Shown here: one piece after another, positions 1-64,000 of the stretch | How the letters are laid out: each line of letters starts with the position of its first letter | How positions within the stretch are numbered: position 1 is the stretch's first letter | Assembly (NCBI GenBank): GCA_019459185.1 | Contig: JAIBEO010000017.1 | Span: 5,761 to 69,760 of the forward strand | Source of the DNA: Rhizobium sp. | GTDB lineage: Bacteria; Pseudomonadota; Gammaproteobacteria; Xanthomonadales; Xanthomonadaceae | Direction of reading: 5' to 3' | Length of the DNA: 64,000 nt | Made by a program: the position numbers and the translations under genes | Notes under the pieces: generated by a model | What the model was told of the DNA's origin: nothing | Database searches by the model: none | What the model saw: the letters and a program-made list of their open reading frames with translations, nothing else

Positions 1-283
1 TCAGGTTGAAGCCCTGGAAGATGAAGCCCAGCTTCTCGTTGCGCAGCTTCGAGCGGCCGGCGTCGTCCAGGCCGCGCACGTCCACGCCGTCGAGCCAGTA
101 TTCGCCGCCGGTGAACTCCTCGAGCAGGCCGGCGATGTTGAGGAAGGTGGTCTTGCCCGAGCCCGAGGGGCCGGTGACGGCGACGAATTCGCCTTCCTTG
201 ACGTGGATGTCGAAGCCGCGCAGCGCGTGCGTCTCGATCATGTGGGTGCGGTAGACCTTGCTCAGGTTGTTCATGCGCATCAT
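1..283 (-). CDS. ABC transporter ATP-binding protein (MacB/LolD-like), 5' part only; runs off window
   Basis: Manual translation from ATG at 283: MMRMNNLSKVYRTHMIETHALRGFDIHVKEGEFVAVTGPSGSGKTT (Walker A) ... LRNEKLGFIFQGFNL; directly downstream of an MFP gene. Confidence 0.9.
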   Translation of the reverse strand, partial: MMRMNNLSKVYRTHMIETHALRGFDIHVKEGEFVAVTGPSGSGKTTFLNIAGLLEEFTGGEYWLDGVDVRGLDDAGRSKLRNEKLGFIFQGFNL

Positions 284-329
284 GGCGGGGCGTCCTTTTC
301 TTTCGTGTTCGCGTGGGGGCGGGAAGGGG

Positions 330-1601
330 TCAGTCGTTGATGGAGACGCGCTCGGCGTCGCCGAAGGTGTCGGTGCCGGCGATGACGATGCGCTCGCCGG
401 GCTGCACGCCCTCGAGGATCTCGACTTCGCCGACGCTGGTGGCGCCGAGCTTGATCGGGCGGCGCACCGCGATGCCGTCCTCGACCACGTAGGCAAAGCG
501 GCCGCCGGCGGATTCGACGAAGGGGCCGCGCGCGACCTTGACCACGTCGGGCTTCTCCTCGAACAGGACGCGCGCGCTCAGTCGCTGGTTCTGGCGCAGG
601 CCCGGCGGCTGTTCGCCGTCGAAGCGCACGCGCGCCAGCACCTGGTTGTTGACCACCTCGGGCGAGATCGCCGAGATCTTGCCGGTGGCGTCGGTCGAAC
701 CCACGCGCACCTCGGCGGTCATGCCCAGGCCCAGGTCCTTGGCGTAGGTTTCGGGCATCTCCAGCTCAACTTCCAGGCGCGACAGGTCCACCACCGTCAT
801 CAGCGCGGTGTTGGGCGCGACCACGGCGCGGTCGGCCACGCTGAGCGTGCCGATGATGCCGTCCACCGGCGCGCGCACGTTCAGTTCGTCGACGCGGCGC
901 TCGAGGTTCGCGGCCAGCAGGCGCTGGCGCTCGAGCATCTGCTGCTGGGTCTTGAGCGCCAGCGCCACGTCCTGGGTTTCCAGGCCGGAGGCGGTGGCGG
1001 CGTGCTTGCTGCGGATGTCGGCGCTGGCCATGGCGTCCTTGGCGCGCAGGAACTCGACTTCGGCGATGGCACCCAGTTCGTAGCCGCGCTGTGCGCGCTG
1101 CAGGTCGCGAAGGGCGGCCAGGCGGATCACCTCGGCGTCGTCGGCTTCGCGCTTGGCGAGCAGGCTGGCCTTCTGGGCCAGGATGCGCTGGCGCGACACC
1201 TCGGCCTCGAGCTGGGCCAGGGTGGCCTGTTCGCGCTGCAGTTCGTTCTGCAGCTCGGGCGAGTCGATCACGGCCATCACGTCGCCGCGCTTGACGGTGT
1301 CGCCGGCCAGGATCTTCAGGGTCACGGTGCCGCCGGCCGGGGCGTACAGGGTGGGGCTGACGGCGGCGACCACGCGGCCGTTCACCGCGGCGTCGCGCAC
1401 CAGCAGGCCGCGGCCGACCTCGGCGATGCGCAGGCGTTCGACCGACACCGAGTGCGAGCTGCCCATCCAGCCGGACAGCAGCCAGCCCAGCGTGAGCACG
1501 CCGGCGATGGCGCCGCCGGCCAGCCACAGCGGGCGCCGGCTGCGCGGCTGCTGCTGCTGGGAAAGGGTGCGGTCCTGGGCGGAGGTGTCGCGGATCATCA
1601 T
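330..1601 (-). CDS. Efflux membrane-fusion (HlyD/MacA-like) periplasmic adaptor subunit
   Basis: N-terminal TM segment, coiled-coil hairpin, RAPVDGII lipoyl half-motif, GATSVGEVEILEGVQPGERIVI C-terminus; start placed at MMIRDTSAQD. Confidence 0.88.
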   Translation of the reverse strand: MMIRDTSAQDRTLSQQQQPRSRRPLWLAGGAIAGVLTLGWLLSGWMGSSHSVSVERLRIAEVGRGLLVRDAAVNGRVVAAVSPTLYAPAGGTVTLKILAGDTVKRGDVMAVIDSPELQNELQREQATLAQLEAEVSRQRILAQKASLLAKREADDAEVIRLAALRDLQRAQRGYELGAIAEVEFLRAKDAMASADIRSKHAATASGLETQDVALALKTQQQMLERQRLLAANLERRVDELNVRAPVDGIIGTLSVADRAVVAPNTALMTVVDLSRLEVELEMPETYAKDLGLGMTAEVRVGSTDATGKISAISPEVVNNQVLARVRFDGEQPPGLRQNQRLSARVLFEEKPDVVKVARGPFVESAGGRFAYVVEDGIAVRRPIKLGATSVGEVEILEGVQPGERIVIAGTDTFGDAERVSIND

Positions 1602-1632
1602 GGGGTTCCTGCATCGGTGATGCTCAAGACGA

Positions 1633-1648
1633 TGCACGAGCCGTGCCA
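1633..1648 (-). promoter_or_regulatory. sigma54 (-24/-12) promoter of the ABC exporter operon
   Basis: Minus strand TGGCACGGCTCGTGCA matches TGGCACG-N4-TTGCW with GG-N10-GC spacing, about 30 bp upstream of the MFP start. Confidence 0.75.
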
Positions 1649-1653
1649 ATCGG

Positions 1654-1666
1654 CAAGTTGTTGATT
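1654..1666 (-). promoter_or_regulatory. IHF binding site
   Basis: Minus strand AATCAACAACTTG is an exact match to WATCAANNNNTTR, immediately upstream of the sigma54 motif. Confidence 0.65.
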
Positions 1667-1682
1667 AAAAAGGATTGTCTTC

Positions 1683-1717
1683 CTGTCCGCGGCTGTCCGC
1701 GGGCAGGGTGGGCGGAC
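1683..1717. promoter_or_regulatory. Candidate enhancer (UAS) for a sigma54 activator
   Basis: CTGTCCGCGG direct repeat (1683-1702) plus inverted GCGGAC (1712-1717) upstream of the IHF and sigma54 sites. Confidence 0.4.
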
Positions 1718-1826
1718 GCGGGCCGGACGCCGTGGGCGACCGGCCGGTGAATGCGGAAATTGTCGGCATCCGGCGGCGCGCGCCCTTCCCGTAAACTTGC
1801 GATCCCCGGTCAAGGAAGCCTGCTCC

Positions 1827-3650
<1,824 letters not shown>

Positions 3651-3654
3651 GCCC

Positions 3655-4233
3655 ATGCGCGTCTGCGTCTACGCCGCTTCCAGCGCCAAGGTGGCGCCCG
3701 AATTCCACGCCGCCGCGCGCCTGCTCGGCGAAACCCTGGCCGGCAACGGCTGCTCCATCGTCTACGGCGGCGGCTCGCAGGGCCTGATGGGCTCGCTGGC
3801 CGACGGCGCGCTGTCGAAGGGCGGCGAAGTCATCGGCATCCTGCCCAAGTTCATGGCCGACCTCGAGTGGGGCCACCCGGGCCTGACCCACCTCGAGCTG
3901 GTCGAGGACATGCGCGAGCGCAAGCACAAGCTGCTCACCGGCTCCGACGCCGTGGTGGCGCTGCCCGGCGGCTGCGGCACGCTCGAGGAGCTGTTCGAGG
4001 CCATCACGCTCAAGCGCCTGGGCATCTACTTCAATCCGATCCTGCTGCTCAATACGCGTGGGTACTACGCGCCGCTGCAGGGTTTCATGGAGCAGGTGAT
4101 CGCCGAGAAGTTCATGAACCCCGAGCACCACGCAATGTGGTCGCTGGTGGATTCCGTCGAGCAGGTGCTGCCCACCATCGCCGCTACGCCCAGGTGGCGC
4201 GAGGACGCGCGCGAGTACGCGGTGGTGCGTTAG
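3655..4233 (+). CDS. LOG family phosphoribohydrolase (TIGR00730-like)
   Basis: VYGGGSQGLMG, MRERK and PGGCGTLEE (PGGxGTxxE) motifs. Confidence 0.88.
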   Translation: MRVCVYAASSAKVAPEFHAAARLLGETLAGNGCSIVYGGGSQGLMGSLADGALSKGGEVIGILPKFMADLEWGHPGLTHLELVEDMRERKHKLLTGSDAVVALPGGCGTLEELFEAITLKRLGIYFNPILLLNTRGYYAPLQGFMEQVIAEKFMNPEHHAMWSLVDSVEQVLPTIAATPRWREDAREYAVVR

Positions 4234-4239
4234 CGCGGC

Positions 4240-4629
4240 TCAGTCGGCCGAGGCGGACGACGGGTCGTCGAAGCCGAAATCCGGCTCGGGCATGGCCGCC
4301 TCATCGTCGTCGTGGCGCACCGTGGTGACGGGGCCGGCGGCCGGCATGCGCTTGCCCTTGGGCAGCGGCAGCTTCGACACTTCTTCGCCCGCGGCCAGCA
4401 CCAGTTCGCTGCGGCGCTCGTCCGGGATTTCCTGCCAGTGGCAGCCCAGGATCGCGCCCTCGAGCGCGTAAAGCAGGTTCAGGCTGGGCTTGAAGCCCGC
4501 ACGCTTGACCCGCACGAACGCCGCCAGCGCACCCACCGCCACGAGGTCTTCCTGCGTGCGGATGCCGGTCTGGCGCAGCCACGCGGCCGACTTGGGGCCG
4601 ATGTTGCGCAGCTTGGTTCCCGTACTCAT
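4240..4629 (-). CDS. TfoX/Sxy C-terminal domain protein
   Basis: LRNIGPKSAAWL...GI...LNLLYALEGAILGCHW pattern of TfoX_C. Confidence 0.8.
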   Translation of the reverse strand: MSTGTKLRNIGPKSAAWLRQTGIRTQEDLVAVGALAAFVRVKRAGFKPSLNLLYALEGAILGCHWQEIPDERRSELVLAAGEEVSKLPLPKGKRMPAAGPVTTVRHDDDEAAMPEPDFGFDDPSSASAD

Positions 4630-4654
4630 GGGCGACTAAGTCCTCCGGGCGGCG

Positions 4655-5143
4655 TCAGGCCGCGTCCAACGTCTGGATGAACGCATGCGCGATGGCTTCG
4701 AGGCCAGCCTGGTCCTCGGCGTCGAATCGGTCGGGCACCGGGCTGTCGAGGTCGAACACGCCCACCAGGCGCTCGCCGGCGTACAGCGGCACCACCAGCT
4801 CCGAGCGCGAGGCCGAGTCGCAGGGGATGTGGCCCGGGAAGGCTTCCACGTCCGGCACGCGCTGCGTTTCCCGCGTCTGCGCGGCGGTGCCGCAGACGCC
4901 GCGGCCGAGCGCGATGCGCACGCAGGCCGGATGGCCCTGGAAGGGACCGACCACCAGTTCCTTGCCGTCGAAGAAGTAGAAGCCCACCCAGTTCAGGTCG
5001 GGCAGGGCATGGAAGACCAGCGACGAGAGGTTGGCGGCGTTGGCCACGCGGTCGCGTTCGCCGTGCATCAGGCCGCGGGCCTGTTCGAGCAACTGGGCGT
5101 ACTGCTCGGCCTTGGTGCCGGAAAGGGTGCTGGACTCGAACAT
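4655..5143 (-). CDS. msrC: GAF-domain free methionine-(R)-sulfoxide reductase (fRMsr)
   Basis: NWVGFY, GPFQGHPAC, GRGVCG, HIPCDSASRSELVVP, DLDSP motifs. Confidence 0.88.
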   Translation of the reverse strand: MFESSTLSGTKAEQYAQLLEQARGLMHGERDRVANAANLSSLVFHALPDLNWVGFYFFDGKELVVGPFQGHPACVRIALGRGVCGTAAQTRETQRVPDVEAFPGHIPCDSASRSELVVPLYAGERLVGVFDLDSPVPDRFDAEDQAGLEAIAHAFIQTLDAA

Positions 5144-5213
5144 GCGGACTCCTGGAGCGAGCCCCCGAGTCTAGCAGCGCCCGGCGCGACGGCCCGCTGG
5201 TAAAGTCGCGGCC

Positions 5214-5906
5214 ATGGTCCAGGGCCTCCCCGATTTCCCCAACGGCTGCTTCGTCACCGGCACCGACACCGGCGTCGGCAAGACCTTCGCCAGTGCCGCC
5301 CTGCTGCACGCGATGCGCCGCGACGGCCGCCCGGCCGTGGGCATGAAGCCCGTGGCCAGCGGCTGCGAGCGCACGCCCCAGGGCTGGCGCAACGAAGACG
5401 CGCTGGCCCTGCAGGCCGCCAGCCAGCCGCGCCCGGAATACCTGCTGGTCAATCCCTACGCCCTGCCGGAACCCACGGCGCCGCAGATCGCCGCGGCCCT
5501 GGCCGGCGTGCGGGTGGCGCTGCCCACGCTCCTGGCCGCCCACGCCGCGCTGGCCGCCCAGGCCGGCGGCCGCGTGCTGGTGGAGGGCGCCGGCGGCTGG
5601 CTGGCGCCGCTGGCCGACGGCATCGAGCAGGCCGACCTGGCCCGCGCTCTGGGCCTGCCGGTGGTGCTGGTGGTCGGGCTGCGGCTGGGCTGCCTCAACC
5701 ACGCCCGGCTCAGCGCCCGCGCCATCGTGGCCGACGGCTGCCGCTATGCCGGCTGGATCGGCAACGCCATCGAAGCCCCCGGCCCGCATGCGGCCGCCTA
5801 CCTCGAACTGCTGCGCACCCACCTGCCCGGGCCCTGCCTGGGGCTGCTGCCGCATGCCCCCGGAGGCGACCCGGCGACCCTGGCCGCGAATCTGGCCGCC
5901 GGCTGA
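5214..5906 (+). CDS. bioD: Dethiobiotin synthase
   Basis: FVTGTDTGVGKT, MKPVASG, VEGAGG, LGCLNHA motifs. Confidence 0.95.
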   Translation: MVQGLPDFPNGCFVTGTDTGVGKTFASAALLHAMRRDGRPAVGMKPVASGCERTPQGWRNEDALALQAASQPRPEYLLVNPYALPEPTAPQIAAALAGVRVALPTLLAAHAALAAQAGGRVLVEGAGGWLAPLADGIEQADLARALGLPVVLVVGLRLGCLNHARLSARAIVADGCRYAGWIGNAIEAPGPHAAAYLELLRTHLPGPCLGLLPHAPGGDPATLAANLAAG

Positions 5907-5958
5907 ACCGGGCGGCGTCAAAGCGCCTGAGGGCACACGAAACAGGTCGTCAGTTGGC

Positions 5959-5999
5959 TTGACAGTCGGGCACTCAAACTTAGAATGACCGTTCACTCT
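5959..5999 (+). promoter_or_regulatory. sigma70 promoter with overlapping TetR-type operator for the RND operon
   Basis: TTGACA (5959-5964), 16 bp spacer, TAGAAT (5981-5986); imperfect inverted repeat AGAATGA-CCGT-TCACTCT (5982-5999) overlaps the -10. Confidence 0.65.
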
Positions 6000-6065
6000 T
6001 TTCCCGCCCTGGCGCCCGATGGCGCCGCGGACCCGACTTCCCCTTTCGAGAACCGAGGCATCCCC

Positions 6066-7253
6066 ATGTCCTTCCCCGCCCGTTCCTGGCGCACCCTTCT
6101 CCTGGCCGGCGCCTCCGGTGCCCTGCTGGCCGCTTGCGGCGGCGAGTCCACTCCGCCGGCCATGCCCACGCCCGAAGTCACCGTGGTCACCCTCAAGGCG
6201 CAGCCGGTGCCGCTGACCCGCGAACTGGCCGGCCGCACCGTGCCCTTCCTGGTGGCGGAAGTGCGCCCCCAGGCCACCGGCATCGTGAACAAGCGCCTGT
6301 TCGAGGAAGGCAGCCTGGTGAAGGCCGGCGAGGTGCTCTACCAGCTCGACGACGCCAGCTACCGCGCCGCCCGCGACGCCGCCGCCGCCAACCTGGCACG
6401 CGCGAAGGCCTCGGCCACTTCGGCCCGCCTGGCCGCCGAGCGTTCCACCGAACTGGTGGCCGCCAAGCTGGTCAGCCAGCAGGACCACGAGCGCACCATC
6501 GCCGCCGCCGCCGAGGCCCAGGCCGACGTGGCGGCCTACCAGGCCGCGCTGCAGTCGGCCGAGGTCAACCTGGGCTACACCCGCATCGTCGCGCCCATCT
6601 CCGGCCGCGCCGGCAAGTCCAGCGTCACCCAGGGCGCGCTGGTCACCGCGAACCAGGAAGCGCCGCTGGTGACCGTGCAACAGCTCGACCCGATCTACGT
6701 GGACCTGGCGCAGTCGAGCAGCGAACTGCTGCAGCTGCGCCGCGACATGGAAGCCGGCAAGGTCGAGGCCTCGGAAGGCGTGGCCGCGAAGATCCTGCTC
6801 GAGGACGGCACGCCCTACGCCGAGCCCGGCCGCCTGGAATTCACCGACGTCACCGTCGACCCGTCCACCGGCAGCTACGCCCTGCGCGTGCGTGTTCCCA
6901 ACCCGCGGAACCTGCTTCTTCCGGGCATGTACGTGCGCGCCGTGGTCGAGCTGGGCACCCGCCCGGACGGCGTGCTGGCGCCGCAGCAGGGCATCAGCCG
7001 CGACCCGAAGGGCAATGCCACCGCCATGGTGGTGACGCCCGAGGGCAAGGTCGAGGCCCGCGTGGTGCAGACCAGCCGCACCATCGGCGACCAGTGGCTG
7101 GTCGACGGCGGCCTGGCCGCGGGCGACCGCGTGATCATCGAGGGCCTGCAGAAGGTGCAGCCGGGTGGCAACGCCACGGCCGTCGAAGCCGGCGCCGCGC
7201 CCGCGCCGCAGGAACCGTCCGCCCCGGCCGATGCCGGCGGCGACGCCGAATAA
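6066..7253 (+). CDS. RND efflux periplasmic adaptor lipoprotein (AcrA/MexA-like)
   Basis: Lipobox LLAAC, AEVRPQATGI, APISGRAG, QLDPIYVD, VDPSTGS; start at MSFPARSW after a GAGG RBS. Confidence 0.92.
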   Translation: MSFPARSWRTLLLAGASGALLAACGGESTPPAMPTPEVTVVTLKAQPVPLTRELAGRTVPFLVAEVRPQATGIVNKRLFEEGSLVKAGEVLYQLDDASYRAARDAAAANLARAKASATSARLAAERSTELVAAKLVSQQDHERTIAAAAEAQADVAAYQAALQSAEVNLGYTRIVAPISGRAGKSSVTQGALVTANQEAPLVTVQQLDPIYVDLAQSSSELLQLRRDMEAGKVEASEGVAAKILLEDGTPYAEPGRLEFTDVTVDPSTGSYALRVRVPNPRNLLLPGMYVRAVVELGTRPDGVLAPQQGISRDPKGNATAMVVTPEGKVEARVVQTSRTIGDQWLVDGGLAAGDRVIIEGLQKVQPGGNATAVEAGAAPAPQEPSAPADAGGDAE

Positions 7254-7268
7254 GCCCGGGAGCCCCGC

Positions 7269-10200
7269 ATGGCAAGGTTCTTCATCGATCGGCCCATCTT
7301 CGCGTGGGTGATCGCCATCATCATCATGCTGGCCGGCGCGCTCGCGCTGACCCAGCTGCCCATTTCCCGCTACCCGACGATCGCGCCGCCCTCGGTGACG
7401 ATCAATGCCAGCTACCCGGGCGCGTCGGCGCAGGCCGCCGAGAACTCGGTGACGCAGATCATCGAGCAGGCCATGACCGGCCTCGACGGCCTGGACTACC
7501 TCTCGTCCACCAGTGATTCCAACGGCTCGGTCTCGGTCACGCTGACCTTCAAGACCGGCACCGACCCGGACATCGCCCAGGTGCAGGTGCAGAACAAACT
7601 GCAGCTGGCCACCGCGCTGCTGCCGCCGATCGTGCAGCAGCAGGGCATCTCGGTGAACAAGGCCAGCTCGGGCTTCCTGCAGGTGCTGGGTTTCGTTTCC
7701 GAGGACGAATCCATGGACCGCAACGACATCGCCGACTACGTGTCGGCGAACGTGGTGGACCCGCTCAGCCGCGTCGCCGGCGTCGGCAGTGTGCAGGTGT
7801 TCGGCGGCAAGTACGCCATGCGCATCTGGCTCGACCCGGGCAAGCTCAACACCTACAAGCTCGCGCCCGCCGACGTGATCTCGGCCATCCAGGCCCAGAA
7901 CGCCCAGGTGGCCGTGGGCCAGCTCGGCGGCACGCCGGCCATCGACGGCCAGCAGATCAACGCCACCATCACCGCCCAGGACCGCCTGCAGACGCCGGAG
8001 CAGTTCCGCGCCATCGTGGTGCGCAGCAATTCCGACGGTTCGGTGCTGCGCCTGGGCGACGTGGCCCGGATCGAGCTGGGTTCGGAAGGCTACTCGGTGA
8101 TCAGCCGCTACAACGGCAAGCCCGCCTCCGGCCTGGCCATTTCGCTGGCCACCAACGCCAACGCGCTGTCCACCGCCGACGGCGTGGCCGAGCTGATCGA
8201 GCGCATGAAGCCCACCTTCCCGCCGGGCCTGCGGGTGACCATCCCGTTCGACACCACGCCCTTCGTGCGCGTTTCGATCAACGAGGTCGTCAAGACCCTC
8301 ATCGAAGCGGTCGTGCTGGTGTTCCTGGTGATCTTCCTGTTCCTGCAGAACTTCCGCGCCACGCTCATCCCCACCATCGCGGTGCCGGTGGTGCTGCTGG
8401 GCACGCTGGGCATCCTGCTGGCGCTGGGCTTCTCGATCAACATGCTCACCATGTTCGCCATGGTGCTGGCGATCGGCCTGCTGGTGGACGACGCCATCGT
8501 GGTGGTCGAGAACGTCGAGCGCCTGATGAGCGAGGAGGGCCTGTCGCCCCTCGAAGCCACCCGCAAGTCCATGGACCAGATCACCGGCGCACTGGTGGGC
8601 ATCGGCCTGGTGCTGGCGGCGGTGTTCATCCCGATGGGCTTCCTGACCGGCTCCACGGGCGTCATCTACCGCCAGTTCACCGCCACCATCGTTTCGGCAA
8701 TGGGCCTGTCGGTGCTGGTGGCGATCATCCTCACGCCGGCCCTTTGCGCCACCCTGCTCAAGCCGCTGAAGAAGGGCGAGCACCACGGCGAGAAGGGTTT
8801 CTTCAAGTGGTTCAACGGCAAGTTCGATGCCGGCAACATGCGTTACCAGGGCATCGTCGGCGGCATGCTGCGCCGCGGTGGCCGGTTCCTGGCCATCTAC
8901 GCGCTGCTGGCGCTGGTGATGGGCTTCCTGTACCTGCGTGTGCCCTCGTCCTTCCTGCCCGATGAAGACCAGGGCGTGCTGTTCACCATCGTGCAGACGC
9001 CGGTGGGCGCCACCCAGGAGCGCACCCAGAAGGTGATGGAGCAGGTGGAGTCGCACTACCTGCGCAACGAGGCGGAGCACATCGAATCCACCTTCTCCGT
9101 GCAGGGCTTCAGCTTCGCCGGCAGCGGCCAGAACAACGGCATGGTGTTCGTGAAGCTCAAGGACTGGGACGAGCGCACCAGCGCCGAGGCCAGCGTCAAC
9201 GCCATGGTCGGCCGCGCCATGGGCGCCTTCGGCCAGATCAAGGACGCCATGGTGTTCGCGCTGGCGCCGCCGCCGGTCACCGAGCTCGGCACCACGGGCG
9301 GCTTCAACCTCTACCTCAAGGACAACCAGGGCCAGGGCCACGAGGCGCTGATGGCCGCGCGCAACCAGCTGCTGGGGCTGGCCGGCCAGAGCCCGCTGCT
9401 GATGGCGGTGCGCCCGAACGGCCAGGAAGACACGCCGCAGTTCCGGCTCGACGTGGACAACGAGAAGGCCGCGGCGCTGGGCGTGTCGGTGTCCGAGATC
9501 AACTCCACGCTGTCGGTCGCCTGGGGTGGTCGCTACATCGACGACTTCATCGACCGCGGCCGTGTGAAGCGCGTGTACGTGCAGGCCGACGCGCCGTACC
9601 GCATGGTGCCCGAGGACTTCAAGCTCTGGTACGTGCGCAACGACGCCGGCGAGATGGTGCCGTTCTCGGCCTTCGCCACCTGGCACTGGGAATACGGCTC
9701 GCCCCGCCTCGAGCGTTACAACGGCGCGCCGGCGGTGAATGTCACCGGCATGCCGGCCCCGGGCGTGAGTTCGGGCGACGCCATGGCCGAGATGGAGCGC
9801 CTGGCCGCGCAGCTGCCGCCGGGCTTCGGCCTGGAGTGGAGCGGCGCCTCCTACCAGGAGCGCGTGGCCGACGCGCAGGTGCCGATGCTGTACGCGCTGT
9901 CGCTGCTGGTGGTGTTCCTGTGCCTGGCGGCGCTGTACGAAAGCTGGTCCATCCCGACCTCGGTGCTGCTGGTGGTGCCGCTGGGCATCCTGGGTACGGT
10001 GCTGTTCACCTGGCTGCGCGGGCTCGAGCGCGACGTGTACTTCCAGGTGGGCATGCTCACCACGGTGGGCCTGTCGAGCAAGAACGCGGTGCTGATCATC
10101 GAGTTCGCCAAGGCCAACGTCGAGAAGGGCATGGAGCTGGTGGACGCCACGCTGGCGGCCATCCGCGACCGCCTGCGTCCGATCCTGATGACCTCGATCG

Positions 10201-10382
10201 CCTTCGGCTTCGGCGTGCTGCCGCTGGCGCTGGCCACCGGCGCCGGTTCGGGCGCGCAGCGCGCCATCGGCACCGGCGTCATCGGCGGCATGCTCAGCGG
10301 CACCTTCCTGGGCATCTTCTTCATCCCGCTGTTCTTCGTGGTCGTGCGCCGCCTGTTCTACCGCCAGGGGGCGCAGGCGTGA
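7269..10382 (+). CDS. HAE1-family RND efflux permease (AcrB/MexB-like)
   Basis: [17 protein letters not shown] start, [36 protein letters not shown]. Confidence 0.96.
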
Positions 10383-11002
10383 GTGCGATGCCGGTCGGCG
10401 GTGGCGCCAAGGCGCGGGCGCGCCAGGAAGCGCAGCGTGCCCGTATCCTGGAGGCGGCGCGCAAGTGCTTCTCCGAGCAGGGATTCCATGGCGCCGGCAT
10501 GTCGGCCATCGCCAAGGAGGCCGGCATGAGCCAGGGCCTGATCTACCGCTACTTCACCAACAAGGCGGCGATCATCCAGGCCATCACCGAAGAGCAGCGC
10601 GCGCGCCGCACCGAGGACCTGTGCGCCATCGCCACCTTCGAGGACCTGGTCGACGGGCTGATCGAGAAGCTGCGCCGCTGGCGCAGCGGTGACGCCGAAG
10701 ACGACATCTTCGACCCGGCACTGTTTCTGGAGATCAGCGCCGAATCGAGCCGCGACCCCGAGGTGGCGGCCATGGTGTCGGCGCAGGAAAAGGAAATCTG
10801 GGCCGACTTCGCCGCCATCGTGCGCCGCGACGCCGAATCCCAAGGCCAGGCGCTCGACGACGAGGCCCTGCGCTGCCGCACCATGACCCTGCGCTGCCTG
10901 GTGGACGGCGTGATCACCGCCTGCGTGCGCGACCCGCACCTCGACTGCGACCAGGTGCAGGCCAGCCTGCGAAGGGTGTTGCGCCAGCTCGGCGGCGGTT
11001 GA
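10379..11002 (+). CDS. TetR/AcrR family transcriptional regulator
   Basis: [44 protein letters not shown]; GTG start overlaps the RND stop (alternative ATG at 10388). Confidence 0.9.
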
Positions 11003-11003
11003 T

Positions 11004-11363
11004 TCAGCGCGGGCCGGTGTAGCGGCAGCCCGAGGTGCAGGTTTCGTGCACCACCACCGCGCTCAGCAGCGGAAGGTTGGGCTTGAGGTGGTCCCAGATC
11101 CAGGTCGCGAGGTTTTCGCTGGTCGGGTTTTCCAGGCCGGGGATGTCGTTGAGGTAGTAGTGGTCGAGCCGGTCGTAGAGCGGCTTGAAGGCGGCCTTGA
11201 TGTCGCCGAAGTCCATCACCCAGCCGGTGCGCTCGCCGACCTCGCCCGAGACGTGCAGCTCGACCCGGAAGCTGTGCCCGTGCACGCGCGCGCACTTGTG
11301 GCCTTCCGGCACGTTGGGCAGCCGGTGCGCGGCCTCGAGGGTGAAGGATTTGAAGATGTCCAT
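11004..11363 (-). CDS. queD: 6-carboxy-5,6,7,8-tetrahydropterin synthase
   Basis: [42 protein letters not shown]. Confidence 0.95.
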
Positions 11364-11460
11364 GGCGCCATTCTACCGGGGTGCCGGCCCGGGCGCCGGT
11401 CTCGCCGGTTGAGACATCTTCCTGCCAGTCTTGCCCCCGTCATCGGCTAGGCTGTGCGGG

Positions 11461-14400
11461 ATGAGCGGGGACTGGAAACAACGCGCCAGCGAGGGGATCA
11501 CGGTGTTCCGGGCCAGCCGCCTGGAGGCGCTGCTGGAGCCGCTGGACCACCTGCTGGCGCTGCAGCCGCCGGCCTCGCCGCTGCTGCCGCAAACCGTGGT
11601 CGCGGCCCACCCGGGCATGCGCCAGTGGCTGGCCGGCGCGCTGGCGCGCAAGCGCGGCCCCGGCGGCATTGTCGCCAACCTCGACATCGTGCTGCCGTCC
11701 ACCTTCCTCGACACGCTCGCGCGCGAGGTCCTGGGCGAAGGCGCGGTATCGCCGCGCGGCTGGCGTCGCGAAGCCCTGCGCTGGCACCTGCACGCCCTGC
11801 TCGAACGCCCCGCCGACGCCACCCTGCGCGCCGCGCTCGAGGGCCCCGACGCCGCCCTGCGCCGCTTCCAGCTGGCCGACCGCCTGGCGCGCATCTACAC
11901 CCAGTACATGGCCTACCGCCCAGCCTGGCTGCGCGACTGGGCCGCGGGCAAACCCACCTTTGCCGCGGCGGGCTTCCACCCCGGCCTGTGGAAATCGCTG
12001 CGCGCCCGCCTCGGCGCCGATCTGCACCGCGGCGAACGCCTGGCCGCGCTCACCGACGCCCTGCGCGCCGGCCGCCCGGCGCCTCAGGCCGACGAGCCGC
12101 TGCACGTGTTCGGCATCAGCCACCTGGCGCCGGCGGAACTGGCCGTGCTGCAGGCGCTGGCCGTGCAGCGCCCGGTGGTGCTGTACGTGCCCGACCCCTG
12201 CCGCGAATTCTGGGCCGGCCTGCGCACCGACGCCGCGCGCCTGCGCGACCTGGCCAAGGCGCCGTATTCCGAAGAAAACGAAGCCTTCTTCCTCGACCAG
12301 GGCCACCCGCTGCTGGCGGCCTGGGGCCGGCTGGGCCAGCACTTCATGCTGCAGCTGCAGGAGCTGGAGGCGAAGCTCGACCTGCGCCACTACCGCGACG
12401 AAGCCGGCGCCGACGCGCCGCCCCTGCGCCTGCTCGAGCGCGTGCAGGAAAGCCTGCGCCGGCTCGATCCCGCGCTGGCCGGCGCGGACGAGCGCGGGCA
12501 CGGCGAGTGCCTCGCCGACGCCTCGCTGCGCGTGCACGGCTGCCACACCCGCCTGCGCGAACTCGAGGTGCTGCACGACGCGCTGCTGCGCGCCCGCGCC
12601 GACGACCCCACGCTCGAACCCGCCGACATCGTGGTGATGGCGCCCGACATCGGCGCCTACCTGCCGCTGCTGCCGGCCGTGTTCGGCCCCGCGGGCGAGG
12701 CCGGCGGTCCTTTGCCCTACCACCTGGCCGACGTGCCGGTGGCGCGCGCGTCTTCGCTGCTCACGGCCTTCCGCCGCCTGCTGGCGCTGCCGGCCTCGCG
12801 TTTCACCGCGCCGGAGCTGCTCGATTTCCTGGGCCAGCCCGACGTGGCGCGCAGGGTCGGCCTCGACGAAGACGCGCTCGACGCCCTCGGCCGCTGGCTC
12901 GGCGACGCGCGCGCCGCCTGGGGCCTGGACCCCGGCTTCCGCGCCGCGCTGGGCGTGCCCGCGCGTGAGGAACACACCCTGGCCTGGGCCATGGACCGCC
13001 TGCTCACCAGCTTCGTGCACGGCGACGAAAGTTTCGAACCGGTGCACCACCTGCCCGACGGCAGCGCGGTGGCGCCCGTGCCCGGCGTGGCCGGCGGCCC
13101 GGCGCTGGCGCTGGGCGCGCTCGACCACCTGCTGCAGCAGCTCGCCGGCCTGCGCGCCGACGCCGCGGCGCAGCTGCCGGCCAGCGAATGGGCGCGCCGC
13201 CTGGAAGAGCGGCTCGACGCGTTGTTCCAGCCCGACCCGGCCGACGCCGCCGCGCGCGACGCCATGGACCTGCTGCGCGCCACCCTGCGCGCGCTGGGCA
13301 CCGAACCGCGCGACGCCGGCGTGGACCCGCCGCTGGCCTTCGCCGTGGTGCGCCGCTGGCTCGAGGAAAAACTCGACGCCGTGCCCGCGCGCCAGCGTTT
13401 CCTGGCCGGCGGCGTCACCGTCTGCGGCATGGTGCCGCAGCGCGCCATTCCCTTCCGCGTGGTGGCGGTGCTGGGCCTGAACGAAGGCGACTACCCGCGC
13501 AACGACGTGGACGCCGGCCTCGACCCCATCCGCCAGGCCGGCCTGCGCCAGCTCGGCGACCGCGACACCCGCAGCGACGACCGCTACCTGTTCCTGGAAA
13601 CCGTGATGTCGGCGCGCGAGCGCCTGCACCTGAGCTACGTGGCCCGCGACGTGCGCGACGACAGCGAACGCAACCCGGCCTCGCCGCTGGCGGAGCTGAT
13701 GGCCGTGCTGCCGCCGGCCGATGGCGGCGCCGCCGCACCCGCCTGGCGCGTCGACCACCCGCTGCAGCCCTTCGACGCGCGCTATTTCGACGGCGCCGAC
13801 CCGCGCCTGTTCACCTTCGACGCCGGCCAGGCCGGCCACGTGGGCGGCGACGCCGACGCCCCGCGCCTGCTGCCCGCCGCCGCGCCGCCGGCGCAGGACG
13901 CGCCCTGCGACGTGTCGCTCGACACGCTGCGGCGCTATTTCCGCGACCCGGCGCGGCAGCTGCTGGCTGGGCGTCTGCGCGCGCGGCTCGATGCGCTCGA
14001 CGAGCTGGCGCTGGCCGAGGATGAACCGCTGGAACCGCGCCTCGATGCCTTCGACCGCGCCGCGCGTGGCCTGTGCCTGGCGGCACTGGCCGACCCGGGC
14101 TTCGACCTCGATGAAATGCCGCCCGAACACCTGGTGCTCGGCGGCGTGCTGCCGGCGGGCGCCCTGGGTGCGCGCGCCTGGCGCGAGGAGGCCGACCTCG
14201 CCCGCGCGCTGGTGGCCGTCGCGCAACAACGTGCCGATGCCGCCGCGCTGTTCCAGCCCACGCTGGCGCCGCTGGCCGACGCGCCCGCGCTGCGCCGCAC
14301 GCTCGGCCGCTTCACGCTCACCGGCGAAGCCGGCAGCGTGCGCGAACGCAGAGACACGCTGTGGGTGTTCGAAGCCTTCCCGCACCGCAAGGCCGAAAGC

Positions 14401-14868
14401 GACCTGGGCTTCGGCGACGTGGTGCCGCTCTACCTGACCTGGGCACTGCTGCGCCTCGCGCCCGAAAACGCCAACCGCCGCGTGCGCCTGTGCGCGCTGC
14501 TGCCCAAGGGCGGCACGCCCTGGCAGGACGCGGTGAACGCCTGGGACGACAGCTTCGCCGCCGCCGGCCACGACCTGCGCGAAACGCTGGCCGCCGGCCT
14601 CGCCACCGGCGTGCTCGCGCTGCTCGAGGAAGCCACGCGCCCGCCCACGCACCCGGCCTGGTATTTCCCGGCCACCGCGCGCGCATCGCTGGCCGGCAAG
14701 GGCGTCGAAGACGCCTGGGAGCGCGAGCGCAGTTACGCGCCGGGTTACGCGCGCCTGCTCGGCCGCGGCCTCGTGCCCGAGCCGGGCAGCGAAGACGCCG
14801 CCCTGCTGCTGCGTGAAGCCACGCGCCTGGCCGAACTCGTGCAGTGGCCGCACCGGGAGGACGAATGA
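11461..14868 (+). CDS. recC: Exodeoxyribonuclease V gamma subunit
   Basis: FRASRLEAL start, HVFGISHL, PCREFW, DIVVMAPDI, MVPQRAIPFRVVAVLGLNEGDYPR, DDRYLFLE; followed by recB and recD. Confidence 0.93.
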   Translation: MSGDWKQRASEGITVFRASRLEALLEPLDHLLALQPPASPLLPQTVVAAHPGMRQWLAGALARKRGPGGIVANLDIVLPSTFLDTLAREVLGEGAVSPRGWRREALRWHLHALLERPADATLRAALEGPDAALRRFQLADRLARIYTQYMAYRPAWLRDWAAGKPTFAAAGFHPGLWKSLRARLGADLHRGERLAALTDALRAGRPAPQADEPLHVFGISHLAPAELAVLQALAVQRPVVLYVPDPCREFWAGLRTDAARLRDLAKAPYSEENEAFFLDQGHPLLAAWGRLGQHFMLQLQELEAKLDLRHYRDEAGADAPPLRLLERVQESLRRLDPALAGADERGHGECLADASLRVHGCHTRLRELEVLHDALLRARADDPTLEPADIVVMAPDIGAYLPLLPAVFGPAGEAGGPLPYHLADVPVARASSLLTAFRRLLALPASRFTAPELLDFLGQPDVARRVGLDEDALDALGRWLGDARAAWGLDPGFRAALGVPAREEHTLAWAMDRLLTSFVHGDESFEPVHHLPDGSAVAPVPGVAGGPALALGALDHLLQQLAGLRADAAAQLPASEWARRLEERLDALFQPDPADAAARDAMDLLRATLRALGTEPRDAGVDPPLAFAVVRRWLEEKLDAVPARQRFLAGGVTVCGMVPQRAIPFRVVAVLGLNEGDYPRNDVDAGLDPIRQAGLRQLGDRDTRSDDRYLFLETVMSARERLHLSYVARDVRDDSERNPASPLAELMAVLPPADGGAAAPAWRVDHPLQPFDARYFDGADPRLFTFDAGQAGHVGGDADAPRLLPAAAPPAQDAPCDVSLDTLRRYFRDPARQLLAGRLRARLDALDELALAEDEPLEPRLDAFDRAARGLCLAALADPGFDLDEMPPEHLVLGGVLPAGALGARAWREEADLARALVAVAQQRADAAALFQPTLAPLADAPALRRTLGRFTLTGEAGSVRERRDTLWVFEAFPHRKAESDLGFGDVVPLYLTWALLRLAPENANRRVRLCALLPKGGTPWQDAVNAWDDSFAAAGHDLRETLAAGLATGVLALLEEATRPPTHPAWYFPATARASLAGKGVEDAWERERSYAPGYARLLGRGLVPEPGSEDAALLLREATRLAELVQWPHREDE

Positions 14869-17800
14869 GCGCGCCCGTGCACGTCGCCCACTGGAGCGAA
14901 CTGCCGCTGGGGCCCGGCGGCCGCGCGCTGGTGGAAGCCAGCGCCGGCACCGGCAAGACCTGGACCATCGGCGTGCTCTACCTGCGCGTGCTGCTGGAAT
15001 CGCAGCCCGCGCTGGGCGTCGGCCACGTGGTGGTCACCACCTTCACCGAGGCCGCCGCGCAGGAGCTGCGCGAACGCCTGCGCACCCGGCTGCAGCGCGC
15101 GCTGGAGCTGGTGGCCGCGCCGATGCCGGCGGGCGAACTGCCCGACGACGAAGCCTGGCTGTATTCGCGCTGGGCCGACGAAACCACGCGCAAGGAAGAC
15201 CAGCGCCGCCTGCGCCTGGCCCTGGCCGATTTCGACCGCGCGCCCGTGGGCACGCTGCACCGGCTCTGCCGCCGCATCCTGGCCGAACATCCGCTGGAAG
15301 GCGGAAGCGGTTTCGACCCGGGCGAGCCCACCGCCGGCGATGCGCTGGTGGAAGAACTCGCGCGCGACGCCTGGCGCGTGCTGCACCAGGGCGACGACCT
15401 GCACCTGCTGCACGACGCCGGCCTGGCCGACCTCAAGCTCTCCACCTTCACCGCCACGCTGGGCAAGCTGCTGCGGCCGGGCGTGCGGGTCGAGGCGGAA
15501 GGCGAGGATATCGACGACCTGCGCCGGGAACTGCCCGCCGGCACCGTCGCCGAATTGCGCGCAGTGGTTGCCGACGCGGGCTGGTTCAAGCGTTCCAACG
15601 CCGCGCTGCGCAGTGCGCTCACCGCGCTGGCCGACTTGCTGGCGGGCGAGGGCGGCTGGCCCAAGCCCGAGCACCTCGATCGCATCGCGGCCTGGGACAC
15701 CGAAGGCCAGCTCGCGCCGGCGCGCGCCGCGGCGTTCGAGGCCTTGCCGGTGGCGGCGGCCCTGCGCGGCGTGGTCGCACGCCTGCCAGCCGCACGTAAC
15801 CTGCCACGCCTGCGCTTCTGGCGCGAGCAGATGGCCCAGGCCGCGCGCTGGCGCGACGAGCGCCTGGCCGCGCGCGGGCAAACCACCTTCGACGAAATGG
15901 TGCGGCGTGCGCACGAGGCCGTCAGCACGCGCCCGGCGCTGGCCGACGCGCTGTTCGCCGACTGGCCGGTGGCGCTGGTGGACGAATTCCAGGACACCGA
16001 TGCGCAGCAGTACGGCATCCTCGACCGCCTCTACCGCGGCGCCGACGGCGAGCGGCGCGGCCGCCTGGTGATGATCGGCGACCCCAAGCAGGCCATCTAC
16101 GCCTTCCGTGGCGGCGACATCCACGCCTACCGGCGCGCCCGCCGCGACGCCAGCCACGCGCTGGCGCTGGACACCAACCACCGCTCCTCGCGCGCCTTCG
16201 TGGCCGCGCTCAACGAGTTCCACGAAGGCGGCGGCGACACGCTCAGCCGCGGCCCGGGCACCGACATCCGCTACACGCCGGTGAAGGCCAGCGACCGCCA
16301 GGACAAAACGCCCTACACCATTGATGGCGTGCCGGTGATGCGCCCGCTGGTGCTGCACCACGAATTGAACGACCCCGGCAGCCAGGACGCCCGCCGCCGC
16401 GCCGCGCTGCTCGCCTGCGCGCGCCAGGTGGCCTCGCTGCTGGCCTCGGGCCGGCACGCCATCGGCGGCGAAGCCGTGGTGCCGGGCGACATCGCCGTGC
16501 TGCTGCCCACCAACCGCGACATCACCGTGCTGCGCCGGCTGCTGCACGCGCGCGGCGTACCCTGCGTGGGCGGCGCGCGCGACAGCGTGTTCGCCGGTGA
16601 CTGGGCCTTCGAACTACAGGTGGTGCTGCAGGCGCTGCTGGCCAGCGACGACGAAAGCGCGCTGCGCGCCGCCATGCTCACGCGCCTGTGGGGCGGCGAC
16701 CTGGCTACCGTGGCCGCGCTCGACGAGTCGCCCGCCGCCTGGGACGCCGCCACCGAACGCCGCCGCGACCTGCGCGCGCTCTGGTCGCGCTGCGGCGTGC
16801 TGGCCACCGTGCAGTGCCTGGCCACCGACGCCGCCGGCCGCCTGCTGGCCACGCCCGCGGGCGAGCGCGACCTTACCGACCTGCGCCACCTGGGCGAACT
16901 GCTGCAGCAGCAGGCCGAACGCCTGGCCGGCCCGCGCGAGCTGCTGGCCTGGTTCGCCGACCAGCGCAACGGCGAAGACGAGGGCGACGCCAGCGACGAG
17001 CGCCAGCTGCGCATCGAATCCGACGCCCGCCGCGTGCAGCTGATGACGCTCCACCGCAGCAAGGGCCTGGAATTCCCGCTGGTGTTCCTGCCGCTGATGT
17101 GGGCGCAGCAGACCCAGCAACTCCATTCGCCCTACCTCGTGCCGAAGGGCGACGCGCCCGGCCGCGTGGCGGCCTACGGCGTCGACGCGCGCACGCGCCT
17201 GGCCTGGGACACGCAGGACGAACGCTTCCGCACGCTTTACGTGGCGCTCACCCGGGCCCGCCACGCCTGCCACGTCTACACGCTGCCGCCGGAGCGGCTG
17301 CCGACCGCCAAGAGCCGCGCGCCGCTGGCTGACCCCGAACGCGCGCCGCTCGACGCCATGATGGAAACCCTGCTCTCCGGCGACGCCGCCGCCTTCGCGC
17401 ACCTCGACTGGCGCGAAGGCTGGCCGTCGGAGGAAGCCCAGCTGCCGCCCTTGCAGGCCAGCGCGGGCGAACGCCAGGCGCGCCCGCTGCCGCCGCCGGC
17501 CCCGCTGCGCCAGCGCCTTAGCTTCTCGGCCCTGGTCGGCGGCGCACGCGCCGCGGTGGAGGAAGCCCCGGCCGACGACGAAGCCGCGCCGCCGCCGCCC
17601 GAGCCCGCCGCCTCCGCCGAAGCGCCGCACCCCGAACTGCTGGCGCTCGCCGGTGCCCGAGGCACTGCTTTCGGCAACGCCCTGCACACGGCCTTCGAAC
17701 TGCGTGATCCGCGCCGTCCGATGGCGGAACAGGCGGCACTGGTGCTGGCCCAGCTGGAAGAAAACGGCGTGCGCTCCGAACTGCCGCTGCCCGCGCTGGC

Positions 17801-18368
17801 GACGGTGCTGGCGCGCCGGCTCGATGGCGCGCTGGCCGCCGAACTCTGGCCCGGGCTGGCGCTGGGCGCGGTGCCGCCCGAGGCACAGCGCGCCGAGATG
17901 GCCTTCCACTTCGCGCTCGACCAGGCCCGCGCCAGCGGCCTGCGCGCCGCCTGCGCGGCCCACGGCGAAGCCGGCCTGGTGCCGCCGCTGGCCTTCGACC
18001 GCCTGCGCGGCCTGATGACCGGCAAGATCGACCTGGTGTTCGAACACGCCGGCCGCTTCCACGTGCTCGACTACAAGGGCAACTGGCTGGGCGAACGCCT
18101 GGCCGACTACGCCGGCGACGCCCTGCGCGCCGCCATGGACCACAGCCACTACCGCCTGCAGGCGCTGCTCTACACCGTGGCCGTGCACCGGCTGCTGCGC
18201 CAGCGCGTGCCCGCTTACGCGCCGGAAAAACACCTGGGCGGCTACGCCTACCTGTTCGTGCGCGCCGCCGGCCTGGCGCCGGGCGCGGGCGTGTTCGCCG
18301 AACGTTTCCCGGACGCGCTGGTGCAGGCCGTCGACGCCGTGTTCGCCGCACGGGAGGAAGCCGCATGA
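14865..18368 (+). CDS. recB: Exodeoxyribonuclease V beta subunit
   Basis: EASAGTGKT, VDEFQDT, IGDPKQAIYAFRG, MTLHRSKGLEF, YVALTRA, nuclease domain GKIDLVF...VLDYKG. Confidence 0.95.
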   Translation: MSAPVHVAHWSELPLGPGGRALVEASAGTGKTWTIGVLYLRVLLESQPALGVGHVVVTTFTEAAAQELRERLRTRLQRALELVAAPMPAGELPDDEAWLYSRWADETTRKEDQRRLRLALADFDRAPVGTLHRLCRRILAEHPLEGGSGFDPGEPTAGDALVEELARDAWRVLHQGDDLHLLHDAGLADLKLSTFTATLGKLLRPGVRVEAEGEDIDDLRRELPAGTVAELRAVVADAGWFKRSNAALRSALTALADLLAGEGGWPKPEHLDRIAAWDTEGQLAPARAAAFEALPVAAALRGVVARLPAARNLPRLRFWREQMAQAARWRDERLAARGQTTFDEMVRRAHEAVSTRPALADALFADWPVALVDEFQDTDAQQYGILDRLYRGADGERRGRLVMIGDPKQAIYAFRGGDIHAYRRARRDASHALALDTNHRSSRAFVAALNEFHEGGGDTLSRGPGTDIRYTPVKASDRQDKTPYTIDGVPVMRPLVLHHELNDPGSQDARRRAALLACARQVASLLASGRHAIGGEAVVPGDIAVLLPTNRDITVLRRLLHARGVPCVGGARDSVFAGDWAFELQVVLQALLASDDESALRAAMLTRLWGGDLATVAALDESPAAWDAATERRRDLRALWSRCGVLATVQCLATDAAGRLLATPAGERDLTDLRHLGELLQQQAERLAGPRELLAWFADQRNGEDEGDASDERQLRIESDARRVQLMTLHRSKGLEFPLVFLPLMWAQQTQQLHSPYLVPKGDAPGRVAAYGVDARTRLAWDTQDERFRTLYVALTRARHACHVYTLPPERLPTAKSRAPLADPERAPLDAMMETLLSGDAAAFAHLDWREGWPSEEAQLPPLQASAGERQARPLPPPAPLRQRLSFSALVGGARAAVEEAPADDEAAPPPPEPAASAEAPHPELLALAGARGTAFGNALHTAFELRDPRRPMAEQAALVLAQLEENGVRSELPLPALATVLARRLDGALAAELWPGLALGAVPPEAQRAEMAFHFALDQARASGLRAACAAHGEAGLVPPLAFDRLRGLMTGKIDLVFEHAGRFHVLDYKGNWLGERLADYAGDALRAAMDHSHYRLQALLYTVAVHRLLRQRVPAYAPEKHLGGYAYLFVRAAGLAPGAGVFAERFPDALVQAVDAVFAAREEAA

Positions 18369-20104
18369 GCCACCTGCGCTACGACGGCCGCCCGCCGAAG
18401 CCGGCCACCGACATCGCGGCCCGCCCCGAAGAGCGCGCCCTGGCCCGCGCGCTGTCGCGCTGGGTGCTGGCGCACGGCGGTTCGGCGCACCTGGCCGAAT
18501 TGGCCGCGCGCACCACGCTGGCCGAACTCGGCGGCGATACCGCGCTGGCGCCACTGGACGCAGACGCGCGCGCCGCGCTGGCCGCCGAACCGATGGTCGG
18601 CGACGGCCGCGCGCGCACGCCCTTCGTGCTCGACGGCGACGGCCGCTTCTATTTCTGGCGCAACTTCGAACACGAGCGTGAAGTGGCCGCGTTGGTGGCC
18701 GCACGCCTGGCCGCCGAAGCGCCCCTGCCAATGGCGGCCGGCGAACTCGAAGCCCTGTTCCCCGGCGGCGACCCGGCCCGCGACGGCGCCCAGCGCGCTG
18801 CGGTGGCGGCGGTGGGTGGGCGGCGCCTGTTCGTGCTCACCGGCGGCCCCGGCACCGGCAAGACCACCACCGTGCTGCGCATGCTGCTGCGGCTGCAGCG
18901 CGACGGCATCGCGGCGCGCGACGGCATCGCCGTGGCCGCGCCCACCGGCAAGGCGGCGCAGCGACTGGTGCAGTCGCTGCGGCAGGAATCGGCGCGCCTG
19001 CGCGATGCGCTGCCAGCCGATTGGGCCACGCACCTCGACGCGCTGCCCGCCGGCGACGCGCTCACCGTGCACCGCCTGCTGGCCTGGTCGCCGCGGCGCA
19101 ACGCCTACCTGCGCGGCCCCGGTTCGCCCATCGAAGCCGGCATCGTGGTGGTGGACGAAGCCTCCATGCTCGACCTGCACCAGCTGCGCGCCCTGCTGCG
19201 CGCGCTGCGCCCCGAGGCCACGCTGGTGCTGGTGGGCGACGCCGACCAGCTCGACTCGGTCGGCGCCGGCTCGGTGCTGATGGACCTGGTGTCGGTGCTC
19301 GAAGCCGCCGCTTCGCCCGCGCTGGCGCGCCTGCGCCACAGCTTCCGCGCCGACTCCGGCCTGGTGCGCGTGAACGAAGCCGTGCGTGCCGGCGACGCCA
19401 CCGCGCTGGAAGCCGCGCTCACCGCCGCCGGCGACGCTGCGCGCCTGCACCCCGTGGAAGACGCCGCCGCGCTCTCGCGCCGCCTGCGCGCCTGGGCCGA
19501 CGGCCTGGCCGGCGACGGCCCGCCGCCGCCGCTGCCGGCCGAACCTGCCGACGCCGCGGCCGCCGCGCTGCGCGCGCTGTCGGCGCGCCAGCTGCTGTGC
19601 GCGCTGCGCGACGGGCCCTTCGGCGCCGAAGCCGCCAATGCCGCCATCGAACGCCGCCTGCGCCAGCGCTGGGACGTGCCCGCCAGCCAGGACTGGTACC
19701 CCGGCCGCGTGGTGATGGTGGCCCGCAACGACTACGGCGCGCGCCTGTTCAACGGCGACCTGGGCCTGTGCCTGCGCGGCGCCGACGGCGAGCTGCAGGT
19801 CTGGTTCGAATCGCCCGAAGGCGGCGCGCGCGCCTTCGCCGCGGCCGCGCTGCCCGAGCACGCGGCGGCCTTCGCGCTCACCATCCACAAGAGCCAGGGC
19901 AGCGAATACGCGCACGCCGCCGTGCTGCTGCCGCCCGACCCCGAGCACCGCATCCTGTCGCGGCAGTTGCTCTACACGGGCCTTTCACGCGCCAAGCAGG
20001 GCATCGAAGTCTGGGGCCCACGCGCCAGCCTGGAAGCGGCGCTGGCGCGCGCGGTGCGGCGTTCGGGCGGCCTGGTGGCTCGCCTCGGCGAAGCCGCGCC
20101 CTAG
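18365..20104 (+). CDS. recD: Exodeoxyribonuclease V alpha subunit
   Basis: GGPGTGKTT, AAPTGKAA, TVHRLL, VDEASM, GDADQL, ALTIHKSQGSE, LLYTGLSRAK. Confidence 0.95.
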   Translation: MSHLRYDGRPPKPATDIAARPEERALARALSRWVLAHGGSAHLAELAARTTLAELGGDTALAPLDADARAALAAEPMVGDGRARTPFVLDGDGRFYFWRNFEHEREVAALVAARLAAEAPLPMAAGELEALFPGGDPARDGAQRAAVAAVGGRRLFVLTGGPGTGKTTTVLRMLLRLQRDGIAARDGIAVAAPTGKAAQRLVQSLRQESARLRDALPADWATHLDALPAGDALTVHRLLAWSPRRNAYLRGPGSPIEAGIVVVDEASMLDLHQLRALLRALRPEATLVLVGDADQLDSVGAGSVLMDLVSVLEAAASPALARLRHSFRADSGLVRVNEAVRAGDATALEAALTAAGDAARLHPVEDAAALSRRLRAWADGLAGDGPPPPLPAEPADAAAAALRALSARQLLCALRDGPFGAEAANAAIERRLRQRWDVPASQDWYPGRVVMVARNDYGARLFNGDLGLCLRGADGELQVWFESPEGGARAFAAAALPEHAAAFALTIHKSQGSEYAHAAVLLPPDPEHRILSRQLLYTGLSRAKQGIEVWGPRASLEAALARAVRRSGGLVARLGEAAP

Positions 20105-20114
20105 CGCCCCGCCC

Positions 20115-20179
20115 AAAAGAAAAACCCCGGCCGTAGCCGGGGTTATTCGTTGCAGGCGGGCCCGGGGGCCCGCCCCTGC
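20115..20179. terminator. Intrinsic terminator region between convergent recD and TonB receptor genes
   Basis: Stem AACCCCGGC-cgta-GCCGGGGTT (20123-20144) with an A-tract on the left (U-tract on the minus strand); second GC hairpin 20155-20174. Confidence 0.75.
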
Positions 20180-20187
20180 CACTCGCC

Positions 20188-22620
20188 TCAGAACGACTGC
20201 GAGAAGCGGATGCCCACGGTGCGCGGGCGGATGGTGGCCGTGTAGACCTGGCCGTCCGTGTACACCGGGTCCACGCCCGAGGCGCCGCACACGGTCTCGC
20301 CGCAGGCCGTGAACTTGAAGATCTCGGCCCGCTCGTCGAACAGGTTCGACACGTACAGGTCCACCGACCAGTCGTTCTTGCGGAAGCCCGCCGAGAAGTC
20401 GGCCGTGGTGTAGGCACCCAGGTCGCCCAGGATGCTGCGCTCGAGCAGGCGCAGGTCCGACTTGCGCTCGCCCACATGCGACAGTGCCGCCTGCCAGTAG
20501 GCTTCGCCGCCCGCCAGGTCAAACGAGTAGCGTGCGATCAGGTTGCCCTTGAACTTCGGCGTCACCGGCAGCTGCGTGCCGCTCGGCGCTTCCGGGTCGG
20601 CGCAATCCGTCACCGGGTTGCCGTTGATGTCGGTGAAGCCGCAGTAGTTGTCGGTCAGCTTGGCGTCGTAGAAGGCCACGCCGCCGCCGATGCTCAGGTT
20701 GTAGCTGGCCGCCCAGTTCAGCTCCAGCTCCATACCGTCGATCTGCGCCTGGTTGGCGTTCTTGATTTCCGTCAGGCCGTTCGCACCCAGGATCGAGAAC
20801 TGGAAGTCCTCCCAGTCCTGGCGGAACACCGAGCCGTTGAACGAGAGGCGGTTATCGGCCCAGGTGGTCTTCCAGCCGATCTCGAAGTTGGTCAGGTAGT
20901 CCGACAGGTAGGGCGGCAGCGTGCCGCGGCGGTTGATGCCGCCCGGGCGGAAGCCTTCCGACCAAGTGAAGTACACCATCTTGGTGTCGTCGATCTGGAA
21001 AGTCAGGTTCGCCTTGCCGATGGTGCCCGAATCGTCCACCTTCTTGTCGAGGTTGATGCAGGGCGCGCCGTTGAAGTCGGTCTGGTCGAAGCAGGCGGCC
21101 TCGCCCGTGCCGCTGCTGTAGCCCGCGCTGTAGCCGAAGAAGCCCTTGAGGCTGTTGTCGGCCTGGAAATGGCGCGCGCCGATGGTGCCGGTCAGGCGGT
21201 CGGTGAAGTCGAAGCTCAGTTCGCCGAACACCGCCTGGTCGTCGTCCTCGCGGAACTGCTTGGTCAGCCAGATCGTGTTCGGCCAGCCGGTGACGTGCAG
21301 GGAATCGGCGATGCCGTCGATGCGGTAGTCCTGCTGGATGTCATGGTCCTGCTGCTGGAAGAAGAAGCCGCCGACGAAGCGCAGGCGATTCTCCTGCGGC
21401 GAGGCGATGCGGATTTCGTGGCTGGCCTTCTTGTACTGGTCGCGGAACTGGATGTACTGCGACGGGTTCACCAGGTTGCCGTCGTTGTCGTAGAAGTAGG
21501 CGCCGTAGCCGCCCAGGGTGTCGTACCAGAAGGCGTAGTCGCTGTAGTCCGAGGCGCCGTCGACGTCGCGGTCGAGGTGGGCGTAGGCGTAGGTGACGTC
21601 GAAGTTGCCGATCTTGCCCTCGATGGTCAGCGCGGCCTGGGTCCACTGGTCGTCCGAGTACTCGGGGTTGAAGTGCGTGACCTCGAGGTCGCCCACCACC
21701 GGGTCGAAGGCGAAGAAGCCGCCGGCCTCGGTGCGCTGGTGCATCACGGTGGGGCTGATGGTCCAGTTGTCGTTGAGGTTGATCACCGCACCGATGCGCG
21801 CGCCCATCGTGTCGATGTCGTTGTAGTCCTTGCCGGCCAGGTCGTCGTTGAACTCGGTGCCGTTGCCGCCCGAGTCGGCGTCCCAGGACGGGTAGGTGCG
21901 GCTGCCGGAGACGTTGTCGATGTAGCCGGCCTCCTTCTCCTTCCAGCCCACCAGGCGGATGGCCGCGTTCTCGCCCATCGGGATGTTCACGAAGCCTTCG
22001 GCCACGTGGCCCATGCCGCCGCTGCTGGTGGAATCGAGGCCCACGGTGTAGCCGGCCTCGAAGCCGCTCGGGTCGGCCTTGTTGGTGATGATGCGCAGCG
22101 TGCCCGCCTGCGAACTGGCGCCGTACAGCGTGCCCTGCGGGCCGGCCAGCGCCTCGACGCGCTCGACGTCGTAGATGTGGATGTCCAGCGGGCCCTGGAT
22201 GGTGGTGATGGGCTGCTCGTCGAGGTAGACGCCCACGCTCGGCAGCGAGCCGGAGTGGTTGCCGTCGCCGCCGGAAGCCACGCCGCGCATGTAGATCTGG
22301 GCGAAGCCGGGGCCGAAGGTCTGGTAGGAGACCGAGGGCAGGTATTTGACGTAGTCCTCGAAGTTGGTGACGTTCAGGTCGTCCAGGCGCTGGGAGTCCA
22401 GCACCTGCAGGCTGATCGGCACCTTCTGCAGGTTCTCGGTGCGCTTTTGCGCGGTCACCGTGACCTCGTCGAGCGTGACGGCCTGCTGCTCGGCTTCCGG
22501 CGCGGCTTCCTGGGCGAACGCGGCGGAGCCGATCGCCAGGTAGATAGCGGCCGCCAGCGAGGCGCGCGACAGCGTGCGCGCCGTCCCCGCGCTCCGCCGT
22601 TTGATTGTCTGCTTGCTCAT
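20188..22620 (-). CDS. TonB-dependent outer-membrane receptor
   Basis: Signal peptide, TonB box LDEVTVTAQKR, plug motif VERVEALAGPQGTLYGASSQAG, C-terminal TVGIRFSQSF; true start MSKQTIK inside the longer ORF 20188..24378. Confidence 0.93.
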   Translation of the reverse strand: MSKQTIKRRSAGTARTLSRASLAAAIYLAIGSAAFAQEAAPEAEQQAVTLDEVTVTAQKRTENLQKVPISLQVLDSQRLDDLNVTNFEDYVKYLPSVSYQTFGPGFAQIYMRGVASGGDGNHSGSLPSVGVYLDEQPITTIQGPLDIHIYDVERVEALAGPQGTLYGASSQAGTLRIITNKADPSGFEAGYTVGLDSTSSGGMGHVAEGFVNIPMGENAAIRLVGWKEKEAGYIDNVSGSRTYPSWDADSGGNGTEFNDDLAGKDYNDIDTMGARIGAVINLNDNWTISPTVMHQRTEAGGFFAFDPVVGDLEVTHFNPEYSDDQWTQAALTIEGKIGNFDVTYAYAHLDRDVDGASDYSDYAFWYDTLGGYGAYFYDNDGNLVNPSQYIQFRDQYKKASHEIRIASPQENRLRFVGGFFFQQQDHDIQQDYRIDGIADSLHVTGWPNTIWLTKQFREDDDQAVFGELSFDFTDRLTGTIGARHFQADNSLKGFFGYSAGYSSGTGEAACFDQTDFNGAPCINLDKKVDDSGTIGKANLTFQIDDTKMVYFTWSEGFRPGGINRRGTLPPYLSDYLTNFEIGWKTTWADNRLSFNGSVFRQDWEDFQFSILGANGLTEIKNANQAQIDGMELELNWAASYNLSIGGGVAFYDAKLTDNYCGFTDINGNPVTDCADPEAPSGTQLPVTPKFKGNLIARYSFDLAGGEAYWQAALSHVGERKSDLRLLERSILGDLGAYTTADFSAGFRKNDWSVDLYVSNLFDERAEIFKFTACGETVCGASGVDPVYTDGQVYTATIRPRTVGIRFSQSF

Positions 22621-22670
22621 TTCCTTCCCCTCGGCTTGCTTTGTTGGTGTGGGTGTTGCGTGGTGTTGCG

Positions 22671-24689
22671 TCAGCGGAAATGCGGTACGTCCGGGTAGGC
22701 CGTGAGCACGGGGCCCAGGGCGTCCTTGAGCGGCTCGAGCCAGGGCTCGAAGTGGCGCCAGTGGTCGACGCCGTCGCGGTAGATGGGCTGGCGCACCTGC
22801 TCGGAGCTGGCGGTGCGCACGGGGCGCTTGTTCTCGAAGAAGCGCAGGCAGCCTTCCTCGAAGGGCAGGCCGCAGTAGTCGAGCAGGCGCCGCACCTCGG
22901 CTTCGGTGTCGTCGACCATGGATTCGTAGAACACGCGGTGCACGCGCCCCGGCAGCACGGCGTCGTAGTGCGCCATCAGGCGCACGTAGTCGGCGTAGTA
23001 GCGGCCGATGTCGGCCAGCGAATAGGTGAAGGCCTGGCCGCGGGCGAAGTGCTGCTTGAAGCCCGAGAAGCAGCAGGCCAGGGGGTGCCGGCGGGCGTCG
23101 ATGATGCGCGCGTTCGGCAGCATCAGGTGGATCAGCCCGATGTGCATGAAGTTGTTCGGCATCTTGTCGATGAAGAACGGCGCGCCGGTCTTGCGCTGGA
23201 TGCGGGTGTGCTCGAGGTACTGCTGGCCGAGTTCGCGCAGGCGGGCCGGGTCGAGCGAGGCCAGCACGTCGTGGTAGGGCAGGGACTGGCCGGCCTCGCC
23301 GAGCTTGCGCAGCTCGCGGGTGATCGAGATCACCTCGGGCAGCTCCATGGTGCCTTCCACCGCCGAGTGGCTGGAGAGGATCTGCTCGACCAGGGTGGAG
23401 CCGGCGCGCGGCAGGCCCAGCACGAAGATCGGGTCGGGCTCGGGCGCCCCGGCGCCGGCGCGCGCGGCGAAGAATTCCGGCGTGTAGGTGCGCTCGATCT
23501 TCTCCACCCGGGCCGCGGTGTCGTCGGCCGCGTAGTGCAGCTGGGCGCGGCGCAGCGCGTTGCCCTGGTCGTAATGGCCGAAGGAGGCGGCGTAGTCGGC
23601 GCGGTCTTCGAGCGCCTTGCCCAGCGCGAAGTGCAGGTGCTGCACGTCCTCGGGCGCCAGGCCCGGGCGTGCGAGCTGGGCCTGCATGGCGGCTACGTCT
23701 TCGTCGCTGAACTTGAAGGTCTTGAGGTTGGCCAGGCTCCACCAGACTTCGCCGCAGGAAGGGTCCACCGCCAGGCTGCGGCGGTAGGCGGCGATGGCGC
23801 GGTCGGTGTGGCCGGCGGTCTTGAGCGCGTGGCCCTGGCTGAGCCAGATCTTGGCCTGGCCCGGGTGCTCGCGCAGGATGCCGTCGTAGAGCGCGATGGC
23901 CTGCTCGTAGTCGCCGGTGCGGCACAGCACCACGGCCTTGAGGTTGCGGTAGTTGGGGTTGCGCGGGTCGGTGGCCAGCAGCAGGTCGATCTGCGCCAGC
24001 GCCTCGCGCGGCTTGTTGCCGCGGTGCAGGACCAGGGCGTAGTTCTGGCGCGCGGCCTGGAAGCCGGGTGCGAGTTCCAGGCAGCGCTCGAGCAGGCGCT
24101 CGGCGTCTTCCTGGCGGCCGATGCGCGCGGCCAGCTCGGCCATCATGCGCAGCGCGGCCACGTCGGTGGGCGCGGCCGCGAGGTGTTCGCGCAGCAGCGC
24201 TTCGGCCTTGGGCAGCTCGTTCGCATGCAGCGCCGAGGCGGCGGCCAGCAGGCGCGGGTCGCGGGTGGAGAAGCGCACGTGGCTGGCGTAGGCCTCGTCG
24301 GCGGCCTCGAGATCGCCGGCGGCGGCGAGCTGGTCGCCCAGCGCGCGCCAGGCCTGCGGCAGCCCGGGCTTGAGCCACACGGCGCGGCGCAGCGCGGCGA
24401 TGGCGCCGGCGGTGTCGCCGGCCAGGCCGAGCGCGATGCCCAGTTCATGGTGCGCCAGCGCCCAGTTAGGCTGACTGGCCACCAGCGGCCGCAGCGCGTC
24501 GAGCGCGGGCTGCAGCTGGCCCTGCAGGCGGCGCGAGACCGCCAGAATCAAAACGGCCATCGGGTGTTCGCCGACGGCCGTGATGATTTCGCGGGCTTGT
24601 TCGCCGGCAAGCGCGGGCTGGGTCTCGAGCAGCCGGGTGGCATGCGCGAGCGCTTCGTCCAGCCCGGCGGTGGGTTCGGCGGTGGCCAT
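22671..24689 (-). CDS. TPR-repeat sulfotransferase family protein
   Basis: Multiple TPR helices, then PIFVLGLPRAGSTLVEQIL (5'-PAPS loop), FFIDKMP, IIDARRHP, VFYESMV; alternative GTG start at 24716. Confidence 0.85.
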   Translation of the reverse strand: MATAEPTAGLDEALAHATRLLETQPALAGEQAREIITAVGEHPMAVLILAVSRRLQGQLQPALDALRPLVASQPNWALAHHELGIALGLAGDTAGAIAALRRAVWLKPGLPQAWRALGDQLAAAGDLEAADEAYASHVRFSTRDPRLLAAASALHANELPKAEALLREHLAAAPTDVAALRMMAELAARIGRQEDAERLLERCLELAPGFQAARQNYALVLHRGNKPREALAQIDLLLATDPRNPNYRNLKAVVLCRTGDYEQAIALYDGILREHPGQAKIWLSQGHALKTAGHTDRAIAAYRRSLAVDPSCGEVWWSLANLKTFKFSDEDVAAMQAQLARPGLAPEDVQHLHFALGKALEDRADYAASFGHYDQGNALRRAQLHYAADDTAARVEKIERTYTPEFFAARAGAGAPEPDPIFVLGLPRAGSTLVEQILSSHSAVEGTMELPEVISITRELRKLGEAGQSLPYHDVLASLDPARLRELGQQYLEHTRIQRKTGAPFFIDKMPNNFMHIGLIHLMLPNARIIDARRHPLACCFSGFKQHFARGQAFTYSLADIGRYYADYVRLMAHYDAVLPGRVHRVFYESMVDDTEAEVRRLLDYCGLPFEEGCLRFFENKRPVRTASSEQVRQPIYRDGVDHWRHFEPWLEPLKDALGPVLTAYPDVPHFR

Positions 24690-24764
24690 GGCGGCGGTGG
24701 CGGCTCCGGGGGTCACGGGGTCTTCACCCGAATCTAACGTTGTCGCCGGCCGCGGGATAGTCCC

Positions 24765-26153
24765 TCATAGCCCCCCCAGCAGCCGGTGGGTGAATTCCAG
24801 CGACTGGTCGAAGGCCTCGGCGCCGATGCGCTCGTCCTGGCCGTGCGAGCGGTCGTCGTCCACGTCGTAGGGGATGCCGTTGAACACGTACACCGGCAGG
24901 CCGGCGGCCCGCAGGAACAGGCTGTCGGTGGCGCCGGCCGACATGTAGGGCGCCACCGGGATGGGGCCCCAGAGCGGCGTGGCGGCGTCGCGGATGGCCT
25001 GGAACAGGGCCTCGTCCACCGGCGAGGGCGGGCTGGGCGTGGGTTCGGCCACCCGGCGGATCGTGATGCCCGGATCAGCCACCGCGGCGGCCAGCCAGCG
25101 GTCCACCCGGGCCGGGTCTTCGTCGGGCAGCATCCGGCAGTTCACTGTGGCCCGGGCCAGCTGGGGCAGGGCGTTTTCGGCGTGGCCGCCCTCGAGCAGG
25201 GTGGGGGTGCAGGTGGTGCGCAGCTGGGCGTTGTCGTAGGCCGAGCGGGCGGCCAGGCGGCGCAGGGCGGCTTCGTCCTGCGGCAGCGCGGCGGCGGCGG
25301 CCATGTCGGCGGCGGTGGCGCCGGTTTCGAGTTTCGCCAGGCGGGCGTAGTGGCCGCGGGTGGCGGAATTGGTGCGCAGCGGGAATTCGAAGGCGGCCAG
25401 GCCGGCCAGGCCCTTCGCCAGCCGGTGGATGGCGTTGTCGGGCGTGGGCACCGAGCTGTGGCCGCCGGGGTTGCGCACTTCGAAGGTGTAGCTCAGGTAG
25501 ACCTTCTCGGCGGTCTGCACCGGCAGCACCGCCGGCTGGCCGCCGCGGATTTCGGGGCCGCCGCCGTCGAAGTTGATGGCGTAGGCGGCGTCGAGCAGGT
25601 CGGGGCGGTTCGCCAGCAGCCACTGGATGCCGTTGGCCACGCCGTCTTCCTCGCCGGCGGTGAGCAGCAGCAGGTAGTCGCCGCGCGGCACGGTGCCTTC
25701 GGCGCGCAGGCGCAGGAGCGCGGCGGCCGCGCCGGCGGCGCCGCCCTTGATGTCCATGGTGCCGCGGCCGTAGAGCCAGCCTTCGCGTTCGGTGAGCGCG
25801 AACGGGTCGAGCGTCCAGTCCTCGCGGCGGGCTTCCACCACGTCCAGGTGGGCCATCAGCAGCACCGGCTTGCGCTCGCCGCGGCCACGCAGGCGCAGCA
25901 CCAGGTTCTTGCGCAGCGGGTCGTCGCCGAGCAGCAGCACGTCTTCGCGCGGGAAGCCTTCGGCGAGGAAGCGCGCGGCCAGCTTTTCCGCGGCGGCCGT
26001 GGTGCCGGCGCGGGGCGTGGTGTCGGTTTCGATGAGCAGGCGCAGCAGCTCGCGGCCGCGCGCGCGCTCGTGCTCGGGGGCCTGCGGCGGCGTGGCGCCC
26101 GCCGCGGTCGCGAGCAGCAGGGCCAGGGCGAGCAGGGCGGGGCGGGGCGTCAT
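24765..26153 (-). CDS. Secreted M20/M25/M40 family metallopeptidase/amidohydrolase
   Basis: Signal peptide; LMAHLDVV, GRGTMDIKG, GEED, PGGHSS, HGQDE metal-binding motifs. Confidence 0.88.
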   Translation of the reverse strand: MTPRPALLALALLLATAAGATPPQAPEHERARGRELLRLLIETDTTPRAGTTAAAEKLAARFLAEGFPREDVLLLGDDPLRKNLVLRLRGRGERKPVLLMAHLDVVEARREDWTLDPFALTEREGWLYGRGTMDIKGGAAGAAAALLRLRAEGTVPRGDYLLLLTAGEEDGVANGIQWLLANRPDLLDAAYAINFDGGGPEIRGGQPAVLPVQTAEKVYLSYTFEVRNPGGHSSVPTPDNAIHRLAKGLAGLAAFEFPLRTNSATRGHYARLAKLETGATAADMAAAAALPQDEAALRRLAARSAYDNAQLRTTCTPTLLEGGHAENALPQLARATVNCRMLPDEDPARVDRWLAAAVADPGITIRRVAEPTPSPPSPVDEALFQAIRDAATPLWGPIPVAPYMSAGATDSLFLRAAGLPVYVFNGIPYDVDDDRSHGQDERIGAEAFDQSLEFTHRLLGGL

Positions 26154-26166
26154 GGGCGGGTCCGGG

Positions 26167-27369
26167 TCAGGGGCGTTCGAGCGCCAGCGCCAGGCCCTGG
26201 CCCACGCCCACGCACAGGCTGACCAGGGCGCGGCGTTGGCCGTGGCGGCGCAGCGCGAAGGCGGCGGTCATGGCCAGGCGCGCGCCGCTGGCCCCGAGCG
26301 GATGGCCCAGCGCGATGGCGCCGCCGTTGCCGTTGAGCCGCGGGCTGTCGTCGGGCAGGCCCAGGGCCTGGGCGCAGGCCAGCACCTGGGCGGCGAAGGC
26401 TTCGTTGATTTCGATGCGGTCGAAGTCGTCCAGCGCCAGGCCCAGGCGCGGCAGCAGGCGGTTTATCGCCGGCACCGGGCCGAAGCCCATCACCCGCGGT
26501 TCCACGCCGGCCGAGGCCGCGCCGAGCACGCGTGCCAGCGGCTGCAGGCCATGCCGGGCCACGGCTTCGCCCGAGGCCAGCAGCACCGCGGCGGCGCCGT
26601 CGTTGAGGCCCGAGGCATTGCCGGCGGTGATGCTGGTGCCCGCGCCGAGCAGCGGCGGCAGCGCGGCCAGGGCTTCCTCCGTGGTGTCGGGGCGCAGGTG
26701 TTCGTCGAGCGAAACGGTTGCAGCGCGCCTTCCCTGGCCCGCCACGATCGGGGAGATCTCCTCGGCCAGCCAGCCTTCGCGCTGCGCGTGGGCGGTGCGC
26801 TGCTGGCTGCGCCAGGCGAAGGCGTCCTGGCGCTCGCGGCTGACGTGGTGTTCGCGCGCCAGGTTTTCGGCGGTCTGGCTCATCGGGTCCACGCCATGGC
26901 GGGCTTCGAAGGCCGGGTTCACGAAGCGCCAGCCCAGCGTGGTGTCCTGCAGCTGCTGCTCGCGGCCGAAGGCGGCGCCGGCCTTGGCCATCACGTAAGG
27001 CGCGCGGCTCATGCTTTCCACGCCGCCGGCCAGGACGAGGTCGGCGTCGCCCACGGCAATGGCGCGCGTGGCCTGGGCGATGGCCTCCAGGCCGGAGGCG
27101 CAGAGCCGGTTCACCGTCACCGCCGGCACCGTCACGGGCAGGCCGGCCAGCAGCGTGGCCATGCGCGCGACGTTGCGGTTGTCTTCGCCGGACTGGTTGG
27201 CGCAGCCGAGCATCACTTCATCCAGCGCCGCCCAGTCGAGCGACGGGTGGCGCGCCATGAGCGCCGCGATCGGCATGGCCGCCAGGTCATCGGCGCGCAC
27301 GGTGGACAGCGCGCCGCCGTAGCGGCCGAAGGGCGTTCGGGTGGCGTCGACCAGGAAAACCTCAGCCAC
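26167..27369 (-). CDS. pcaF: 3-oxoadipyl-CoA thiolase (PcaF/PaaJ-type)
   Basis: RTPFGRYGG, CANQSGEDNRNVARM, TVNRLCASG, DTTLGWRFVN, NEAFA, GHPLGASG, LCVGVGQG; GTG start. Confidence 0.85.
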   Translation of the reverse strand: MAEVFLVDATRTPFGRYGGALSTVRADDLAAMPIAALMARHPSLDWAALDEVMLGCANQSGEDNRNVARMATLLAGLPVTVPAVTVNRLCASGLEAIAQATRAIAVGDADLVLAGGVESMSRAPYVMAKAGAAFGREQQLQDTTLGWRFVNPAFEARHGVDPMSQTAENLAREHHVSRERQDAFAWRSQQRTAHAQREGWLAEEISPIVAGQGRRAATVSLDEHLRPDTTEEALAALPPLLGAGTSITAGNASGLNDGAAAVLLASGEAVARHGLQPLARVLGAASAGVEPRVMGFGPVPAINRLLPRLGLALDDFDRIEINEAFAAQVLACAQALGLPDDSPRLNGNGGAIALGHPLGASGARLAMTAAFALRRHGQRRALVSLCVGVGQGLALALERP

Positions 27370-28177
27370 GTCCGTGCCCCTGCAGCGCCGGCAGCCAGCC
27401 GCCCTGGCGGATGGCGCGTTCGATGGTCATCTGGGTCTCGTGCAGGATTGGCAGGATCTCCTCGACCGCACGCTTCTTCGAATCGGGCCGGTAGGGCATG
27501 CCCACGTTGAGCCCGGCCACCACTCGGCCATCGGCGGTGCGCACGGGCAGGGCGATCGAGCACAGGCCCAGTTCCAGTTCCTGCGCGGTCAGTGCGTAAC
27601 CCTGTTCGCGCACGCGCTTGAGCTCGGCCTTGAGCGCGCGCGCCTCGGTGAGCGTGTGCGCGGTGTGGGCGCTGGGCGGGTGCTGTTCCAGCCAGGCGTC
27701 GAGTTCGGCCGGCTCCAGCGCCGCCAGCATGACGCGGCCCATCGAGGTGGCGGCGGCCGGCAGCCGCGCACCCACGCCCAGGGCGATGCTCATCACGCGC
27801 CTCACCGGCACGCGCAGCACGTAAACGATGTCGGCGCCGTCGAGCACGGCCATCGAGCACGACTCGCCCACGCGCTGGGCCATCTGCTCCATGGCCTGCT
27901 GGGCCAGCTCGGTGAGGTCGAGCGAGGACAAGTAGCTGTAGCCCAGCTCCAGCACCCGCGGGGTGAGGAAAAACTGCCGGCCGCGCTGGCCGACGTAACC
28001 CAGGTGCTGCAGCGTCATCAGGCTGCGGCGCACCACCGCGCGCGACAGGCCGGTGCGGGTGGCCACGTCGGACAGGCTGGGCGTGGGCAGGTCGCGGCTG
28101 AAGGCGCGCAGCACGCTCAGGCCGCGTGCCAGCGACTGCACGTAGTCGGCGCTGTCCTCGAAAGGTTCGTCGGCCAT
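27362..28177 (-). CDS. pcaR: IclR family regulator, PcaR/PobR subtype
   Basis: DYVQSLARGLSVL, LTPRVLELGYSYLSS, GARLPAAATSMGRVML, QELELGLCSIA; adjacent to pcaF. Confidence 0.8.
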   Translation of the reverse strand: MADEPFEDSADYVQSLARGLSVLRAFSRDLPTPSLSDVATRTGLSRAVVRRSLMTLQHLGYVGQRGRQFFLTPRVLELGYSYLSSLDLTELAQQAMEQMAQRVGESCSMAVLDGADIVYVLRVPVRRVMSIALGVGARLPAAATSMGRVMLAALEPAELDAWLEQHPPSAHTAHTLTEARALKAELKRVREQGYALTAQELELGLCSIALPVRTADGRVVAGLNVGMPYRPDSKKRAVEEILPILHETQMTIERAIRQGGWLPALQGHGRG

Positions 28178-28226
28178 CGGGGCCCTTGGACTGGTTGACA
28201 GGCCGAGCCTAGGAGGATTCCAATGA

Positions 28227-28262
28227 GTTCGCAATACGAATTGATGTTCGATTACCGAACAT
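28227..28262. promoter_or_regulatory. Tandem PcaR/IclR-type operators in the divergent promoter region
   Basis: GTTCG-CAATA-CGAAT (28227-28241) and perfect ATGTTCG-ATTAC-CGAACAT (28244-28262); TTGACA at 28195-28200 upstream on the plus strand. Confidence 0.75.
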
Positions 28263-28287
28263 TTCAGGGTCCCGGGGGGAGATTCCG

Positions 28288-29604
28288 TTGCACAGCCGCG
28301 AGCGCGACAGCGTCCTGCACACCTGGTGCGTGCCCGCGATGTGGGACGCGCCCACCGTGGTCGGCGGCCGCGGCGCCCGGCTGGTGCTGGAAGGCGGCCG
28401 CGAGCTGCTCGACATGTCCAGCCTGGCCGAGTGCAGCAACCTGGGCCACCAGCACCCGGCCGTGGTGCGCGCCATCCGAGAGCAGGCCGAACGCCTGTGT
28501 TTCGTCACCAACGGCTGGGGCGCCACGCCGCGCCGCGAACTGGCCGAACGCCTGCTGGAAAAGGCTGGCTTCGAAGGCGGCCGCGTCTACTTCACCCTGG
28601 GCGGCGCCGACGCCAACGAACACGCGGTTAAGTTCGCGCGCCAGGCCCGCGACCTGCCGCAGGGCCTGGTGCTCACCCGCGAGCGCAGCTACCACGGCGC
28701 CAGTTACGCCACCATGGCGCTGTCGGACGACGAGCGCACCCGCCGCCAGGTGGACCCCGCCGCCTTCCAGGTGCTGCACGTGCCGGCGCCCTACGCCTAC
28801 CGCTGCCCCTTTGGCAGCCGCGACGACGCCAGCTGCGGCGAACGCGCGGCCGAGGCCATCGGCAGGCAGATCGAATCGCATGGCGCCGACACCGTGGCCG
28901 CCGTGCTGGTGGAAACCAACGCCGGCACCAACGGCATCGTCGCGCCCGACACCTACTGGCCGCGCCTGCGTGCGCTGACCCGCGACAACGGCGTGCTGCT
29001 CATTGCCGACGAGGTGATGTCGGGCTTCGGCCGCTGCGGCGAGTGGTTCGCCTGGCAGCGTTTCGGAGCGGAAGGACGCCCCGACCTGATGACGGTGGCC
29101 AAGGGCCTCACCGGCGCGCACCTGCCGCTGGGCGCCGTGCTGCTTTCCGCCGACGTGGCGGCGGTGCTGGAACCGCAGCAGCTGCAGACCGGCCTCACCT
29201 ACGCCGGCCACCCGCTGTGCTGCGCCGCCGGCCTGGCGGCGCTGCAGGCCTACGAGGACGAGGGGCTCATCGAGCGTTCGCGCCGGCTGGGCGCGCAGAT
29301 GTTCGCCACGCTCAAGGGCCTGCAGGCGCGCCATGCCGTCATCGGCGACGTGCGCGGCGGCCACGGCCTGTTCGCGGTGCTCGAGCTGGTGTCCGACCGC
29401 GCCACGCGCGCGCCGCTGGCGCCCTGGCCGCAGGTGCCGTCGGGCCTGCGCGCGCTGGTGGCCAAGGCGCGCGAGGCCGGCGTCTCCTTCGCCGTGCGCG
29501 GCAACCTGGTGATCCTGGCGCCGCCGCTGGTGATCGAAGAAAACGACCTGGCCGACGCCCTCGGCCTGCTGGACCGCCTGCTGGGCGAAATGGACGCCGC
29601 ATGA
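28288..29604 (+). CDS. Class-III PLP aminotransferase (omega/beta-amino-acid type)
   Basis: SNLGHQHP, GGADANEHA, RSYHG, LIADEVMSGFGRCG, DLMTVAKG (PLP Lys), GLTYAGHP; TTG start after a GGGGGAG RBS. Confidence 0.88.
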   Translation: MHSRERDSVLHTWCVPAMWDAPTVVGGRGARLVLEGGRELLDMSSLAECSNLGHQHPAVVRAIREQAERLCFVTNGWGATPRRELAERLLEKAGFEGGRVYFTLGGADANEHAVKFARQARDLPQGLVLTRERSYHGASYATMALSDDERTRRQVDPAAFQVLHVPAPYAYRCPFGSRDDASCGERAAEAIGRQIESHGADTVAAVLVETNAGTNGIVAPDTYWPRLRALTRDNGVLLIADEVMSGFGRCGEWFAWQRFGAEGRPDLMTVAKGLTGAHLPLGAVLLSADVAAVLEPQQLQTGLTYAGHPLCCAAGLAALQAYEDEGLIERSRRLGAQMFATLKGLQARHAVIGDVRGGHGLFAVLELVSDRATRAPLAPWPQVPSGLRALVAKAREAGVSFAVRGNLVILAPPLVIEENDLADALGLLDRLLGEMDAA

Positions 29605-31169
29605 GCTTCAAGCTGACCTACGCCACCATGTTCAACCCGCCGGCGGAAATGCACAGCCGCTTCGACGAGGCTCTGCGGGAGGTCGAGCAGTCGCTGGGTG
29701 CCCGCCACCGGCTGCACCTCAACGGCGAGGACGTCGCCGGCGTGGAGGACGACGAACGCCGCAGCCCCATCGACCAGCGCCGCGTGCTGGGCCACTTCGC
29801 CGTGGCCAGCGCCAACCAGGCGCGGCAGGCGGTGGAAGCAGCGCACGCCGCCTTCCCGGCCTGGCGCGCCACGCCCTGGCCCGAGCGCGTGCGCCTGCTC
29901 AAGCGCGTGGCGGCGCTGATCGAGGAGCGCGTGTACCTCATCGCCGCCGCGCTCACGCTGGAAGTGGGCAAGAACCGCATGGAAGCGCTGGGCGAAGTGC
30001 AGGAAACCGCCGACTTCTTCCGCCTCTACGCCGAGGAGTTCGAGCACAGGAACGGCTTCGACATCCCGCTGCCCGACGACCCGCTCGAGGGCTGGTCCTC
30101 GCACAACCGCAGCGTGCTGCGGCCGCACGGCGCCTGGGTGGTGATCGCGCCCTTCAACTTCCCGTTCGCGCTGGCCGGCGGCCCGGTGGCCGCGGCCCTG
30201 GTGACCGGCAACACCGTGGTCTTCAAGGGCGCCAGCGAAACGCCCTGGGCCGGCCGCCTGCTGGCCGACTGCCTGCGCGACGCCGGTTTCCCGCGCGGCG
30301 TGTTCCACTTCCTCAACGGCAGCGGCAACGAAGTGGGCCAGGCCCTGGTGCACCACCCGCGCACGGCCGGCATCACCTTCACCGGTTCCTTCGACGTGGG
30401 CATGCGGATCTACCGCAGCCTGGCCAACGGCCCCTGGCCGCGGCCCTGCATCACCGAGATGGGCGGCAAGAACGCCTGCATCGTCACCGCCAACGCCGAC
30501 CTCGAGCGCGCCGCCACCGGCATCGTGCGTTCGGCCTTCGGCATGGGCGGGCAGAAGTGTTCGGCGCTCTCGCGCCTGTACGTGGACGAGACGGTGGCCG
30601 AGGCGCTGGTGCTGAAGCTCAAGGCCAGGATGGCGGCCATTGCCCTGGGCGATCCCTGCCGGCAGGAAAACTGGCTGGGCCCGGTCACCACGCGCCGTGC
30701 CTACGACAACTTCGCGCGCTGCGTGGCGGCGATCACCCGCGACGGCGGCCGCGTGCTGGCCGGCGGCGAACGGCTCACCGAAGGCGAGCTGGCCCATGGC
30801 TTCTACGTGCAGCCGACGCTGGCCGAGGCGCCGGCCACGCACCCGCTGTTCCGCGAGGAAATGTTCCTGCCCATCCTGATGCTGCACCGCGTGCAGGACA
30901 TCGGCCAGGCCGTGCAGCTGGCCAATGAATCGCCACTGGGCCTCACCGCCGGCTGCTACGGCAGCGACGCCGACCTGGCCTATTTCTGGGACAACATCGA
31001 GGCCGGCGTCACTTACGCCAACCGGCCGCAGGGCGCCACCACCGGCGCCTGGCCGGGCTACCAGCCCTTCGGCGGCTGGAAGGGCTCGGGCAGCACCGGT
31101 AAGGCCATCGCCTCCTTCTATTACCTGGCCCAGTACCAGCGCGAGCAGTCGCGCACGGTGGTCGAATGA
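29601..31169 (+). CDS. Aldehyde dehydrogenase, 1-pyrroline-5-carboxylate dehydrogenase (RocA/PutA-ALDH)-like
   Basis: IAPFNFP, ITFTGS, TEMGGKN (Glu), GQKCSA (Cys), EEMFLP, YANR..GATTGAWPGYQPFGGWKGSG; ATGA overlaps with both neighbours. Confidence 0.85.
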   Translation: MSFKLTYATMFNPPAEMHSRFDEALREVEQSLGARHRLHLNGEDVAGVEDDERRSPIDQRRVLGHFAVASANQARQAVEAAHAAFPAWRATPWPERVRLLKRVAALIEERVYLIAAALTLEVGKNRMEALGEVQETADFFRLYAEEFEHRNGFDIPLPDDPLEGWSSHNRSVLRPHGAWVVIAPFNFPFALAGGPVAAALVTGNTVVFKGASETPWAGRLLADCLRDAGFPRGVFHFLNGSGNEVGQALVHHPRTAGITFTGSFDVGMRIYRSLANGPWPRPCITEMGGKNACIVTANADLERAATGIVRSAFGMGGQKCSALSRLYVDETVAEALVLKLKARMAAIALGDPCRQENWLGPVTTRRAYDNFARCVAAITRDGGRVLAGGERLTEGELAHGFYVQPTLAEAPATHPLFREEMFLPILMLHRVQDIGQAVQLANESPLGLTAGCYGSDADLAYFWDNIEAGVTYANRPQGATTGAWPGYQPFGGWKGSGSTGKAIASFYYLAQYQREQSRTVVE

Positions 31170-32020
31170 AGACGCCGCGGCTGTCGCTGGCCGAGGCGAT
31201 GGCGGACTTCGTGCGCGACGGCGACTGCGTCGCGCTCGAGGGTTTCACCCACCTGATCCCGTTCGCGGCCGGGCATGAGCTGATCCGCCAGGGCCGGAAG
31301 AACCTGCACCTGGTGCGCATGACGCCGGATCTCATCTACGACCAGCTGATCGGCATGGGCTGCGCGCGCCGGCTCACCTTCTCCTGGGGTGGAAATCCCG
31401 GCGTCGGTTCGCTGCACCGCCTGCGCGACGCCGTCGAACACGCCTGGCCAGCGCCGCTGGAGCTCGACGAGCACAGCCACGCCGGCATGGCCGCCGCCTA
31501 CACCGCCGGCGCCGCGAAACTTCCCTTCGGCCTGCTGCGCGGCTACCTGGGCACCGACCTGCCGGCGAACAACCCGCGCATCCGCCGGGTGGAATGCCCG
31601 TTCACCGGCGAAATGCTGGCCGCGGTTCCCGCCATCAACCCTGACGTCACCGTGCTGCACGCGCAGCGCGCCGACCGCAAGGGCAATGTCTCGATCCACG
31701 GCATCGTCGGCGCCCAGCGCGAAGCCGCGCTGGCCGCGAAGAAGCTGGTCGTCACCGTGGAAGAGCTGGTGGACGAACTGCCGCCGGCCATGAACGCCGT
31801 GGTGCTGCCGCACTGGGTGGTCAGCGCCGTGGTGCACTGCCCGGGCGGCGCCTACCCGTCCTACGCGCACGGCTGCTACGAGCGCGACAACGCCTTCTAC
31901 CAACGCTGGGACGCCATCGCCCGCGACCGCGCCGCCTTCCAGGCCTGGATGCACGAGCACGTGCGGGGCCTGCCCGACCACGGCGCCTACCTGGCCTGCC
32001 TGAAAGCGAAGGCCGCATGA
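31166..32020 (+). CDS. 3-oxoadipate CoA-transferase subunit A (CatI/GctA-like family)
   Basis: ALEGFTHLIP, VRMTPDLIYD, FSWGGNPGVGSLHRLRDAVE, characteristic of CatI-type subunits. Confidence 0.85.
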   Translation: MKTPRLSLAEAMADFVRDGDCVALEGFTHLIPFAAGHELIRQGRKNLHLVRMTPDLIYDQLIGMGCARRLTFSWGGNPGVGSLHRLRDAVEHAWPAPLELDEHSHAGMAAAYTAGAAKLPFGLLRGYLGTDLPANNPRIRRVECPFTGEMLAAVPAINPDVTVLHAQRADRKGNVSIHGIVGAQREAALAAKKLVVTVEELVDELPPAMNAVVLPHWVVSAVVHCPGGAYPSYAHGCYERDNAFYQRWDAIARDRAAFQAWMHEHVRGLPDHGAYLACLKAKAA

Positions 32021-32802
32021 GCGCCTGGACCCGCGACGAAATGATGACCGTGGCCGCGGCCCGCCTGCTGTGGGACGACTGCGTGTGTTTCGTCGGCATC
32101 GGCCTGCCCAGCGCCGCCTGCAACCTGGCGCGGCTGACGCACGCGCCCGACGTGGTGCTGGTCTACGAATCGGGCACGCTGGGCACCCGCCCCGACGTGC
32201 TGCCGCTGTCGATCGGCGACGGCGAACTGGCCGACACCGCTGCCTGCGTGGTGCCGCTGCCGGAAGTGTTCGCCTTCTACCTGCAGGGCGGCCGGGTGGA
32301 CGTGGGTTTCCTGGGCGCCGCGCAGATCGATCGCTTCGGCAACCTCAATTCCACCGTCATCGGCGATTACGCGCAGCCGTCCACCCGCCTGCCCGGTGCC
32401 GGTGGCGCGCCCGAGATCGCCACGCACGCGCGCCAGACCTTCGTGCTGATGAAGGCCAGCCCGCGCAGCTTCGTCGAACAGCTCGACTTCCGCACCAGCG
32501 CCGGTTTCCTGGGCGGCGACGGCGAACGCGCGCGTTGCGGTGCGCCCGGCGGCGGCCCGCAGGCGGTGATCACCGACTTCGGCGTGTTGCGGCCGATGCC
32601 GGGGCGCCAGGAGCTGCAGCTGGTGGCGCTGTACGAAGGCGTGGACGTGGCCGAAGCCCGGGCCGCCGTCGGCTGGCCGCTGGCCGTGGCCGACACGCTC
32701 GAACGCCTGCCGCCGCCAACCGAGACCGAACTCACCGCCCTGCGCCAGCTGCAGGCCCGCACCGCCGAGGCGCACCGACGCCCGGTGCGGCTGCCGGGCT
32801 GA
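32017..32802 (+). CDS. 3-oxoadipate CoA-transferase subunit B (CatJ/GctB-like family)
   Basis: FVGIGLPS, VLVYESGT (catalytic Glu), FLGAAQIDRFGNLNST, RLPGAGGAPEIA. Confidence 0.85.
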   Translation: MSAWTRDEMMTVAAARLLWDDCVCFVGIGLPSAACNLARLTHAPDVVLVYESGTLGTRPDVLPLSIGDGELADTAACVVPLPEVFAFYLQGGRVDVGFLGAAQIDRFGNLNSTVIGDYAQPSTRLPGAGGAPEIATHARQTFVLMKASPRSFVEQLDFRTSAGFLGGDGERARCGAPGGGPQAVITDFGVLRPMPGRQELQLVALYEGVDVAEARAAVGWPLAVADTLERLPPPTETELTALRQLQARTAEAHRRPVRLPG

Positions 32803-32833
32803 GCGCGCGACACCACTTCACGAAGGACCCGCC

Positions 32834-34156
32834 ATGAGCCATCCGCACCTCCACACCGAACTGCCGGGTCCCAAGGCCCGCGCCATGATCGAGCGCGACG
32901 CGGCGGTCATTTCGCCGTCCTACCCGCGCGACTACCCGTTCGTGATGTCGCACGGCCGCGGCACCGAGGTCTGGGACGTCGACGGCAACCGCTTCCTCGA
33001 CTTCATGGCCGGCATCGCCGTCTGCGCCACTGGCCACGCGAATCCGGCGGTGGTGAAGGCGGTGCAGGGCGCGGCGGAAAAATTCCTGCACATCTCCAGC
33101 GACTACTGGCACGAGGAAATGGTGGGCCTGGGCGAACGCCTGGCGGCGGTGGCGCCGATGGGCGAACCGGCCATGAGCTTCATCTGCCAATCCGGCACCG
33201 AGGCGGTGGAAGGCGCGCTCAAGCTGGCGCGCTACGTCACCGGGCGGCCGCGCTTCATCGGCTTCCTGGGCGGTTTCCACGGTCGCACCATGGGCTCGCT
33301 CAGCTTCACCTCCAGCAAGTACACCCAGCAGAAGGGCTTCGCCACCACGCTGGCCGGCGTCACCCACGTGCCTTACCCGAACCCGTACCGGCCGCTGTTC
33401 GCCGGCGATGACCAGGGCGAGGCGGTGCTGGAGTACATCCGCATGCTGTTCCAGCGCAGCGTGCCGCCGAGCGAAGTGGCGGCCATGCTGATCGAACCCA
33501 TGCAGGGCGAGGGCGGCTACCTGACGCCGCCCGACGGTTTCCTGGCCGGCCTGCGCGCGCTCTGCGACGAACACGGCATCCTTCTCATTTTCGACGAAGT
33601 GCAGTCGGGCATCGGCCGTACCGGCCGCATGTTCGCCAGCGAACACTGGGGCGTGCAGCCCGACATCATGAGCCTGGCCAAGGGCCTGGGCTCGGGCCTG
33701 CCCATCGGCGCGGTGGTGGCGAAGCGCAGCCTGATGCAGCAGTGGAAGCGCGGTGCGCACGGCAACACCTACGGCGGCAATCCCATCACCTGCGCGGCCG
33801 CCAATGCCACGCTCGACCTGGTGCGCGGCGGCCTGGTGGACAACGCGGCGCGCGTGGGCGAGCACTTCCTGGCCCGCCTGCGCGAGCTGCAGCGCGACTA
33901 CCCCTGCATCGGCGACGTGCGCGGCAAGGGCCTGTGGATCGGCATGGAGCTGGTGGAAAACGACGCGAAGAAAACCCCGGCCGCGGCCCTGTGCGACGCG
34001 GTGGTCACGCGCGCCTTCCACAACGGCCTGCTGCTGCTGTCCTGCGGCACCAGCACGGTGCGCTTCATGCCGCCGCTGACGGTGACGGTGGCGGAAGTGG
34101 ACGAGGCGATGGCGATGCTGAAAGCCAGCCTCGACCAGGCATTGGCGGGGCGCTGA
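32834..34156 (+). CDS. Class-III PLP aminotransferase (GabT/ornithine-lysine omega-aminotransferase-like)
   Basis: LPGPKARAMIERD, FLDFMAGIAV..TGH, QSGTEAVEGALK, FHGRT, EPMQGEGG, IFDEVQSGIGRTG, SLAKG, GNTYGGNP. Confidence 0.88.
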   Translation: MSHPHLHTELPGPKARAMIERDAAVISPSYPRDYPFVMSHGRGTEVWDVDGNRFLDFMAGIAVCATGHANPAVVKAVQGAAEKFLHISSDYWHEEMVGLGERLAAVAPMGEPAMSFICQSGTEAVEGALKLARYVTGRPRFIGFLGGFHGRTMGSLSFTSSKYTQQKGFATTLAGVTHVPYPNPYRPLFAGDDQGEAVLEYIRMLFQRSVPPSEVAAMLIEPMQGEGGYLTPPDGFLAGLRALCDEHGILLIFDEVQSGIGRTGRMFASEHWGVQPDIMSLAKGLGSGLPIGAVVAKRSLMQQWKRGAHGNTYGGNPITCAAANATLDLVRGGLVDNAARVGEHFLARLRELQRDYPCIGDVRGKGLWIGMELVENDAKKTPAAALCDAVVTRAFHNGLLLLSCGTSTVRFMPPLTVTVAEVDEAMAMLKASLDQALAGR

Positions 34157-34159
34157 GCC

Positions 34160-36682
34160 ATGCGCACCCGCCTGCTCCTGCTGCTCGCGGCCCTCCTGCC
34201 GGCCCCGGCGGCGCAGGCGGGGCGGGAACCGGTGCTGCCCCAGGTTAAGCTGCCGCACAGCTACTACTGGCGCGAACTCTACCTGCCGCAGCTCACCACC
34301 GGCCCCTCGGCCGCGGCCTTCCTGCCCGATGGCCAGGGGCTGGTGTACAGCATGGAGGGTTCGCTCTGGCGCCAGGCGCTGGGTGAAGACCTGGCCACCG
34401 AACTCACGCATCCGCGCGGCGCCTACGACCACCAGCCCGACGTGGCCCCCGACGGCGCCAGCGTGGTGTTCACCCGCTACGACGGCGCGGCGTTGGAGCT
34501 GTGGCGCCTGGACCTGCGCAGCGGCCGCGAGCAGCGGCTGACCAGCGAAGGCGCGGTGAACGTGGAGCCGCGGATTGCCCCTGATGGCCGCCGCCTGGCC
34601 TGGGTGTCCACCCGCGGCAACGGCAACTTCAACCTGTACGTGGCCGAGCTTGGCCCCGCCGGCCTGTCGAACGTGCACGCGCTGCTGGGCGAACGCCGCA
34701 GCGCCATCGACCGCTACTACTACGCGCCGGTGGACCACGCCATCAATCCCTCGTGGTCGCCCGACGGCGAAACTCTCTATTACGTCGCCAACCCGGAAGT
34801 GGCCTGGGGCAGCGGCGATGTGTGGGCCGTGCCGGTGGCCGACCCGGCCGCACGGCGCCGCGTTCATGCCGAAGAAACGAGCTGGGCCGCCCGCCCCGAA
34901 CTCGCGCCCGACGGCAAGCGCCTGCTGTATTCGGGCTACCGTGGCCGCCAGTGGCACCAGCTGTGGCTGACCACGCCCCGGGGCGTGCCGCCGCTGCCGC
35001 TGAGCTTCGGCGAATTCGACCGGCGTTATGCGCGCTGGTCGCCCAACGGCCAGCGCATCGCCTACGTGGACAACCGCGACGGCGGCACCGCGCTGCGGGT
35101 GATGGATGTCATTGGCGGCCGCACCGAAACCGTGCAGGCCGCGCGCCGCGAAACCTTGTCGCCGCAGGGCACGCTGGTGCTCGACATCCGCGACGGTGCC
35201 GGCCAGCGCGTGCCGGCGCGCGTGTCGGTCACCGGCAGCGACGGCCGCGCGCACGCCCCGGCCGAGGCCTGGCTGCACGCCGACGACGGCTTCGACCGCG
35301 CGACCCAGGCCACCGAGACGCATTATTTCCACTGCGCGCCGCCCTGCCGGCTGCAACTGCCCACCGGCGCGGCGCAGGTCACGGTGCGGCGTGGTTTCGA
35401 AACCCTGCCGTGGAGCGCCACCGTCGACGTGGCGCCGGGCCTGGGCAAACCCGTCATCGCGCGCCTGCAGGCGCAGCCGCTGCCGACGGAATATGGCGAG
35501 TTCGTCAGCGCCGACCTGCACGTGCACATGAACTACGGCGGCCACTACCGGCACACGCCGGAAACGCTGGTGCGCCAGGCCGAGGCCGAAGACCTCGACA
35601 TCGTGCACAACCTGGTGGTGAACAAGGAAGAACGCATCCCCGACATCGCCGCCTTCCGCACGGGCGTGGACCCGGCCAGCAACGCCGCCGTCACCCTGCT
35701 GCAGGGCCAGGAGTACCACACCAGCTTCTGGGGCCACCTGGGCCTGCTGCAGCTGCGCAGCCACTACCTCACGCCCGATTTTTCCGCCTACCGTCACACC
35801 GCACTGGCCAGTCCGTACCCCCACAACGGCGTCATCGCCGATCTCGCGCACGAACAGGGCGCGCTGGTGGGTTACGTGCATCCCTTCGACTGGGATCCGG
35901 ACCCGGCGAAGGAAACCGGCCTGAGCCACCAGCTGCCCGCCGACGCCATGCACCGCAAGGCGGACTACATCGAGGTCGTGGGTTTTTCCGACCACCGCGC
36001 CACCGCCGGCGTCTGGTACCGCCTGCTCAACCTGGGCCTGCGCGTTTCCGCCGGCGCCGGCACCGATGCGATGGCGAACTACGCCTCGCTGCGCGGCCCG
36101 GTCGGACTTAACCGCGTGTTCCTGGACACCGCGGGCAGCCGCGACCCGGACACCGCGCTGGCCGCGCTGCGCAAGGGCGAAGGTTTCGCCAGCAACGGCC
36201 CGCTGCTGGGCCTGCTGGTGGACGGCCGCAAGCCGGGCGCCGAACTGCCGGCGGGCCGGCACGCCTTCCGCCTGGCCCTGCGTTCGCCGGTGCCGGTGCA
36301 GCACCTGGAGCTGGTGCACAACGGCCGCGTGGTGAAGGCCTTCGATCTCAAGGGCGACCGCCGCACGCTCGATGCCGAAGGCGAACTCGAGCTCGGCGAC
36401 GGCTGGCTGCTGCTGCGCGCCTGGAACGAACAGGCCGACCCGGGCGTGCTCGACCTTTACCCGTACGCCACCACCAACCCGGTGTGGATCGGCAGCGGCC
36501 GCGCCAGCGAAAACGTGCGCGGCGACGCGGCCTATTTCGTCGCCTGGCTCGACCGCGTGATTGCCAACGCCCGGGCGCGCGAGCCCGACTTCAACGACGC
36601 CGGCGAATTCGGCGCCACGCTCGACTACCTGCGCGCCGCCCGCGCGCGTTACGCCGCCCTGGCCGCGGGGAGCACGGAATGA
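34160..36682 (+). CDS. Secreted CehA/McbA-family (PHP-like) metallohydrolase with N-terminal TolB/PD40 beta-propeller
   Basis: Signal peptide; repeated P.W/.SPDG motifs; DLHVHMNY, GQEYH, YVHP, AGTD metal-ligand pattern. Confidence 0.72.
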   Translation: MRTRLLLLLAALLPAPAAQAGREPVLPQVKLPHSYYWRELYLPQLTTGPSAAAFLPDGQGLVYSMEGSLWRQALGEDLATELTHPRGAYDHQPDVAPDGASVVFTRYDGAALELWRLDLRSGREQRLTSEGAVNVEPRIAPDGRRLAWVSTRGNGNFNLYVAELGPAGLSNVHALLGERRSAIDRYYYAPVDHAINPSWSPDGETLYYVANPEVAWGSGDVWAVPVADPAARRRVHAEETSWAARPELAPDGKRLLYSGYRGRQWHQLWLTTPRGVPPLPLSFGEFDRRYARWSPNGQRIAYVDNRDGGTALRVMDVIGGRTETVQAARRETLSPQGTLVLDIRDGAGQRVPARVSVTGSDGRAHAPAEAWLHADDGFDRATQATETHYFHCAPPCRLQLPTGAAQVTVRRGFETLPWSATVDVAPGLGKPVIARLQAQPLPTEYGEFVSADLHVHMNYGGHYRHTPETLVRQAEAEDLDIVHNLVVNKEERIPDIAAFRTGVDPASNAAVTLLQGQEYHTSFWGHLGLLQLRSHYLTPDFSAYRHTALASPYPHNGVIADLAHEQGALVGYVHPFDWDPDPAKETGLSHQLPADAMHRKADYIEVVGFSDHRATAGVWYRLLNLGLRVSAGAGTDAMANYASLRGPVGLNRVFLDTAGSRDPDTALAALRKGEGFASNGPLLGLLVDGRKPGAELPAGRHAFRLALRSPVPVQHLELVHNGRVVKAFDLKGDRRTLDAEGELELGDGWLLLRAWNEQADPGVLDLYPYATTNPVWIGSGRASENVRGDAAYFVAWLDRVIANARAREPDFNDAGEFGATLDYLRAARARYAALAAGSTE

Positions 36683-38709
36683 AGCTGCACCACTGCGCCA
36701 CCCTGCTGCTGGCCATCACGCTGCCGGCGTTCGCGGCGACCCCGGGCCTGTCGCCGGCCGACTACGACCGGCTCGTGGACCTCACCGAACCCGACCTGAG
36801 CGCCGACGGCCGCTGGGTGGTGTACACCGCCAGCACCGCCAACGTCGAGGAAGACCTCAACCAGTCCGACCTGTGGCGCGTGGCCTTCGACGGCGGCGAA
36901 CCGAATCAACTCACCGACACGCCGGAACACAGCGAATGGCGGCCGCAGTGGTCGCCCGACGGCCAACGCCTGGCCTTCCTGTCCGACCGCCCGCACGGGC
37001 GCGGCGAGGACGCCGACGACACGGTGCAGGTGTGGCTGATGAAGGCCGGCGGCGGCCGCGCGCGTCGCGTCACCGGCCTGCCGGGCGGCGTCGAGGATTT
37101 CGCCTGGTCGCCCGATGGCCGGCGCCTGGTGGTGGTGGCCTGGGACCCCGAGCGCCCGGCCGGCGCGCCCGAGCCGAAACAGCCGCCGCCCATCGTCACC
37201 ACGCGCTACCAGTTCAAGGAAGACGGCACCGGCTACCTCACCCACCTGCGCAAACATCTGTACCTGGTGGACGTGGCCAGCGGCCGCGCCACCCAGCTCA
37301 CGCAGGGCGACACCGACGAAATGCTGCCGGCCTGGTCGCCGGACGGCAAAACCATCGCCTTCGTCAGCAAGCGTGGCGCCGACCCGGACCGCCACCTCAA
37401 CACCGACCTGTTCCTGATCGCGCCCGAAGCCGGCGCCAGCGCGCGCCAGCTAACCACCTTCATTGGCGCCGACCTCGACCCCTACTGGGAAACGCGGCCC
37501 ACCTGGAGCCCCGATTCCAGCCGCATCGCCTACCTGCAGGGCGGCGAGGGCCAGTGGATCTACTACGCGCCCTGGCAGCTGGCGGTGGTTGATGTCGCGA
37601 CCGGAAAGGCCACGCTGCCGGCGCCCATCGACCGCTGCGTCACCAAGCCGCGCTGGTCGGCCGACGGCCGTGCGCTCTACGCACTGTTCGAACACAGCCG
37701 CGTCACCCATCTTTCGCGGGTGGATCCGTCCAGCGGGCAGGTCACGCCACTCACCGGCGGCCCACGTTTCGACTACGACCTGGACGTCGAAGGCGAACGC
37801 ATCGTCGTGCTCGGTGGCACCGACCACCAGCCTTACGCCCTGTCCGCCGTGGAGACCAGCGGCGACGGCGCGCCCGCGCTGCGTGAACTGGCCGACCATA
37901 ACCGCTGGCTGGCGCAGCGCCGGCTGGCACCGGTGGAGCCGATCTCTTTCAAGAGCGCCGACGGCACGCCGCTCGAGGGCCTCCTGGTGAAGCCGCTCGA
38001 CTACCAACCGGGCCGGCGCTACCCGACGATCCTGCGCATCCATGGCGGCCCGGTCTACCAGTACAGCCACGAGTTCATGCCCGACTGGCAGGTATACGCG
38101 GCGAAGGGTTATGCCGTGGTGGCGGTGAACCCGCGTGGCAGCTCGGGCCGCGGCTTCGACTTCGCCCGCGCCATCTACGCCGACTGGGGCAACCTGGATA
38201 CGCAGGACGTGCTGGCCGGCGTGGACCACGTGGTGGCGATGGGCGTGGCCGACCCGGCGCGGCTGGGCGTGGGTGGTTGGAGCTACGGCGGCATCCTGAC
38301 CAATTCGGTCATCGCCCGCGACGGCCGCTTCAAGGCCGCCATCGCCGGCGCCGGCGTGGCGAACGTCTACGGCCTGTACGGGCACGACCAGTACACGCGC
38401 GAATACCGGCTCGAACTGGGCAGCCCGTGGTCGCACCGCGAACAGTACGACCGCGCCAGCTTCCCCTTCCTGCACGCGAACCGCATCACCACGCCCACGC
38501 TCTACCAGTGCGCGGAGATGGACTACAACGTGCCTTGCCTGGGTTCGGAGCAGATGTACCAGGCGCTGCGGGAACTGGGCGTGCCGACCCAGCTGGTGAT
38601 CTACCCCGGCGAAAACCACGGCCTCACCGTGCCCAGCTACCTGCGCGACCGCATGCAGCGCAACCTGGACTGGTACGGGCGTTACCTGGGGCAGGGCGGC
38701 GCGAAGTGA
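36679..38709 (+). CDS. Secreted S9 family (prolyl oligopeptidase/acylaminoacyl) peptidase
   Basis: Signal peptide, PD40 repeats, IHGGP, GWSYGG nucleophile, D..V, ENHG triad His. Confidence 0.9.
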   Translation: MKLHHCATLLLAITLPAFAATPGLSPADYDRLVDLTEPDLSADGRWVVYTASTANVEEDLNQSDLWRVAFDGGEPNQLTDTPEHSEWRPQWSPDGQRLAFLSDRPHGRGEDADDTVQVWLMKAGGGRARRVTGLPGGVEDFAWSPDGRRLVVVAWDPERPAGAPEPKQPPPIVTTRYQFKEDGTGYLTHLRKHLYLVDVASGRATQLTQGDTDEMLPAWSPDGKTIAFVSKRGADPDRHLNTDLFLIAPEAGASARQLTTFIGADLDPYWETRPTWSPDSSRIAYLQGGEGQWIYYAPWQLAVVDVATGKATLPAPIDRCVTKPRWSADGRALYALFEHSRVTHLSRVDPSSGQVTPLTGGPRFDYDLDVEGERIVVLGGTDHQPYALSAVETSGDGAPALRELADHNRWLAQRRLAPVEPISFKSADGTPLEGLLVKPLDYQPGRRYPTILRIHGGPVYQYSHEFMPDWQVYAAKGYAVVAVNPRGSSGRGFDFARAIYADWGNLDTQDVLAGVDHVVAMGVADPARLGVGGWSYGGILTNSVIARDGRFKAAIAGAGVANVYGLYGHDQYTREYRLELGSPWSHREQYDRASFPFLHANRITTPTLYQCAEMDYNVPCLGSEQMYQALRELGVPTQLVIYPGENHGLTVPSYLRDRMQRNLDWYGRYLGQGGAK

Positions 38710-38723
38710 GCCGCGCCGCGCCC

Positions 38724-39863
38724 TCACTTGCCCGGCGCGAGCCGCCCGTGCCGGCGCAGGACTTCCACCAGCGCGGCGTGGTCGATGGCTTTCGCGTAGT
38801 TGCCGCCATGGCCCTGCATGTCGCGCGCCGCGACCATGGCATTGGTGATGGCTTCCTCGGTGGCCTGCACCGTGGCTTCGAACAGCGGGTCCATGCGGTC
38901 GTTGCCGACGAAGCGGGCCTGCTCGAGTTCGCCGCCGTCCAGCGCTTCGGCATTGGCGGTGGAGAAGGCCACAAAAATGTCGCCCGAGCCGTTGCCGGCG
39001 TAGCTGCCCAAACGCGCCAGGCCCAGGCTGGCCCGGCGCGCCAGGCGCTTGAGCTGGTGCGGCAGCAGCGGCGCGTCCGTGGCCACGACGATGATGATCG
39101 AACCGGTGTCGCCGGCCAGCGGATTGGGCTCGGTGTACACGCGGTCGTTGCGCAGGAACTGGCCCACCGGCACGCCGGCGATGCGCAGGCTGTCGCGCAG
39201 GCCGTAGTTCGCCTGCACCAGCACGCCCACGGTGTAGTTGCCGCGCACCCGCGAGGCGGTGCCGATGCCGCACTTGAACTCGTGGCAGACCATGCCGGTG
39301 CCGCCGCCGACGTTGCCTTCGGCCACGGGGCCGCCCTTCGCGCCACGCAGCGCCTGCACGGCGTGTTCGGCGGTTACGTGGAAGCCGTTGATGTCGTTGA
39401 GGTGCCCGTCCCAGGTTTCGGCCACCACCGGCAGCGACCACCAGTAGCCGGTGGTATCGGCGCCGCCGGCGCGCACGCGTTCGGCGATGACGGCGTCACG
39501 CACCACGCCCACGCTGTGGGTGTTGGTGAGCATGACCGGGCCTTCCAGCTGGCCCGATTCCTCCAGCCAGGCGGTGCCGGTCATCTCGCCGTTGCCGTTG
39601 AGCGCGAACCAGCCGCCGAACACCGGGGTGCTGTCGCTGGCCTGGCCGCGCGGCAGCACGGCGGTGACGCCGGTGCGCACCTTGCGGCCGTCGGGCTCGT
39701 CGCGGATGACCGTGGCGTGGCCCACCGTGACCCCGGCCACGTCGGTGATGGCGTTGAGCGGACCGGGCTGGCCCTCGAAGGGAATGCCCAGGTCACGGGC
39801 CCGCGGTTCGGCCGCCGAGGCGCCGGCGGCAAGGACAAGCAGCAACAGGCTGGCGCGGACCAT
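38724..39863 (-). CDS. Secreted P1 family Ntn-hydrolase (DmpA/BapA-like aminopeptidase)
   Basis: Signal peptide then PRARDLGIPF, NAITDVAGV, RTGVTAVLP, EGNVGGGTGM, autocleavage site TG|SIIIVVATDAP, NGSGD, ATEEAI. Confidence 0.9.
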   Translation of the reverse strand: MVRASLLLLVLAAGASAAEPRARDLGIPFEGQPGPLNAITDVAGVTVGHATVIRDEPDGRKVRTGVTAVLPRGQASDSTPVFGGWFALNGNGEMTGTAWLEESGQLEGPVMLTNTHSVGVVRDAVIAERVRAGGADTTGYWWSLPVVAETWDGHLNDINGFHVTAEHAVQALRGAKGGPVAEGNVGGGTGMVCHEFKCGIGTASRVRGNYTVGVLVQANYGLRDSLRIAGVPVGQFLRNDRVYTEPNPLAGDTGSIIIVVATDAPLLPHQLKRLARRASLGLARLGSYAGNGSGDIFVAFSTANAEALDGGELEQARFVGNDRMDPLFEATVQATEEAITNAMVAARDMQGHGGNYAKAIDHAALVEVLRRHGRLAPGK

Positions 39864-39920
39864 GGTTTCTCCCCGAGGATGGCGGTACCACCCGAAGCTT
39901 AATCGAACCCGGCGAAATCC

Positions 39921-40988
39921 ATGCACACTCCCGACGCAATCGTTCCGCTCGAATCCGCCACCGCGCTGCCCGCGCGCTTCTATGTCGGCGACGCCATGCT
40001 GGCGATGGAAAAACGTGCGGTATTCGCACGCAGCTGGCAGCTGGTGGCGCAGCAGGGCCAGCTGGCCGAGCCGGGCGACCACGTAGTGGAGCAGGTGGGC
40101 GACGTGCCGGTGATCGTGGTGCGCGGCCAGGACGGCGTGCTGCGTGCGTTCCCCAACGTCTGCCGGCACCGCGCCGGCCCGCTGGCGCTGTGCAACGGCA
40201 AGGGCGCCCGCGCGCTGCACTGCAAGTACCACGGCTGGAGCTACACGCTCGAGGGCCAGCTGCGCTCGGCCCCGGAAATGCAGGGCGCGGCGGACTTCGA
40301 CGTGTCCTCCATCCACCTTCCACCGCTGCGCGTGGTGGAGTGGCAGGGCCTGGTGTTCGTGGCGCTGAGCGAAAACGTGCCGCCCTTCGAGGAGGTGTAT
40401 GCCGGCATCACCGAACGCATCGCGCCCATCGACCTGGCGGCCATGCGCTTCCTGCGCCGCGACAGCTACGACATCGCCTGCAACTGGAAGGTCTACATCG
40501 ACAACTTCCTCGAGGGTTACCACCTGCCGCACGTGCACCCGGGGCTGTCGAAGGTGCTCGACTACCGCGTCTACGACACCGAACTGTTCCCCTGGCATTC
40601 GCTGCAGCACTCGCCGCTGCGCAACAGCGGCGACATCTATGGCGACGGCGAAGCCTTCTACTACTTCGTCTACCCGAACGTGATGCTCAACATCATGCCG
40701 GGTCGCCTGCAGACCAACCGCATCCTGCCGCTGGGGCCGGACCGCTGCCGGGTGGAGTTCGACTACTACTACGCCCGGGACGAACAGGCCCAGGCCCGCA
40801 TCGCCAACGACCAGGCCTTCAGCGACGGGGTGCAGGCCGAGGACATCACCATCTGCGAGGCGGTGCAGAAGGGCCTGGTCTCGGGTACCTACGAGGCCGG
40901 GCGGCTGTGCCCCAAGCGCGAAAGCGCGCTGTGGCTGTTCCACAACCAGCTGCGCGCCGCCTACGCCGCCGCGGGGAGCGCCGCGTGA
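39921..40988 (+). CDS. Rieske non-heme iron oxygenase alpha subunit (choline monooxygenase/CntA/Stc2-like)
   Basis: CRHR...CKYHGW Rieske motif; NWKVYIDNFLEGYHLPHVH and AEDITIC mononuclear Fe ligands. Confidence 0.9.
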   Translation: MHTPDAIVPLESATALPARFYVGDAMLAMEKRAVFARSWQLVAQQGQLAEPGDHVVEQVGDVPVIVVRGQDGVLRAFPNVCRHRAGPLALCNGKGARALHCKYHGWSYTLEGQLRSAPEMQGAADFDVSSIHLPPLRVVEWQGLVFVALSENVPPFEEVYAGITERIAPIDLAAMRFLRRDSYDIACNWKVYIDNFLEGYHLPHVHPGLSKVLDYRVYDTELFPWHSLQHSPLRNSGDIYGDGEAFYYFVYPNVMLNIMPGRLQTNRILPLGPDRCRVEFDYYYARDEQAQARIANDQAFSDGVQAEDITICEAVQKGLVSGTYEAGRLCPKRESALWLFHNQLRAAYAAAGSAA

Positions 40989-42268
40989 GGCGCGCCGGCC
41001 TGGCGCTGGCCCTGGCCGCAGCGCTGGTGGCCCCGGCCGCCGCGCAGGACCTGGTGCTGCGCGCCGGCCACGTGGTGGACGTGGAAACCGGCGAGGTCCG
41101 CGCCGACCAGGCCATCACCGTGCGCGACGGCCGCATCGCCGCCATCGCGCCGTGGAAAGACGAGGCACCCGAAGGCGCGCGCGTGCTCGACTGGTCCGCG
41201 CACGTGGTGGTGCCCGGCCTGATGGACATGCATACGCACCTGGCCGAGGAAGACCAGAGCGCCGACCTGGCCGCGCCGCTCAAGGCCACGCCGGCCCGCG
41301 CCGCCTTCGTGGGCGCGCGCAACGCCGCCGCCACGCTGCGCGCCGGCTTCACCACCGTGCGCGACGTGGGCGCCTACCGCGCCTTCGCCGACGTGGCCCT
41401 GCGCGACGCCATCAACGAAGGCCTGGTGCCCGGGCCGCGGATGTTCGTGGCCGGCGGCTACGTCACCGTCACCGGCGGCGGCGGCGAACTCACCGGCCTG
41501 CCGGAAGGCAGCGTGGTGACGCCGGAATTCCGCGTGGGCGTGGCCGACGGCGAGGCCCAGGTGCGCCAGGCCGTGGGGCGTTTCCTCGATGGCGGCGCCG
41601 ATTTCATCAAGCTCATCGCCACCGGCGCCGTGCTCACCGCCGGCACCGAACCAGGTTCATCGGAGTATTCCGAAGCCGAAGTGCGCGCCGCGGTGGAAGC
41701 CGCTGCCACGCGCGGCACCTGGGTGGCCGCGCATGCCCACGGCGCCGAAGGCATCGCCGCCGCGGCCCGGGCCGGCGCCCGCAGCATCGAACACGGTTCG
41801 CTGATGGACGACGCCGCCATCGCCGAAATGAAAAGACACGGCACCTGGCTGGTGGCCGACATCTACAACGGCGACTACATCGACGCCGTCGGCCGCCGCG
41901 ACGGCTGGTCGGAAGAGATCCTGCGCAAGAACACCGAAACCACCGAAGCCCAGCGCGCCGGCTTCCGCAAGGCCGTCGCCGCCGGCGTGAACATCGCCTA
42001 CGGCACCGACGCCGGCGTCTACCCGCACGGCGACAACGCCCGCCAGTTCGCCTACATGGTGCGGCATGGCATGTCGCCGCTGCAGGCCCTGCAGTCGGCC
42101 ACCCTCCACTCGGCGCGCCTGCTGGGCCAGGAAAACACGCTCGGTTCCATCACCGTGGGCAAGGCCGCCGACCTGGTGGCCGTGGCCTGCAACCCCCTCT
42201 CCGACATCACCTGCCTCGAGCGTGTGCGCGGCGTGGTGAAGGCCGGCGACCCCGTTCCGATGCATTGA
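40985..42268 (+). CDS. Secreted amidohydrolase superfamily protein (Xaa-Pro dipeptidase-like)
   Basis: GTG start overlapping the Rieske stop, signal peptide, PGLMDMHTH, IKLIATG, AHAHG, IEHG, GTDAG. Confidence 0.85.
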   Translation: MRRAGLALALAAALVAPAAAQDLVLRAGHVVDVETGEVRADQAITVRDGRIAAIAPWKDEAPEGARVLDWSAHVVVPGLMDMHTHLAEEDQSADLAAPLKATPARAAFVGARNAAATLRAGFTTVRDVGAYRAFADVALRDAINEGLVPGPRMFVAGGYVTVTGGGGELTGLPEGSVVTPEFRVGVADGEAQVRQAVGRFLDGGADFIKLIATGAVLTAGTEPGSSEYSEAEVRAAVEAAATRGTWVAAHAHGAEGIAAAARAGARSIEHGSLMDDAAIAEMKRHGTWLVADIYNGDYIDAVGRRDGWSEEILRKNTETTEAQRAGFRKAVAAGVNIAYGTDAGVYPHGDNARQFAYMVRHGMSPLQALQSATLHSARLLGQENTLGSITVGKAADLVAVACNPLSDITCLERVRGVVKAGDPVPMH

Positions 42269-42283
42269 CCCTGCGGACCCTGG

Positions 42284-43588
42284 ATGAACGACACCAAGAA
42301 GATCGGTTTCTGGACCTGCACCGCCCTCGTGGTGGGCAACACCATCGGCATGGGCATCTTCCTGCTGCCGGCCTCGCTGGCGCCGTTCGGGCTCAATGCC
42401 CTGATCGGCTGGGTGGTGGTGGTGCTGGGCTGCCTGGCGTTGGCGCGGGTGTTCGCGCACCTGGCGCGCGAGCTGCCGCAGGCCGAGGGGCCCTATGGCT
42501 ACGTGCGCTCCACCCTGGGCGAACTGCCGGCCTACGTGGCACTGTGGTGCTACTGGGTGTCGCTGTGGATCACCAACGCGGCGCTGGCCACCGGCGTGGT
42601 GGGTTACCTGCAGGCGGTGTTCCCGGAGCTGGTGGTGCTGCATCCTTCGCTGTGCGCGCTGGTGCTGCTGTGGGTATTCGTGGCCATCAACTCGGCCGGC
42701 GTGCGCAGCGGCGGCGCGGTGCAGATCGTCACCACCGGGCTCAAGCTGCTGCCGATGGTGGCGGTCGCCGCGCTGGGCGCCTGGGTGCTCTTCACCACGC
42801 CGGGCGAATACGTGGCGCACCCGCCGACGCCGGCCATCAGCCTGGGCGCGACGATGTCGGCGGCCACCATCGCGCTGTTCGCCATGCTGGGCATCGAATC
42901 GGCCACGGTGCCGGCCTCGAAGGTGCGCGACCCGGGCATCACCATCCCGCGCGCCACCCTGGTGGGCACGCTGGTGGTGGCGGTGATCTACCTCATTGTT
43001 TCCACCGTGCCGCTGCTGCTGATTCCCGAGGCGCAGCTGGCCGAATCGAGCGCGCCGTTCGCGCTGCTGATGTCGCTGTTCGGCGGCGACGGCTCCGGGC
43101 GCTGGCTGGCGCTGTTCGTGGTGGTGTCGGGCCTGGGCGCGCTCAACGGCTGGACCCTGCTGGTGGGCGAACTCACCCGCACCATGGCCGGGCACGGCGT
43201 GCTGCCGGGTTTCCTGGCCGTCGGCAACCGCGCCGGCGCCCCGGGCCGCGCCCTGCTGGTGACCGGCGTTCTGGGCAGCGCCATGGTGCTGATGAGCTAC
43301 AGCAAGACCCTGGTGGCCGGCTTCACCTTCCTCACCACCGTGGTCACCGCCGCCAACCTGCCGCTCTACGCCTGCTGTTCGCTGGCGCTGGTGGTGACCT
43401 GGCGCCGTGGCGGCGGCATGCGCACGGGCATGCTGGTGGCCTCGCTGCTGGCGTTGGCCTTCGTGGTGTTCGCCTTCATCGGCATGGGCCGCGAACCCTT
43501 CCTGTGGGCGCTGGTGCTGGCGGTGGCGGGGCTGCCGCTGTACGCCTTCCTGCGCCTTCGCACCAAGGCGGCGGCCGGCCATGCGTGA
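42284..43588 (+). CDS. APC-family amino acid/polyamine transporter (AdiC/CadB/PotE-like)
   Basis: GNTIGMGIFLLPASLA, GPYGY, LGIESA, DPGITIPRAT; about 12 hydrophobic segments. Confidence 0.88.
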   Translation: MNDTKKIGFWTCTALVVGNTIGMGIFLLPASLAPFGLNALIGWVVVVLGCLALARVFAHLARELPQAEGPYGYVRSTLGELPAYVALWCYWVSLWITNAALATGVVGYLQAVFPELVVLHPSLCALVLLWVFVAINSAGVRSGGAVQIVTTGLKLLPMVAVAALGAWVLFTTPGEYVAHPPTPAISLGATMSAATIALFAMLGIESATVPASKVRDPGITIPRATLVGTLVVAVIYLIVSTVPLLLIPEAQLAESSAPFALLMSLFGGDGSGRWLALFVVVSGLGALNGWTLLVGELTRTMAGHGVLPGFLAVGNRAGAPGRALLVTGVLGSAMVLMSYSKTLVAGFTFLTTVVTAANLPLYACCSLALVVTWRRGGGMRTGMLVASLLALAFVVFAFIGMGREPFLWALVLAVAGLPLYAFLRLRTKAAAGHA

Positions 43589-45665
43589 TCCGCGCTACGA
43601 CGTCCTGTTCGAACCGGTGCGCATCGGCCCGGTGGTGGCGAAGAACCGCTTCTTCCAGGTGCCGCACTGCAACGGCATGGGCCACCAGATGCCGCTGGCC
43701 CACGCCGCCATGCGCGAGGTGAAGGCCGAGGGCGGCTGGGCGGTGATTTCCACCGAAGAATGCGAAATCCACCCCAGCTCCGACCTCACGCCCTACGTCG
43801 AGGCGCGGCTGTGGGACGACCGCGACATCCCGGCGCTCTCGCTCATGGCCGACAAGGTGCACGCGTTTGGCGCGCTGGCCGCCATCGAACTCAGCCACAA
43901 CGGCCCCACGGCCTCGAACCTGTATTCGCGCGAGGTGCTGCTGGCGCCCTCGCACCAGCCTTCGAAGTACGGCTACCCGGCGCAGGCGCGGGCCATGGAC
44001 AAGGCCGACATCCGCGCCTACCGCCAGTGGCACCGCGACGCCGCCGTGCGCGGCATGCGCGCCGGCATGGACATCGTCTACGTCTACGCCGCGCATGACC
44101 TGTCGTTGCCCATGCACTTCCTGCAGCGCCGCCGCAACCAGCGCAGCGATGAATACGGTGGCTCGCTGGAGAACCGCGTTCGCCTGCTGCGCGAAGTGCT
44201 GCAGGATACGAAAGAGGCGGTGGGTCACCGCTGCGGCGTGGCCCTGCGTTTCGCCACCGACGAGTTCCTGGGCCCGGGCGGCGTGGAACTGGCCGAGGCG
44301 CGCGACATCGTGGCCATGCTGGCCGAATTGCCCGACCTGTGGGACGTGAACGTGGCCGCCTGGTACAACGATTCGGTGCCCTCGCGCTTCGCCCCGGAGG
44401 GCGCGCAGGAGCCCTTCATCGACTTCGTGAAGAAGACCACCAGCAAGCCGGTGGTGGGCGTGGGCCGCTTCACCTCGCCCGACACCATGGTCAGCCAGGT
44501 CCGCCGCGGCGTGGTGGACTTCATCGGCGCCGCGCGCCCGTCCATCGCCGACCCCTTCCTGCCGCGCAAGATCGAAGAAGGCCGGCTCGACGACATCCGC
44601 GAGTGCATCGGCTGCAACATCTGCATCACCGGTGACAACACCATCACGCCCATCCGCTGCACCCAGAACCCGGGCATGGGCGAGGAGTGGCGCAAGGGCT
44701 GGCACCCCGAGCACATCGCCCCGAAAAAATCCGACGCGCGCGTGCTGGTGGTGGGCGGCGGCCCGGCCGGCCTGGAAGCCGCGCGGGCGCTGGGCCAGCG
44801 CGGCCACGAGGTGGCGCTGGCGGAAGCGTCGAAGGAGCTCGGCGGCCGCGTCAGCCGCGAGGCGCGCCTGCCGGGCCTGGCCGAATGGGGCCGGGTGCGC
44901 GACTGGCGCGTGGGGCAGATCCGCAAGCTGCCGAACGTATCCACCTACCTCGATTCGACGCTGTCGGCGCAGGACGTGCTCGATTTCGGCGCGCAGCACG
45001 TGGTGCTGGCCACCGGCTGCCACTGGCGCCGCGACGGCTACGGCCGCAGCAACGGCCTGGGCATTCCGGGCCTGGCGGAGCATCCGTCGGTGTTCACGCT
45101 GGACGACCTGATGGACGGCCGCCTGCCCACCGGCACCGTGGCGGTGTTCGACGACGACTATTTCTACTACGCCACCGTCGCCGCCGAGGCGCTGGCGAAG
45201 GCGGGCTGCCGGGTGGTCTTCATCACGCCCGACGACACGCCAGCGTCCTGGGGCGCCTACACGCTGGAATACCGGCACGTGCGCAAGCGGCTGGCGGCGC
45301 TGGGCGTGGAGATCCGCGTGTCCACCAACCTCACGGGTTTCACCGGGCGCACGCTGTCGCTGGAAGACGTTTGGTCCGACGCGACCTCGACGCTGGAAGT
45401 GGACGCCGTGCTCACCATCACCGCGCGCCTGCCCAACGACGAACTGTTGCACGCCCTGAAGGCCCGCGAAAGCGAGTGGGCCGACGCCGGCATCCAAAGC
45501 GTGGACTGCATTGGCGACGCGCTGGCGCCGGGGCTGATCGCCCACGCCGTGTACGCGGGCCATCGTTACGCGCAGGAACTGGGCGAAGCCAGGACCGGCG
45601 AGGTGCCCTTCAAGCGGCACTTCCACACGGCCGACGCCGCCGACCTGCTTCGCGGCGAAGGCTAG
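43581..45665 (+). CDS. Histamine/trimethylamine dehydrogenase-like FMN, [4Fe-4S] flavoprotein
   Basis: KNRFFQVPHCNGMG (Cys for 6-S-cysteinyl-FMN), ECIGCNICITGD...RCTQN cluster motif, VGGGPAGLEAA nucleotide fold, DALAPG. Confidence 0.85.
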   Translation: MRDPRYDVLFEPVRIGPVVAKNRFFQVPHCNGMGHQMPLAHAAMREVKAEGGWAVISTEECEIHPSSDLTPYVEARLWDDRDIPALSLMADKVHAFGALAAIELSHNGPTASNLYSREVLLAPSHQPSKYGYPAQARAMDKADIRAYRQWHRDAAVRGMRAGMDIVYVYAAHDLSLPMHFLQRRRNQRSDEYGGSLENRVRLLREVLQDTKEAVGHRCGVALRFATDEFLGPGGVELAEARDIVAMLAELPDLWDVNVAAWYNDSVPSRFAPEGAQEPFIDFVKKTTSKPVVGVGRFTSPDTMVSQVRRGVVDFIGAARPSIADPFLPRKIEEGRLDDIRECIGCNICITGDNTITPIRCTQNPGMGEEWRKGWHPEHIAPKKSDARVLVVGGGPAGLEAARALGQRGHEVALAEASKELGGRVSREARLPGLAEWGRVRDWRVGQIRKLPNVSTYLDSTLSAQDVLDFGAQHVVLATGCHWRRDGYGRSNGLGIPGLAEHPSVFTLDDLMDGRLPTGTVAVFDDDYFYYATVAAEALAKAGCRVVFITPDDTPASWGAYTLEYRHVRKRLAALGVEIRVSTNLTGFTGRTLSLEDVWSDATSTLEVDAVLTITARLPNDELLHALKARESEWADAGIQSVDCIGDALAPGLIAHAVYAGHRYAQELGEARTGEVPFKRHFHTADAADLLRGEG

Positions 45666-46249
45666 GGCGCGCCGAGGATTTCCTTGAGGTCGCCGGCATC
45701 GGGCAGGCCGGGGAATCGCTTCAGCCGGCCCGCGGCATCGAGGTAGACCAGGCCGGGCGTGCCGTGGAAACCCAGCGCGCGCAGCAGTTTTTCGTTGGCG
45801 TCGAGCTTGGCCCGGAGCGCCGGCGGCACCGGCGCCAGTGGGCGGATGCCGCCCTCGCGGTAGTGGCGTTCGTTGCGGGCCAGCGCCTCGGCCGGCGACG
45901 CGGCGCCCAGGATGGCCGCCGCCTTGCCTGGGCTGTCGTCGTCGATGATGCCCACCATCAGGTGGCGAACCTGCACCTGCCCGGACTCCACGTAGGGGCG
46001 CGCGGCCAGCCAGAAGCGGTTGCAGTAGCCGCAGTTGGGGTCGGCGAAGGCGTAGACGAAACGCGGCGCATCCGCGCGGCCGTCGGCCACCCAGTGGCCC
46101 TGTGCCAGCCGCGCCCAATCCTCGCGGGCGCGCACGAGTTCTGCCTCCGTGGGCGCGGCCAGGGCGGGCGCCGCCGCGCCGCCCGGCAAGGGCAGCAGCA
46201 GGGCCAGCAGCAGGGCCAGCAGCAGGGCAGGCAGGGTCGTCCGGGCCAT
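45662..46249 (-). CDS. Short DsbG-like periplasmic thiol:disulfide interchange protein
   Basis: Signal peptide, FADPNCGYCNRFW (CxxC), GTP cis-Pro loop; only about 195 aa. Confidence 0.78.
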   Translation of the reverse strand: MARTTLPALLLALLLALLLPLPGGAAAPALAAPTEAELVRAREDWARLAQGHWVADGRADAPRFVYAFADPNCGYCNRFWLAARPYVESGQVQVRHLMVGIIDDDSPGKAAAILGAASPAEALARNERHYREGGIRPLAPVPPALRAKLDANEKLLRALGFHGTPGLVYLDAAGRLKRFPGLPDAGDLKEILGAP

Positions 46250-46257
46250 GTTGCAAT

Positions 46258-46279
46258 CATATACCCGCGGGGGTATATG
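46258..46279. promoter_or_regulatory. CsoR/RcnR/FrmR-type operator palindrome
   Basis: Perfect CATATACCC-GCGG-GGGTATATG between the divergent dsbG-like and psiE-like genes; ATACCC-N4-GGGTAT is the CsoR-family pattern. Confidence 0.65.
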
Positions 46280-46313
46280 CTGGTCACGGGTCCGCATCGT
46301 GGGGAGCGAAGGC

Positions 46314-46748
46314 ATGGCCACCCGGCTGGAACTGGCGCTGCTGAGCGCGCGTGGCGTGGGCAAGGGCATCCGCCTGCTCGAATACCTGGGCCTGGTGATC
46401 GTGCTGGCCGCGACCCTGCTGGCCGGCGGCCACGAGGTCTGGCGCATGTTCTCCAGCGGCAAGGTGGGCATCGGCGACCTGCTGCTGCTGTTCATGTACC
46501 TCGAGATGGTTTCCATGGTGGAAACCTACTGGCGCATGGGCAAGCTGCCGGTGCGCATGCCGCTGTACATCGCCATGGTGGGCATCGCCCGGCACCTGAT
46601 GGCCGATTCCTCCTACCACGACCCCTGGCTGATGATCGCCGGCGCCGGCGCCATCGTGCTGCTGGCGGCGGGCGTGTTCATCGTGCGCTACGGCCACCTG
46701 CGTTTTCCGTACACGCAGGCCGGCGAGGAAGTCACGGACAGGGAGTGA
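46314..46748 (+). CDS. Phosphate-starvation-inducible PsiE-family membrane protein
   Basis: Four hydrophobic segments; DLLLLFMYLE, GKLPVRMPLYIAMVGIARHL. Confidence 0.78.
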   Translation: MATRLELALLSARGVGKGIRLLEYLGLVIVLAATLLAGGHEVWRMFSSGKVGIGDLLLLFMYLEMVSMVETYWRMGKLPVRMPLYIAMVGIARHLMADSSYHDPWLMIAGAGAIVLLAAGVFIVRYGHLRFPYTQAGEEVTDRE

Positions 46749-46839
46749 GCCCGCCGGCAAGGCCGGCGCGCCATGACGGATGACGGTGTTGGGCGGCTGC
46801 CGGATAATGGCGGGCTCAGCTCCCCCAAGGCCCGCCCGC

Positions 46840-49464
46840 ATGAATTCCCAGCACCGCAAGCCGCTTCCCGGCACCGCCCTCGACTACTTCGACGCCCGCG
46901 CCGCCGTGGACGCGATCCAGCCCGGTGCCTGGGCAGGCCTGCCCTATACCTCGCGCGTGCTGGCCGAAAACCTGGTGCGCCGCTGCGAACCGGCCACGCT
47001 GGAGGCCTCGCTGCGCCAGCTGGTTGAGCGCAGGCGCGACCTCGACTTCCCCTGGTTCCCGGCGCGCGTGGTCTGCCACGACATCCTGGGCCAGACCGCG
47101 CTGGTGGACCTGGCCGGCCTGCGCGACGCCATCGCCGACCAGGGCGGCGACCCGGCCCAGGTGAACCCGGTGGTGCCCGTGCAGCTGATCGTGGACCACT
47201 CGCTGGCGGTGGAGTGCGGCGGCTTCGACCCCGATGCCTTCGCGAAGAACCGCGCCATCGAAGACCGCCGCAACGAAGACCGCTTCCACTTCATCGACTG
47301 GACCAAGCTGGCGTTCAAGAATGTCGACGTGATCCCGCCGGGCAACGGGATCATGCACCAGATCAACCTGGAGAAGATGTCGCCGGTGATTTACGTGCAA
47401 CATACTGATGAAGGGCGGGGCGTGGCCTTCCCCGACACCTGCGTGGGCACCGACAGCCACACGCCGCACGTGGACGCACTGGGCGTGATCGCCATTGGCG
47501 TCGGCGGCCTGGAAGCCGAGAACGTGATGCTGGGCCGCGCCTCGTGGATGCGCCTGCCGGACATCATCGGCGTGGAACTCAGCGGCAAGCCGCAGCCGGG
47601 CGTCACCGCCACCGACGTCGTGCTTTCGCTCACCGAATTCCTGCGCAAGCAGAAGGTCGTGGGTGCCTGGCTCGAGTTCCGCGGTGAAGGCGCCGCCGCG
47701 CTGACGCTGGGCGACCGCGCCACCATTTCCAACATGGCCCCGGAATACGGCGCCACCGCGGCGATGTTCTTCATCGACGGCAACACGCTCGACTACCTGC
47801 GCCTGACCGGCCGCACCGACGAGCAGGTGGCGCTGGTGGAAACCTATGCCAAGACCACCGGGCTGTGGGCCGACGCGCTGGCTACGGCGCAGTACGAGCG
47901 CACGCTGCACTTCGACCTCTCGTCGGTCGTGCGCACGATGGCCGGCCCCTCGAACCCGCATGCGCGCGTCGCCACCGCGGACCTGGCCGCCAAGGGCATC
48001 GCCGGCAACCTCGACGCCGCCCGCGCGCAGGAGGCCGAGGGCCTGATGCCCGACGGCGCGGTCATCATCGCCGCCATCACTTCGTGCACGAACACGTCCA
48101 ACCCGCGCAACGTCATCGCCGCCGGCCTGCTGGCGAAGAAGGCGAATGCGCTGGGCCTGGTGCGCAAGCCCTGGGTGAAGAGCTCGCTGGCGCCGGGCTC
48201 CAAGGCCGTGGCGCTGTACCTGGAGGAAGCGGGCCTGAAGACCGAGCTCGAGCAGCTGGGCTTCGGCATCGTCGCCTTCGCCTGCACCACCTGCAACGGC
48301 ATGAGCGGCGCGCTGGACCCGACGATCCAGCAGGAAATCATCGAACGCGACCTGTACGCCACCGCGGTGCTCAGCGGCAACCGCAACTTCGACGGCCGCA
48401 TCCATCCGTACGCGAAGCAGGCCTTCCTGGCCTCGCCGCCGCTGGTAGTGGCCTATGCCATCGCCGGCACCATCCGCTTCGACATCGAAAAGGACGCGCT
48501 GGGCCATCGCGCCGACGGTACGCCCATCCTGCTCAAGGACCTGTGGCCCAGTGACGCCGAGATCGACGCCCTCGTGAAGGCGGCGGTGAAGCCCGAGCAG
48601 TTCCGCAAGGTGTACGAGCCGATGTTCAGGATTTCGGTGGAGTCGGGCGGGGCCGTGAGCCCGCTGTACGACTGGCGCCCGCAGAGCACCTACATCCGCC
48701 GCCCGCCGTACTGGGAAGGCGCGCTGGCCAAGCCGCGCACGCTCACCGGGCTGCGCCCGCTGGCGCTGCTGGGCGACAACATCACCACCGACCACCTCTC
48801 GCCCTCGAATGCGATCCTGGCCAACAGCGCCGCCGGCGAATACCTGGCGAAGATGGGCCTGCCGGAAGAGGACTTCAATTCCTACGCCACCCACCGCGGC
48901 GACCACCTGACCGCGCAGCGCGCCACCTTCGCCAACCCCACGCTGCTCAACGAGATGGCGGTGGTGGACGGCGCGCTGAAGAAGGGTTCGCTGGCGCGCG
49001 TGGAGCCGGAAGGCCAGGTGATGCGCATGTGGGAGGCGATCGAAACCTACATGGAGCGCGGCCAGCCGCTGATCATCGTGGCCGGCGCCGACTACGGCCA
49101 GGGTTCGAGCCGCGACTGGGCTGCGAAGGGCGTGCGCCTGGCCGGCGTGGAGGTGATCGTGGCCGAGGGCTTCGAGCGCATCCACCGCACCAACCTGATC
49201 GGCATGGGCGTGCTGCCGCTGGAATTCCTGCCCGGCACCACCCGCACGACGCTGGGCCTGGACGGCACCGAAACCTACGACGTGCTCGGCGCCCGCGCCC
49301 CACGCGCGACGCTGACACTGGTGGTGAACCGCCGCAACGGCGAGCGCCTCGAGGTGCCCGTGCAGTGCCGCCTCGACTCCGACGAGGAAGTGTCGATCTA
49401 CGAAGCCGGCGGCGTTCTGCAGCGCTTCGCCCAGGATTTCCTGGAGTCCACCCAGGCCGCCTGA
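46840..49464 (+). CDS. acnD: Fe/S-dependent 2-methylisocitrate dehydratase
   Basis: MNSQHRKPLPGT..DYFDAR start, RVVCHDILGQTALVDLAGLRDA, ITSCTNTSN, ACTTCNGMSG; linked to prpF. Confidence 0.95.
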   Translation: MNSQHRKPLPGTALDYFDARAAVDAIQPGAWAGLPYTSRVLAENLVRRCEPATLEASLRQLVERRRDLDFPWFPARVVCHDILGQTALVDLAGLRDAIADQGGDPAQVNPVVPVQLIVDHSLAVECGGFDPDAFAKNRAIEDRRNEDRFHFIDWTKLAFKNVDVIPPGNGIMHQINLEKMSPVIYVQHTDEGRGVAFPDTCVGTDSHTPHVDALGVIAIGVGGLEAENVMLGRASWMRLPDIIGVELSGKPQPGVTATDVVLSLTEFLRKQKVVGAWLEFRGEGAAALTLGDRATISNMAPEYGATAAMFFIDGNTLDYLRLTGRTDEQVALVETYAKTTGLWADALATAQYERTLHFDLSSVVRTMAGPSNPHARVATADLAAKGIAGNLDAARAQEAEGLMPDGAVIIAAITSCTNTSNPRNVIAAGLLAKKANALGLVRKPWVKSSLAPGSKAVALYLEEAGLKTELEQLGFGIVAFACTTCNGMSGALDPTIQQEIIERDLYATAVLSGNRNFDGRIHPYAKQAFLASPPLVVAYAIAGTIRFDIEKDALGHRADGTPILLKDLWPSDAEIDALVKAAVKPEQFRKVYEPMFRISVESGGAVSPLYDWRPQSTYIRRPPYWEGALAKPRTLTGLRPLALLGDNITTDHLSPSNAILANSAAGEYLAKMGLPEEDFNSYATHRGDHLTAQRATFANPTLLNEMAVVDGALKKGSLARVEPEGQVMRMWEAIETYMERGQPLIIVAGADYGQGSSRDWAAKGVRLAGVEVIVAEGFERIHRTNLIGMGVLPLEFLPGTTRTTLGLDGTETYDVLGARAPRATLTLVVNRRNGERLEVPVQCRLDSDEEVSIYEAGGVLQRFAQDFLESTQAA

Positions 49465-49496
49465 TTTGCCTGACGGCCAGACGAGTCGCCGGCGGA

Positions 49497-49551
49497 TTGC
49501 CGGTGCCCGTGGGGCGGCGTAAACTCCGATGGCAATCTTTGCCATTGGAGT
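49497..49551 (+). promoter_or_regulatory. Internal sigma70 promoter and antitoxin operator upstream of parD
   Basis: TTGCCG-17 bp-TAAACT (49497-49525) overlapped by inverted repeat ACTCCGATGGCAA-TCT-TTGCCATTGGAGT (49523-49551, one mismatch). Confidence 0.65.
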
Positions 49552-49565
49552 CCGCCGTGGCCACC

Positions 49566-49796
49566 ATGAACATTTCCCTGCCCGATGACCTGAAGGCCTT
49601 CGTCGACGCCCAGGTCGCCGAGCATGCCTACGGATCCAGCAGCGAATACCTGCGCGAACTGATCCGCAAGCAGCGCGACATCGAAAAGCTTCGCGGCATG
49701 CTGCTCGAAGGCGCCAACTCGGGCCCGGGCGAACTCGTGACCGGGGACACCTTCCTGCGGATGCGCGAACAGCTCCGCGCCCGATACGCGAAGTGA
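49566..49796 (+). CDS. Type II antitoxin, ParD family (ribbon-helix-helix)
   Basis: MNISLPDDLKAFVDAQV...YGSSSEYLRELIR...KLRGMLLEGANSG. Confidence 0.9.
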   Translation: MNISLPDDLKAFVDAQVAEHAYGSSSEYLRELIRKQRDIEKLRGMLLEGANSGPGELVTGDTFLRMREQLRARYAK

Positions 49797-50119
49797 AACC
49801 TGCCATCTGGCGCAGCGTCGCCGAGCGCGATGCCGCCGAGGCCGCCTGGTGGTACGCGCAACAGGCCGGGCTTGAGGCCGGCGAACGCTTCCTGGCCGCC
49901 GTCGAAGACGGCATCGCGCACATCTCGCGCCATCCCGCGACAGGGTCGGTGCGTTATGCCGTGGCCCTCGGCATCGACGGGCTGCGGTTCTGGCCGCTCG
50001 GTGAATACCCCTACCTGATCCTCTACATCGAACTCGAAACCCATCTCGACGTCCTTCGAGTACTGCACGCGCAGCGGGACGTCCCCGATTGGATGGGGGC
50101 AACCAAGGAACCGAAATGA
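49793..50119 (+). CDS. Type II toxin, RelE/ParE family
   Basis: 108 aa; GTGA overlap with the antitoxin; AERD..EAAWWY, HP.TGS.RYA, LRFWPLGEYPYLILY, VLRVLHAQRD. Confidence 0.88.
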   Translation: MKPAIWRSVAERDAAEAAWWYAQQAGLEAGERFLAAVEDGIAHISRHPATGSVRYAVALGIDGLRFWPLGEYPYLILYIELETHLDVLRVLHAQRDVPDWMGATKEPK

Positions 50120-51303
50120 GCCACGCACCGCAAATCAAGATTCCCGCCACCTATATGCGCGGCGGCACGTCGAAGGGCGTGTTCTTCCGCCTCGAGGACC
50201 TGCCCGAGGCCGCGCGCGTGCCCGGCCCGGCACGCGACGCGCTGCTGATGCGCGTCATCGGTTCGCCCGACCCCTACGGCAAGCACACCGACGGCATGGG
50301 CGGCGCCACCTCCAGCACCAGCAAGTGCGTGATCATTTCGAAGAGCGCGCAGCCCGGCCACGACGTGGACTACCTCTACGGCCAGGTGTCCATCGACACC
50401 GCCTTCGTGGACTGGAGCGGCAACTGCGGCAACCTCAGCACGGCCGTGGGTCCGTTCGCGATTGCCAACGGCTTCATCGACCCGGCGCGCGTGCCGGAAA
50501 ACGGCGTCTGCGTCGTGCGCGTCTGGCAGGCGAATATCTCCAAGACCATCCTCTGCCACGTGCCCGTCACCCACGGCCAGGTGCAGGAAACCGGCGACTT
50601 CGAGCTCGACGGCGTCACCTTCCCGGCGGCCGAGATCGTGCTTGAGTTCATCGACCCGGCCGACGAGGGCGATGGCGAGGGCGGCGGCGCCATGTTCCCC
50701 ACCGGCAACCTCACCGACAACCTCGAGGTGCCCGGCCTCGGCACGCTCGAAGTGACGATGATCAACGCCGGCATCCCCACGGTTTTCGTGAACGCGAAGG
50801 ACATCGGTTACACCGGCACCGAGCTGCAGGACGCCATCAACGGCGACCCGAAGGCCCTGGCCATGTTCGAGACCCTCCGCGCCCACGGCGCCGTGCGCAT
50901 GGGTCTGATCAGGGACGTGGCCGACGCGGCCAAGCGCCAGCACACGCCCAAGGTGGCCTTCGTGGCGCCGCCGGCCGACTACACCACCAGCAGCGGCAAG
51001 CGCGTGGCCGCCGCCGACATCGACCTGCACGTGCGCGCGCTCAGCATGGGCAAGCTGCACCACGCCATGATGGGCACCTGCGCCGTGGCCATCGGCACCG
51101 CGGCGGCCATTCCCGGCACCCTGGTGAACCGCGCGGCCGGCGGCGGCGCCCGCGAGGCGGTGCGCTTCGGCCACCCCAGCGGCACCCTGCGCGTGGGCGC
51201 CCAGGCCGAACAGGCCGGCGGCCAGTGGGTGGTGCGCAAGGCCATCATGAGCCGCAGCGCGCGCGTGCTGATGGAAGGCTGGGTACGGGTGCCGGCGGCC
51301 TGA
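50116..51303 (+). CDS. prpF: 2-methylaconitate cis-trans isomerase
   Basis: IPATYMRGGTSKGVFF, GGATSSTSK, NCGNL, SMGKLHHAMMGT, RSARVLMEG; ATGA overlap with the toxin stop. Confidence 0.95.
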   Translation: MSHAPQIKIPATYMRGGTSKGVFFRLEDLPEAARVPGPARDALLMRVIGSPDPYGKHTDGMGGATSSTSKCVIISKSAQPGHDVDYLYGQVSIDTAFVDWSGNCGNLSTAVGPFAIANGFIDPARVPENGVCVVRVWQANISKTILCHVPVTHGQVQETGDFELDGVTFPAAEIVLEFIDPADEGDGEGGGAMFPTGNLTDNLEVPGLGTLEVTMINAGIPTVFVNAKDIGYTGTELQDAINGDPKALAMFETLRAHGAVRMGLIRDVADAAKRQHTPKVAFVAPPADYTTSSGKRVAAADIDLHVRALSMGKLHHAMMGTCAVAIGTAAAIPGTLVNRAAGGGAREAVRFGHPSGTLRVGAQAEQAGGQWVVRKAIMSRSARVLMEGWVRVPAA

Positions 51304-51311
51304 TCCGGCCC

Positions 51312-51392
51312 TCAACTATCAATCAACTATCGGATTTAAGGAAATTGATAAATTAGGGGTGCTCCGGTATTATCAATTTCCTCGAAATTGAT
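51312..51392. promoter_or_regulatory. AT-rich repeat cluster upstream of fic (candidate autoregulatory operator)
   Basis: 13-bp perfect inverted repeat AGGAAATTGATAA (51339-51351)/TTATCAATTTCCT (51370-51382), third copy GAAATTGAT (51384-51392), CAACTATC direct repeat. Confidence 0.6.
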
Positions 51393-51403
51393 GGTGGCAA
51401 CCC

Positions 51404-52741
51404 GTGACCATCCCCCAGGTGCCTCCGCGTCTTGCCGATGTGGCCCGCGTGGATCCGGGCGCCTTTGACCGGGCATTCAAGTCGCGGGCCTTGGTCGATG
51501 ACCTGCGTTACCTCCACTGGGATGACTTGCGGCACCGCCCGCCCCCGGAAGGTCTTTCCTCGCAGGACTGGTGGTTCGCGCTGAAGATCCGAAGAATGGG
51601 GGTGCTCCGCACCTTGCCGTTCAACGATCGACGCGGGCAGCCCTTCCAGTTCGGGATGACGGACTGCATCGTTGAACTGCTGCACCGGATAGACATGGCA
51701 TTGGGTGGTCGTCGCGACGTGCTCCACACGCTCGCGACTGACGAAATGCGCGACCGCTACCTCGTAAGTGGCCTTATCGAGGAAGCCATCACGTCGAGCC
51801 AGATGGAGGGTGCATCCACGACCCGACAGATAGCCTCGAAGATGCTGCGTTCGGGACGGCCGCCCCGGACCAGGAGCGAGCAGATGATCGCCAACAACTA
51901 CCGAGCCATGGAGTTCATTCGTCGCCAGGACCGGGAGTCGCTGACACCATCCGTTGTTTGCGAATTGCAGCGCATTCTCACGCAGCACACGCTTGATGAT
52001 CCCGAGGACGCAGGCAGGCTGCAGCGTGCACAGGACGCCCGGGTCAATGTTGTCGACAACCTCGATGGCACCATCCTCCACACGCCACCCGACGCCGTCG
52101 AGCTACCTGCCAGGCTGCAGCGCCTTTGCGACTTTGCGAACGGACGAATCGAGCACAAGGGCTACCTGCACCCCGTCGTTCGCGCCATCCTGCTGCACTT
52201 CATGCTGGCCTATGACCATCCGTTCGCCGACGGCAATGGGCGCACGGCCCGCGCATTGTTCTACTGGGGAATGCTCAACCAGGGCTATGAACTGGCCGAG
52301 TTCCTGTCCATCTCACGGGTCCTGAAATTGGCGCAGGGCCAATACAAGCTTGCTTTCCTTCACACGGAGACAGACGAGAACGACACCACGTATTTCGTTA
52401 TCCATCAGCTCCGGGCGGTGGAGAAGGCAATCAAGGCGCTCAGGGCCTATCTGGACAAGAAAACCAGGCAGATCGCCAAGCTCGACAGCCAGATGCGTGA
52501 CGGCCAACGGTTGAACCATCGGCAGCGTGCACTTCTTGCCCACGCGCTCAGGCACCCCGGGTTCCAATACACCATCGAATCCCATCGAGTCAGCCACGCC
52601 GTTGCGTTCGCGACCGCACGTGCAGACCTGATTGATTTGGTCGATAAGGGCTACCTTGATGAGGTTGCGCGCTCCGGCCGCGCGAGGATATTTGTCTCAC
52701 CCGGGAACCTCGGGGACCGGTTGGGAATATCTACGGACTGA
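51404..52741 (+). CDS. Fic family protein with C-terminal winged-HTH
   Basis: Canonical HPFADGNGRTARAL motif; C-terminal LNHRQ...ATARADLIDLVDKGYL HTH-like segment; visibly lower GC than its flanks. Confidence 0.9.
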   Translation: MTIPQVPPRLADVARVDPGAFDRAFKSRALVDDLRYLHWDDLRHRPPPEGLSSQDWWFALKIRRMGVLRTLPFNDRRGQPFQFGMTDCIVELLHRIDMALGGRRDVLHTLATDEMRDRYLVSGLIEEAITSSQMEGASTTRQIASKMLRSGRPPRTRSEQMIANNYRAMEFIRRQDRESLTPSVVCELQRILTQHTLDDPEDAGRLQRAQDARVNVVDNLDGTILHTPPDAVELPARLQRLCDFANGRIEHKGYLHPVVRAILLHFMLAYDHPFADGNGRTARALFYWGMLNQGYELAEFLSISRVLKLAQGQYKLAFLHTETDENDTTYFVIHQLRAVEKAIKALRAYLDKKTRQIAKLDSQMRDGQRLNHRQRALLAHALRHPGFQYTIESHRVSHAVAFATARADLIDLVDKGYLDEVARSGRARIFVSPGNLGDRLGISTD

Positions 52742-52789
52742 CCGGTGTCGTCGGGTAACATCGCCGGCACCGCATTGAAGGAGCCCGCC

Positions 52790-53479
52790 ATGTCCCTCGC
52801 CGGAAAAACCATCGCCGTCACCGGCGCCTTCGGAGCCCTGGGCACCGCCGTCGTCACGGCGCTGCAGGCGCAGGGCGCCGCCGTGGCCGCCATCGACCGC
52901 GCCGAGGCGCCACGCGACCCCGCGGCGCTGGGCGCCGCCAGCCAACACGGCGGCGTCGACCTGGGCGACGCGGCCTCGGCCGCCGCCGCGTTCGACGCCA
53001 TCGTCAGGAAGCACGGCCGCCTGGACGGCCTGGTGAACATCGCCGGCGGCTTCGCCTGGGAAAAAGTGCAGGGCGGTTCGCTCGACACCTGGGACGCGCA
53101 GTACCGCATGAACCTGCGCACCGCCGTGGCCGCCATCCAGGCCGCGCTGGCGCACCTGCCCGACGGCGGACGCATCGTGAACATCGGCGCCAACGGCGCG
53201 GTCAAGGCCGGCGCCGGCATGGGCGCCTACGCGGCCTCCAAAGCCGGCGTGATGCGCCTCACCGAGGCCCTGGCCGAAGAGCTCAAGGACCGCGGCATCA
53301 CCGTCAACGCGCTGCTGCCGAGCATCATCGACACCGCCGCGAACCGGAAGGACATGCCCGACGCCGACTTCAGCCGCTGGGTGCAGCCGGCGCAGCTGGC
53401 CGCCACCATCACCTTCCTGCTGTCCGACGGCGCGGCGGCGATCACCGGTGCGCTGATCCCGGTGGTCGGCCGGGTCTGA
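52790..53479 (+). CDS. Short-chain dehydrogenase/reductase
   Basis: TGAFGALG, VNIAG, YAASK, VNALLP. Confidence 0.9.
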   Translation: MSLAGKTIAVTGAFGALGTAVVTALQAQGAAVAAIDRAEAPRDPAALGAASQHGGVDLGDAASAAAAFDAIVRKHGRLDGLVNIAGGFAWEKVQGGSLDTWDAQYRMNLRTAVAAIQAALAHLPDGGRIVNIGANGAVKAGAGMGAYAASKAGVMRLTEALAEELKDRGITVNALLPSIIDTAANRKDMPDADFSRWVQPAQLAATITFLLSDGAAAITGALIPVVGRV

Positions 53480-53507
53480 CCCCACCCACGCGCGAGGCGA
53501 CGACGCC

Positions 53508-55904
53508 ATGGCCTCCAACGACTTGCTGCAGGCCGCCCTGCTTCGCGCGACGCTGCGGCTGCTGCTGAAGCCCGCGCTGTCGCCGCGCCTGCCGTTGGGC
53601 TTCCAGCGCGGCTGGATGCACCTGCTTGCGCGCATCGTTCGGCTGCCGCCGGGCGTGGCGCGGCAGGACGTCGAACTCGCCGGCGTGCCCGCCGAACGCT
53701 GGCAGGACACGCGCGCGCCCGCCTGCCGCCCCGGCACCGTGCTGATGCTGCACGGCGGCGCCTTCTGCGCCGGCTCGCCGCGCACGCACCGCGCGCTGGC
53801 CGCGTGGCTGGCGCGCGACAGCGGCTTAGCCGTGGTGGTGCCCGACTACCGCCTCGCGCCGGAGTATCCGTTCCCCGCGGCGCTGGATGACGCGCTGGCG
53901 GTCTACGACGCGCTCGCCGCGCAGGGCCCCGTGCTGCTGGTGGGAGATTCCGCCGGCGGTGGCCTCGCGCTGGCGCTGGCGCAGAAGGTCCGCGACAGCG
54001 CGCGCCCCGCGCCCGCCGCGCTGGCCCTGCTCTCGCCCTGGGTGGACCTGCGCCCTGGCCAGCTTCCCGAACCCGTGCCCGGCGAAGCCATGCTCGGCGC
54101 CGCCTGGCTGCAGGCCTGCGCCCGCCACTACGCCGGCGAAAACACCGGCGACCCGCGCGTATCGCCCTTGCTTGGCGAGCTCCGCGGCCTGCCGCCCACC
54201 TTCCTCCAGTGCGGCAGCGACGAACTGCTGTGCGCGCAGTCGCGTTCCCTGGCAGACGCGCTGCAGGCCGCAGGCGTGCCCACCACGCTCGAAGTGGTTC
54301 CGGATCGCTGGCATGTCTTCCAGCTGCACGCCGGCCAGCTGCCGTCCGCGAATGCCGCCATGGCGCGGCTGGCGCGCTTCCTGCAGCAGCACCTCGATGC
54401 CACCGCCGCTCCGCGCCACGACGTGCACGACGTGGTCATCCTGGGCGCCGGCATGTCGGGCCTGTGCATGGCCATGCAGCTGCAGCGCGAAGGCCTGCAC
54501 GACTTCGTGGTGCTTGAACAGCAGCCGGGCCTGGGCGGCACCTGGTGGGACAACCGCTATCCCGGCGCGCAGGTGGACGTGCCGGCCCCGGCGTATTCCT
54601 TCTCCTTCGCGCCGAACCCGCACTGGCGCCAGCGTTTCGCCAATGCGCCGGAAATCCAGGCATACCAGCAGGCCCTGGCCGAACGGCACGGCCTGTTCGC
54701 GCGCCTGCGCCTGGGCACGCGGCTGGGCGAAGCACGCTTCGACGAGGCCAGCGGCCTGTGGCAGTTCCGCACCGCGCGCGGCGACACGCTCACGTCGCGT
54801 TTCTTCGTCTGCAGCACGGGCCCGCTGAGCCAGCCGCGCTGGCCGGATATCCCGGGCCTCGACGCCTTCGAAGGTGAAAAGCTGCACTCCGCCCGTTGGG
54901 ACGCCAGCATTCCGCTCGCGGACAAGCGCGTGGCCGTGGTCGGCACCGGTTCGACCGCGGTGCAGCTGATCCCGCCCATCGCCCGCGAAGCCGCGCGGCT
55001 GCACGTGTTCCAGCGCACCGCCAACTGGGTGCTGCCGCGCTTCGAGCGGCGCTATTACTGGTTCGACGGCCTGCTGGTGCGTTTCCCGCCCTACGCCAGG
55101 GCGGTGCGCTTCGGCTGGGTGCAGTTCCTCGAGCTCACGCGCCGCGGCTTCCAGGATGGCACGCTGATGCGTCGCTTCATGCTGGGCCTGGCCGCGCGCC
55201 ACCGCCGCAAGCAGGTTCCCGATGCGGAGAAGCGCGCCGCGCTCACGCCGGATTATCCGCTGGGCTGCAAGCGCATCATCTACGCCAACGACTATTACCC
55301 GGCGCTGGCGCAGCCGAACGTGGAGCTGGTGACCACCGGCATCGCGCGGTTCACTGCACGGGGCATCGTCACCACCGACGGCGTCGGGCGGCCGCTGGAC
55401 GCGGTGGTCTGCGCCACCGGCTTCGACACCGTGCACCTGCTGCAGTCGGTGCAGGTCACCGGCCGCGGCGGCCACCCCCTGGCCGAAGCCTGGCGCGACG
55501 GCCCCGAGGCCTTCCACGGCATCAGCGTGGCGGGTTTTCCCAACCTGTTCCTGATGCTCGGCCCGAACACCGCCACCGGCCACACCTCCACGCTGCTCTA
55601 CATCGAACCGGCGGTGCGCCACGCCATCGCCTGCATGCAGGCCGTGCGCCGCGCCGGCTACCGTGCCATCGAACTGCGCGCCGAGGTGCAGCAGGCCCAC
55701 AACGCCGCCCTGCAGCAGCGCCTGGCCGGCTCGGTGTGGGCCCAGTGCCGCAGTTGGTACCGCATGGACAGCGGCAAGGTTATCGCCATCTTCCCGGGCT
55801 TCACCCGCGAATACGTGCGGGCGGTGCGCGAGCCGGATTTCAACGACTACCGCTTCCTCGGGGCGCCCGAGGCCTCCACCGTCCCTGCACGCCCACCGGC
55901 CTAG
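53508..55904 (+). CDS. Fusion of HSL-family alpha/beta esterase (N-terminal) and Baeyer-Villiger-type flavin monooxygenase (C-terminal)
   Basis: HGGAF, GDSAGG, DELL, HVF esterase motifs; GAGMSG, GGTWWDNRYPGAQVD, FEGEKLHSARWD, GTGSTA BVMO motifs in one open frame. Confidence 0.87.
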   Translation: MASNDLLQAALLRATLRLLLKPALSPRLPLGFQRGWMHLLARIVRLPPGVARQDVELAGVPAERWQDTRAPACRPGTVLMLHGGAFCAGSPRTHRALAAWLARDSGLAVVVPDYRLAPEYPFPAALDDALAVYDALAAQGPVLLVGDSAGGGLALALAQKVRDSARPAPAALALLSPWVDLRPGQLPEPVPGEAMLGAAWLQACARHYAGENTGDPRVSPLLGELRGLPPTFLQCGSDELLCAQSRSLADALQAAGVPTTLEVVPDRWHVFQLHAGQLPSANAAMARLARFLQQHLDATAAPRHDVHDVVILGAGMSGLCMAMQLQREGLHDFVVLEQQPGLGGTWWDNRYPGAQVDVPAPAYSFSFAPNPHWRQRFANAPEIQAYQQALAERHGLFARLRLGTRLGEARFDEASGLWQFRTARGDTLTSRFFVCSTGPLSQPRWPDIPGLDAFEGEKLHSARWDASIPLADKRVAVVGTGSTAVQLIPPIAREAARLHVFQRTANWVLPRFERRYYWFDGLLVRFPPYARAVRFGWVQFLELTRRGFQDGTLMRRFMLGLAARHRRKQVPDAEKRAALTPDYPLGCKRIIYANDYYPALAQPNVELVTTGIARFTARGIVTTDGVGRPLDAVVCATGFDTVHLLQSVQVTGRGGHPLAEAWRDGPEAFHGISVAGFPNLFLMLGPNTATGHTSTLLYIEPAVRHAIACMQAVRRAGYRAIELRAEVQQAHNAALQQRLAGSVWAQCRSWYRMDSGKVIAIFPGFTREYVRAVREPDFNDYRFLGAPEASTVPARPPA

Positions 55905-55913
55905 ACTGGCGGC

Positions 55914-56594
55914 ATGAAAATCAACGCCGATTTCAGCCAGCGCGTGGTGCTGCGGCCGGGTGAGACGCCCTGGCAGGCCTCGCCGTCTCCGGGCGTCGAG
56001 CGCCGTTTGCTCGACCGCATCGGCGACGAACAGGCGCGCGCCACCAGCCTGGTGCGCTACGCCCCCGGCTCGGTCTTCCCCGAACACGGCCACCCGGCGG
56101 GCGAGGAGATCTTGGTGCTCGAGGGCGTGTTCAGCGACGAACGCGGTGACCACGGCCCCGGCACCTACCTGCGCAACCCGGAGGGTTTCCGCCACGCGCC
56201 GCGCAGCGCCGGCGGCTGCACGCTGTTCGTGAAGCTGCGGCAGTTCGCGCCCGGCGACGAGGCCAGCGTCACCATCGACACCGCGAGCGGCGACTGGCGC
56301 CCCGGCCTGGTGCCGGGCCTGCGGGTGATGCCCCTGCATTCCTTCGGCACCGAACACACGGCGCTGGTGGACTGGGCGCCCGGCACAGTGTTCCAGCCGC
56401 ACACGCATTTCGGCGGCGAGGAGATCCTGGTGCTGCGCGGCGTATTCGAGGATGAACACGGCGCGTACCCGGCCGGCAGCTGGCTGCGCAGCCCGCACCT
56501 GTCGCGGCATGCGCCGTTCACGCGGCAAGGGGCGACGATCCTGGTCAAGGTGGGGCACCTGGACGAGGAGCGGTTGCGGCCTTGGCTGGATTAG
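55914..56594 (+). CDS. ChrR-like tandem cupin protein
   Basis: Two copies of H.H..GEEILVL.GVF.DE.G..G.YLR/WLR.P. Confidence 0.85.
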
Positions 56595-56597
56595 GCG

Positions 56598-56638
56598 CTC
56601 CCCTCTCCCCTTGCGGGAGAGGGGCCGGGGGAGAGGGG
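56598..56638. repeat. REP-like palindromic element
   Basis: CCCCTCTCCC-cttgc-GGGAGAGGGG stem followed by CCGGGGGAGAGGG in the intergenic region. Confidence 0.6.
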
Positions 56639-56694
56639 GCGGCCCACCCCGGGATGCGAGACAATACCGACCTCCCCGCATTCACCCCGCCGCC

Positions 56695-57741
56695 ATGACC
56701 ACCCGCCTTACCCTCACCCGCCCCGACGACTGGCACCTGCACCTGCGCGACGGCGACATGCTGGCGCGCGTACTGCCCGACACCGCGCACCGCTTCGCCC
56801 GCGCCATCGTCATGCCCAACCTGGTGCCGCCAGTGGTGAACGCCACGCTGGCCGGCGCCTACCGCCAGCGCATCCTCGCGGCGCTGCCCAAGGGCCTGTC
56901 GTTCGAGCCGCTGATGACGCTCTACCTCACCGAGCGCACCACCCCGGCCGACATCACCGAGGCAAAGGCCAGCGGCTACGTGCACGCGGTGAAGTGGTAC
57001 CCGGCGGGCGCCACCACCAATTCCGATTCCGGCGTGCGCCAGATCGCGAACTGCCACGAGGCGCTGCTGGCGATGGAGCAGCACGACCTGCCGCTGCTGG
57101 TGCACGGCGAGGTGACCGACGCGCACGTGGACGTGTTCGACCGCGAGGCCGTATTCATCGACACCCTGCTCAAGCCGCTGGTGCAGCGTTATCCGAAGCT
57201 GCGCATCGTGCTCGAGCACATCACCACGCGGCAGGCGGCGGAGTTCGTGGCGGCGGCGCCGGCCAACGTGGCGGCCACCATCACCCCGCACCACCTGCTG
57301 ATGAACCGCAACGCGATCTTCACCGGCGGCATCCGCCCGCACCACTACTGCCTGCCCGTGCTCAAGCGCGAGGAGCACCGCCTGGCGCTCGTGGCCGCCG
57401 CCACCAGCGGCAGCCCGAAGTTCTTCCTGGGCACCGACAGCGCCCCGCACACCCGCGGCGCCAAGGAAGCGGCCTGCGGCTGCGCCGGCATGTACAGCGC
57501 GCACGGCGCCATCGAGCTCTACGCCGAGGTGTTCGAGCAGCACAACGCGCTCGACAGGCTCGAAGCCTTCGCCAGCTTCCACGGCCCGGATTTCTACCGC
57601 CTGCCGCGCAACACCGGCACCCTCACCCTCGTGCGCGAACCCTGGGTGGTGCCGGCGGAACTGGGCGAAGGCAGCAGCGCGCTGGTGCCGCTGCGCGCCG
57701 GCACCGAGCTGGCCTGGCGGCTTGGCGATGCCGGCGCCTGA
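56695..57741 (+). CDS. pyrC: Dihydroorotase (type II, homodimeric)
   Basis: [55 protein letters not shown]. Confidence 0.97.
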
Positions 57742-57863
57742 ACAGACTTCCGGTAGCGCGCAGAGAAAATTTCTCGGCGCATTCCAGGCTCAATCCGCCG
57801 ATTCTGGCCGAGACCGCTGGAACGCCACCCAATTCCACGTCAGCTTCTGATCCGAACAGGGGA

Positions 57864-57899
57864 GGAAAGGGTCCGGCCGGCGCCGGCCGGGCCCTTTCC
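57864..57899. other. Long GC-rich hairpin downstream of pyrC (terminator or REP-like)
   Basis: GGAAAGGGTCCGGCCGG-cg-CCGGCCGGGCCCTTTCC, 17-bp arms with one mismatch. Confidence 0.55.
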
Positions 57900-57968
57900 G
57901 CTGACGGCGGTACCCTTGCAGTCAGCGCCCGCTTCACCTATTAGTTCAGCCTCGGCCAATCGCTGCGG

Positions 57969-58632
<664 letters not shown>

Positions 58633-58649
<17 letters not shown>

Positions 58650-59577
58650 GCTGCTGCTGGCGGTGGTGCTCAGCGGCCAGGTGCGCGCGCCCGGCGCCGA
58701 GGTCATCTACGCCCCGATGTCCGAATCCAGCCCCGTGACCCTGCGCTACGCGGTGCCCGACGGCACCGCGGTGGAGCCCGGCGACCCGCTGGTTCGCGTC
58801 GACCCGGGCGCGGCGCTGGCCCAGCAGGAATCGCTCAAGGCCCAGTTGGTCCAGGCCCGCGCCCGCATCGCCAAGGAACTGGCCGAACTGGCCGTGCGCG
58901 AACTCGACGCCCAGCTGGCCCTGGTGGACGCCGAAGCCGCGCTGGCCAAGGCCACGGTCGACGCCGCCATTCCGCCCGACTACATCGCCCGCATCGACGT
59001 GGACCGCCATGCCGGCGAACTGGCGCGCGCCGAACGCGAGCACGCGCTCAAGCAGGAAGAACTGCGCACCGCCCGCGAAGCCATCGCCCGCCGCCGTGCC
59101 GACGGCGAGTTGGAAGCCGCCAAGATGCAGACCGACCTCGATTACGCGGCCTCGGTGATCGCGATGGCCGAGCAGCGCGCCGAGGGCAGCGGCGTGGCCA
59201 GCTTCTACTTCAACCCCTGGAGCGGCCAGCGCTACGAGGAGGGCGCCTCGGCGAACGCCGGCGAGGCCATCGGCGAACTGGTGCGGCCCGGCGCACTAGG
59301 CGTGCGCGCGTTCGCGCTCGAACCCGACCGCCGCGGCCTGGTCGTGGGCCAGGCCGTGCAGTTGCGCTTCGACGCCGTGCCGGGGCAAGAAGTCACGGGC
59401 CGCATCACCGACATCGGCGGCAGTCCCACGGCCAAGGGCGAATGGGGCAGCGGCCGCTACTTCCTGGTGGACATCGCCCTGCCGGACGGCCATGGCCTGC
59501 CGCTGCGCACCGGCATGAGCGTGCGGGTCATCGCCGAACCCGCCGAGCCCGCCGCCACCGCGGAGACCGCGCCATGA
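58633..59577 (+). CDS. Membrane-fusion protein (HlyD family), copy 1
   Basis: Lipoyl half motifs, long coiled coil, G.ITDIG, LRTGMSVRV. Confidence 0.75.
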
Positions 59578-60539
59578 TCCGCGCCGCCGCCCTGCTGCTG
59601 GCCCTGGCCGCGGGCGTCGCCGCGGCCGACACGCTCACGCTGGAAGGCGAGGTGGCCGCGCTCAGCAGCGCGCCGATCATGCCGCCCACGGTGCGCAACG
59701 TCTGGAACCTGCAGATCACCCAGCTCGCCGCCGACGGCGCGGCGCTCAAGCAGGGCGAGCCCACGGTCACCTTCGACGGCACCGAGCTGCAGCGCCGGCT
59801 GATGGAGGCCCAGGGCCTGCTCAAGCAGAAGCAGAGCGAGCAGGCCAAGCTGCTGCTCGACCTGGCCGACCGCGAGCGCAACGAGCGCCTGGCCACCGCC
59901 GAGCAGGCCGCCACGCTGGACAAGGCCGAACGCAAGGCCGGGCAGCCCGCCGACATCATCCGTTCGGTCGACTACCGCAAGCTGGTGATCGAGCGCGAAC
60001 AGGCCGCCCGCCGCGCGGCGCTGATGCGCGAGCGCGAAGTGCTGTCGCGCCGCCAGCGCGAGGCCGAGCGCGCGCTCATCGCCGCCGAAGTGGCCCAGGC
60101 CAGCAACGACGTGGCGGAACTGACGCGCGCGATCGGCCTGCTCACGGTGCCGGCGCCGCGCGACGGCGTGCTGGTGGTCAAGAGCAACTGGCGCGGCGAA
60201 CGTTTCGAAGTGGGCACTTCGGTGTGGGTCGGGCAGACGGTGGCGGAAATGCCCGACCCGTCCACCCTGGTGGTGCGTGCCACGCTGGCCGAGCGCGACA
60301 TGCTGCGCATCGCCGAAGGCCTGCCCGCGCGCGTGCAGGTGCAGGGCGGCGCGGGTCGGCGGCTGTCGGGCAAGGTGGTGGAGCTGGGCCGCGCCGTGCG
60401 CAGCAAGTCACGCCTGGCGCCGGTGCCGGTGATCGACGTGCTGGTGAGCCTGGAAGGCGACACCAGTGGCCTCAAGACCGGCATGCCGGTGAGCGTGGAA
60501 GTCACCGTGCCCGCGGCCAGAACGAAGGCGGCGCCATGA
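59574..60539 (+). CDS. Membrane-fusion protein (HlyD family), copy 2
   Basis: Signal peptide, coiled coil, APRDGVL, LKTGMPVSVEV; ATGA overlap with copy 1. Confidence 0.8.
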   Translation: MIRAAALLLALAAGVAAADTLTLEGEVAALSSAPIMPPTVRNVWNLQITQLAADGAALKQGEPTVTFDGTELQRRLMEAQGLLKQKQSEQAKLLLDLADRERNERLATAEQAATLDKAERKAGQPADIIRSVDYRKLVIEREQAARRAALMREREVLSRRQREAERALIAAEVAQASNDVAELTRAIGLLTVPAPRDGVLVVKSNWRGERFEVGTSVWVGQTVAEMPDPSTLVVRATLAERDMLRIAEGLPARVQVQGGAGRRLSGKVVELGRAVRSKSRLAPVPVIDVLVSLEGDTSGLKTGMPVSVEVTVPAARTKAAP

Positions 60540-61759
60540 GCCGGCTCGCCCTGGCCGTGTTCACCACGCTGCTGCTGGTCGCCTGCGCCAGCGACGAGGG
60601 CGCCGTCACCGCCACGGAAGTCGTGGCCGCCGCGCCCGCCGAGTTCTGGGTGCGCGCCCAGGGCGAACTCAAGGCCGCCAAGGCCACGCCGCTCAGCGTG
60701 CCGGGCCAGAACTTCGCGCGCCGCCAGCTGGTGTGGATGCTGGCCGACGGCAGCCCGGTGAAGAAGGGCGACCTGGTGGCGCGGTTCGAGGCCGCGCAGT
60801 CGAAGCTGCAGCTCGACAAGGCCCTGCTCGACCTGCAGCGCAACGCCCTGGCGCGCGCCAGCAAGGAAGGCGAGCTCGAGGTCGGTCTCGACCGCGTGGA
60901 AGTGGAGCTGGCCCAGGCCGAATCGGCCCTGGCCATCGCCCGTCGCTACGCCCGCGCCGACTTCGAGGCCCTGGCCCGCAACGAAGTGCTGGACGCCGTG
61001 GAAGACGAAGAATTCCTCAAGGAAAAAACCGGCGTGCTGCGATGGCGCCAGGACCAGTCGGCCCAGCGCGGCGAAGCCGAGCTCGACGTACTCGGCGTGC
61101 AGCGCAACACCCTGGAGGCCGACGCCGCCAACAAGCGCGGCGACCTGGACGCGCTGGAGCTGCGCGCCCCGCACGACGGCATCTTCATGCTGATCATCAG
61201 CTGGAGCGGCGAACTGCCGCGCATCGGCGAGCAGATGTGGGCCAGCACCGACTTCGCCAGCCTGCCCGACATCGACGCGCTCGAAGTGGAGCTGCGCCTG
61301 CCGCAGCAGGAAGCGCAGGGCCTGGCCGTGGGCCAGAAGGTGGAGCTGGCGCCGCTGGGCCACCCCGGTCAGCAGGCCGTGGGCGAAATCACCTGGGTCG
61401 CCAGCGCGCCGCGCGCCGTGAGCCGCCAGAACCCGGCGAAGTTCGTGTCCGCCAAGGCCAGCGTGCCGGCCGAGGCGGCGAAGCGGCACGGCTGGGTGCC
61501 GGGCCAGGCCTTCACCGGCCGCGTCATCCTGCTCTCGGAGGCGGAAGCATTCACCGTGCCCAACGTGGCGCTGTCGGGCGAAGGCGACCAGGCCTTCGTC
61601 ACCGTGCTCGACGACGGCGAACCGGTGCGCCGCCCGGTGGTGCTGGGCAAACGCGGCCCCGCGCGCACCCAGGTGCTGTCGGGCCTGGAAGCCGGCGAGC
61701 GCGTGCTGCTGGCCCAGGACGCGCCCGTCGCCAGCGACGAAGCCGGAGCCGCCCCGTGA
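60536..61759 (+). CDS. Membrane-fusion lipoprotein (HlyD/MacA family), copy 3
   Basis: Lipobox LLVAC, VKKGDLVA, APHDGIF, VPNVAL, VLSGLEAGERVLL. Confidence 0.82.
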   Translation: MSRLALAVFTTLLLVACASDEGAVTATEVVAAAPAEFWVRAQGELKAAKATPLSVPGQNFARRQLVWMLADGSPVKKGDLVARFEAAQSKLQLDKALLDLQRNALARASKEGELEVGLDRVEVELAQAESALAIARRYARADFEALARNEVLDAVEDEEFLKEKTGVLRWRQDQSAQRGEAELDVLGVQRNTLEADAANKRGDLDALELRAPHDGIFMLIISWSGELPRIGEQMWASTDFASLPDIDALEVELRLPQQEAQGLAVGQKVELAPLGHPGQQAVGEITWVASAPRAVSRQNPAKFVSAKASVPAEAAKRHGWVPGQAFTGRVILLSEAEAFTVPNVALSGEGDQAFVTVLDDGEPVRRPVVLGKRGPARTQVLSGLEAGERVLLAQDAPVASDEAGAAP

Positions 61760-63009
61760 TCGAATGGCGCCACCTCAACGACCGCGTCGCCTGGCGCGAA
61801 GCCTTCGAGGAGCTGGCCCGGCGCAAGCTGCGCACCGGCCTCACCCTGCTGGGCCTGGTGTTCGGCGTGGGCTCCATCGTGGCCATGCAGGCGGTGGGCG
61901 AGGGCAGCCGGCGCGAGGCGCTGCGCCTGGTCGAGGGCCTGGGCCTGACCAACCTGGTGGTGGAAGCCAAGACCTTCGACGAAACCTCGCTGCGCGAACT
62001 GCGCGCCCGCAGCCTGGGCCTCACCCGCGCCGACGCCCAGGCCGCCCTCGACGTGGTGCCCGGCGCCACGGCCATGGCCGCGGAAAAGCGCCTGCGCACC
62101 GATGCCGTGGCCAGCGACCACGCCACCAGCGACGCCCAGGCCAGCGCCATCTCGCCGAGCTTCTTCGAGTTGGGTTCGCTGCACGTGGCGGAAGGCCGCG
62201 CGCTCACCCAGGCCGACGACGAGGCCCTGGCCGCCGTGGCCGTGCTCGGCCACCAGGCCGCGCGCAGCCTGTTCCCCGCGGGCGGCGCCGTGGGGCAACA
62301 CGTCAAGGTCAACCACGCCTGGCTGGAAGTGGTGGGCGTGCTGGCCGACCGCGACCTCAGCGCCGACCGTTTCCAGGGCGTGCCGCTGGGCCTGGAAAGC
62401 AACCGCGTGTTCGTGCCGCTGGCCAGCGGGCTGGCGCGTTTCCGCCTGCAGCCGATGGAAGACGAAGTGGACCGGCTGCTGGTGCGCGTGGACGCGCCCG
62501 AGCGCATCGGCGAAGGCGCGCAGGTGCTGGCCGCGCTGCTCAAGCAGCGCCACGCCGGCGCCGACGACTACAGCCTGGTCATTCCGGCCCAGCTGTTCGC
62601 CCAGCACCAGCAGACCCAGCGCATCTTCCGCGTGGTGATGAGCGCCATCGCCGGCGTCAGCCTGCTGGTGGGCGGCATCGGCATCATGAACATCATGCTG
62701 GCCAACGTGCTCGAACGCCGGCGCGAAGTGGGCCTGCTGCGCGCACTCGGCGCCCGCCGCACCGACGTGGTGGCGCAGTTCCTGCGCGAGGCGGCGGTCA
62801 TCTGCGTCGCCGGCGCGCTGCTGGGCGTGGCCTTCGGCATCGCCCTGGCCTATGCCATCGCCACGCTGGCGGGCTGGGACGTGGCCTGGGCGCCGCTGCC
62901 CATCGTGGTGGCGGTGCTGCTGTGCACGGCGGTGGGCATGGCCTTCGGCGTCTACCCCGCCAAGCAGGCCGCCGACCTGGACCCCATCGCTTCGCTGCGC
63001 ACGGAATGA
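61756..63009 (+). CDS. ABC transporter permease (MacB-PCD/FtsX family)
   Basis: RTGLTLLGLVFGVGSIVAM, SLLVGGIGIMNIML..VLERRREVGL.RALGA, FGVYPAKQAADLDPIASLR. Confidence 0.93.
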   Translation: MIEWRHLNDRVAWREAFEELARRKLRTGLTLLGLVFGVGSIVAMQAVGEGSRREALRLVEGLGLTNLVVEAKTFDETSLRELRARSLGLTRADAQAALDVVPGATAMAAEKRLRTDAVASDHATSDAQASAISPSFFELGSLHVAEGRALTQADDEALAAVAVLGHQAARSLFPAGGAVGQHVKVNHAWLEVVGVLADRDLSADRFQGVPLGLESNRVFVPLASGLARFRLQPMEDEVDRLLVRVDAPERIGEGAQVLAALLKQRHAGADDYSLVIPAQLFAQHQQTQRIFRVVMSAIAGVSLLVGGIGIMNIMLANVLERRREVGLLRALGARRTDVVAQFLREAAVICVAGALLGVAFGIALAYAIATLAGWDVAWAPLPIVVAVLLCTAVGMAFGVYPAKQAADLDPIASLRTE

Positions 63010-63043
63010 AAAACGGCGGGCGCCCGCCAGGGCACCCGCCGTT
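63008..63043 (-). terminator. Intrinsic terminator of the TonB receptor gene (convergent with the permease)
   Basis: Minus strand AACGGCGGGTGCCC-tggc-GGGCGCCCGCCGTT followed by a T-run. Confidence 0.75.
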
Positions 63044-63072
63044 GGTGTCGCCGGGCCGCGGGCCCGCGGGGC

Positions 63073-64000
63073 TCAGAACCGCCCGGTGAACTCCAGGCCC
63101 CAGGTGCGCGGGGCGCCGACGATGAAGGTCGGCAGGCCGAAGTTCTGGCCGGTGTTGCCGCCGTCGATCAGGTATTCCTTGTCGGTGGCGTTCTTCACGA
63201 ACGCGCCCAGCTCCCACTTGCCGCCGCCGAAGATCACGCCGGCGCGCAGGTCCACCAGGGCGTAGCCGGCCTGTTCGATGCCCGGCTGGTTCTGGTCCTC
63301 GAAGTACACCTGCGAGCGCCAGTTCCAGCTCGGGCGCAGGTAGCCGACCTTGCCGTCGCCCACGCTGAACTGCCAGTCCAGGCCGGCCGAGGCCGAGTGT
63401 TCCGGGGTCAGGCGGAAGCGGTTTCCGGCCAGGGTCTGCTCGTTGCCGTTGTCGTCGCGCTCGTCGAAGGTGGCGTCGATGTAGCCATAGTTGAAGAAGG
63501 CGCGCAGGCCGTCGGTGGCGCGCAGGATCATCGACAGCTCGGCGCCGGTGGCGCTGGCATTGCCGCCGTTGGCGGTGATCGTACCCAGGCCGTTGGGGTT
63601 GAGCACCTGGGCCTGGAAGTTGCTGTAGTCGTAGTTGAACACGGCCACGTCGTAGGCCAGCGTGTCGCCGAAAGCGGTGCCCTTCAGGCCCAGCTCGTAG
63701 CTCATCAGGATCTCGGCCGGCACTTCGTTCGGCGTGCCGTCTTCGCCCAAGGCGAACTCGATCACGTCCGGGCGGCGGCCGCGCGAAACGCTGGCGTAGC
63801 CGGTGAGCGTGTCGGAGAACAGGTAGCTGGCGACGGCGCGGCCCACGGCCGAGCTGAAGCTGTCCTCGGCGTAGGTGCGCGCGACCGGCTGGAACAGCAT
63901 GTTCGGGAAGGCGATGGTGGTGGGCGCAGCCGGCAGCACCTGGCCCAGCGCGCTGAAGCCGCCGTAGTTGAGCGCCTCGTAACCCGAGCGCAGCTTCTCG
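63073..64000 (-). CDS. TonB-dependent receptor, 3' part; start lies beyond the window
   Basis: YASVSRGRRP, SYELGLKG, VKNATDKEY, C-terminal PRTWGLEFTGRF. Confidence 0.88.
   Translation of the reverse strand, partial: EKLRSGYEALNYGGFSALGQVLPAAPTTIAFPNMLFQPVARTYAEDSFSSAVGRAVASYLFSDTLTGYASVSRGRRPDVIEFALGEDGTPNEVPAEILMSYELGLKGTAFGDTLAYDVAVFNYDYSNFQAQVLNPNGLGTITANGGNASATGAELSMILRATDGLRAFFNYGYIDATFDERDDNGNEQTLAGNRFRLTPEHSASAGLDWQFSVGDGKVGYLRPSWNWRSQVYFEDQNQPGIEQAGYALVDLRAGVIFGGGKWELGAFVKNATDKEYLIDGGNTGQNFGLPTFIVGAPRTWGLEFTGRF

Follow-up and report, generated by a model that had tools for sequence, protein, structure and literature searches.

A 25-kb stretch of an Arenimonas genome (positions 20188 to 45665 of the window, as we call the whole 64-kb piece of DNA analyzed) carries a gene cluster that appears, on balance, to be a modular catabolic locus, in which an imported amide-linked, amine-rich compound would be routed via 3-oxoadipate. 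The first-pass annotation had described a polysaccharide utilization locus (PUL)-like system that imports unusual amide- or amine-containing compounds, dismantles them in the periplasm, and catabolizes the released amines. Gene calling by third-position GC combined with Pfam and NCBIfam scans recovered every gene it had named and added five that it had missed: those for a TPR-sulfotransferase (22671 to 24716), PcaF, PcaR, and the two subunits of a CoA-transferase (31166 to 32802). The cluster itself is confirmed as a real one, and its interpretation is partly supported. The PUL-like layout holds in that the receptor and exported hydrolases are accompanied by a permease of the inner membrane, a regulator, and genes for cytoplasmic catabolism, but the locus is modular rather than indivisible. 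Likewise, cytoplasmic catabolic genes are there, but their end point is the lower β-ketoadipate pathway (PcaR, PcaIJ type, and PcaF), which does not point to generic amines as the released compounds.

Gene content and organization of the locus

The minus-strand unit begins with the gene of a PcaR-type IclR regulator (27362 to 28177; TIGR02431, 309 bits against a cutoff of 285), for which a probable ATG at 28177 was read from the sequence, the open reading frame reaching 28234. It continues with pcaF, encoding a 3-oxoadipyl-CoA thiolase (26167 to 27369; TIGR02430, 623.6 bits, cutoff 597) that is the sole such thiolase in the genome, and with an exported M20 metallopeptidase/deacylase of an uncharacterized subfamily (24765 to 26153; Peptidase_M20; NF006596, 514 bits, cutoff 349), whose sole PDB match, to DapE, was weak. 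Then follow a 681-residue cytoplasmic protein combining TPRs with a sulfotransferase domain (22671 to 24716; Sulfotransfer_3, 171 bits), which has no signal peptide by our manual criteria, and an 810-residue TonB-dependent receptor made up of signal peptide, plug, and barrel (20188 to 22620; Pfam Plug and TonB_dep_Rec_b-barrel). A terminator-like minus-strand hairpin (20123 to 20144) marks the end of this unit; its 9-bp stem includes 7 GC pairs, and it has a T run.

The divergent plus-strand operon starts with AT1, a class III ω-aminotransferase (28288 to 29604; Aminotran_3, 275 bits) whose nearest solved structures are taurine:2-oxoglutarate aminotransferase and ω-transaminases. Behind it lies the gene of a P5C dehydrogenase-like aldehyde dehydrogenase (ALDH; 29601 to 31169; Aldedh, 416 bits; nearest solved structures P5CDH 3qan and 1uzb, about 290 bits), which overlaps each neighbor by 4 nt. 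CoA-transferase subunits A (31166 to 32020; rhizobial/actinobacterial PcaI type) and B (32017 to 32802; PcaJ type) are followed by AT2, a class III aminotransferase of the GABA/ornithine aminotransferase subgroup (32834 to 34156; NF004426, 578 bits, cutoff 552), with 7vno, PuuE, GabT, and racemases as nearest solved structures. Only 3 nt past the end of AT2 begins the gene of an exported protein composed of a TolB-type β-propeller with PD40 repeats, a PHP-fold CehA/McbA metallohydrolase, and a β-sandwich (34160 to 36682; NF038032, 227 bits, cutoff 80), and this gene is overlapped by 4 nt by that of an exported β-propeller S9 serine peptidase (36679 to 38709; Peptidase_S9, 172 bits; PD40 repeats). 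Between 28288 and 38709, successive genes for cytoplasmic and exported enzymes either overlap by 4 nt or lie 3 to 31 nt apart.

The remaining genes comprise an exported S58 (DmpA/BapA-type) Ntn aminopeptidase on the minus strand (38724 to 39863; Peptidase_S58, 385 bits) and four plus-strand genes. The first encodes the α subunit of a Rieske nonheme iron oxygenase, GbcA-like in its N-terminal half (39921 to 40988; Rieske and Ring_hydroxyl_A domains, with the CxH...CxxH and HxxxxH motifs present), and the second an exported amidohydrolase close to the Arg/Lys carboxypeptidase Cc2672 (40985 to 42268). The third encodes an APC permease of the basic amino acid/polyamine antiporter group (42284 to 43588; AA_permease_2, 174 bits; AdiC, 244 bits, and TIGR00905, 243 bits, both under the cutoff). 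The last, overlapping it by 11 nt, encodes a histamine dehydrogenase-family FMN/[4Fe-4S] amine dehydrogenase (HADH; 43578 to 45665); a start at 43407 was replaced, 43578 being the most likely. HADH matches the histamine dehydrogenases of Rhizobium sp. 4-9 (6de6, 784 bits) and Nocardioides simplex (3k30, 780 bits) over nearly its full length (residues 1 to 682 of 695) and trimethylamine dehydrogenase with 576 bits, and it shares with this family the FMN-linking cysteine (Cys31 in VPHC), the four [4Fe-4S] cysteines (CxxCxxC-x12-C at residue 343), and the ADP-binding domain. Unlike the known histamine dehydrogenases, it is encoded by a gene coupled to those of the APC permease and the Rieske oxygenase, and in related loci flavin amine oxidases take its place.

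Five exported hydrolases built on different scaffolds

The claim that the receptor and five hydrolases carry genuine signal peptides held up. Signal peptides were judged by hand (a basic N-region, a 10-residue hydrophobicity of at least 2.2, and an AxA-like site), and all six proteins have a Sec-type signal peptide by these measures; that of the receptor ends in SAAFA, before QEAA. The feature is kept in orthologues from other genera (CehA, 14/14; S58, 13/13; S9, 8/8; amidohydrolase, 7/7; M20, 5/5), whereas cytoplasmic controls gave 0 or 1 each. The five hydrolases also represent five different catalytic scaffolds, as had been proposed.

The catalytic domain of the CehA-like protein has no sequence relative in the PDB. 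Its AlphaFold model (pLDDT 85) shows a PHP barrel followed by a β-sandwich, and its Foldseek matches were PHP proteins (2anu, 7ug9, and 7k30). Six residues invariant across 30 sequences (H24, H26, H90, H144, D181, and H182) are putative metal ligands. Since PHP-fold enzymes are mostly phosphoesterases, amide hydrolysis stays a candidate role for this protein. Carbaryl, the substrate of the CehA and McbA hydrolases with which the domain model associates the protein (227 bits), is a man-made compound. Like these hydrolases, the protein encoded here is large and exported, but its gene is fixed behind an aminotransferase gene in an ancient operon.

The S58 protein matches DmpA of Ochrobactrum anthropi (1b65, 357 bits) and BapA (3n2w, 286 bits) over the full length of the S58/P1 family. 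The Gly-Ser self-cleavage site that supplies the nucleophile is conserved, aligning with G249-S250 of DmpA, and the mature N terminus, PRARDLG, corresponds to that of BapA. It has a signal peptide as in BapA, unlike DmpA, and its gene is embedded in a catabolic locus. The amidohydrolase falls just short of NF051886 (495.3 bits, cutoff 500); Cc2672 (3mtw, 308 bits) and Sgx9359b (3be7, 268 bits) are its best solved relatives over the full length, and the protein encoded here is exported. The S9 protein was below the Dpp5 cutoff in the NCBIfam scan, and an identity as a lasso-peptide isopeptidase (Atxe2) was rejected, with 192 bits against a cutoff of 400 for NF033523 and no lasso biosynthesis genes nearby.

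Lower β-ketoadipate genes and a double operator

CoA-transferase subunit A is 64 to 70% identical to the transferase of canonical pca clusters on S. meliloti pSymB and a Stutzerimonas plasmid and in Azospirillum and S. rimosus, and subunit B is 57% identical to its S. meliloti and S. rimosus partners. In these four unrelated taxa, the homologues sit in pcaR-pcaIJF clusters beside pcaHG, pcaBDC, or catABC. By identity and context, the pair is orthologous to the rhizobial/actinobacterial type of PcaIJ 3-oxoadipate:succinyl-CoA transferase. Subunit B contains a YESG motif, the glutamate of which we take to be the catalytic position of family I transferases. The Pseudomonas/ScoAB type of PcaIJ (TIGR02428) was rejected for this pair (36 bits against a cutoff of 243.55); a separate ScoB-type gene lies on another contig.

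The same combination of IclR PcaR-type regulator, CoA-transferase clade, and PcaF occurs in Streptomyces and in the Rhizobiaceae pcaR-pcaIJF clusters (S. meliloti pSymB and A. tumefaciens atu4546-4549), and in Agrobacterium the function of this arrangement and its induction by β-ketoadipate have been described (PMC12285266). These clusters also have a PcaR-like GTTCG-N5-CGAAC operator beside the regulator gene. In the locus described here, two adjacent boxes of the form GTTCG-N5-CGAA(C/T), the only exact matches within the 64-kb window, lie at 28227 to 28260 in the 110-bp divergent region between pcaR and AT1, and nearly all loci, the alphaproteobacterial ones among them, have the pair at this position. 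This putative double PcaR operator stands between two of the four transcription units of the locus and, as far as the palindromes indicate, does tie them together. The promoter region of S58 and the Rieske gene has no PcaR box, so the S58/Rieske module may serve a different substrate.

In contrast to canonical pca clusters, this locus has pcaIJ embedded between the ALDH and aminotransferase genes and pcaF in one transcription unit with the genes of the exported M20 peptidase, the sulfotransferase, and the receptor, in a genome that has no ring-cleavage or lactone enzymes. A full aromatic β-ketoadipate pathway was rejected, because the ring-cleavage dioxygenase and enol-lactonase are missing from this 99.96% complete genome; pcaH, catA, paaA, and a pcaD above the cutoff were all sought there and not found. 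With these feeders absent, the two aminotransferases and the P5CDH-like ALDH would have to supply the lower β-ketoadipate enzymes, and, given PcaR, a PcaIJ-type transferase, and PcaF, the released compound should be one that can be turned into 3-oxoadipate. We consider it quite likely that the cytoplasmic enzymes form such a 3-oxoadipate funnel. A point against it is that, among five genomes taken to have no PcaF near the cluster, only two have an above-cutoff PcaF elsewhere, although for some of the five the contig or flank is too short to establish the absence.

The locus is conserved, modular, and patchily distributed

Conservation of the cluster across orders and classes, anticipated in the earlier reading, was borne out: gene order around CehA is kept in 80 loci, which are distributed over Lysobacterales, Steroidobacteraceae, Sphingomonadales, and Caulobacterales, and the clustering is therefore not due to chance. 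Counting only loci with sufficient flank, genes present near CehA were AT2 (56/71), ALDH (52/65), AT1 (51/63), APC (47/59), S58 (50/67), PcaR (44/63), and S9 (48/71), with Rieske in 32/65 and M20 in only 26/60. An orthologue of the TonB receptor (63 to 69%) lies 10.5 to 11.7 kb from the CehA gene in all five genera checked; in Steroidobacteraceae, too, the receptor gene is linked to the cluster, but at its other side. In most Lysobacterales loci the TPR-sulfotransferase gene comes after M20 or pcaF, and in Steroidobacteraceae it adjoins the receptor gene.

Sphingomonas and Caulobacteraceae have versions with 4-nt overlaps, in which S58, HADH, ALDH, aminotransferase, and CehA are in single tight operons. 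The Sphingomonas operon (AT-HADH-S58-ALDH-CoA-transferase-CehA) contains one aminotransferase only, which suggests that HADH can replace AT1. Lysobacter and Steroidobacteraceae have GcvT and two flavin amine oxidases in place of HADH, and two congeners of the host have only a translationally coupled Rieske-HADH pair at the same site, between recD and acnD. Among 121 genomes sampled from the host's order, 5 were found to encode a CehA-like protein. The locus is modular, accessory, and, on balance, horizontally patchy. In soil and water metagenomes, the transferase subunit has at least 8,000 relatives, and the best 120 of these are nearly all at least 77% identical.

As in other TonB-receptor utilization loci, receptor, exported enzymes, transporter, and regulator are colocated and coconserved here. 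The CUT loci of Xanthomonas and the PULs of Bacteroidota likewise combine a TonB receptor and exported degradative enzymes with a transporter of the inner membrane and a regulator of their own in a conserved locus; the present one differs in having no glycoside hydrolases or SusD, in that all its enzymes are of peptidase or amidohydrolase type, and in that its cytoplasmic part would remove amino groups.

Proposed pathway and alternatives

Judging from family membership, the TonB receptor would carry the compound over the outer membrane, and the five Sec-exported hydrolases, whose export is predicted in silico, would dismantle it in the periplasm, with the S58 enzyme probably taking off N-terminal β- or D-residues and the Cc2672-type amidohydrolase C-terminal basic residues. 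The APC permease may take up the released basic amino compound. In the cytoplasm, one aminotransferase or the HADH-type enzyme would convert a terminal amine to the aldehyde, which the P5CDH-like ALDH would then oxidize, and the second aminotransferase would make a ketone of a β-amine, yielding 3-oxoadipate, which the PcaIJ-type transferase and PcaF, identified by orthology, are predicted to split into succinyl-CoA and acetyl-CoA. The PcaR-type regulator, probably sensing 3-oxoadipate, would bind the double operator and control two units, the aminotransferase-to-S9 operon and, divergent from it, pcaR-pcaF-M20-sulfotransferase-receptor.

As the specific substrate, we tentatively propose β-lysine (3,6-diaminohexanoate), released from β-lysyl or other basic peptides; it fits best and is the simplest substrate that exactly two transaminations and a single aldehyde oxidation would turn into 3-oxoadipate. 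Known β-lysine metabolism includes the clostridial fermentation (KamA-KamDE-Kdd-Kce-Kal) and an acetylating pathway (Pseudomonas B4; the kamA-yod region of B. subtilis), and a class III aminotransferase, a CoA-transferase, and an M20-type deacylase co-occur with β-lysine metabolism in known operons. Unlike these, the present locus has no aminomutase, acetyltransferase, B12 mutase, or cleavage enzyme, and it is predicted to lead to 3-oxoadipate instead of acetoacetate. The best plasmid homologue of the ALDH, whose 44% identity is the whole basis of a link to KamA, lies 2.5 kb from a KamA-family gene accompanied by class III aminotransferase, GNAT, and deacetylase genes; proximity of KamA and YodT has been reported (PMC6522883). 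The subgroups of AT1 and AT2 mostly act on terminal amines and not on β-amines, that of AT2 including racemases (PMC6047364), a preference that speaks against a β-lysine pathway.

It is unlikely that glutarate or adipate is instead made here from a terminal amine such as cadaverine or lysine-derived 5-aminovalerate, with the CoA-transferase activating the dicarboxylate, generic β-oxidation and thiolase finishing the route, and PcaR sensing the dicarboxylate. In other bacteria, adipate and glutarate can serve as signals for PcaR or substrates of PcaIJ (PMC12543098), and this promiscuity lends a C5/C6 dicarboxylate route some likelihood. The resemblance of AT1 to ω-transaminases and putrescine aminotransferases, and of AT2 to GabT, PuuE, and ornithine aminotransferases, would suit it, as would the oxidation of primary amines by the HADH family, the polyamine/basic amino acid group of the permease, and the amidohydrolase near Arg/Lys carboxypeptidase. 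Such a route, however, requires two aldehyde oxidations, while the cluster has one ALDH, which is P5CDH-like and not PatD/GabD-like; no version of the cluster contains an acyl-CoA dehydrogenase, hydratase, or hydroxyacyl-CoA dehydrogenase, and the transferase is orthologous to the 3-oxoadipate transferases of pca clusters.

Rather improbable, in our estimate, is a mosaic of adjacent independent operons (periplasmic peptide scavenging, an amine-oxidation pair, and an amino acid pathway) that hitchhike without a shared substrate. The solitary Rieske-HADH pair of the two congeners and the S58/Rieske promoter without a PcaR box both speak against a single pathway, and the exchange of amine-oxidizing genes in Lysobacter and Steroidobacteraceae and the partial presence of M20 and Rieske would also agree with a mosaic. 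Yet the exported CehA and S9 enzymes are translationally coupled to cytoplasmic AT2, the tight alphaproteobacterial operons unite the S58, amine-oxidizing, and pathway genes, distant families have the receptor linked to the cluster in either of two arrangements, and one operator region serves the units holding the receptor, three hydrolases, and the pathway. An ornithine/arginine route, in which basic residues freed by the Cc2672-like enzyme become glutamate via AT2 as ornithine δ-aminotransferase and the ALDH as true P5C dehydrogenase while the pca genes serve another purpose, is very improbable: it suits the solved relatives of the ALDH, the acetylornithine/ornithine/GABA subgroup of AT2, and the likeness of the amidohydrolase to arginine carboxypeptidases, but the ALDH scores far under the P5CDH equivalog cutoffs (TIGR01237, 355 versus 660; NF002852, 390 versus 648), pcaIJ separates ALDH from AT2 within one coupled operon, and AT1, PcaIJ, PcaF, and PcaR would be left unexplained in a genome that has no 3-oxoadipate source.

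A speculative extension of the β-lysine proposal, to which we give little credence, is a catabolic and hence detoxifying island for β-lysine-bearing cationic antibiotics, such as the streptothricin or tuberactinomycin classes of soil actinomycetes. The receptor would then import a cation of 0.5 to 1.2 kDa, S58 would strip its terminal β-lysine, the CehA-type enzyme would remove a carbamoyl or ureido group, and the Arg carboxypeptidase-like, S9, and M20 enzymes would open the guanidino/peptide core, with β-lysine burned via 3-oxoadipate. If so, CehA and McbA would have been recruited recently to carbaryl hydrolysis from this natural carbamate-hydrolyzing family.

Biological significance

A full-text literature search found no paper describing a route from a diamino acid to 3-oxoadipate or the natural substrate of this locus, and we know of no physiological substrate for the CehA/McbA carbaryl hydrolases, the DmpA/BapA β-aminopeptidases, or the Cc2672-type carboxypeptidases. 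The locus supplies a natural genomic context for all three enzyme groups, in an operon that translationally couples exported and cytoplasmic enzymes. It offers a testable route by which a diamino acid would be broken down to succinyl-CoA and acetyl-CoA, with an aromatic pathway's regulator and its final two enzymes put to new use, and it suggests that TonB-receptor utilization loci outside Bacteroidota can target amide- and amine-rich compounds and not sugars. Being common in soil and water metagenomes, the locus may matter for the turnover of organic nitrogen.

Gene content and transcription units

Genes in the window (~71% G+C) were called by third-position GC and then scanned for domains, which placed 18 genes in four transcription units within 20188-45665. 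The host is Arenimonas, whose nearest named relative is A. malthae CC-JY-1 (91-98% protein identity). Unit 1, on the minus strand, comprises a pcaR-type IclR regulator gene (27362-28177), the thiolase gene pcaF, and genes for an M20 peptidase, a TPR-sulfotransferase, and a TonB receptor; its junctions are an 8-nt overlap, with the longer pcaR open reading frame, followed by gaps of 13, 48, and 50 nt, and a strong hairpin at 20123-20144 closes it. Unit 2, on the plus strand, encodes a class-III aminotransferase (AT1), a P5CDH-like aldehyde dehydrogenase (ALDH), CoA-transferase subunits A and B, a second class-III aminotransferase (AT2), a TolB-propeller/CehA-McbA hydrolase (CehA-like protein), and a propeller/S9 peptidase; neighboring genes overlap by 4 nt at four junctions, and the two gaps measure 31 and 3 nt. 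The gene for an S58 (DmpA-type) aminopeptidase is the sole member of unit 3 (minus strand). Unit 4 (plus strand) carries genes for a Rieske oxygenase, an amidohydrolase, an APC permease, and a histamine-dehydrogenase-type enzyme; the first and last junctions overlap by 4 and 11 nt, respectively, and 15 nt separate the amidohydrolase and permease genes. Gene calling and scanning recovered all the genes named in the first-pass annotation, but that gene list had overlooked pcaR and pcaF as well as the genes for both CoA-transferase subunits and the sulfotransferase.

The TPR-sulfotransferase gene (22671-24716, minus strand) lies between the M20 and receptor genes and encodes a cytoplasmic protein; in distant families, too, it is found with the receptor, and the two are arranged in two different ways. 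Both flanks are ordinary. Upstream are a RecD helicase gene and an RND efflux pair (11413-20104 and 5931-10382, both plus strand), and two long open reading frames preceding the helicase gene are taken to be putative recB and recC. Downstream are a DsbG-like gene (45662-46516), which is missing in one congener, and an aconitase-family gene, probably acnD, together with prpF (46780-51303, plus strand). An 815-amino-acid open frame at 53457-55904 (plus strand) contains an Abhydrolase_3 (alpha/beta-hydrolase) domain and a flavin monooxygenase-like domain and may represent a true fusion or two separate genes called as a single frame.

Conservation of the cluster

With the CehA-like protein as the query, one genome per species, and 10-kb flanks, we collected 80 loci from Arenimonas, Pseudoxanthomonas, Lysobacter, Noviluteimonas, Dyella, Rhodanobacter, Mizugakiibacter, Steroidobacteraceae, Nevskiaceae, Sphingomonas, Sphingomicrobium, and Caulobacteraceae. 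Among loci with sufficient flank for the gene in question, AT2 was present in 56 of 71, CoA-transferase B in 53 of 69, ALDH in 52 of 65, AT1 in 51 of 63, S58 in 50 of 67, S9 in 48 of 71, the APC permease in 47 of 59, PcaR in 44 of 63, PcaF in 39 of 62, the amidohydrolase in 39 of 61, the Rieske oxygenase in 32 of 65, the dehydrogenase in 32 of 56, and M20 in 26 of 60. Gene order is AT-dehydrogenase-S58-ALDH-CoA-transferase-CehA in the Sphingomonas operon, and in one Caulobacteraceae genome a divergent PcaR gene faces AT1-ALDH-AT2-CehA-APC-dehydrogenase-S58. The receptor falls beyond the 10-kb flank; each of the five genera checked has a single orthologue (63-69% identity) 10.5 to 11.7 kb from CehA at the same relative position, and in Steroidobacteraceae a 48-54% receptor and the sulfotransferase lie on the opposite side of the cluster. 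Gene presence across the 80 loci and receptor synteny thus show that the genes are co-conserved; a lack of co-conservation would have refuted the first-pass annotation.

Some loci depart from this layout. The Lysobacter niastensis receptor orthologue (G006:C10:212857-215352, genome:contig:positions) was matched in two pieces with a break at query residue 262, which may reflect a frameshift or pseudogenization. The histamine-dehydrogenase-type gene gives way to two tandem flavin amine oxidases in the same species' locus (L013, 18765-23215) and in a Steroidobacteraceae locus (L079, 16145-19255), and the Lysobacter version additionally has a GcvT-like folate-binding protein; these versions hint at an N-alkylated amine.

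The locus is a modular island

Of 121 genomes sampled evenly across the order, 5 were found to have the CehA-like protein, the window's own included; within that sample, it was found in neither of two same-genus genomes and in none of 12 other same-family genomes. The CoA-transferase was likewise found in none of 12 other Arenimonas species. In two congeners (loci L101, G122:C5, and L102, G133:C12), recD and acnD are ~6 kb apart, versus 26.7 kb in the window, and this "empty site" holds only a Rieske gene coupled directly to the dehydrogenase gene by a TGATG junction. Compared with the congeners, the window has one extra block of 19.7 kb from the receptor to S58 (20105-39920) and another of 2.6 kb, amidohydrolase to permease, between the Rieske and dehydrogenase genes (40985-43577). 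Given this patchy distribution and the empty site, the locus is a modular, accessory island. AT1-ALDH-AT2, CehA, S58, and the permease form its core, which pcaIJ, pcaF, and pcaR usually accompany; the amine-oxidizing pair, M20, S9, the amidohydrolase, and the receptor occur often yet are separable.

The window's Rieske and dehydrogenase proteins share 76-79% identity with those of the congeners versus 78-86% with those of other genera. Since the congener proteins are no nearer, these identities are compatible with horizontal exchange. No tRNA gene was found in the 64-kb window, and no integrase or IS element was found among the border proteins scanned.

Lower beta-ketoadipate genes and the probable pathway end point

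PcaF and PcaR pass their curated cutoffs (623.6 versus 597 and 309 versus 285, respectively). The CoA-transferase resembles glutaconate CoA-transferase according to PDB 1poi and JGI database names, but this assignment was dropped in favor of PcaIJ because four taxa have homologues with 64-70% (A) and 57% (B) identity as the transferase of their standard pca clusters: pcaR-A-B-pcaF adjoining pobA and pcaDCHGB on Sinorhizobium meliloti pSymB, IclR-A-B-pcaF-pcaB-pcaD-pcaC with pcaHG on a Stutzerimonas plasmid, A-B-pcaF-pcaD adjoining cat genes in Azospirillum, and IclR-A-B-pcaF in Streptomyces rimosus. Streptomyces plasmid matches were plain pcaIJF or unrelated. In Agrobacterium, the same arrangement encodes a beta-ketoadipate-induced beta-ketoadipate succinyl-CoA transferase and thiolase (PMC12285266).

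An aromatic role for PcaR and PcaF was ruled out, as the window's genome (99.96% complete) has no pcaH, true pcaD (enol-lactonase), catA, or paaA (phenylacetate oxygenase); nor was a second PcaF found in it. Because these aromatic feeder enzymes are absent and the transferase is orthologous to that of pca clusters, 3-oxoadipate or its CoA ester would, judging from gene content, have to arise from the genes joined to pcaIJ, namely, the two aminotransferases and the ALDH.

Beta-lysine as a candidate substrate

Two transaminations and one aldehyde oxidation yielding a 3-oxo dicarboxylate would fit 3,6-diaminohexanoate (beta-lysine). Its epsilon-amine would be converted to an aldehyde, the aldehyde to 3-aminoadipate, and the beta-amine of the latter to yield 3-oxoadipate. 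The aldehyde intermediate would cyclize to a P5C-like pyrroline, which suits a P5CDH-like ALDH that still fails P5CDH cutoffs, and an exported DmpA/BapA-type aminopeptidase with a basic amino acid permease would fit release and uptake of beta-lysine. Since the Sphingomonas operon pairs a single aminotransferase with an amine dehydrogenase alongside the ALDH, the dehydrogenase (elsewhere, flavin amine oxidases) may stand in for AT1 on the terminal amine. On a Rhizobium sp. CB3171 plasmid (L099, 287302-306849), a KamA-family radical-SAM gene is 2.5 kb away from the best plasmid homologue of the ALDH (44%); this locus, which also has class-III aminotransferase, GNAT, and histone-deacetylase-family genes, looks like an acetylating beta-lysine locus. 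Among plasmids, this ALDH homologue was the only sign found of a link to KamA.

Several observations count against beta-lysine. AT1 and AT2 fall in subgroups chiefly known to act on terminal amines, and racemases are among the members of AT2's subgroup (PMC6047364). PcaR and PcaIJ can also handle adipate and glutarate (PMC12543098). Moreover, some cluster-bearing genomes have no PcaF above the cutoff; of five genomes whose cluster was taken to lack PcaF, two have one above the cutoff elsewhere, and in the control set the cutoff also misses Caulobacter's own thiolase.

Exported hydrolases

Signal peptides were judged manually, by a basic N-terminal stretch followed by a hydrophobic run and an AxA-like site, rather than by SignalP. 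By this criterion, the signal peptides noted at first pass were borne out for the receptor and all five hydrolases, and orthologues at as many as 14 other loci per protein retain them (CehA, 14/14; S58, 13/13; S9, 8/8; amidohydrolase, 7/7; M20, 5/5); AT1, ALDH, AT2, and the Rieske oxygenase have none. The M20 peptidase represents an uncharacterized subfamily, for which the PDB offers no more than a weak match to DapE. The S58 protein matches DmpA at 357 bits, about as near as such proteins come, retains the Gly-Ser self-cleavage site, and has the same mature end, PRARDLG, as exported BapA. The amidohydrolase is nearest to the Arg/Lys carboxypeptidase Cc2672 and bacterial ochratoxin amidases, and the S9 protein falls under the cutoffs of both the Dpp5 and lasso-peptide isopeptidase models.

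For the CehA-like protein (34160-36682, plus strand), a PDB sequence search matched the TolB propeller alone and no relative of the catalytic domain, so the fold of the latter (residues 431-840) was predicted with AlphaFold from 30 orthologues (pLDDT, 85; pTM, 0.89). The model comprises a PHP barrel, a C-terminal Ig-like beta-sandwich, and a helical hairpin and resembles TM0559, RNase AM, and EndoQ. As PHP enzymes are for the most part phosphoesterases, this protein can be called an amide hydrolase only by assumption.

Regulation

Between pcaR and AT1, a 110-bp region contains two GTTCG-N5-CGAA(C/T) boxes, 19 bp start to start, which are the sole exact matches in the 64-kb window and which resemble the PcaR operator published for Pseudomonas putida. 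The pair occurs at the equivalent position in nearly all loci with a PcaR gene, including alphaproteobacterial ones, with the variant GTGCG...CGCAC in Lysobacter. No such box was found 5' of any of the genes for M20, the sulfotransferase, and the receptor or in the 57-bp S58/Rieske region, where only a -10-like element is conserved.

A utilization locus joined to a probably rewired pathway

The locus reported at first pass is therefore real, and its import, dismantling, and catabolism architecture holds, although the substrate classes suggested there are conjectural and the key cytoplasmic logic, the pca genes, had been missed. No published description of the locus or its route was found in the literature searched. 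TonB-receptor utilization loci and lower beta-ketoadipate pathways are both known; we rate this locus as combining the two, with the pathway rewired to an amino compound.

Follow-up and report, generated by a model that had tools for sequence, protein, structure and literature searches.

The window, a 64,000-nucleotide stretch of DNA from an Arenimonas species, a soil bacterium (genome 3.1 Mb, 99.96% complete), carries two divergently transcribed gene groups at positions that all agree with the original prediction. The features considered here are as follows.

24765..26153, minus strand: secreted M20 family peptidase (NF006596, 513.6 bits, cut-off 349; PF01546)
26167..27369, minus strand: pcaF, 3-oxoadipyl-CoA thiolase (TIGR02430, 623.6 > 597; NF006551, 626.1 > 605)
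27362..28180, minus strand: pcaR, IclR-family regulator of the PcaR/PcaU/PobR subfamily (TIGR02431, 309.5 > 284.75)
28227..28260, no strand: two PcaR-type operator boxes in the divergent promoter region, read from sequence
28288..29604, plus strand: AT1, PRK06062-like class III aminotransferase (PF00202; NF004718, 397.6, below the cut-off of 472)
29601..31169, plus strand: P5CDH-like (RocA-type) aldehyde dehydrogenase, ALDH (PF00171; below cut-off for every P5CDH equivalog)
31166..32020, plus strand: catI/pcaI, 3-oxoadipate:succinyl-CoA transferase subunit A, B13/S. meliloti type (PF01144)
32017..32802, plus strand: catJ/pcaJ, CoA-transferase subunit B (PF01144, 130.6 bits)
32834..34156, plus strand: AT2, GabT/ornithine-omega-aminotransferase-like class III enzyme (PRK05769 = NF004426, 577.8 > 552)
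34160..36682, plus strand: secreted TolB-propeller and PHP (CehA/McbA-family) metallohydrolase (NF038032, 227 bits, cut-off 80; PD40 repeats)
36676..38709, plus strand: secreted S9 prolyl-oligopeptidase-family peptidase with PD40 propeller (PF00326, PF07676)
38724..39863, minus strand: secreted S58 (DmpA/BapA-type) aminopeptidase (PF03576, 385 bits)
42284..43588, plus strand: APC permease of the basic amino acid/polyamine antiporter family (TIGR00905, 242.9, and NF007929, 243.9, both below cut-off)
43581..45665, plus strand: histamine-dehydrogenase-like amine dehydrogenase (histamine dehydrogenase 6DE6/3K30, 780-783 bits)

The leftward pcaR-pcaF pair, identified by coordinates and by TIGR02431 and TIGR02430 scores above cut-off, is co-transcribed, the pcaR stop and pcaF start overlapping by 8 nt. 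On the other strand, the predicted chain of AT1, ALDH, catI and catJ is joined by ATGA overlaps at 29601-29604, 31166-31169 and 32017-32020. AT2 follows after a 31-nt gap that contains a GAAGGA ribosome-binding site, and only 3 nt separate AT2 from the next gene. Between the two groups lie box 1, GTTCGCAATACGAAT (28227-28241), and box 2, GTTCGATTACCGAAC (28246-28260).

The gene set singled out in the original prediction is not peculiar to this host. Among the best 80 related loci, drawn from several phyla, the same set in the same order recurs in most. The operon occurs in Lysobacterales, Steroidobacteraceae, Acidobacteriota and Verrucomicrobiota, and its set and order are kept over at least four phyla, an arrangement far beyond chance. 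A lineage with Myxococcota among its named members has a rearranged operon, and rearranged loci keep the set: L029 reads catJ-pcaF-AT1-ALDH, with pcaF in one strand run with the other three genes, and L097 reads catIJ-SSF-AT-ALDH-AT. A pcaR gene is divergent to the operon in 28 of the best 80 loci, across phyla. The box motif, GTTCG-N5-CGAA(C/T) with one substitution tolerated, was found in 24 of the 31 intergenic regions between PcaR and the operon, compared with 0.09 per kb over all loci. The pcaF gene adjoins the operon in 23 of the best 80 loci, and PcaF is encoded in 26 of 30 further genomes with the operon (carrier genomes).

We characterized the amine-handling enzymes by their nearest relatives. 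The best families for the ALDH are L-glutamate gamma-semialdehyde dehydrogenases, far under cut-off (390 vs 648; 355 vs 659.65); it passes none of the curated P5CDH and P6CDH cut-offs, and its nearest solved structures are the P5CDHs 3QAN (294 bits) and 1UZB (286 bits). The enzyme retains the Cys-Ser and TGA anchor, but three residues are added ahead of it and WPG stands in place of (L/I)VG. Judged by these sequence features, the ALDH forms a separate subfamily with an altered substrate-anchor loop. Its relatives number at least 595 in species genomes, and at 45% identity its subfamily is already found in another, hydroxyproline-like gene context, a point against the amine-to-3-oxoadipate reading set out below. 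AT2 resembles ornithine/lysine-type omega-aminotransferases, with the archaeal Pyrococcus PH1423 (7VNO, 359 bits) as its nearest solved relative; its HGRT, QGEGG, DEVQ, AKG and VRF motifs align with E. coli PuuE, and the GabT dicarboxylate-binding residues are retained. AT1 is closest among solved structures to taurine:2-oxoglutarate aminotransferase (6JIX, 256 bits), whose substrates are beta-positioned amines of the taurine/beta-alanine type. An AT1 ortholog is absent genome-wide from eight carrier genomes, and at L097 a PRK07483-type enzyme takes its place. The invariant core is therefore ALDH and AT2, together with CatIJ or another CoA-transferase, and AT1 is a replaceable feeder.

CatI shares 66.9% identity with subunit A of the P. 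veronii pPVG21 protocatechuate cluster (pcaQ-pcaHG-iclR-AB-pcaF-pcaB-pcaD-pcaC) and 70-71% with S. meliloti pSymB PcaI. In a maximum-likelihood tree, canonical PcaI references nest within the operon CatI diversity, and on this evidence the operon CatIJ are orthologous to bona fide PcaIJ. Among the 80 loci, catJ is in every case paired with catI; CatI is found in 25 of the 30 other carriers, nearly always as one copy. Across 151 genomes of the host's order, CatI lies next to the ALDH in all five ALDH-positive genomes and occurs in only three of the 146 ALDH-negative ones; in the two good genomes among these it sits beside pcaHG. The original prediction noted that the window has no upper-pathway gene and proposed a search for ring-cleavage genes genome-wide. 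In the whole host genome there is no hit to an intradiol dioxygenase, PcaH included, no protein passes the PcaD cut-off and PaaA is absent, which leaves no known source of 3-oxoadipate; PcaH above cut-off is likewise missing from all 30 other carriers. With no upper pathway in the host or in 30/30 carriers, with CatI tied to the ALDH, PcaR boxes kept and CatIJ orthologous to PcaIJ, the claim that lower beta-ketoadipate genes serve the aminotransferase/ALDH operon rather than an aromatic pathway is upheld.

The same observations bear on whether two unrelated functions merely share a transcript. ALDH and AT2, with or without AT1, might convert ornithine to glutamate (RocD/RocA-like) or lysine via 2-aminoadipate to 2-oxoadipate, with CatIJ-PcaF-PcaR scavenging 3-oxoadipate or acetoacetate made by other organisms. 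The P5C dehydrogenase families that head the ALDH matches and the archaeal ornithine/lysine-type relative of AT2 would suit such a module, as would ALDH-AT2 pairs without CatIJ, which also occur among the loci, and a possible 2-oxoadipate/glutaryl-CoA module elsewhere in the host. The surroundings, with many secreted peptidases, a basic-amino-acid permease and a homolog of Xaa-Arg/Lys-type dipeptidases, suggest that the substrate is ordinary basic amino acids derived from protein. However, CatIJ is set between ALDH and AT2 with overlapping stop and start codons at ALDH-catI and catI-catJ, CatI and ALDH are near one-to-one in the order, and the set outlasts both rearrangement and non-orthologous replacement. 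The aminotransferase operon has PcaR boxes in its promoter, and the ALDH falls below every curated P5CDH and P6CDH cut-off. We regard two independent functions as highly improbable.

Instead, the operon is probably an upper branch leading from an amine to 3-oxoadipate. The route would be a one-carbon (beta-homo) copy of the conversion of ornithine/proline to glutamate and 2-oxoglutarate. One aminotransferase (AT1 or AT2) would remove the omega-amino group to give 3-amino-6-oxohexanoate, in equilibrium with 1-pyrroline-5-acetate; the ALDH would oxidize this to 3-aminoadipate (beta-homoglutamate); and a second transamination, again by AT1 or AT2, would yield 3-oxoadipate. CatIJ would trap this unstable beta-keto acid as its CoA ester and PcaF would thiolyse the ester, the two producing succinyl-CoA and acetyl-CoA, while PcaR, sensing 3-oxoadipate, would control the divergent promoters. 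AT1, or a different omega-transaminase in other lineages, would act as feeder for the diamino acid. The locus probably represents a new catabolic branch. If so, an amino compound would be burned via 3-oxoadipate without aromatic ring cleavage. We found no published description of an amine/3-oxoadipate operon route, as the original prediction had also stated for this gene set.

The enzymes that accompany the CoA-transferase indicate what kind of acid is activated. No acyl-CoA dehydrogenase, hydratase or hydroxyacyl-CoA dehydrogenase is among the genes that recur around the 80 loci, and a PcaF-type thiolase is the sole downstream CoA-ester enzyme linked; thus the CoA ester is probably a beta-keto ester already. 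At L106, a distant variant, CatIJ is replaced by an unrelated ScoAB/PcaIJ-type 3-oxoacid CoA-transferase (TIGR02429 and TIGR02428 above cut-off), which argues that the acid is a 3-oxoacid. Both results speak against a route from diamines to plain dicarboxylates, in which cadaverine (from lysine) would pass through 5-aminopentanal, 5-aminovalerate and glutarate semialdehyde to glutarate, glutaryl-CoA and acetoacetyl-CoA. Here AT1 or the amine dehydrogenase, ALDH, AT2 and ALDH again would act in turn, with CatIJ working on glutarate, glutaryl-CoA dehydrogenase and beta-oxidation enzymes supplied from other loci, and PcaF cleaving acetoacetyl-CoA. The host encodes an acyl-CoA dehydrogenase at C4:5354-6517, possibly GcdH-like judging by its motif, there being no curated model; it would suit this route. 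An invariant ALDH and AT2 with a dispensable AT1 would be simply explained, as would four carriers that have AT1-ALDH-AT2 without any B13-type CatI and a solitary PcaF. The permease family comprises lysine/cadaverine, arginine/agmatine and putrescine/ornithine antiporters, a histamine/polyamine-type amine dehydrogenase is often close by, AT2 keeps all GabT-type residues, and some sources label B13-type CoA-transferases glutaconate-CoA-transferase-like. Yet CatI is an ortholog of bona fide 3-oxoadipate transferases and phylogenetically mixed among them, regulator and boxes alike belong to the PcaR type, the thiolase is a PcaF by score, and the ALDH, P5CDH-like rather than GabD/DavD-like, would have to perform two oxidations. 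A C6 version, from 6-aminohexanoate via adipate to 3-oxoadipyl-CoA, would start from a class of compound, C6 omega-amino acids, of which we know no natural example. The glutarate/adipate-type reading is thus weakened, and we consider it unlikely.

For the amine-to-3-oxoadipate branch, the most likely substrate would be beta-lysine (3,6-diaminohexanoate), taken up through the linked basic-amino-acid APC permease and possibly freed extracellularly by the S58 beta-aminopeptidase-like enzyme and other secreted hydrolases. The beta-lysine scheme is the only simple one we found that gives every enzyme a role and requires no further one, and in this respect the predicted chemistry stood; what did not fit is that AT1 lies outside the invariant core and that none of the 80 loci has a KamA-type lysine 2,3-aminomutase. 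Of 31 carrier genomes, 15 have no member of the KamA family, and the only one in the host is EpmB; therefore beta-lysine would come from outside. To our knowledge, it is not an abundant nutrient. We assign beta-lysine as the physiological substrate only tentatively, and rate the full explanation, branch and most likely substrate together, at slightly short of even.

In the eight carriers that lack AT1, a single aminotransferase would have to catalyse both transaminations, or else another compound enters the route, and the alternative entry offered in the original prediction fits a replaceable AT1 better than a fixed beta-lysine route. The same core, from 1-pyrroline-5-acetate via 3-aminoadipate to 3-oxoadipate, could be entered from pyrrolidine-2-acetate (homoproline), from an N-methylated or betaine form oxidized by a flavoprotein or Rieske enzyme, from free 3-aminoadipate, or from a beta-amino-acid residue freed from peptides by the S58 aminopeptidase. 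Solved S58 enzymes are D-aminopeptidases or beta-peptidyl aminopeptidases, the relatives here being DmpA (1B65, 357 bits) and beta-peptidyl aminopeptidase 3N2W (286 bits). At L017, S58 is the first operon gene and translationally coupled to ALDH; this operon lacks AT1, in whose place a histamine-dehydrogenase-like gene is found upstream. The permease of the window has the amine dehydrogenase on one side and a GbcA-like Rieske oxygenase on the other. Against this, only 14 of the 30 carriers encode the amine dehydrogenase, the Rieske gene lies near only 7 of the 80 loci, and in several genomes without AT1 both genes are missing from the neighbourhood. Moreover, the amine dehydrogenase is nearest to histamine dehydrogenase, which acts on primary amines, not to N-methylproline demethylases, and we know of no documented natural abundance of homoproline-type compounds. 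A different entry compound is, on balance, quite unlikely.

Several of the linked genes recur around the proposed 3-oxoadipate branch in other genomes. APC permease orthologs, probably importers, stand straight after AT2 in 31-32 loci, and in Steroidobacteraceae the operon reads ALDH-catIJ-AT2-APC-S58. The amine dehydrogenase gene overlaps the APC gene in the window and adjoins it in L018 and L028; its product is possibly an alternative feeder or part of a separate amine module. The PHP metallohydrolase gene is adjacent in 38 of the 80 loci and the S9 peptidase gene is syntenic in about 20. The M20 peptidase gene adjoins pcaF in 11 of the 80, a feature of Lysobacterales.

The operon lies in a stretch of ~70% G+C within a 3.1 Mb host genome that is 99.96% complete, and its ALDH protein is 96% identical to the counterpart in Arenimonas malthae CC-JY-1. 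Gene calls, profile matches and the sequence itself bear out the arrangement described in the original prediction. The pcaR-pcaF pair is divergent from five rightward genes, encoding a class III aminotransferase (AT1), a P5CDH-like aldehyde dehydrogenase (ALDH), the two subunits of a PcaIJ-type CoA-transferase (CatI and CatJ) and a second class III aminotransferase (AT2). The pcaR stop and pcaF start overlap by 8 nt, the AT1/ALDH, ALDH/catI and catI/catJ junctions are three ATGA overlaps, catJ and AT2 are spaced by 31 nt, and the next gene follows AT2 after 3 nt.

Genes of the operon and its divergent partner
26167-27369, minus strand: pcaF (TIGR02430 623.6 bits, cut-off 597; NF006551 626.1, cut-off 605)
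27362-28180, minus strand: pcaR (TIGR02431 309.5 bits, cut-off 284.75; PF09339, IclR HTH, and PF01614, effector domain)
28288-29604, plus strand: AT1, class III aminotransferase (nearest family PRK06062, 397.6 bits, below the cut-off of 472)
29601-31169, plus strand: ALDH (P5C dehydrogenase families score best, below their cut-offs)
31166-32020, plus strand: catI (PF01144)
32017-32802, plus strand: catJ (PF01144)
32834-34156, plus strand: AT2 (NF004426 577.8 bits, cut-off 552)

PcaF exceeds both curated thiolase cut-offs (TIGR02430, NF006551) and PcaR the curated PcaR/PcaU/PobR cut-off (TIGR02431). For CatI, which is of the B13/S. meliloti type that has no curated NCBIfam model, a plasmid search matched 215 records. 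The homolog on P. veronii pPVG21 (66.9% identical) belongs to a cluster ordered pcaQ-pcaH-pcaG-...-iclR-(CoA-transferase A-B)-pcaF-pcaB-pcaD-pcaC, and that on S. meliloti pSymB (PcaI, 70-71% identical) lies near pobA, in the locus where pcaIJF was reportedly characterised by genetics. When 65 CatI sequences were placed in a maximum-likelihood tree, both references came out as sister to a 31-member clade containing the window CatI, with a Steroidobacteraceae clade and an Acidobacteriota/Verrucomicrobiota clade branching outside. Since the canonical references nest among the CatIs of aminotransferase/ALDH operons, the latter show no sign of a separate neofunctionalised clade. CatIJ, a two-subunit family I CoA-transferase, is thus the predicted ortholog of the 3-oxoadipate:succinyl-CoA transferase of canonical pca clusters. 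The divergent promoter contains two operator-type boxes at 28227-28260, GTTCGCAATACGAAT and GTTCGATTACCGAAC. The motif GTTCG-N5-CGAA(C/T) occurs in 24 of the 31 intergenic regions that separate PcaR from the operon (Lysobacterales, Verrucomicrobiota, Acidobacteriota, Steroidobacteraceae), against a background of 0.09 per kb. GTTCG-N5-CGAAC corresponds to the PcaR consensus of the P. putida site, and the boxes are putative PcaR operators of the aminotransferase operon.

The beta-ketoadipate pathway is the textbook funnel for aromatic compounds. We searched for an aromatic source of 3-oxoadipate with models for PcaH (which also detects other intradiol dioxygenases), PcaD and PaaA. The host genome gave no match to the PcaH model and no PcaD above cut-off, the best candidate being a generic hydrolase at 84 bits. 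PcaH was above cut-off in none of 30 other carriers, genomes with the ALDH cluster, and weak intradiol matches appeared in just four. On the evidence of these models we rejected an aromatic origin, and the absence of upper-pathway genes, first seen in the window, extends to the whole host genome. The phenylacetate pathway as the reason for PcaF was likewise rejected, as PaaA was not found in the host genome. CatI is present in 25 of the 30 other carriers, nearly always as a single copy, and PcaF is above cut-off in 26. In an even sample of 151 genomes from the host order, five encode the ALDH, all with CatI directly adjoining; of the 146 without the ALDH, only 3 have CatI. The two good cases of CatI without ALDH (G146 and G162) have it beside pcaHG and served as positive controls. 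Thus, a single lower module is joined to alternative upper modules within one bacterial family, the classical protocatechuate branch or the aminotransferase/ALDH branch.

ALDH relatives are encoded in at least 595 species genomes, and we examined the 80 best-matching loci. Among these, AT1-ALDH-catI-catJ-AT2 is the commonest order, present in Lysobacterales, Steroidobacteraceae, Acidobacteriota, Verrucomicrobiota and others, so that gene set and order recur across several phyla. PcaR is divergent in 28 of the 80 loci and PcaF adjoining in 23. A secreted TolB-propeller/PHP hydrolase (38/80) or an APC permease of the basic amino acid/polyamine antiporter family (31-32/80) is found after AT2, and an S58 (DmpA/BapA-type) aminopeptidase is linked in 18-19. 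Several variants are informative. Locus L029 reads catJ-pcaF-AT1-ALDH on one strand. A Steroidobacteraceae group is organised as pcaR / ALDH-catI-catJ-AT2-APC-S58 without AT1, and an AT1 ortholog is absent genome-wide from eight such genomes. In L017 the S58 gene comes first, overlapping the ALDH start, with a histamine-dehydrogenase-like gene upstream. About eight loci have AT1-ALDH-AT2-hydrolase without catIJ; four of the catIJ-less genomes lack any B13-type CatI and their PcaF stands alone, and no CoA-transferase was found beside the lone PcaF in the three CatI-less carriers checked. Cultured carriers include Dyella japonica, Dyella lutea, Rhodanobacter umsongensis, Lysobacter niastensis, L. 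yangpyeongensis and Arenimonas malthae. A plasmid search with the ALDH returned no ortholog (best match 43.7% identical).

We also sampled nine more distant ALDHs, namely seven cluster representatives plus two that are related to the representative at 49% identity; their contexts comprised two cassette variants and no KamA-like (lysine 2,3-aminomutase) gene. The cassette is kept at ~49% ALDH identity. Locus L097 reads catIJ-SSF-AT-ALDH-AT, with a PRK07483-type transaminase in the place of AT1. Locus L106, on a 683-kb metagenome contig, reads ALDH-AT2-AT1 followed by a CoA-transferase of another family, a '3-oxoacid CoA-transferase' by both subunit models (TIGR02429 252, cut-off 128.5; TIGR02428 263, cut-off 243.6); named members of this ALDH lineage include Polyangia, Nannocystaceae and Longimicrobiales. 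One operon slot is thus filled by two unrelated 3-oxoacid CoA-transferase families. ALDH and AT2 form the invariant core; a 3-oxoacid CoA-transferase nearly always accompanies them, and PcaF and PcaR often do. Two observations contradict the notion of ornithine/lysine enzymes and lower pca genes that do no more than share a transcript: CatI and ALDH co-occur almost one-to-one in the host-order sample, and the gene set persists even where it has been rearranged or a member replaced. At 45% ALDH identity (L101/L102, 10001-11557), the gene is flanked by a proline-racemase-family gene and DAO-type oxidases, on an actinobacterial contig with a Pup ligase nearby. Given these neighbours, its function there is different, probably in a hydroxyproline-type pathway. 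This ALDH marks a functional boundary of the subfamily.

The ALDH missed the cut-offs of both P5CDH models (NF002852, 390.1 against 648; TIGR01237, 355.0 against 659.65) and that of the P6C dehydrogenase model NF050084 (255.6 bits against 730), where its score was lower than with P5CDH. Among solved structures, the RocA-type P5C dehydrogenases 3QAN (294 bits) and 1UZB (286 bits) are closest. Both the catalytic Cys-Ser and the 'TGA' in the loop that anchors the carboxylate are retained, but the anchor region is altered, with 3 additional residues before the loop and WPG instead of (L/I)VG after it. Since the protein is RocA-like yet below the cut-offs and altered in its anchor loop, it is predicted to work like a P5CDH while forming a separate subfamily. 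AT2 is closest among solved structures to Pyrococcus PH1423 (7VNO, 359 bits) and missed the GabT model TIGR00700 (361.1 bits against 506.65); NF004426, which it passed, is a mixed family, mostly of archaeal omega-aminotransferase and racemase members. Aligned with E. coli PuuE and PH1423, AT2 conserves the HGRT, QGEGG, DEVQ, AKG and VRF motifs, which in E. coli GabT/PuuE contain the catalytic Lys and the Arg/Glu/Arg residues that bind dicarboxylates. AT1 is closest to the taurine:2-oxoglutarate aminotransferase 6JIX (256 bits), with weaker matches to putrescine/polyamine transaminase structures (~185 bits). Homology does not tell which of the two predicted aminotransferases carries out which step.

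A thiolase is linked to the operon, and no acyl-CoA dehydrogenase, hydratase or hydroxyacyl-CoA dehydrogenase was found among its recurrent neighbours. Together with the two 3-oxoacid transferase families, this indicates that the activated acid is most probably already a beta-keto acid, and orthology points to 3-oxoadipate. Because no ring-cleavage or lactone upper pathway is present and CatIJ sits inside an aminotransferase/ALDH operon, this 3-oxoadipate would come from an aliphatic amine, and we consider it fairly likely that the operon serves such a route. The modular pattern could be explained at least as simply by conversion of a diamine via an omega-amino acid to a dicarboxylate, for example of cadaverine through 5-aminovalerate to glutarate, which CatIJ would then activate. 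This route fits a core of ALDH and AT2 with AT1 and catIJ optional, and the host encodes, outside the window on contig C4 (5354-8787), an acyl-CoA dehydrogenase that we read as GcdH-like, an assignment that no NCBIfam model confirms, and, following it, a fused E1 alpha/beta 2-oxoacid dehydrogenase. The pair may form a module from 2-oxoadipate through glutaryl-CoA to crotonyl-CoA. A lack of GcdH would have counted against the glutarate route, but with this GcdH-like enzyme present, gene content did not discriminate. Several features speak against glutarate. CatI is orthologous to 3-oxoadipate transferases and lies among them in the tree, a ScoAB-type enzyme takes its place in L106, the regulator and its boxes are of the PcaR type, the thiolase is PcaF-like with no beta-oxidation genes among recurrent neighbours, and the ALDH is P5CDH-like and not GabD/DavD-like. 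The known cadaverine/5-aminovalerate route (PatA/SpuC, PatD, DavT, DavD, GcdG, GcdH) shares the alternation of aminotransferase and ALDH, CoA activation of a dicarboxylate and basic-amine transporters, but has GabD/DavD-type ALDHs, a family III CoA-transferase and LysR/GntR regulators where the operon has a P5CDH-like ALDH, a PcaIJ ortholog and PcaR. The lysine epsilon-aminotransferase/P6C dehydrogenase/2-aminoadipate transaminase route (Flavobacterium lutescens, Streptomyces, P. putida AmaB, PP_4108) has the same pattern of aminotransferase, cyclic-imine dehydrogenase and aminotransferase, but ends in 2-oxoadipate. We rejected this acid as the CatIJ substrate on chemical grounds; it has no beta-keto group and is not open to thiolysis, and is thus no substrate for a 3-oxoacid CoA-transferase/thiolase pair.

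For the amine route to 3-oxoadipate, transamination of a beta-amino acid would supply the beta-keto acid and the ALDH the carboxylate, so that the simplest fit is 3-amino-6-oxohexanoate. This compound would cyclise to 1-pyrroline-5-acetate, the one-carbon homologue of glutamate semialdehyde/P5C, and would for that reason suit a P5CDH-like ALDH. Its oxidation would give 3-aminoadipate (beta-homoglutamate), transamination of which would yield 3-oxoadipate, to be converted by CatIJ and PcaF to succinyl-CoA and acetyl-CoA. The diamino precursor would be beta-lysine (beta-homo-ornithine), with AT1 as a replaceable feeder. We put beta-lysine forward tentatively, with the chances somewhat against it. 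A basic beta-amino acid is in keeping with the families of two linked genes, the permease being of the basic amino acid/polyamine kind and the S58 peptidase of a kind that acts on N-terminal beta- or D-amino acids. None of the 80 loci contains a KamA-like gene, and 15 of 31 carrier genomes have no member of the KamA family. The sole member in the host (contig C188, 52427-53371) is EpmB, with 73% identity to EpmB of Xanthomonas sacchari; the host would therefore make (R)-beta-lysine only for EF-P modification. L-lysine degradation via endogenous beta-lysine was thus rejected as a general explanation, and beta-lysine would need an exogenous supply. Of the conversion of beta-lysine to 3-oxoadipate in the original prediction, the 3-oxoadipate link is supported by CatI orthology, PcaR boxes and co-occurrence, whereas the beta-lysine end finds no linked KamA. 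Similarly, the two aminotransferases to which it gave separate roles are both in the dominant operon, but AT1 is dispensable in eight genomes and the steps cannot be divided between them by homology.

The operon resembles the pcaR-pcaIJ-pcaF/catIJF systems of Pseudomonas putida, Pseudomonas sp. B13 and Sinorhizobium meliloti pSymB in its CoA-transferase (67-71% identity), thiolase, PcaR and GTTCG-N5-CGAAC operator type, and the proposed products, succinyl-CoA and acetyl-CoA, are the same. It differs in the genome-wide lack of a ring-cleavage/lactone upper pathway and in the placement of catIJ amid two aminotransferases and an ALDH. The RocD and RocA ornithine/arginase route uses the same families in the same order, from omega-transamination through a cyclic imine/semialdehyde and NAD-dependent oxidation to deamination to a keto-diacid, and APC permeases are linked to both. 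In contrast to that route, the ALDH here misses the RocA cut-offs and has an altered anchor loop, AT2 misses the ornithine/GABA aminotransferase cut-offs, the proposed substrates are one methylene longer, and the beta-keto product requires a CoA-transferase and thiolase. The most fitting description of the pathway is a Roc route copied in the beta-homo series. In Pseudomonas B4, Barker and co-workers reportedly found beta-lysine to be degraded via N6-acetyl-beta-lysine to acetoacetate/acetyl-CoA and 4-aminobutyrate by a different gene set. That route shares the beta-lysine start, beta-amino transamination to a beta-keto acid and CoA-dependent cleavage; the operon lacks an acetyltransferase or cytoplasmic deacetylase, and here the omega-amino group would become a carboxylate, giving 3-aminoadipate and 3-oxoadipate. 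The uncharacterised Bacillus subtilis operon yodT-yodS-yodR-yodQ-yodP-kamA likewise has a class III aminotransferase together with a CoA-transferase of two subunits.

We know of no aliphatic or amino-acid branch into the beta-ketoadipate pathway. In agreement with the original prediction, a full-text literature search found no described pathway with this gene set and no published account of an amine to 3-oxoadipate route; it returned no paper on 3-aminoadipate, nothing relevant on beta-lysine together with 3-oxoadipate/beta-ketoadipate, and no catabolic data for the Dyella fitness collection (N515DRAFT). Judged from the best 80 loci, the last two beta-ketoadipate enzymes and their regulator are wired to aminotransferases and a P5CDH-like ALDH in hundreds of species from several phyla. 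From its gene content, this would be a new upper branch of a known pathway, assembled from known enzyme families. If true, it would be a new catabolic pathway with 3-aminoadipate and pyrroline-5-acetate as new intermediates, pcaIJF in soil metagenomes would no longer automatically denote 'aromatic degradation potential', functions could be assigned to three large enzyme subfamilies that are so far uncharacterised, and enzymes would become available for beta-amino acid and adipate-family biocatalysis. The operon is of interest as it is widespread, alters the reading of pcaIJF in genomes and is testable in cultured strains. A far more speculative extension, which we think improbable, is a general 'beta-homo amino acid' hub in soil bacteria mirroring the proline/ornithine/glutamate hub, with 1-pyrroline-5-acetate and 3-aminoadipate central, 3-oxoadipate as the exit to the TCA cycle and interchangeable feeders. 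These would be AT1 and other omega-transaminases, an amine dehydrogenase resembling histamine dehydrogenase, and the secreted S58 beta-aminopeptidases and PHP hydrolases. Its foods would be beta-lysine-containing compounds (streptothricin-type antibiotics, the osmolyte N-acetyl-beta-lysine, beta-lysylated EF-P remnants) and beta-peptides; such a hub, if true, would provide a natural role for the so far orphan DmpA/BapA family.

Downstream of the operon, the window encodes further hydrolases, a permease and two oxidoreductases.

Genes downstream of the operon
36676-38709, plus strand: S9 peptidase
38724-39863, minus strand: secreted S58 peptidase
39921-40988, plus strand: GbcA-like Rieske oxygenase alpha subunit (weak, GbcA model 143 bits, cut-off 670)
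41003-42268, plus strand: secreted amidohydrolase ('Caulobacter Xaa-Pro dipeptidase' model 495.3, cut-off 500)
42284-43588, plus strand: APC permease, basic amino acid/polyamine antiporter family
43581-45665, plus strand: histamine-dehydrogenase-like enzyme (783 bits to 6DE6)

The curated name of the amidohydrolase may mislead, since Raushel's work reportedly showed the family to cleave Xaa-Arg/Lys dipeptides, the characterised member being Cc2672. The permease and amine dehydrogenase genes overlap by 8 nt; the pair adjoins the operon in loci L018 and L028 and lies 10-14 kb off in Dyella and Rhodanobacter. The amine dehydrogenase was detected in 14 of 30 carriers, commonly at a distance of 10-14 kb from the operon, which makes it a frequent neighbour and not a core part. 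The pair could form its own histamine/agmatine/diamine uptake-oxidation module. No reductase gene was seen adjoining the Rieske gene (39921-40988), which is syntenic with the S58 gene in seven loci. A 681-aa protein with TPR and sulfotransferase domains (22671-24716) and the PHP/TolB hydrolase, S9 and S58 genes (34160-39863) are syntenic with the operon from Lysobacterales to Steroidobacteraceae, forming around it a conserved island of secreted hydrolases and a sulfotransferase.
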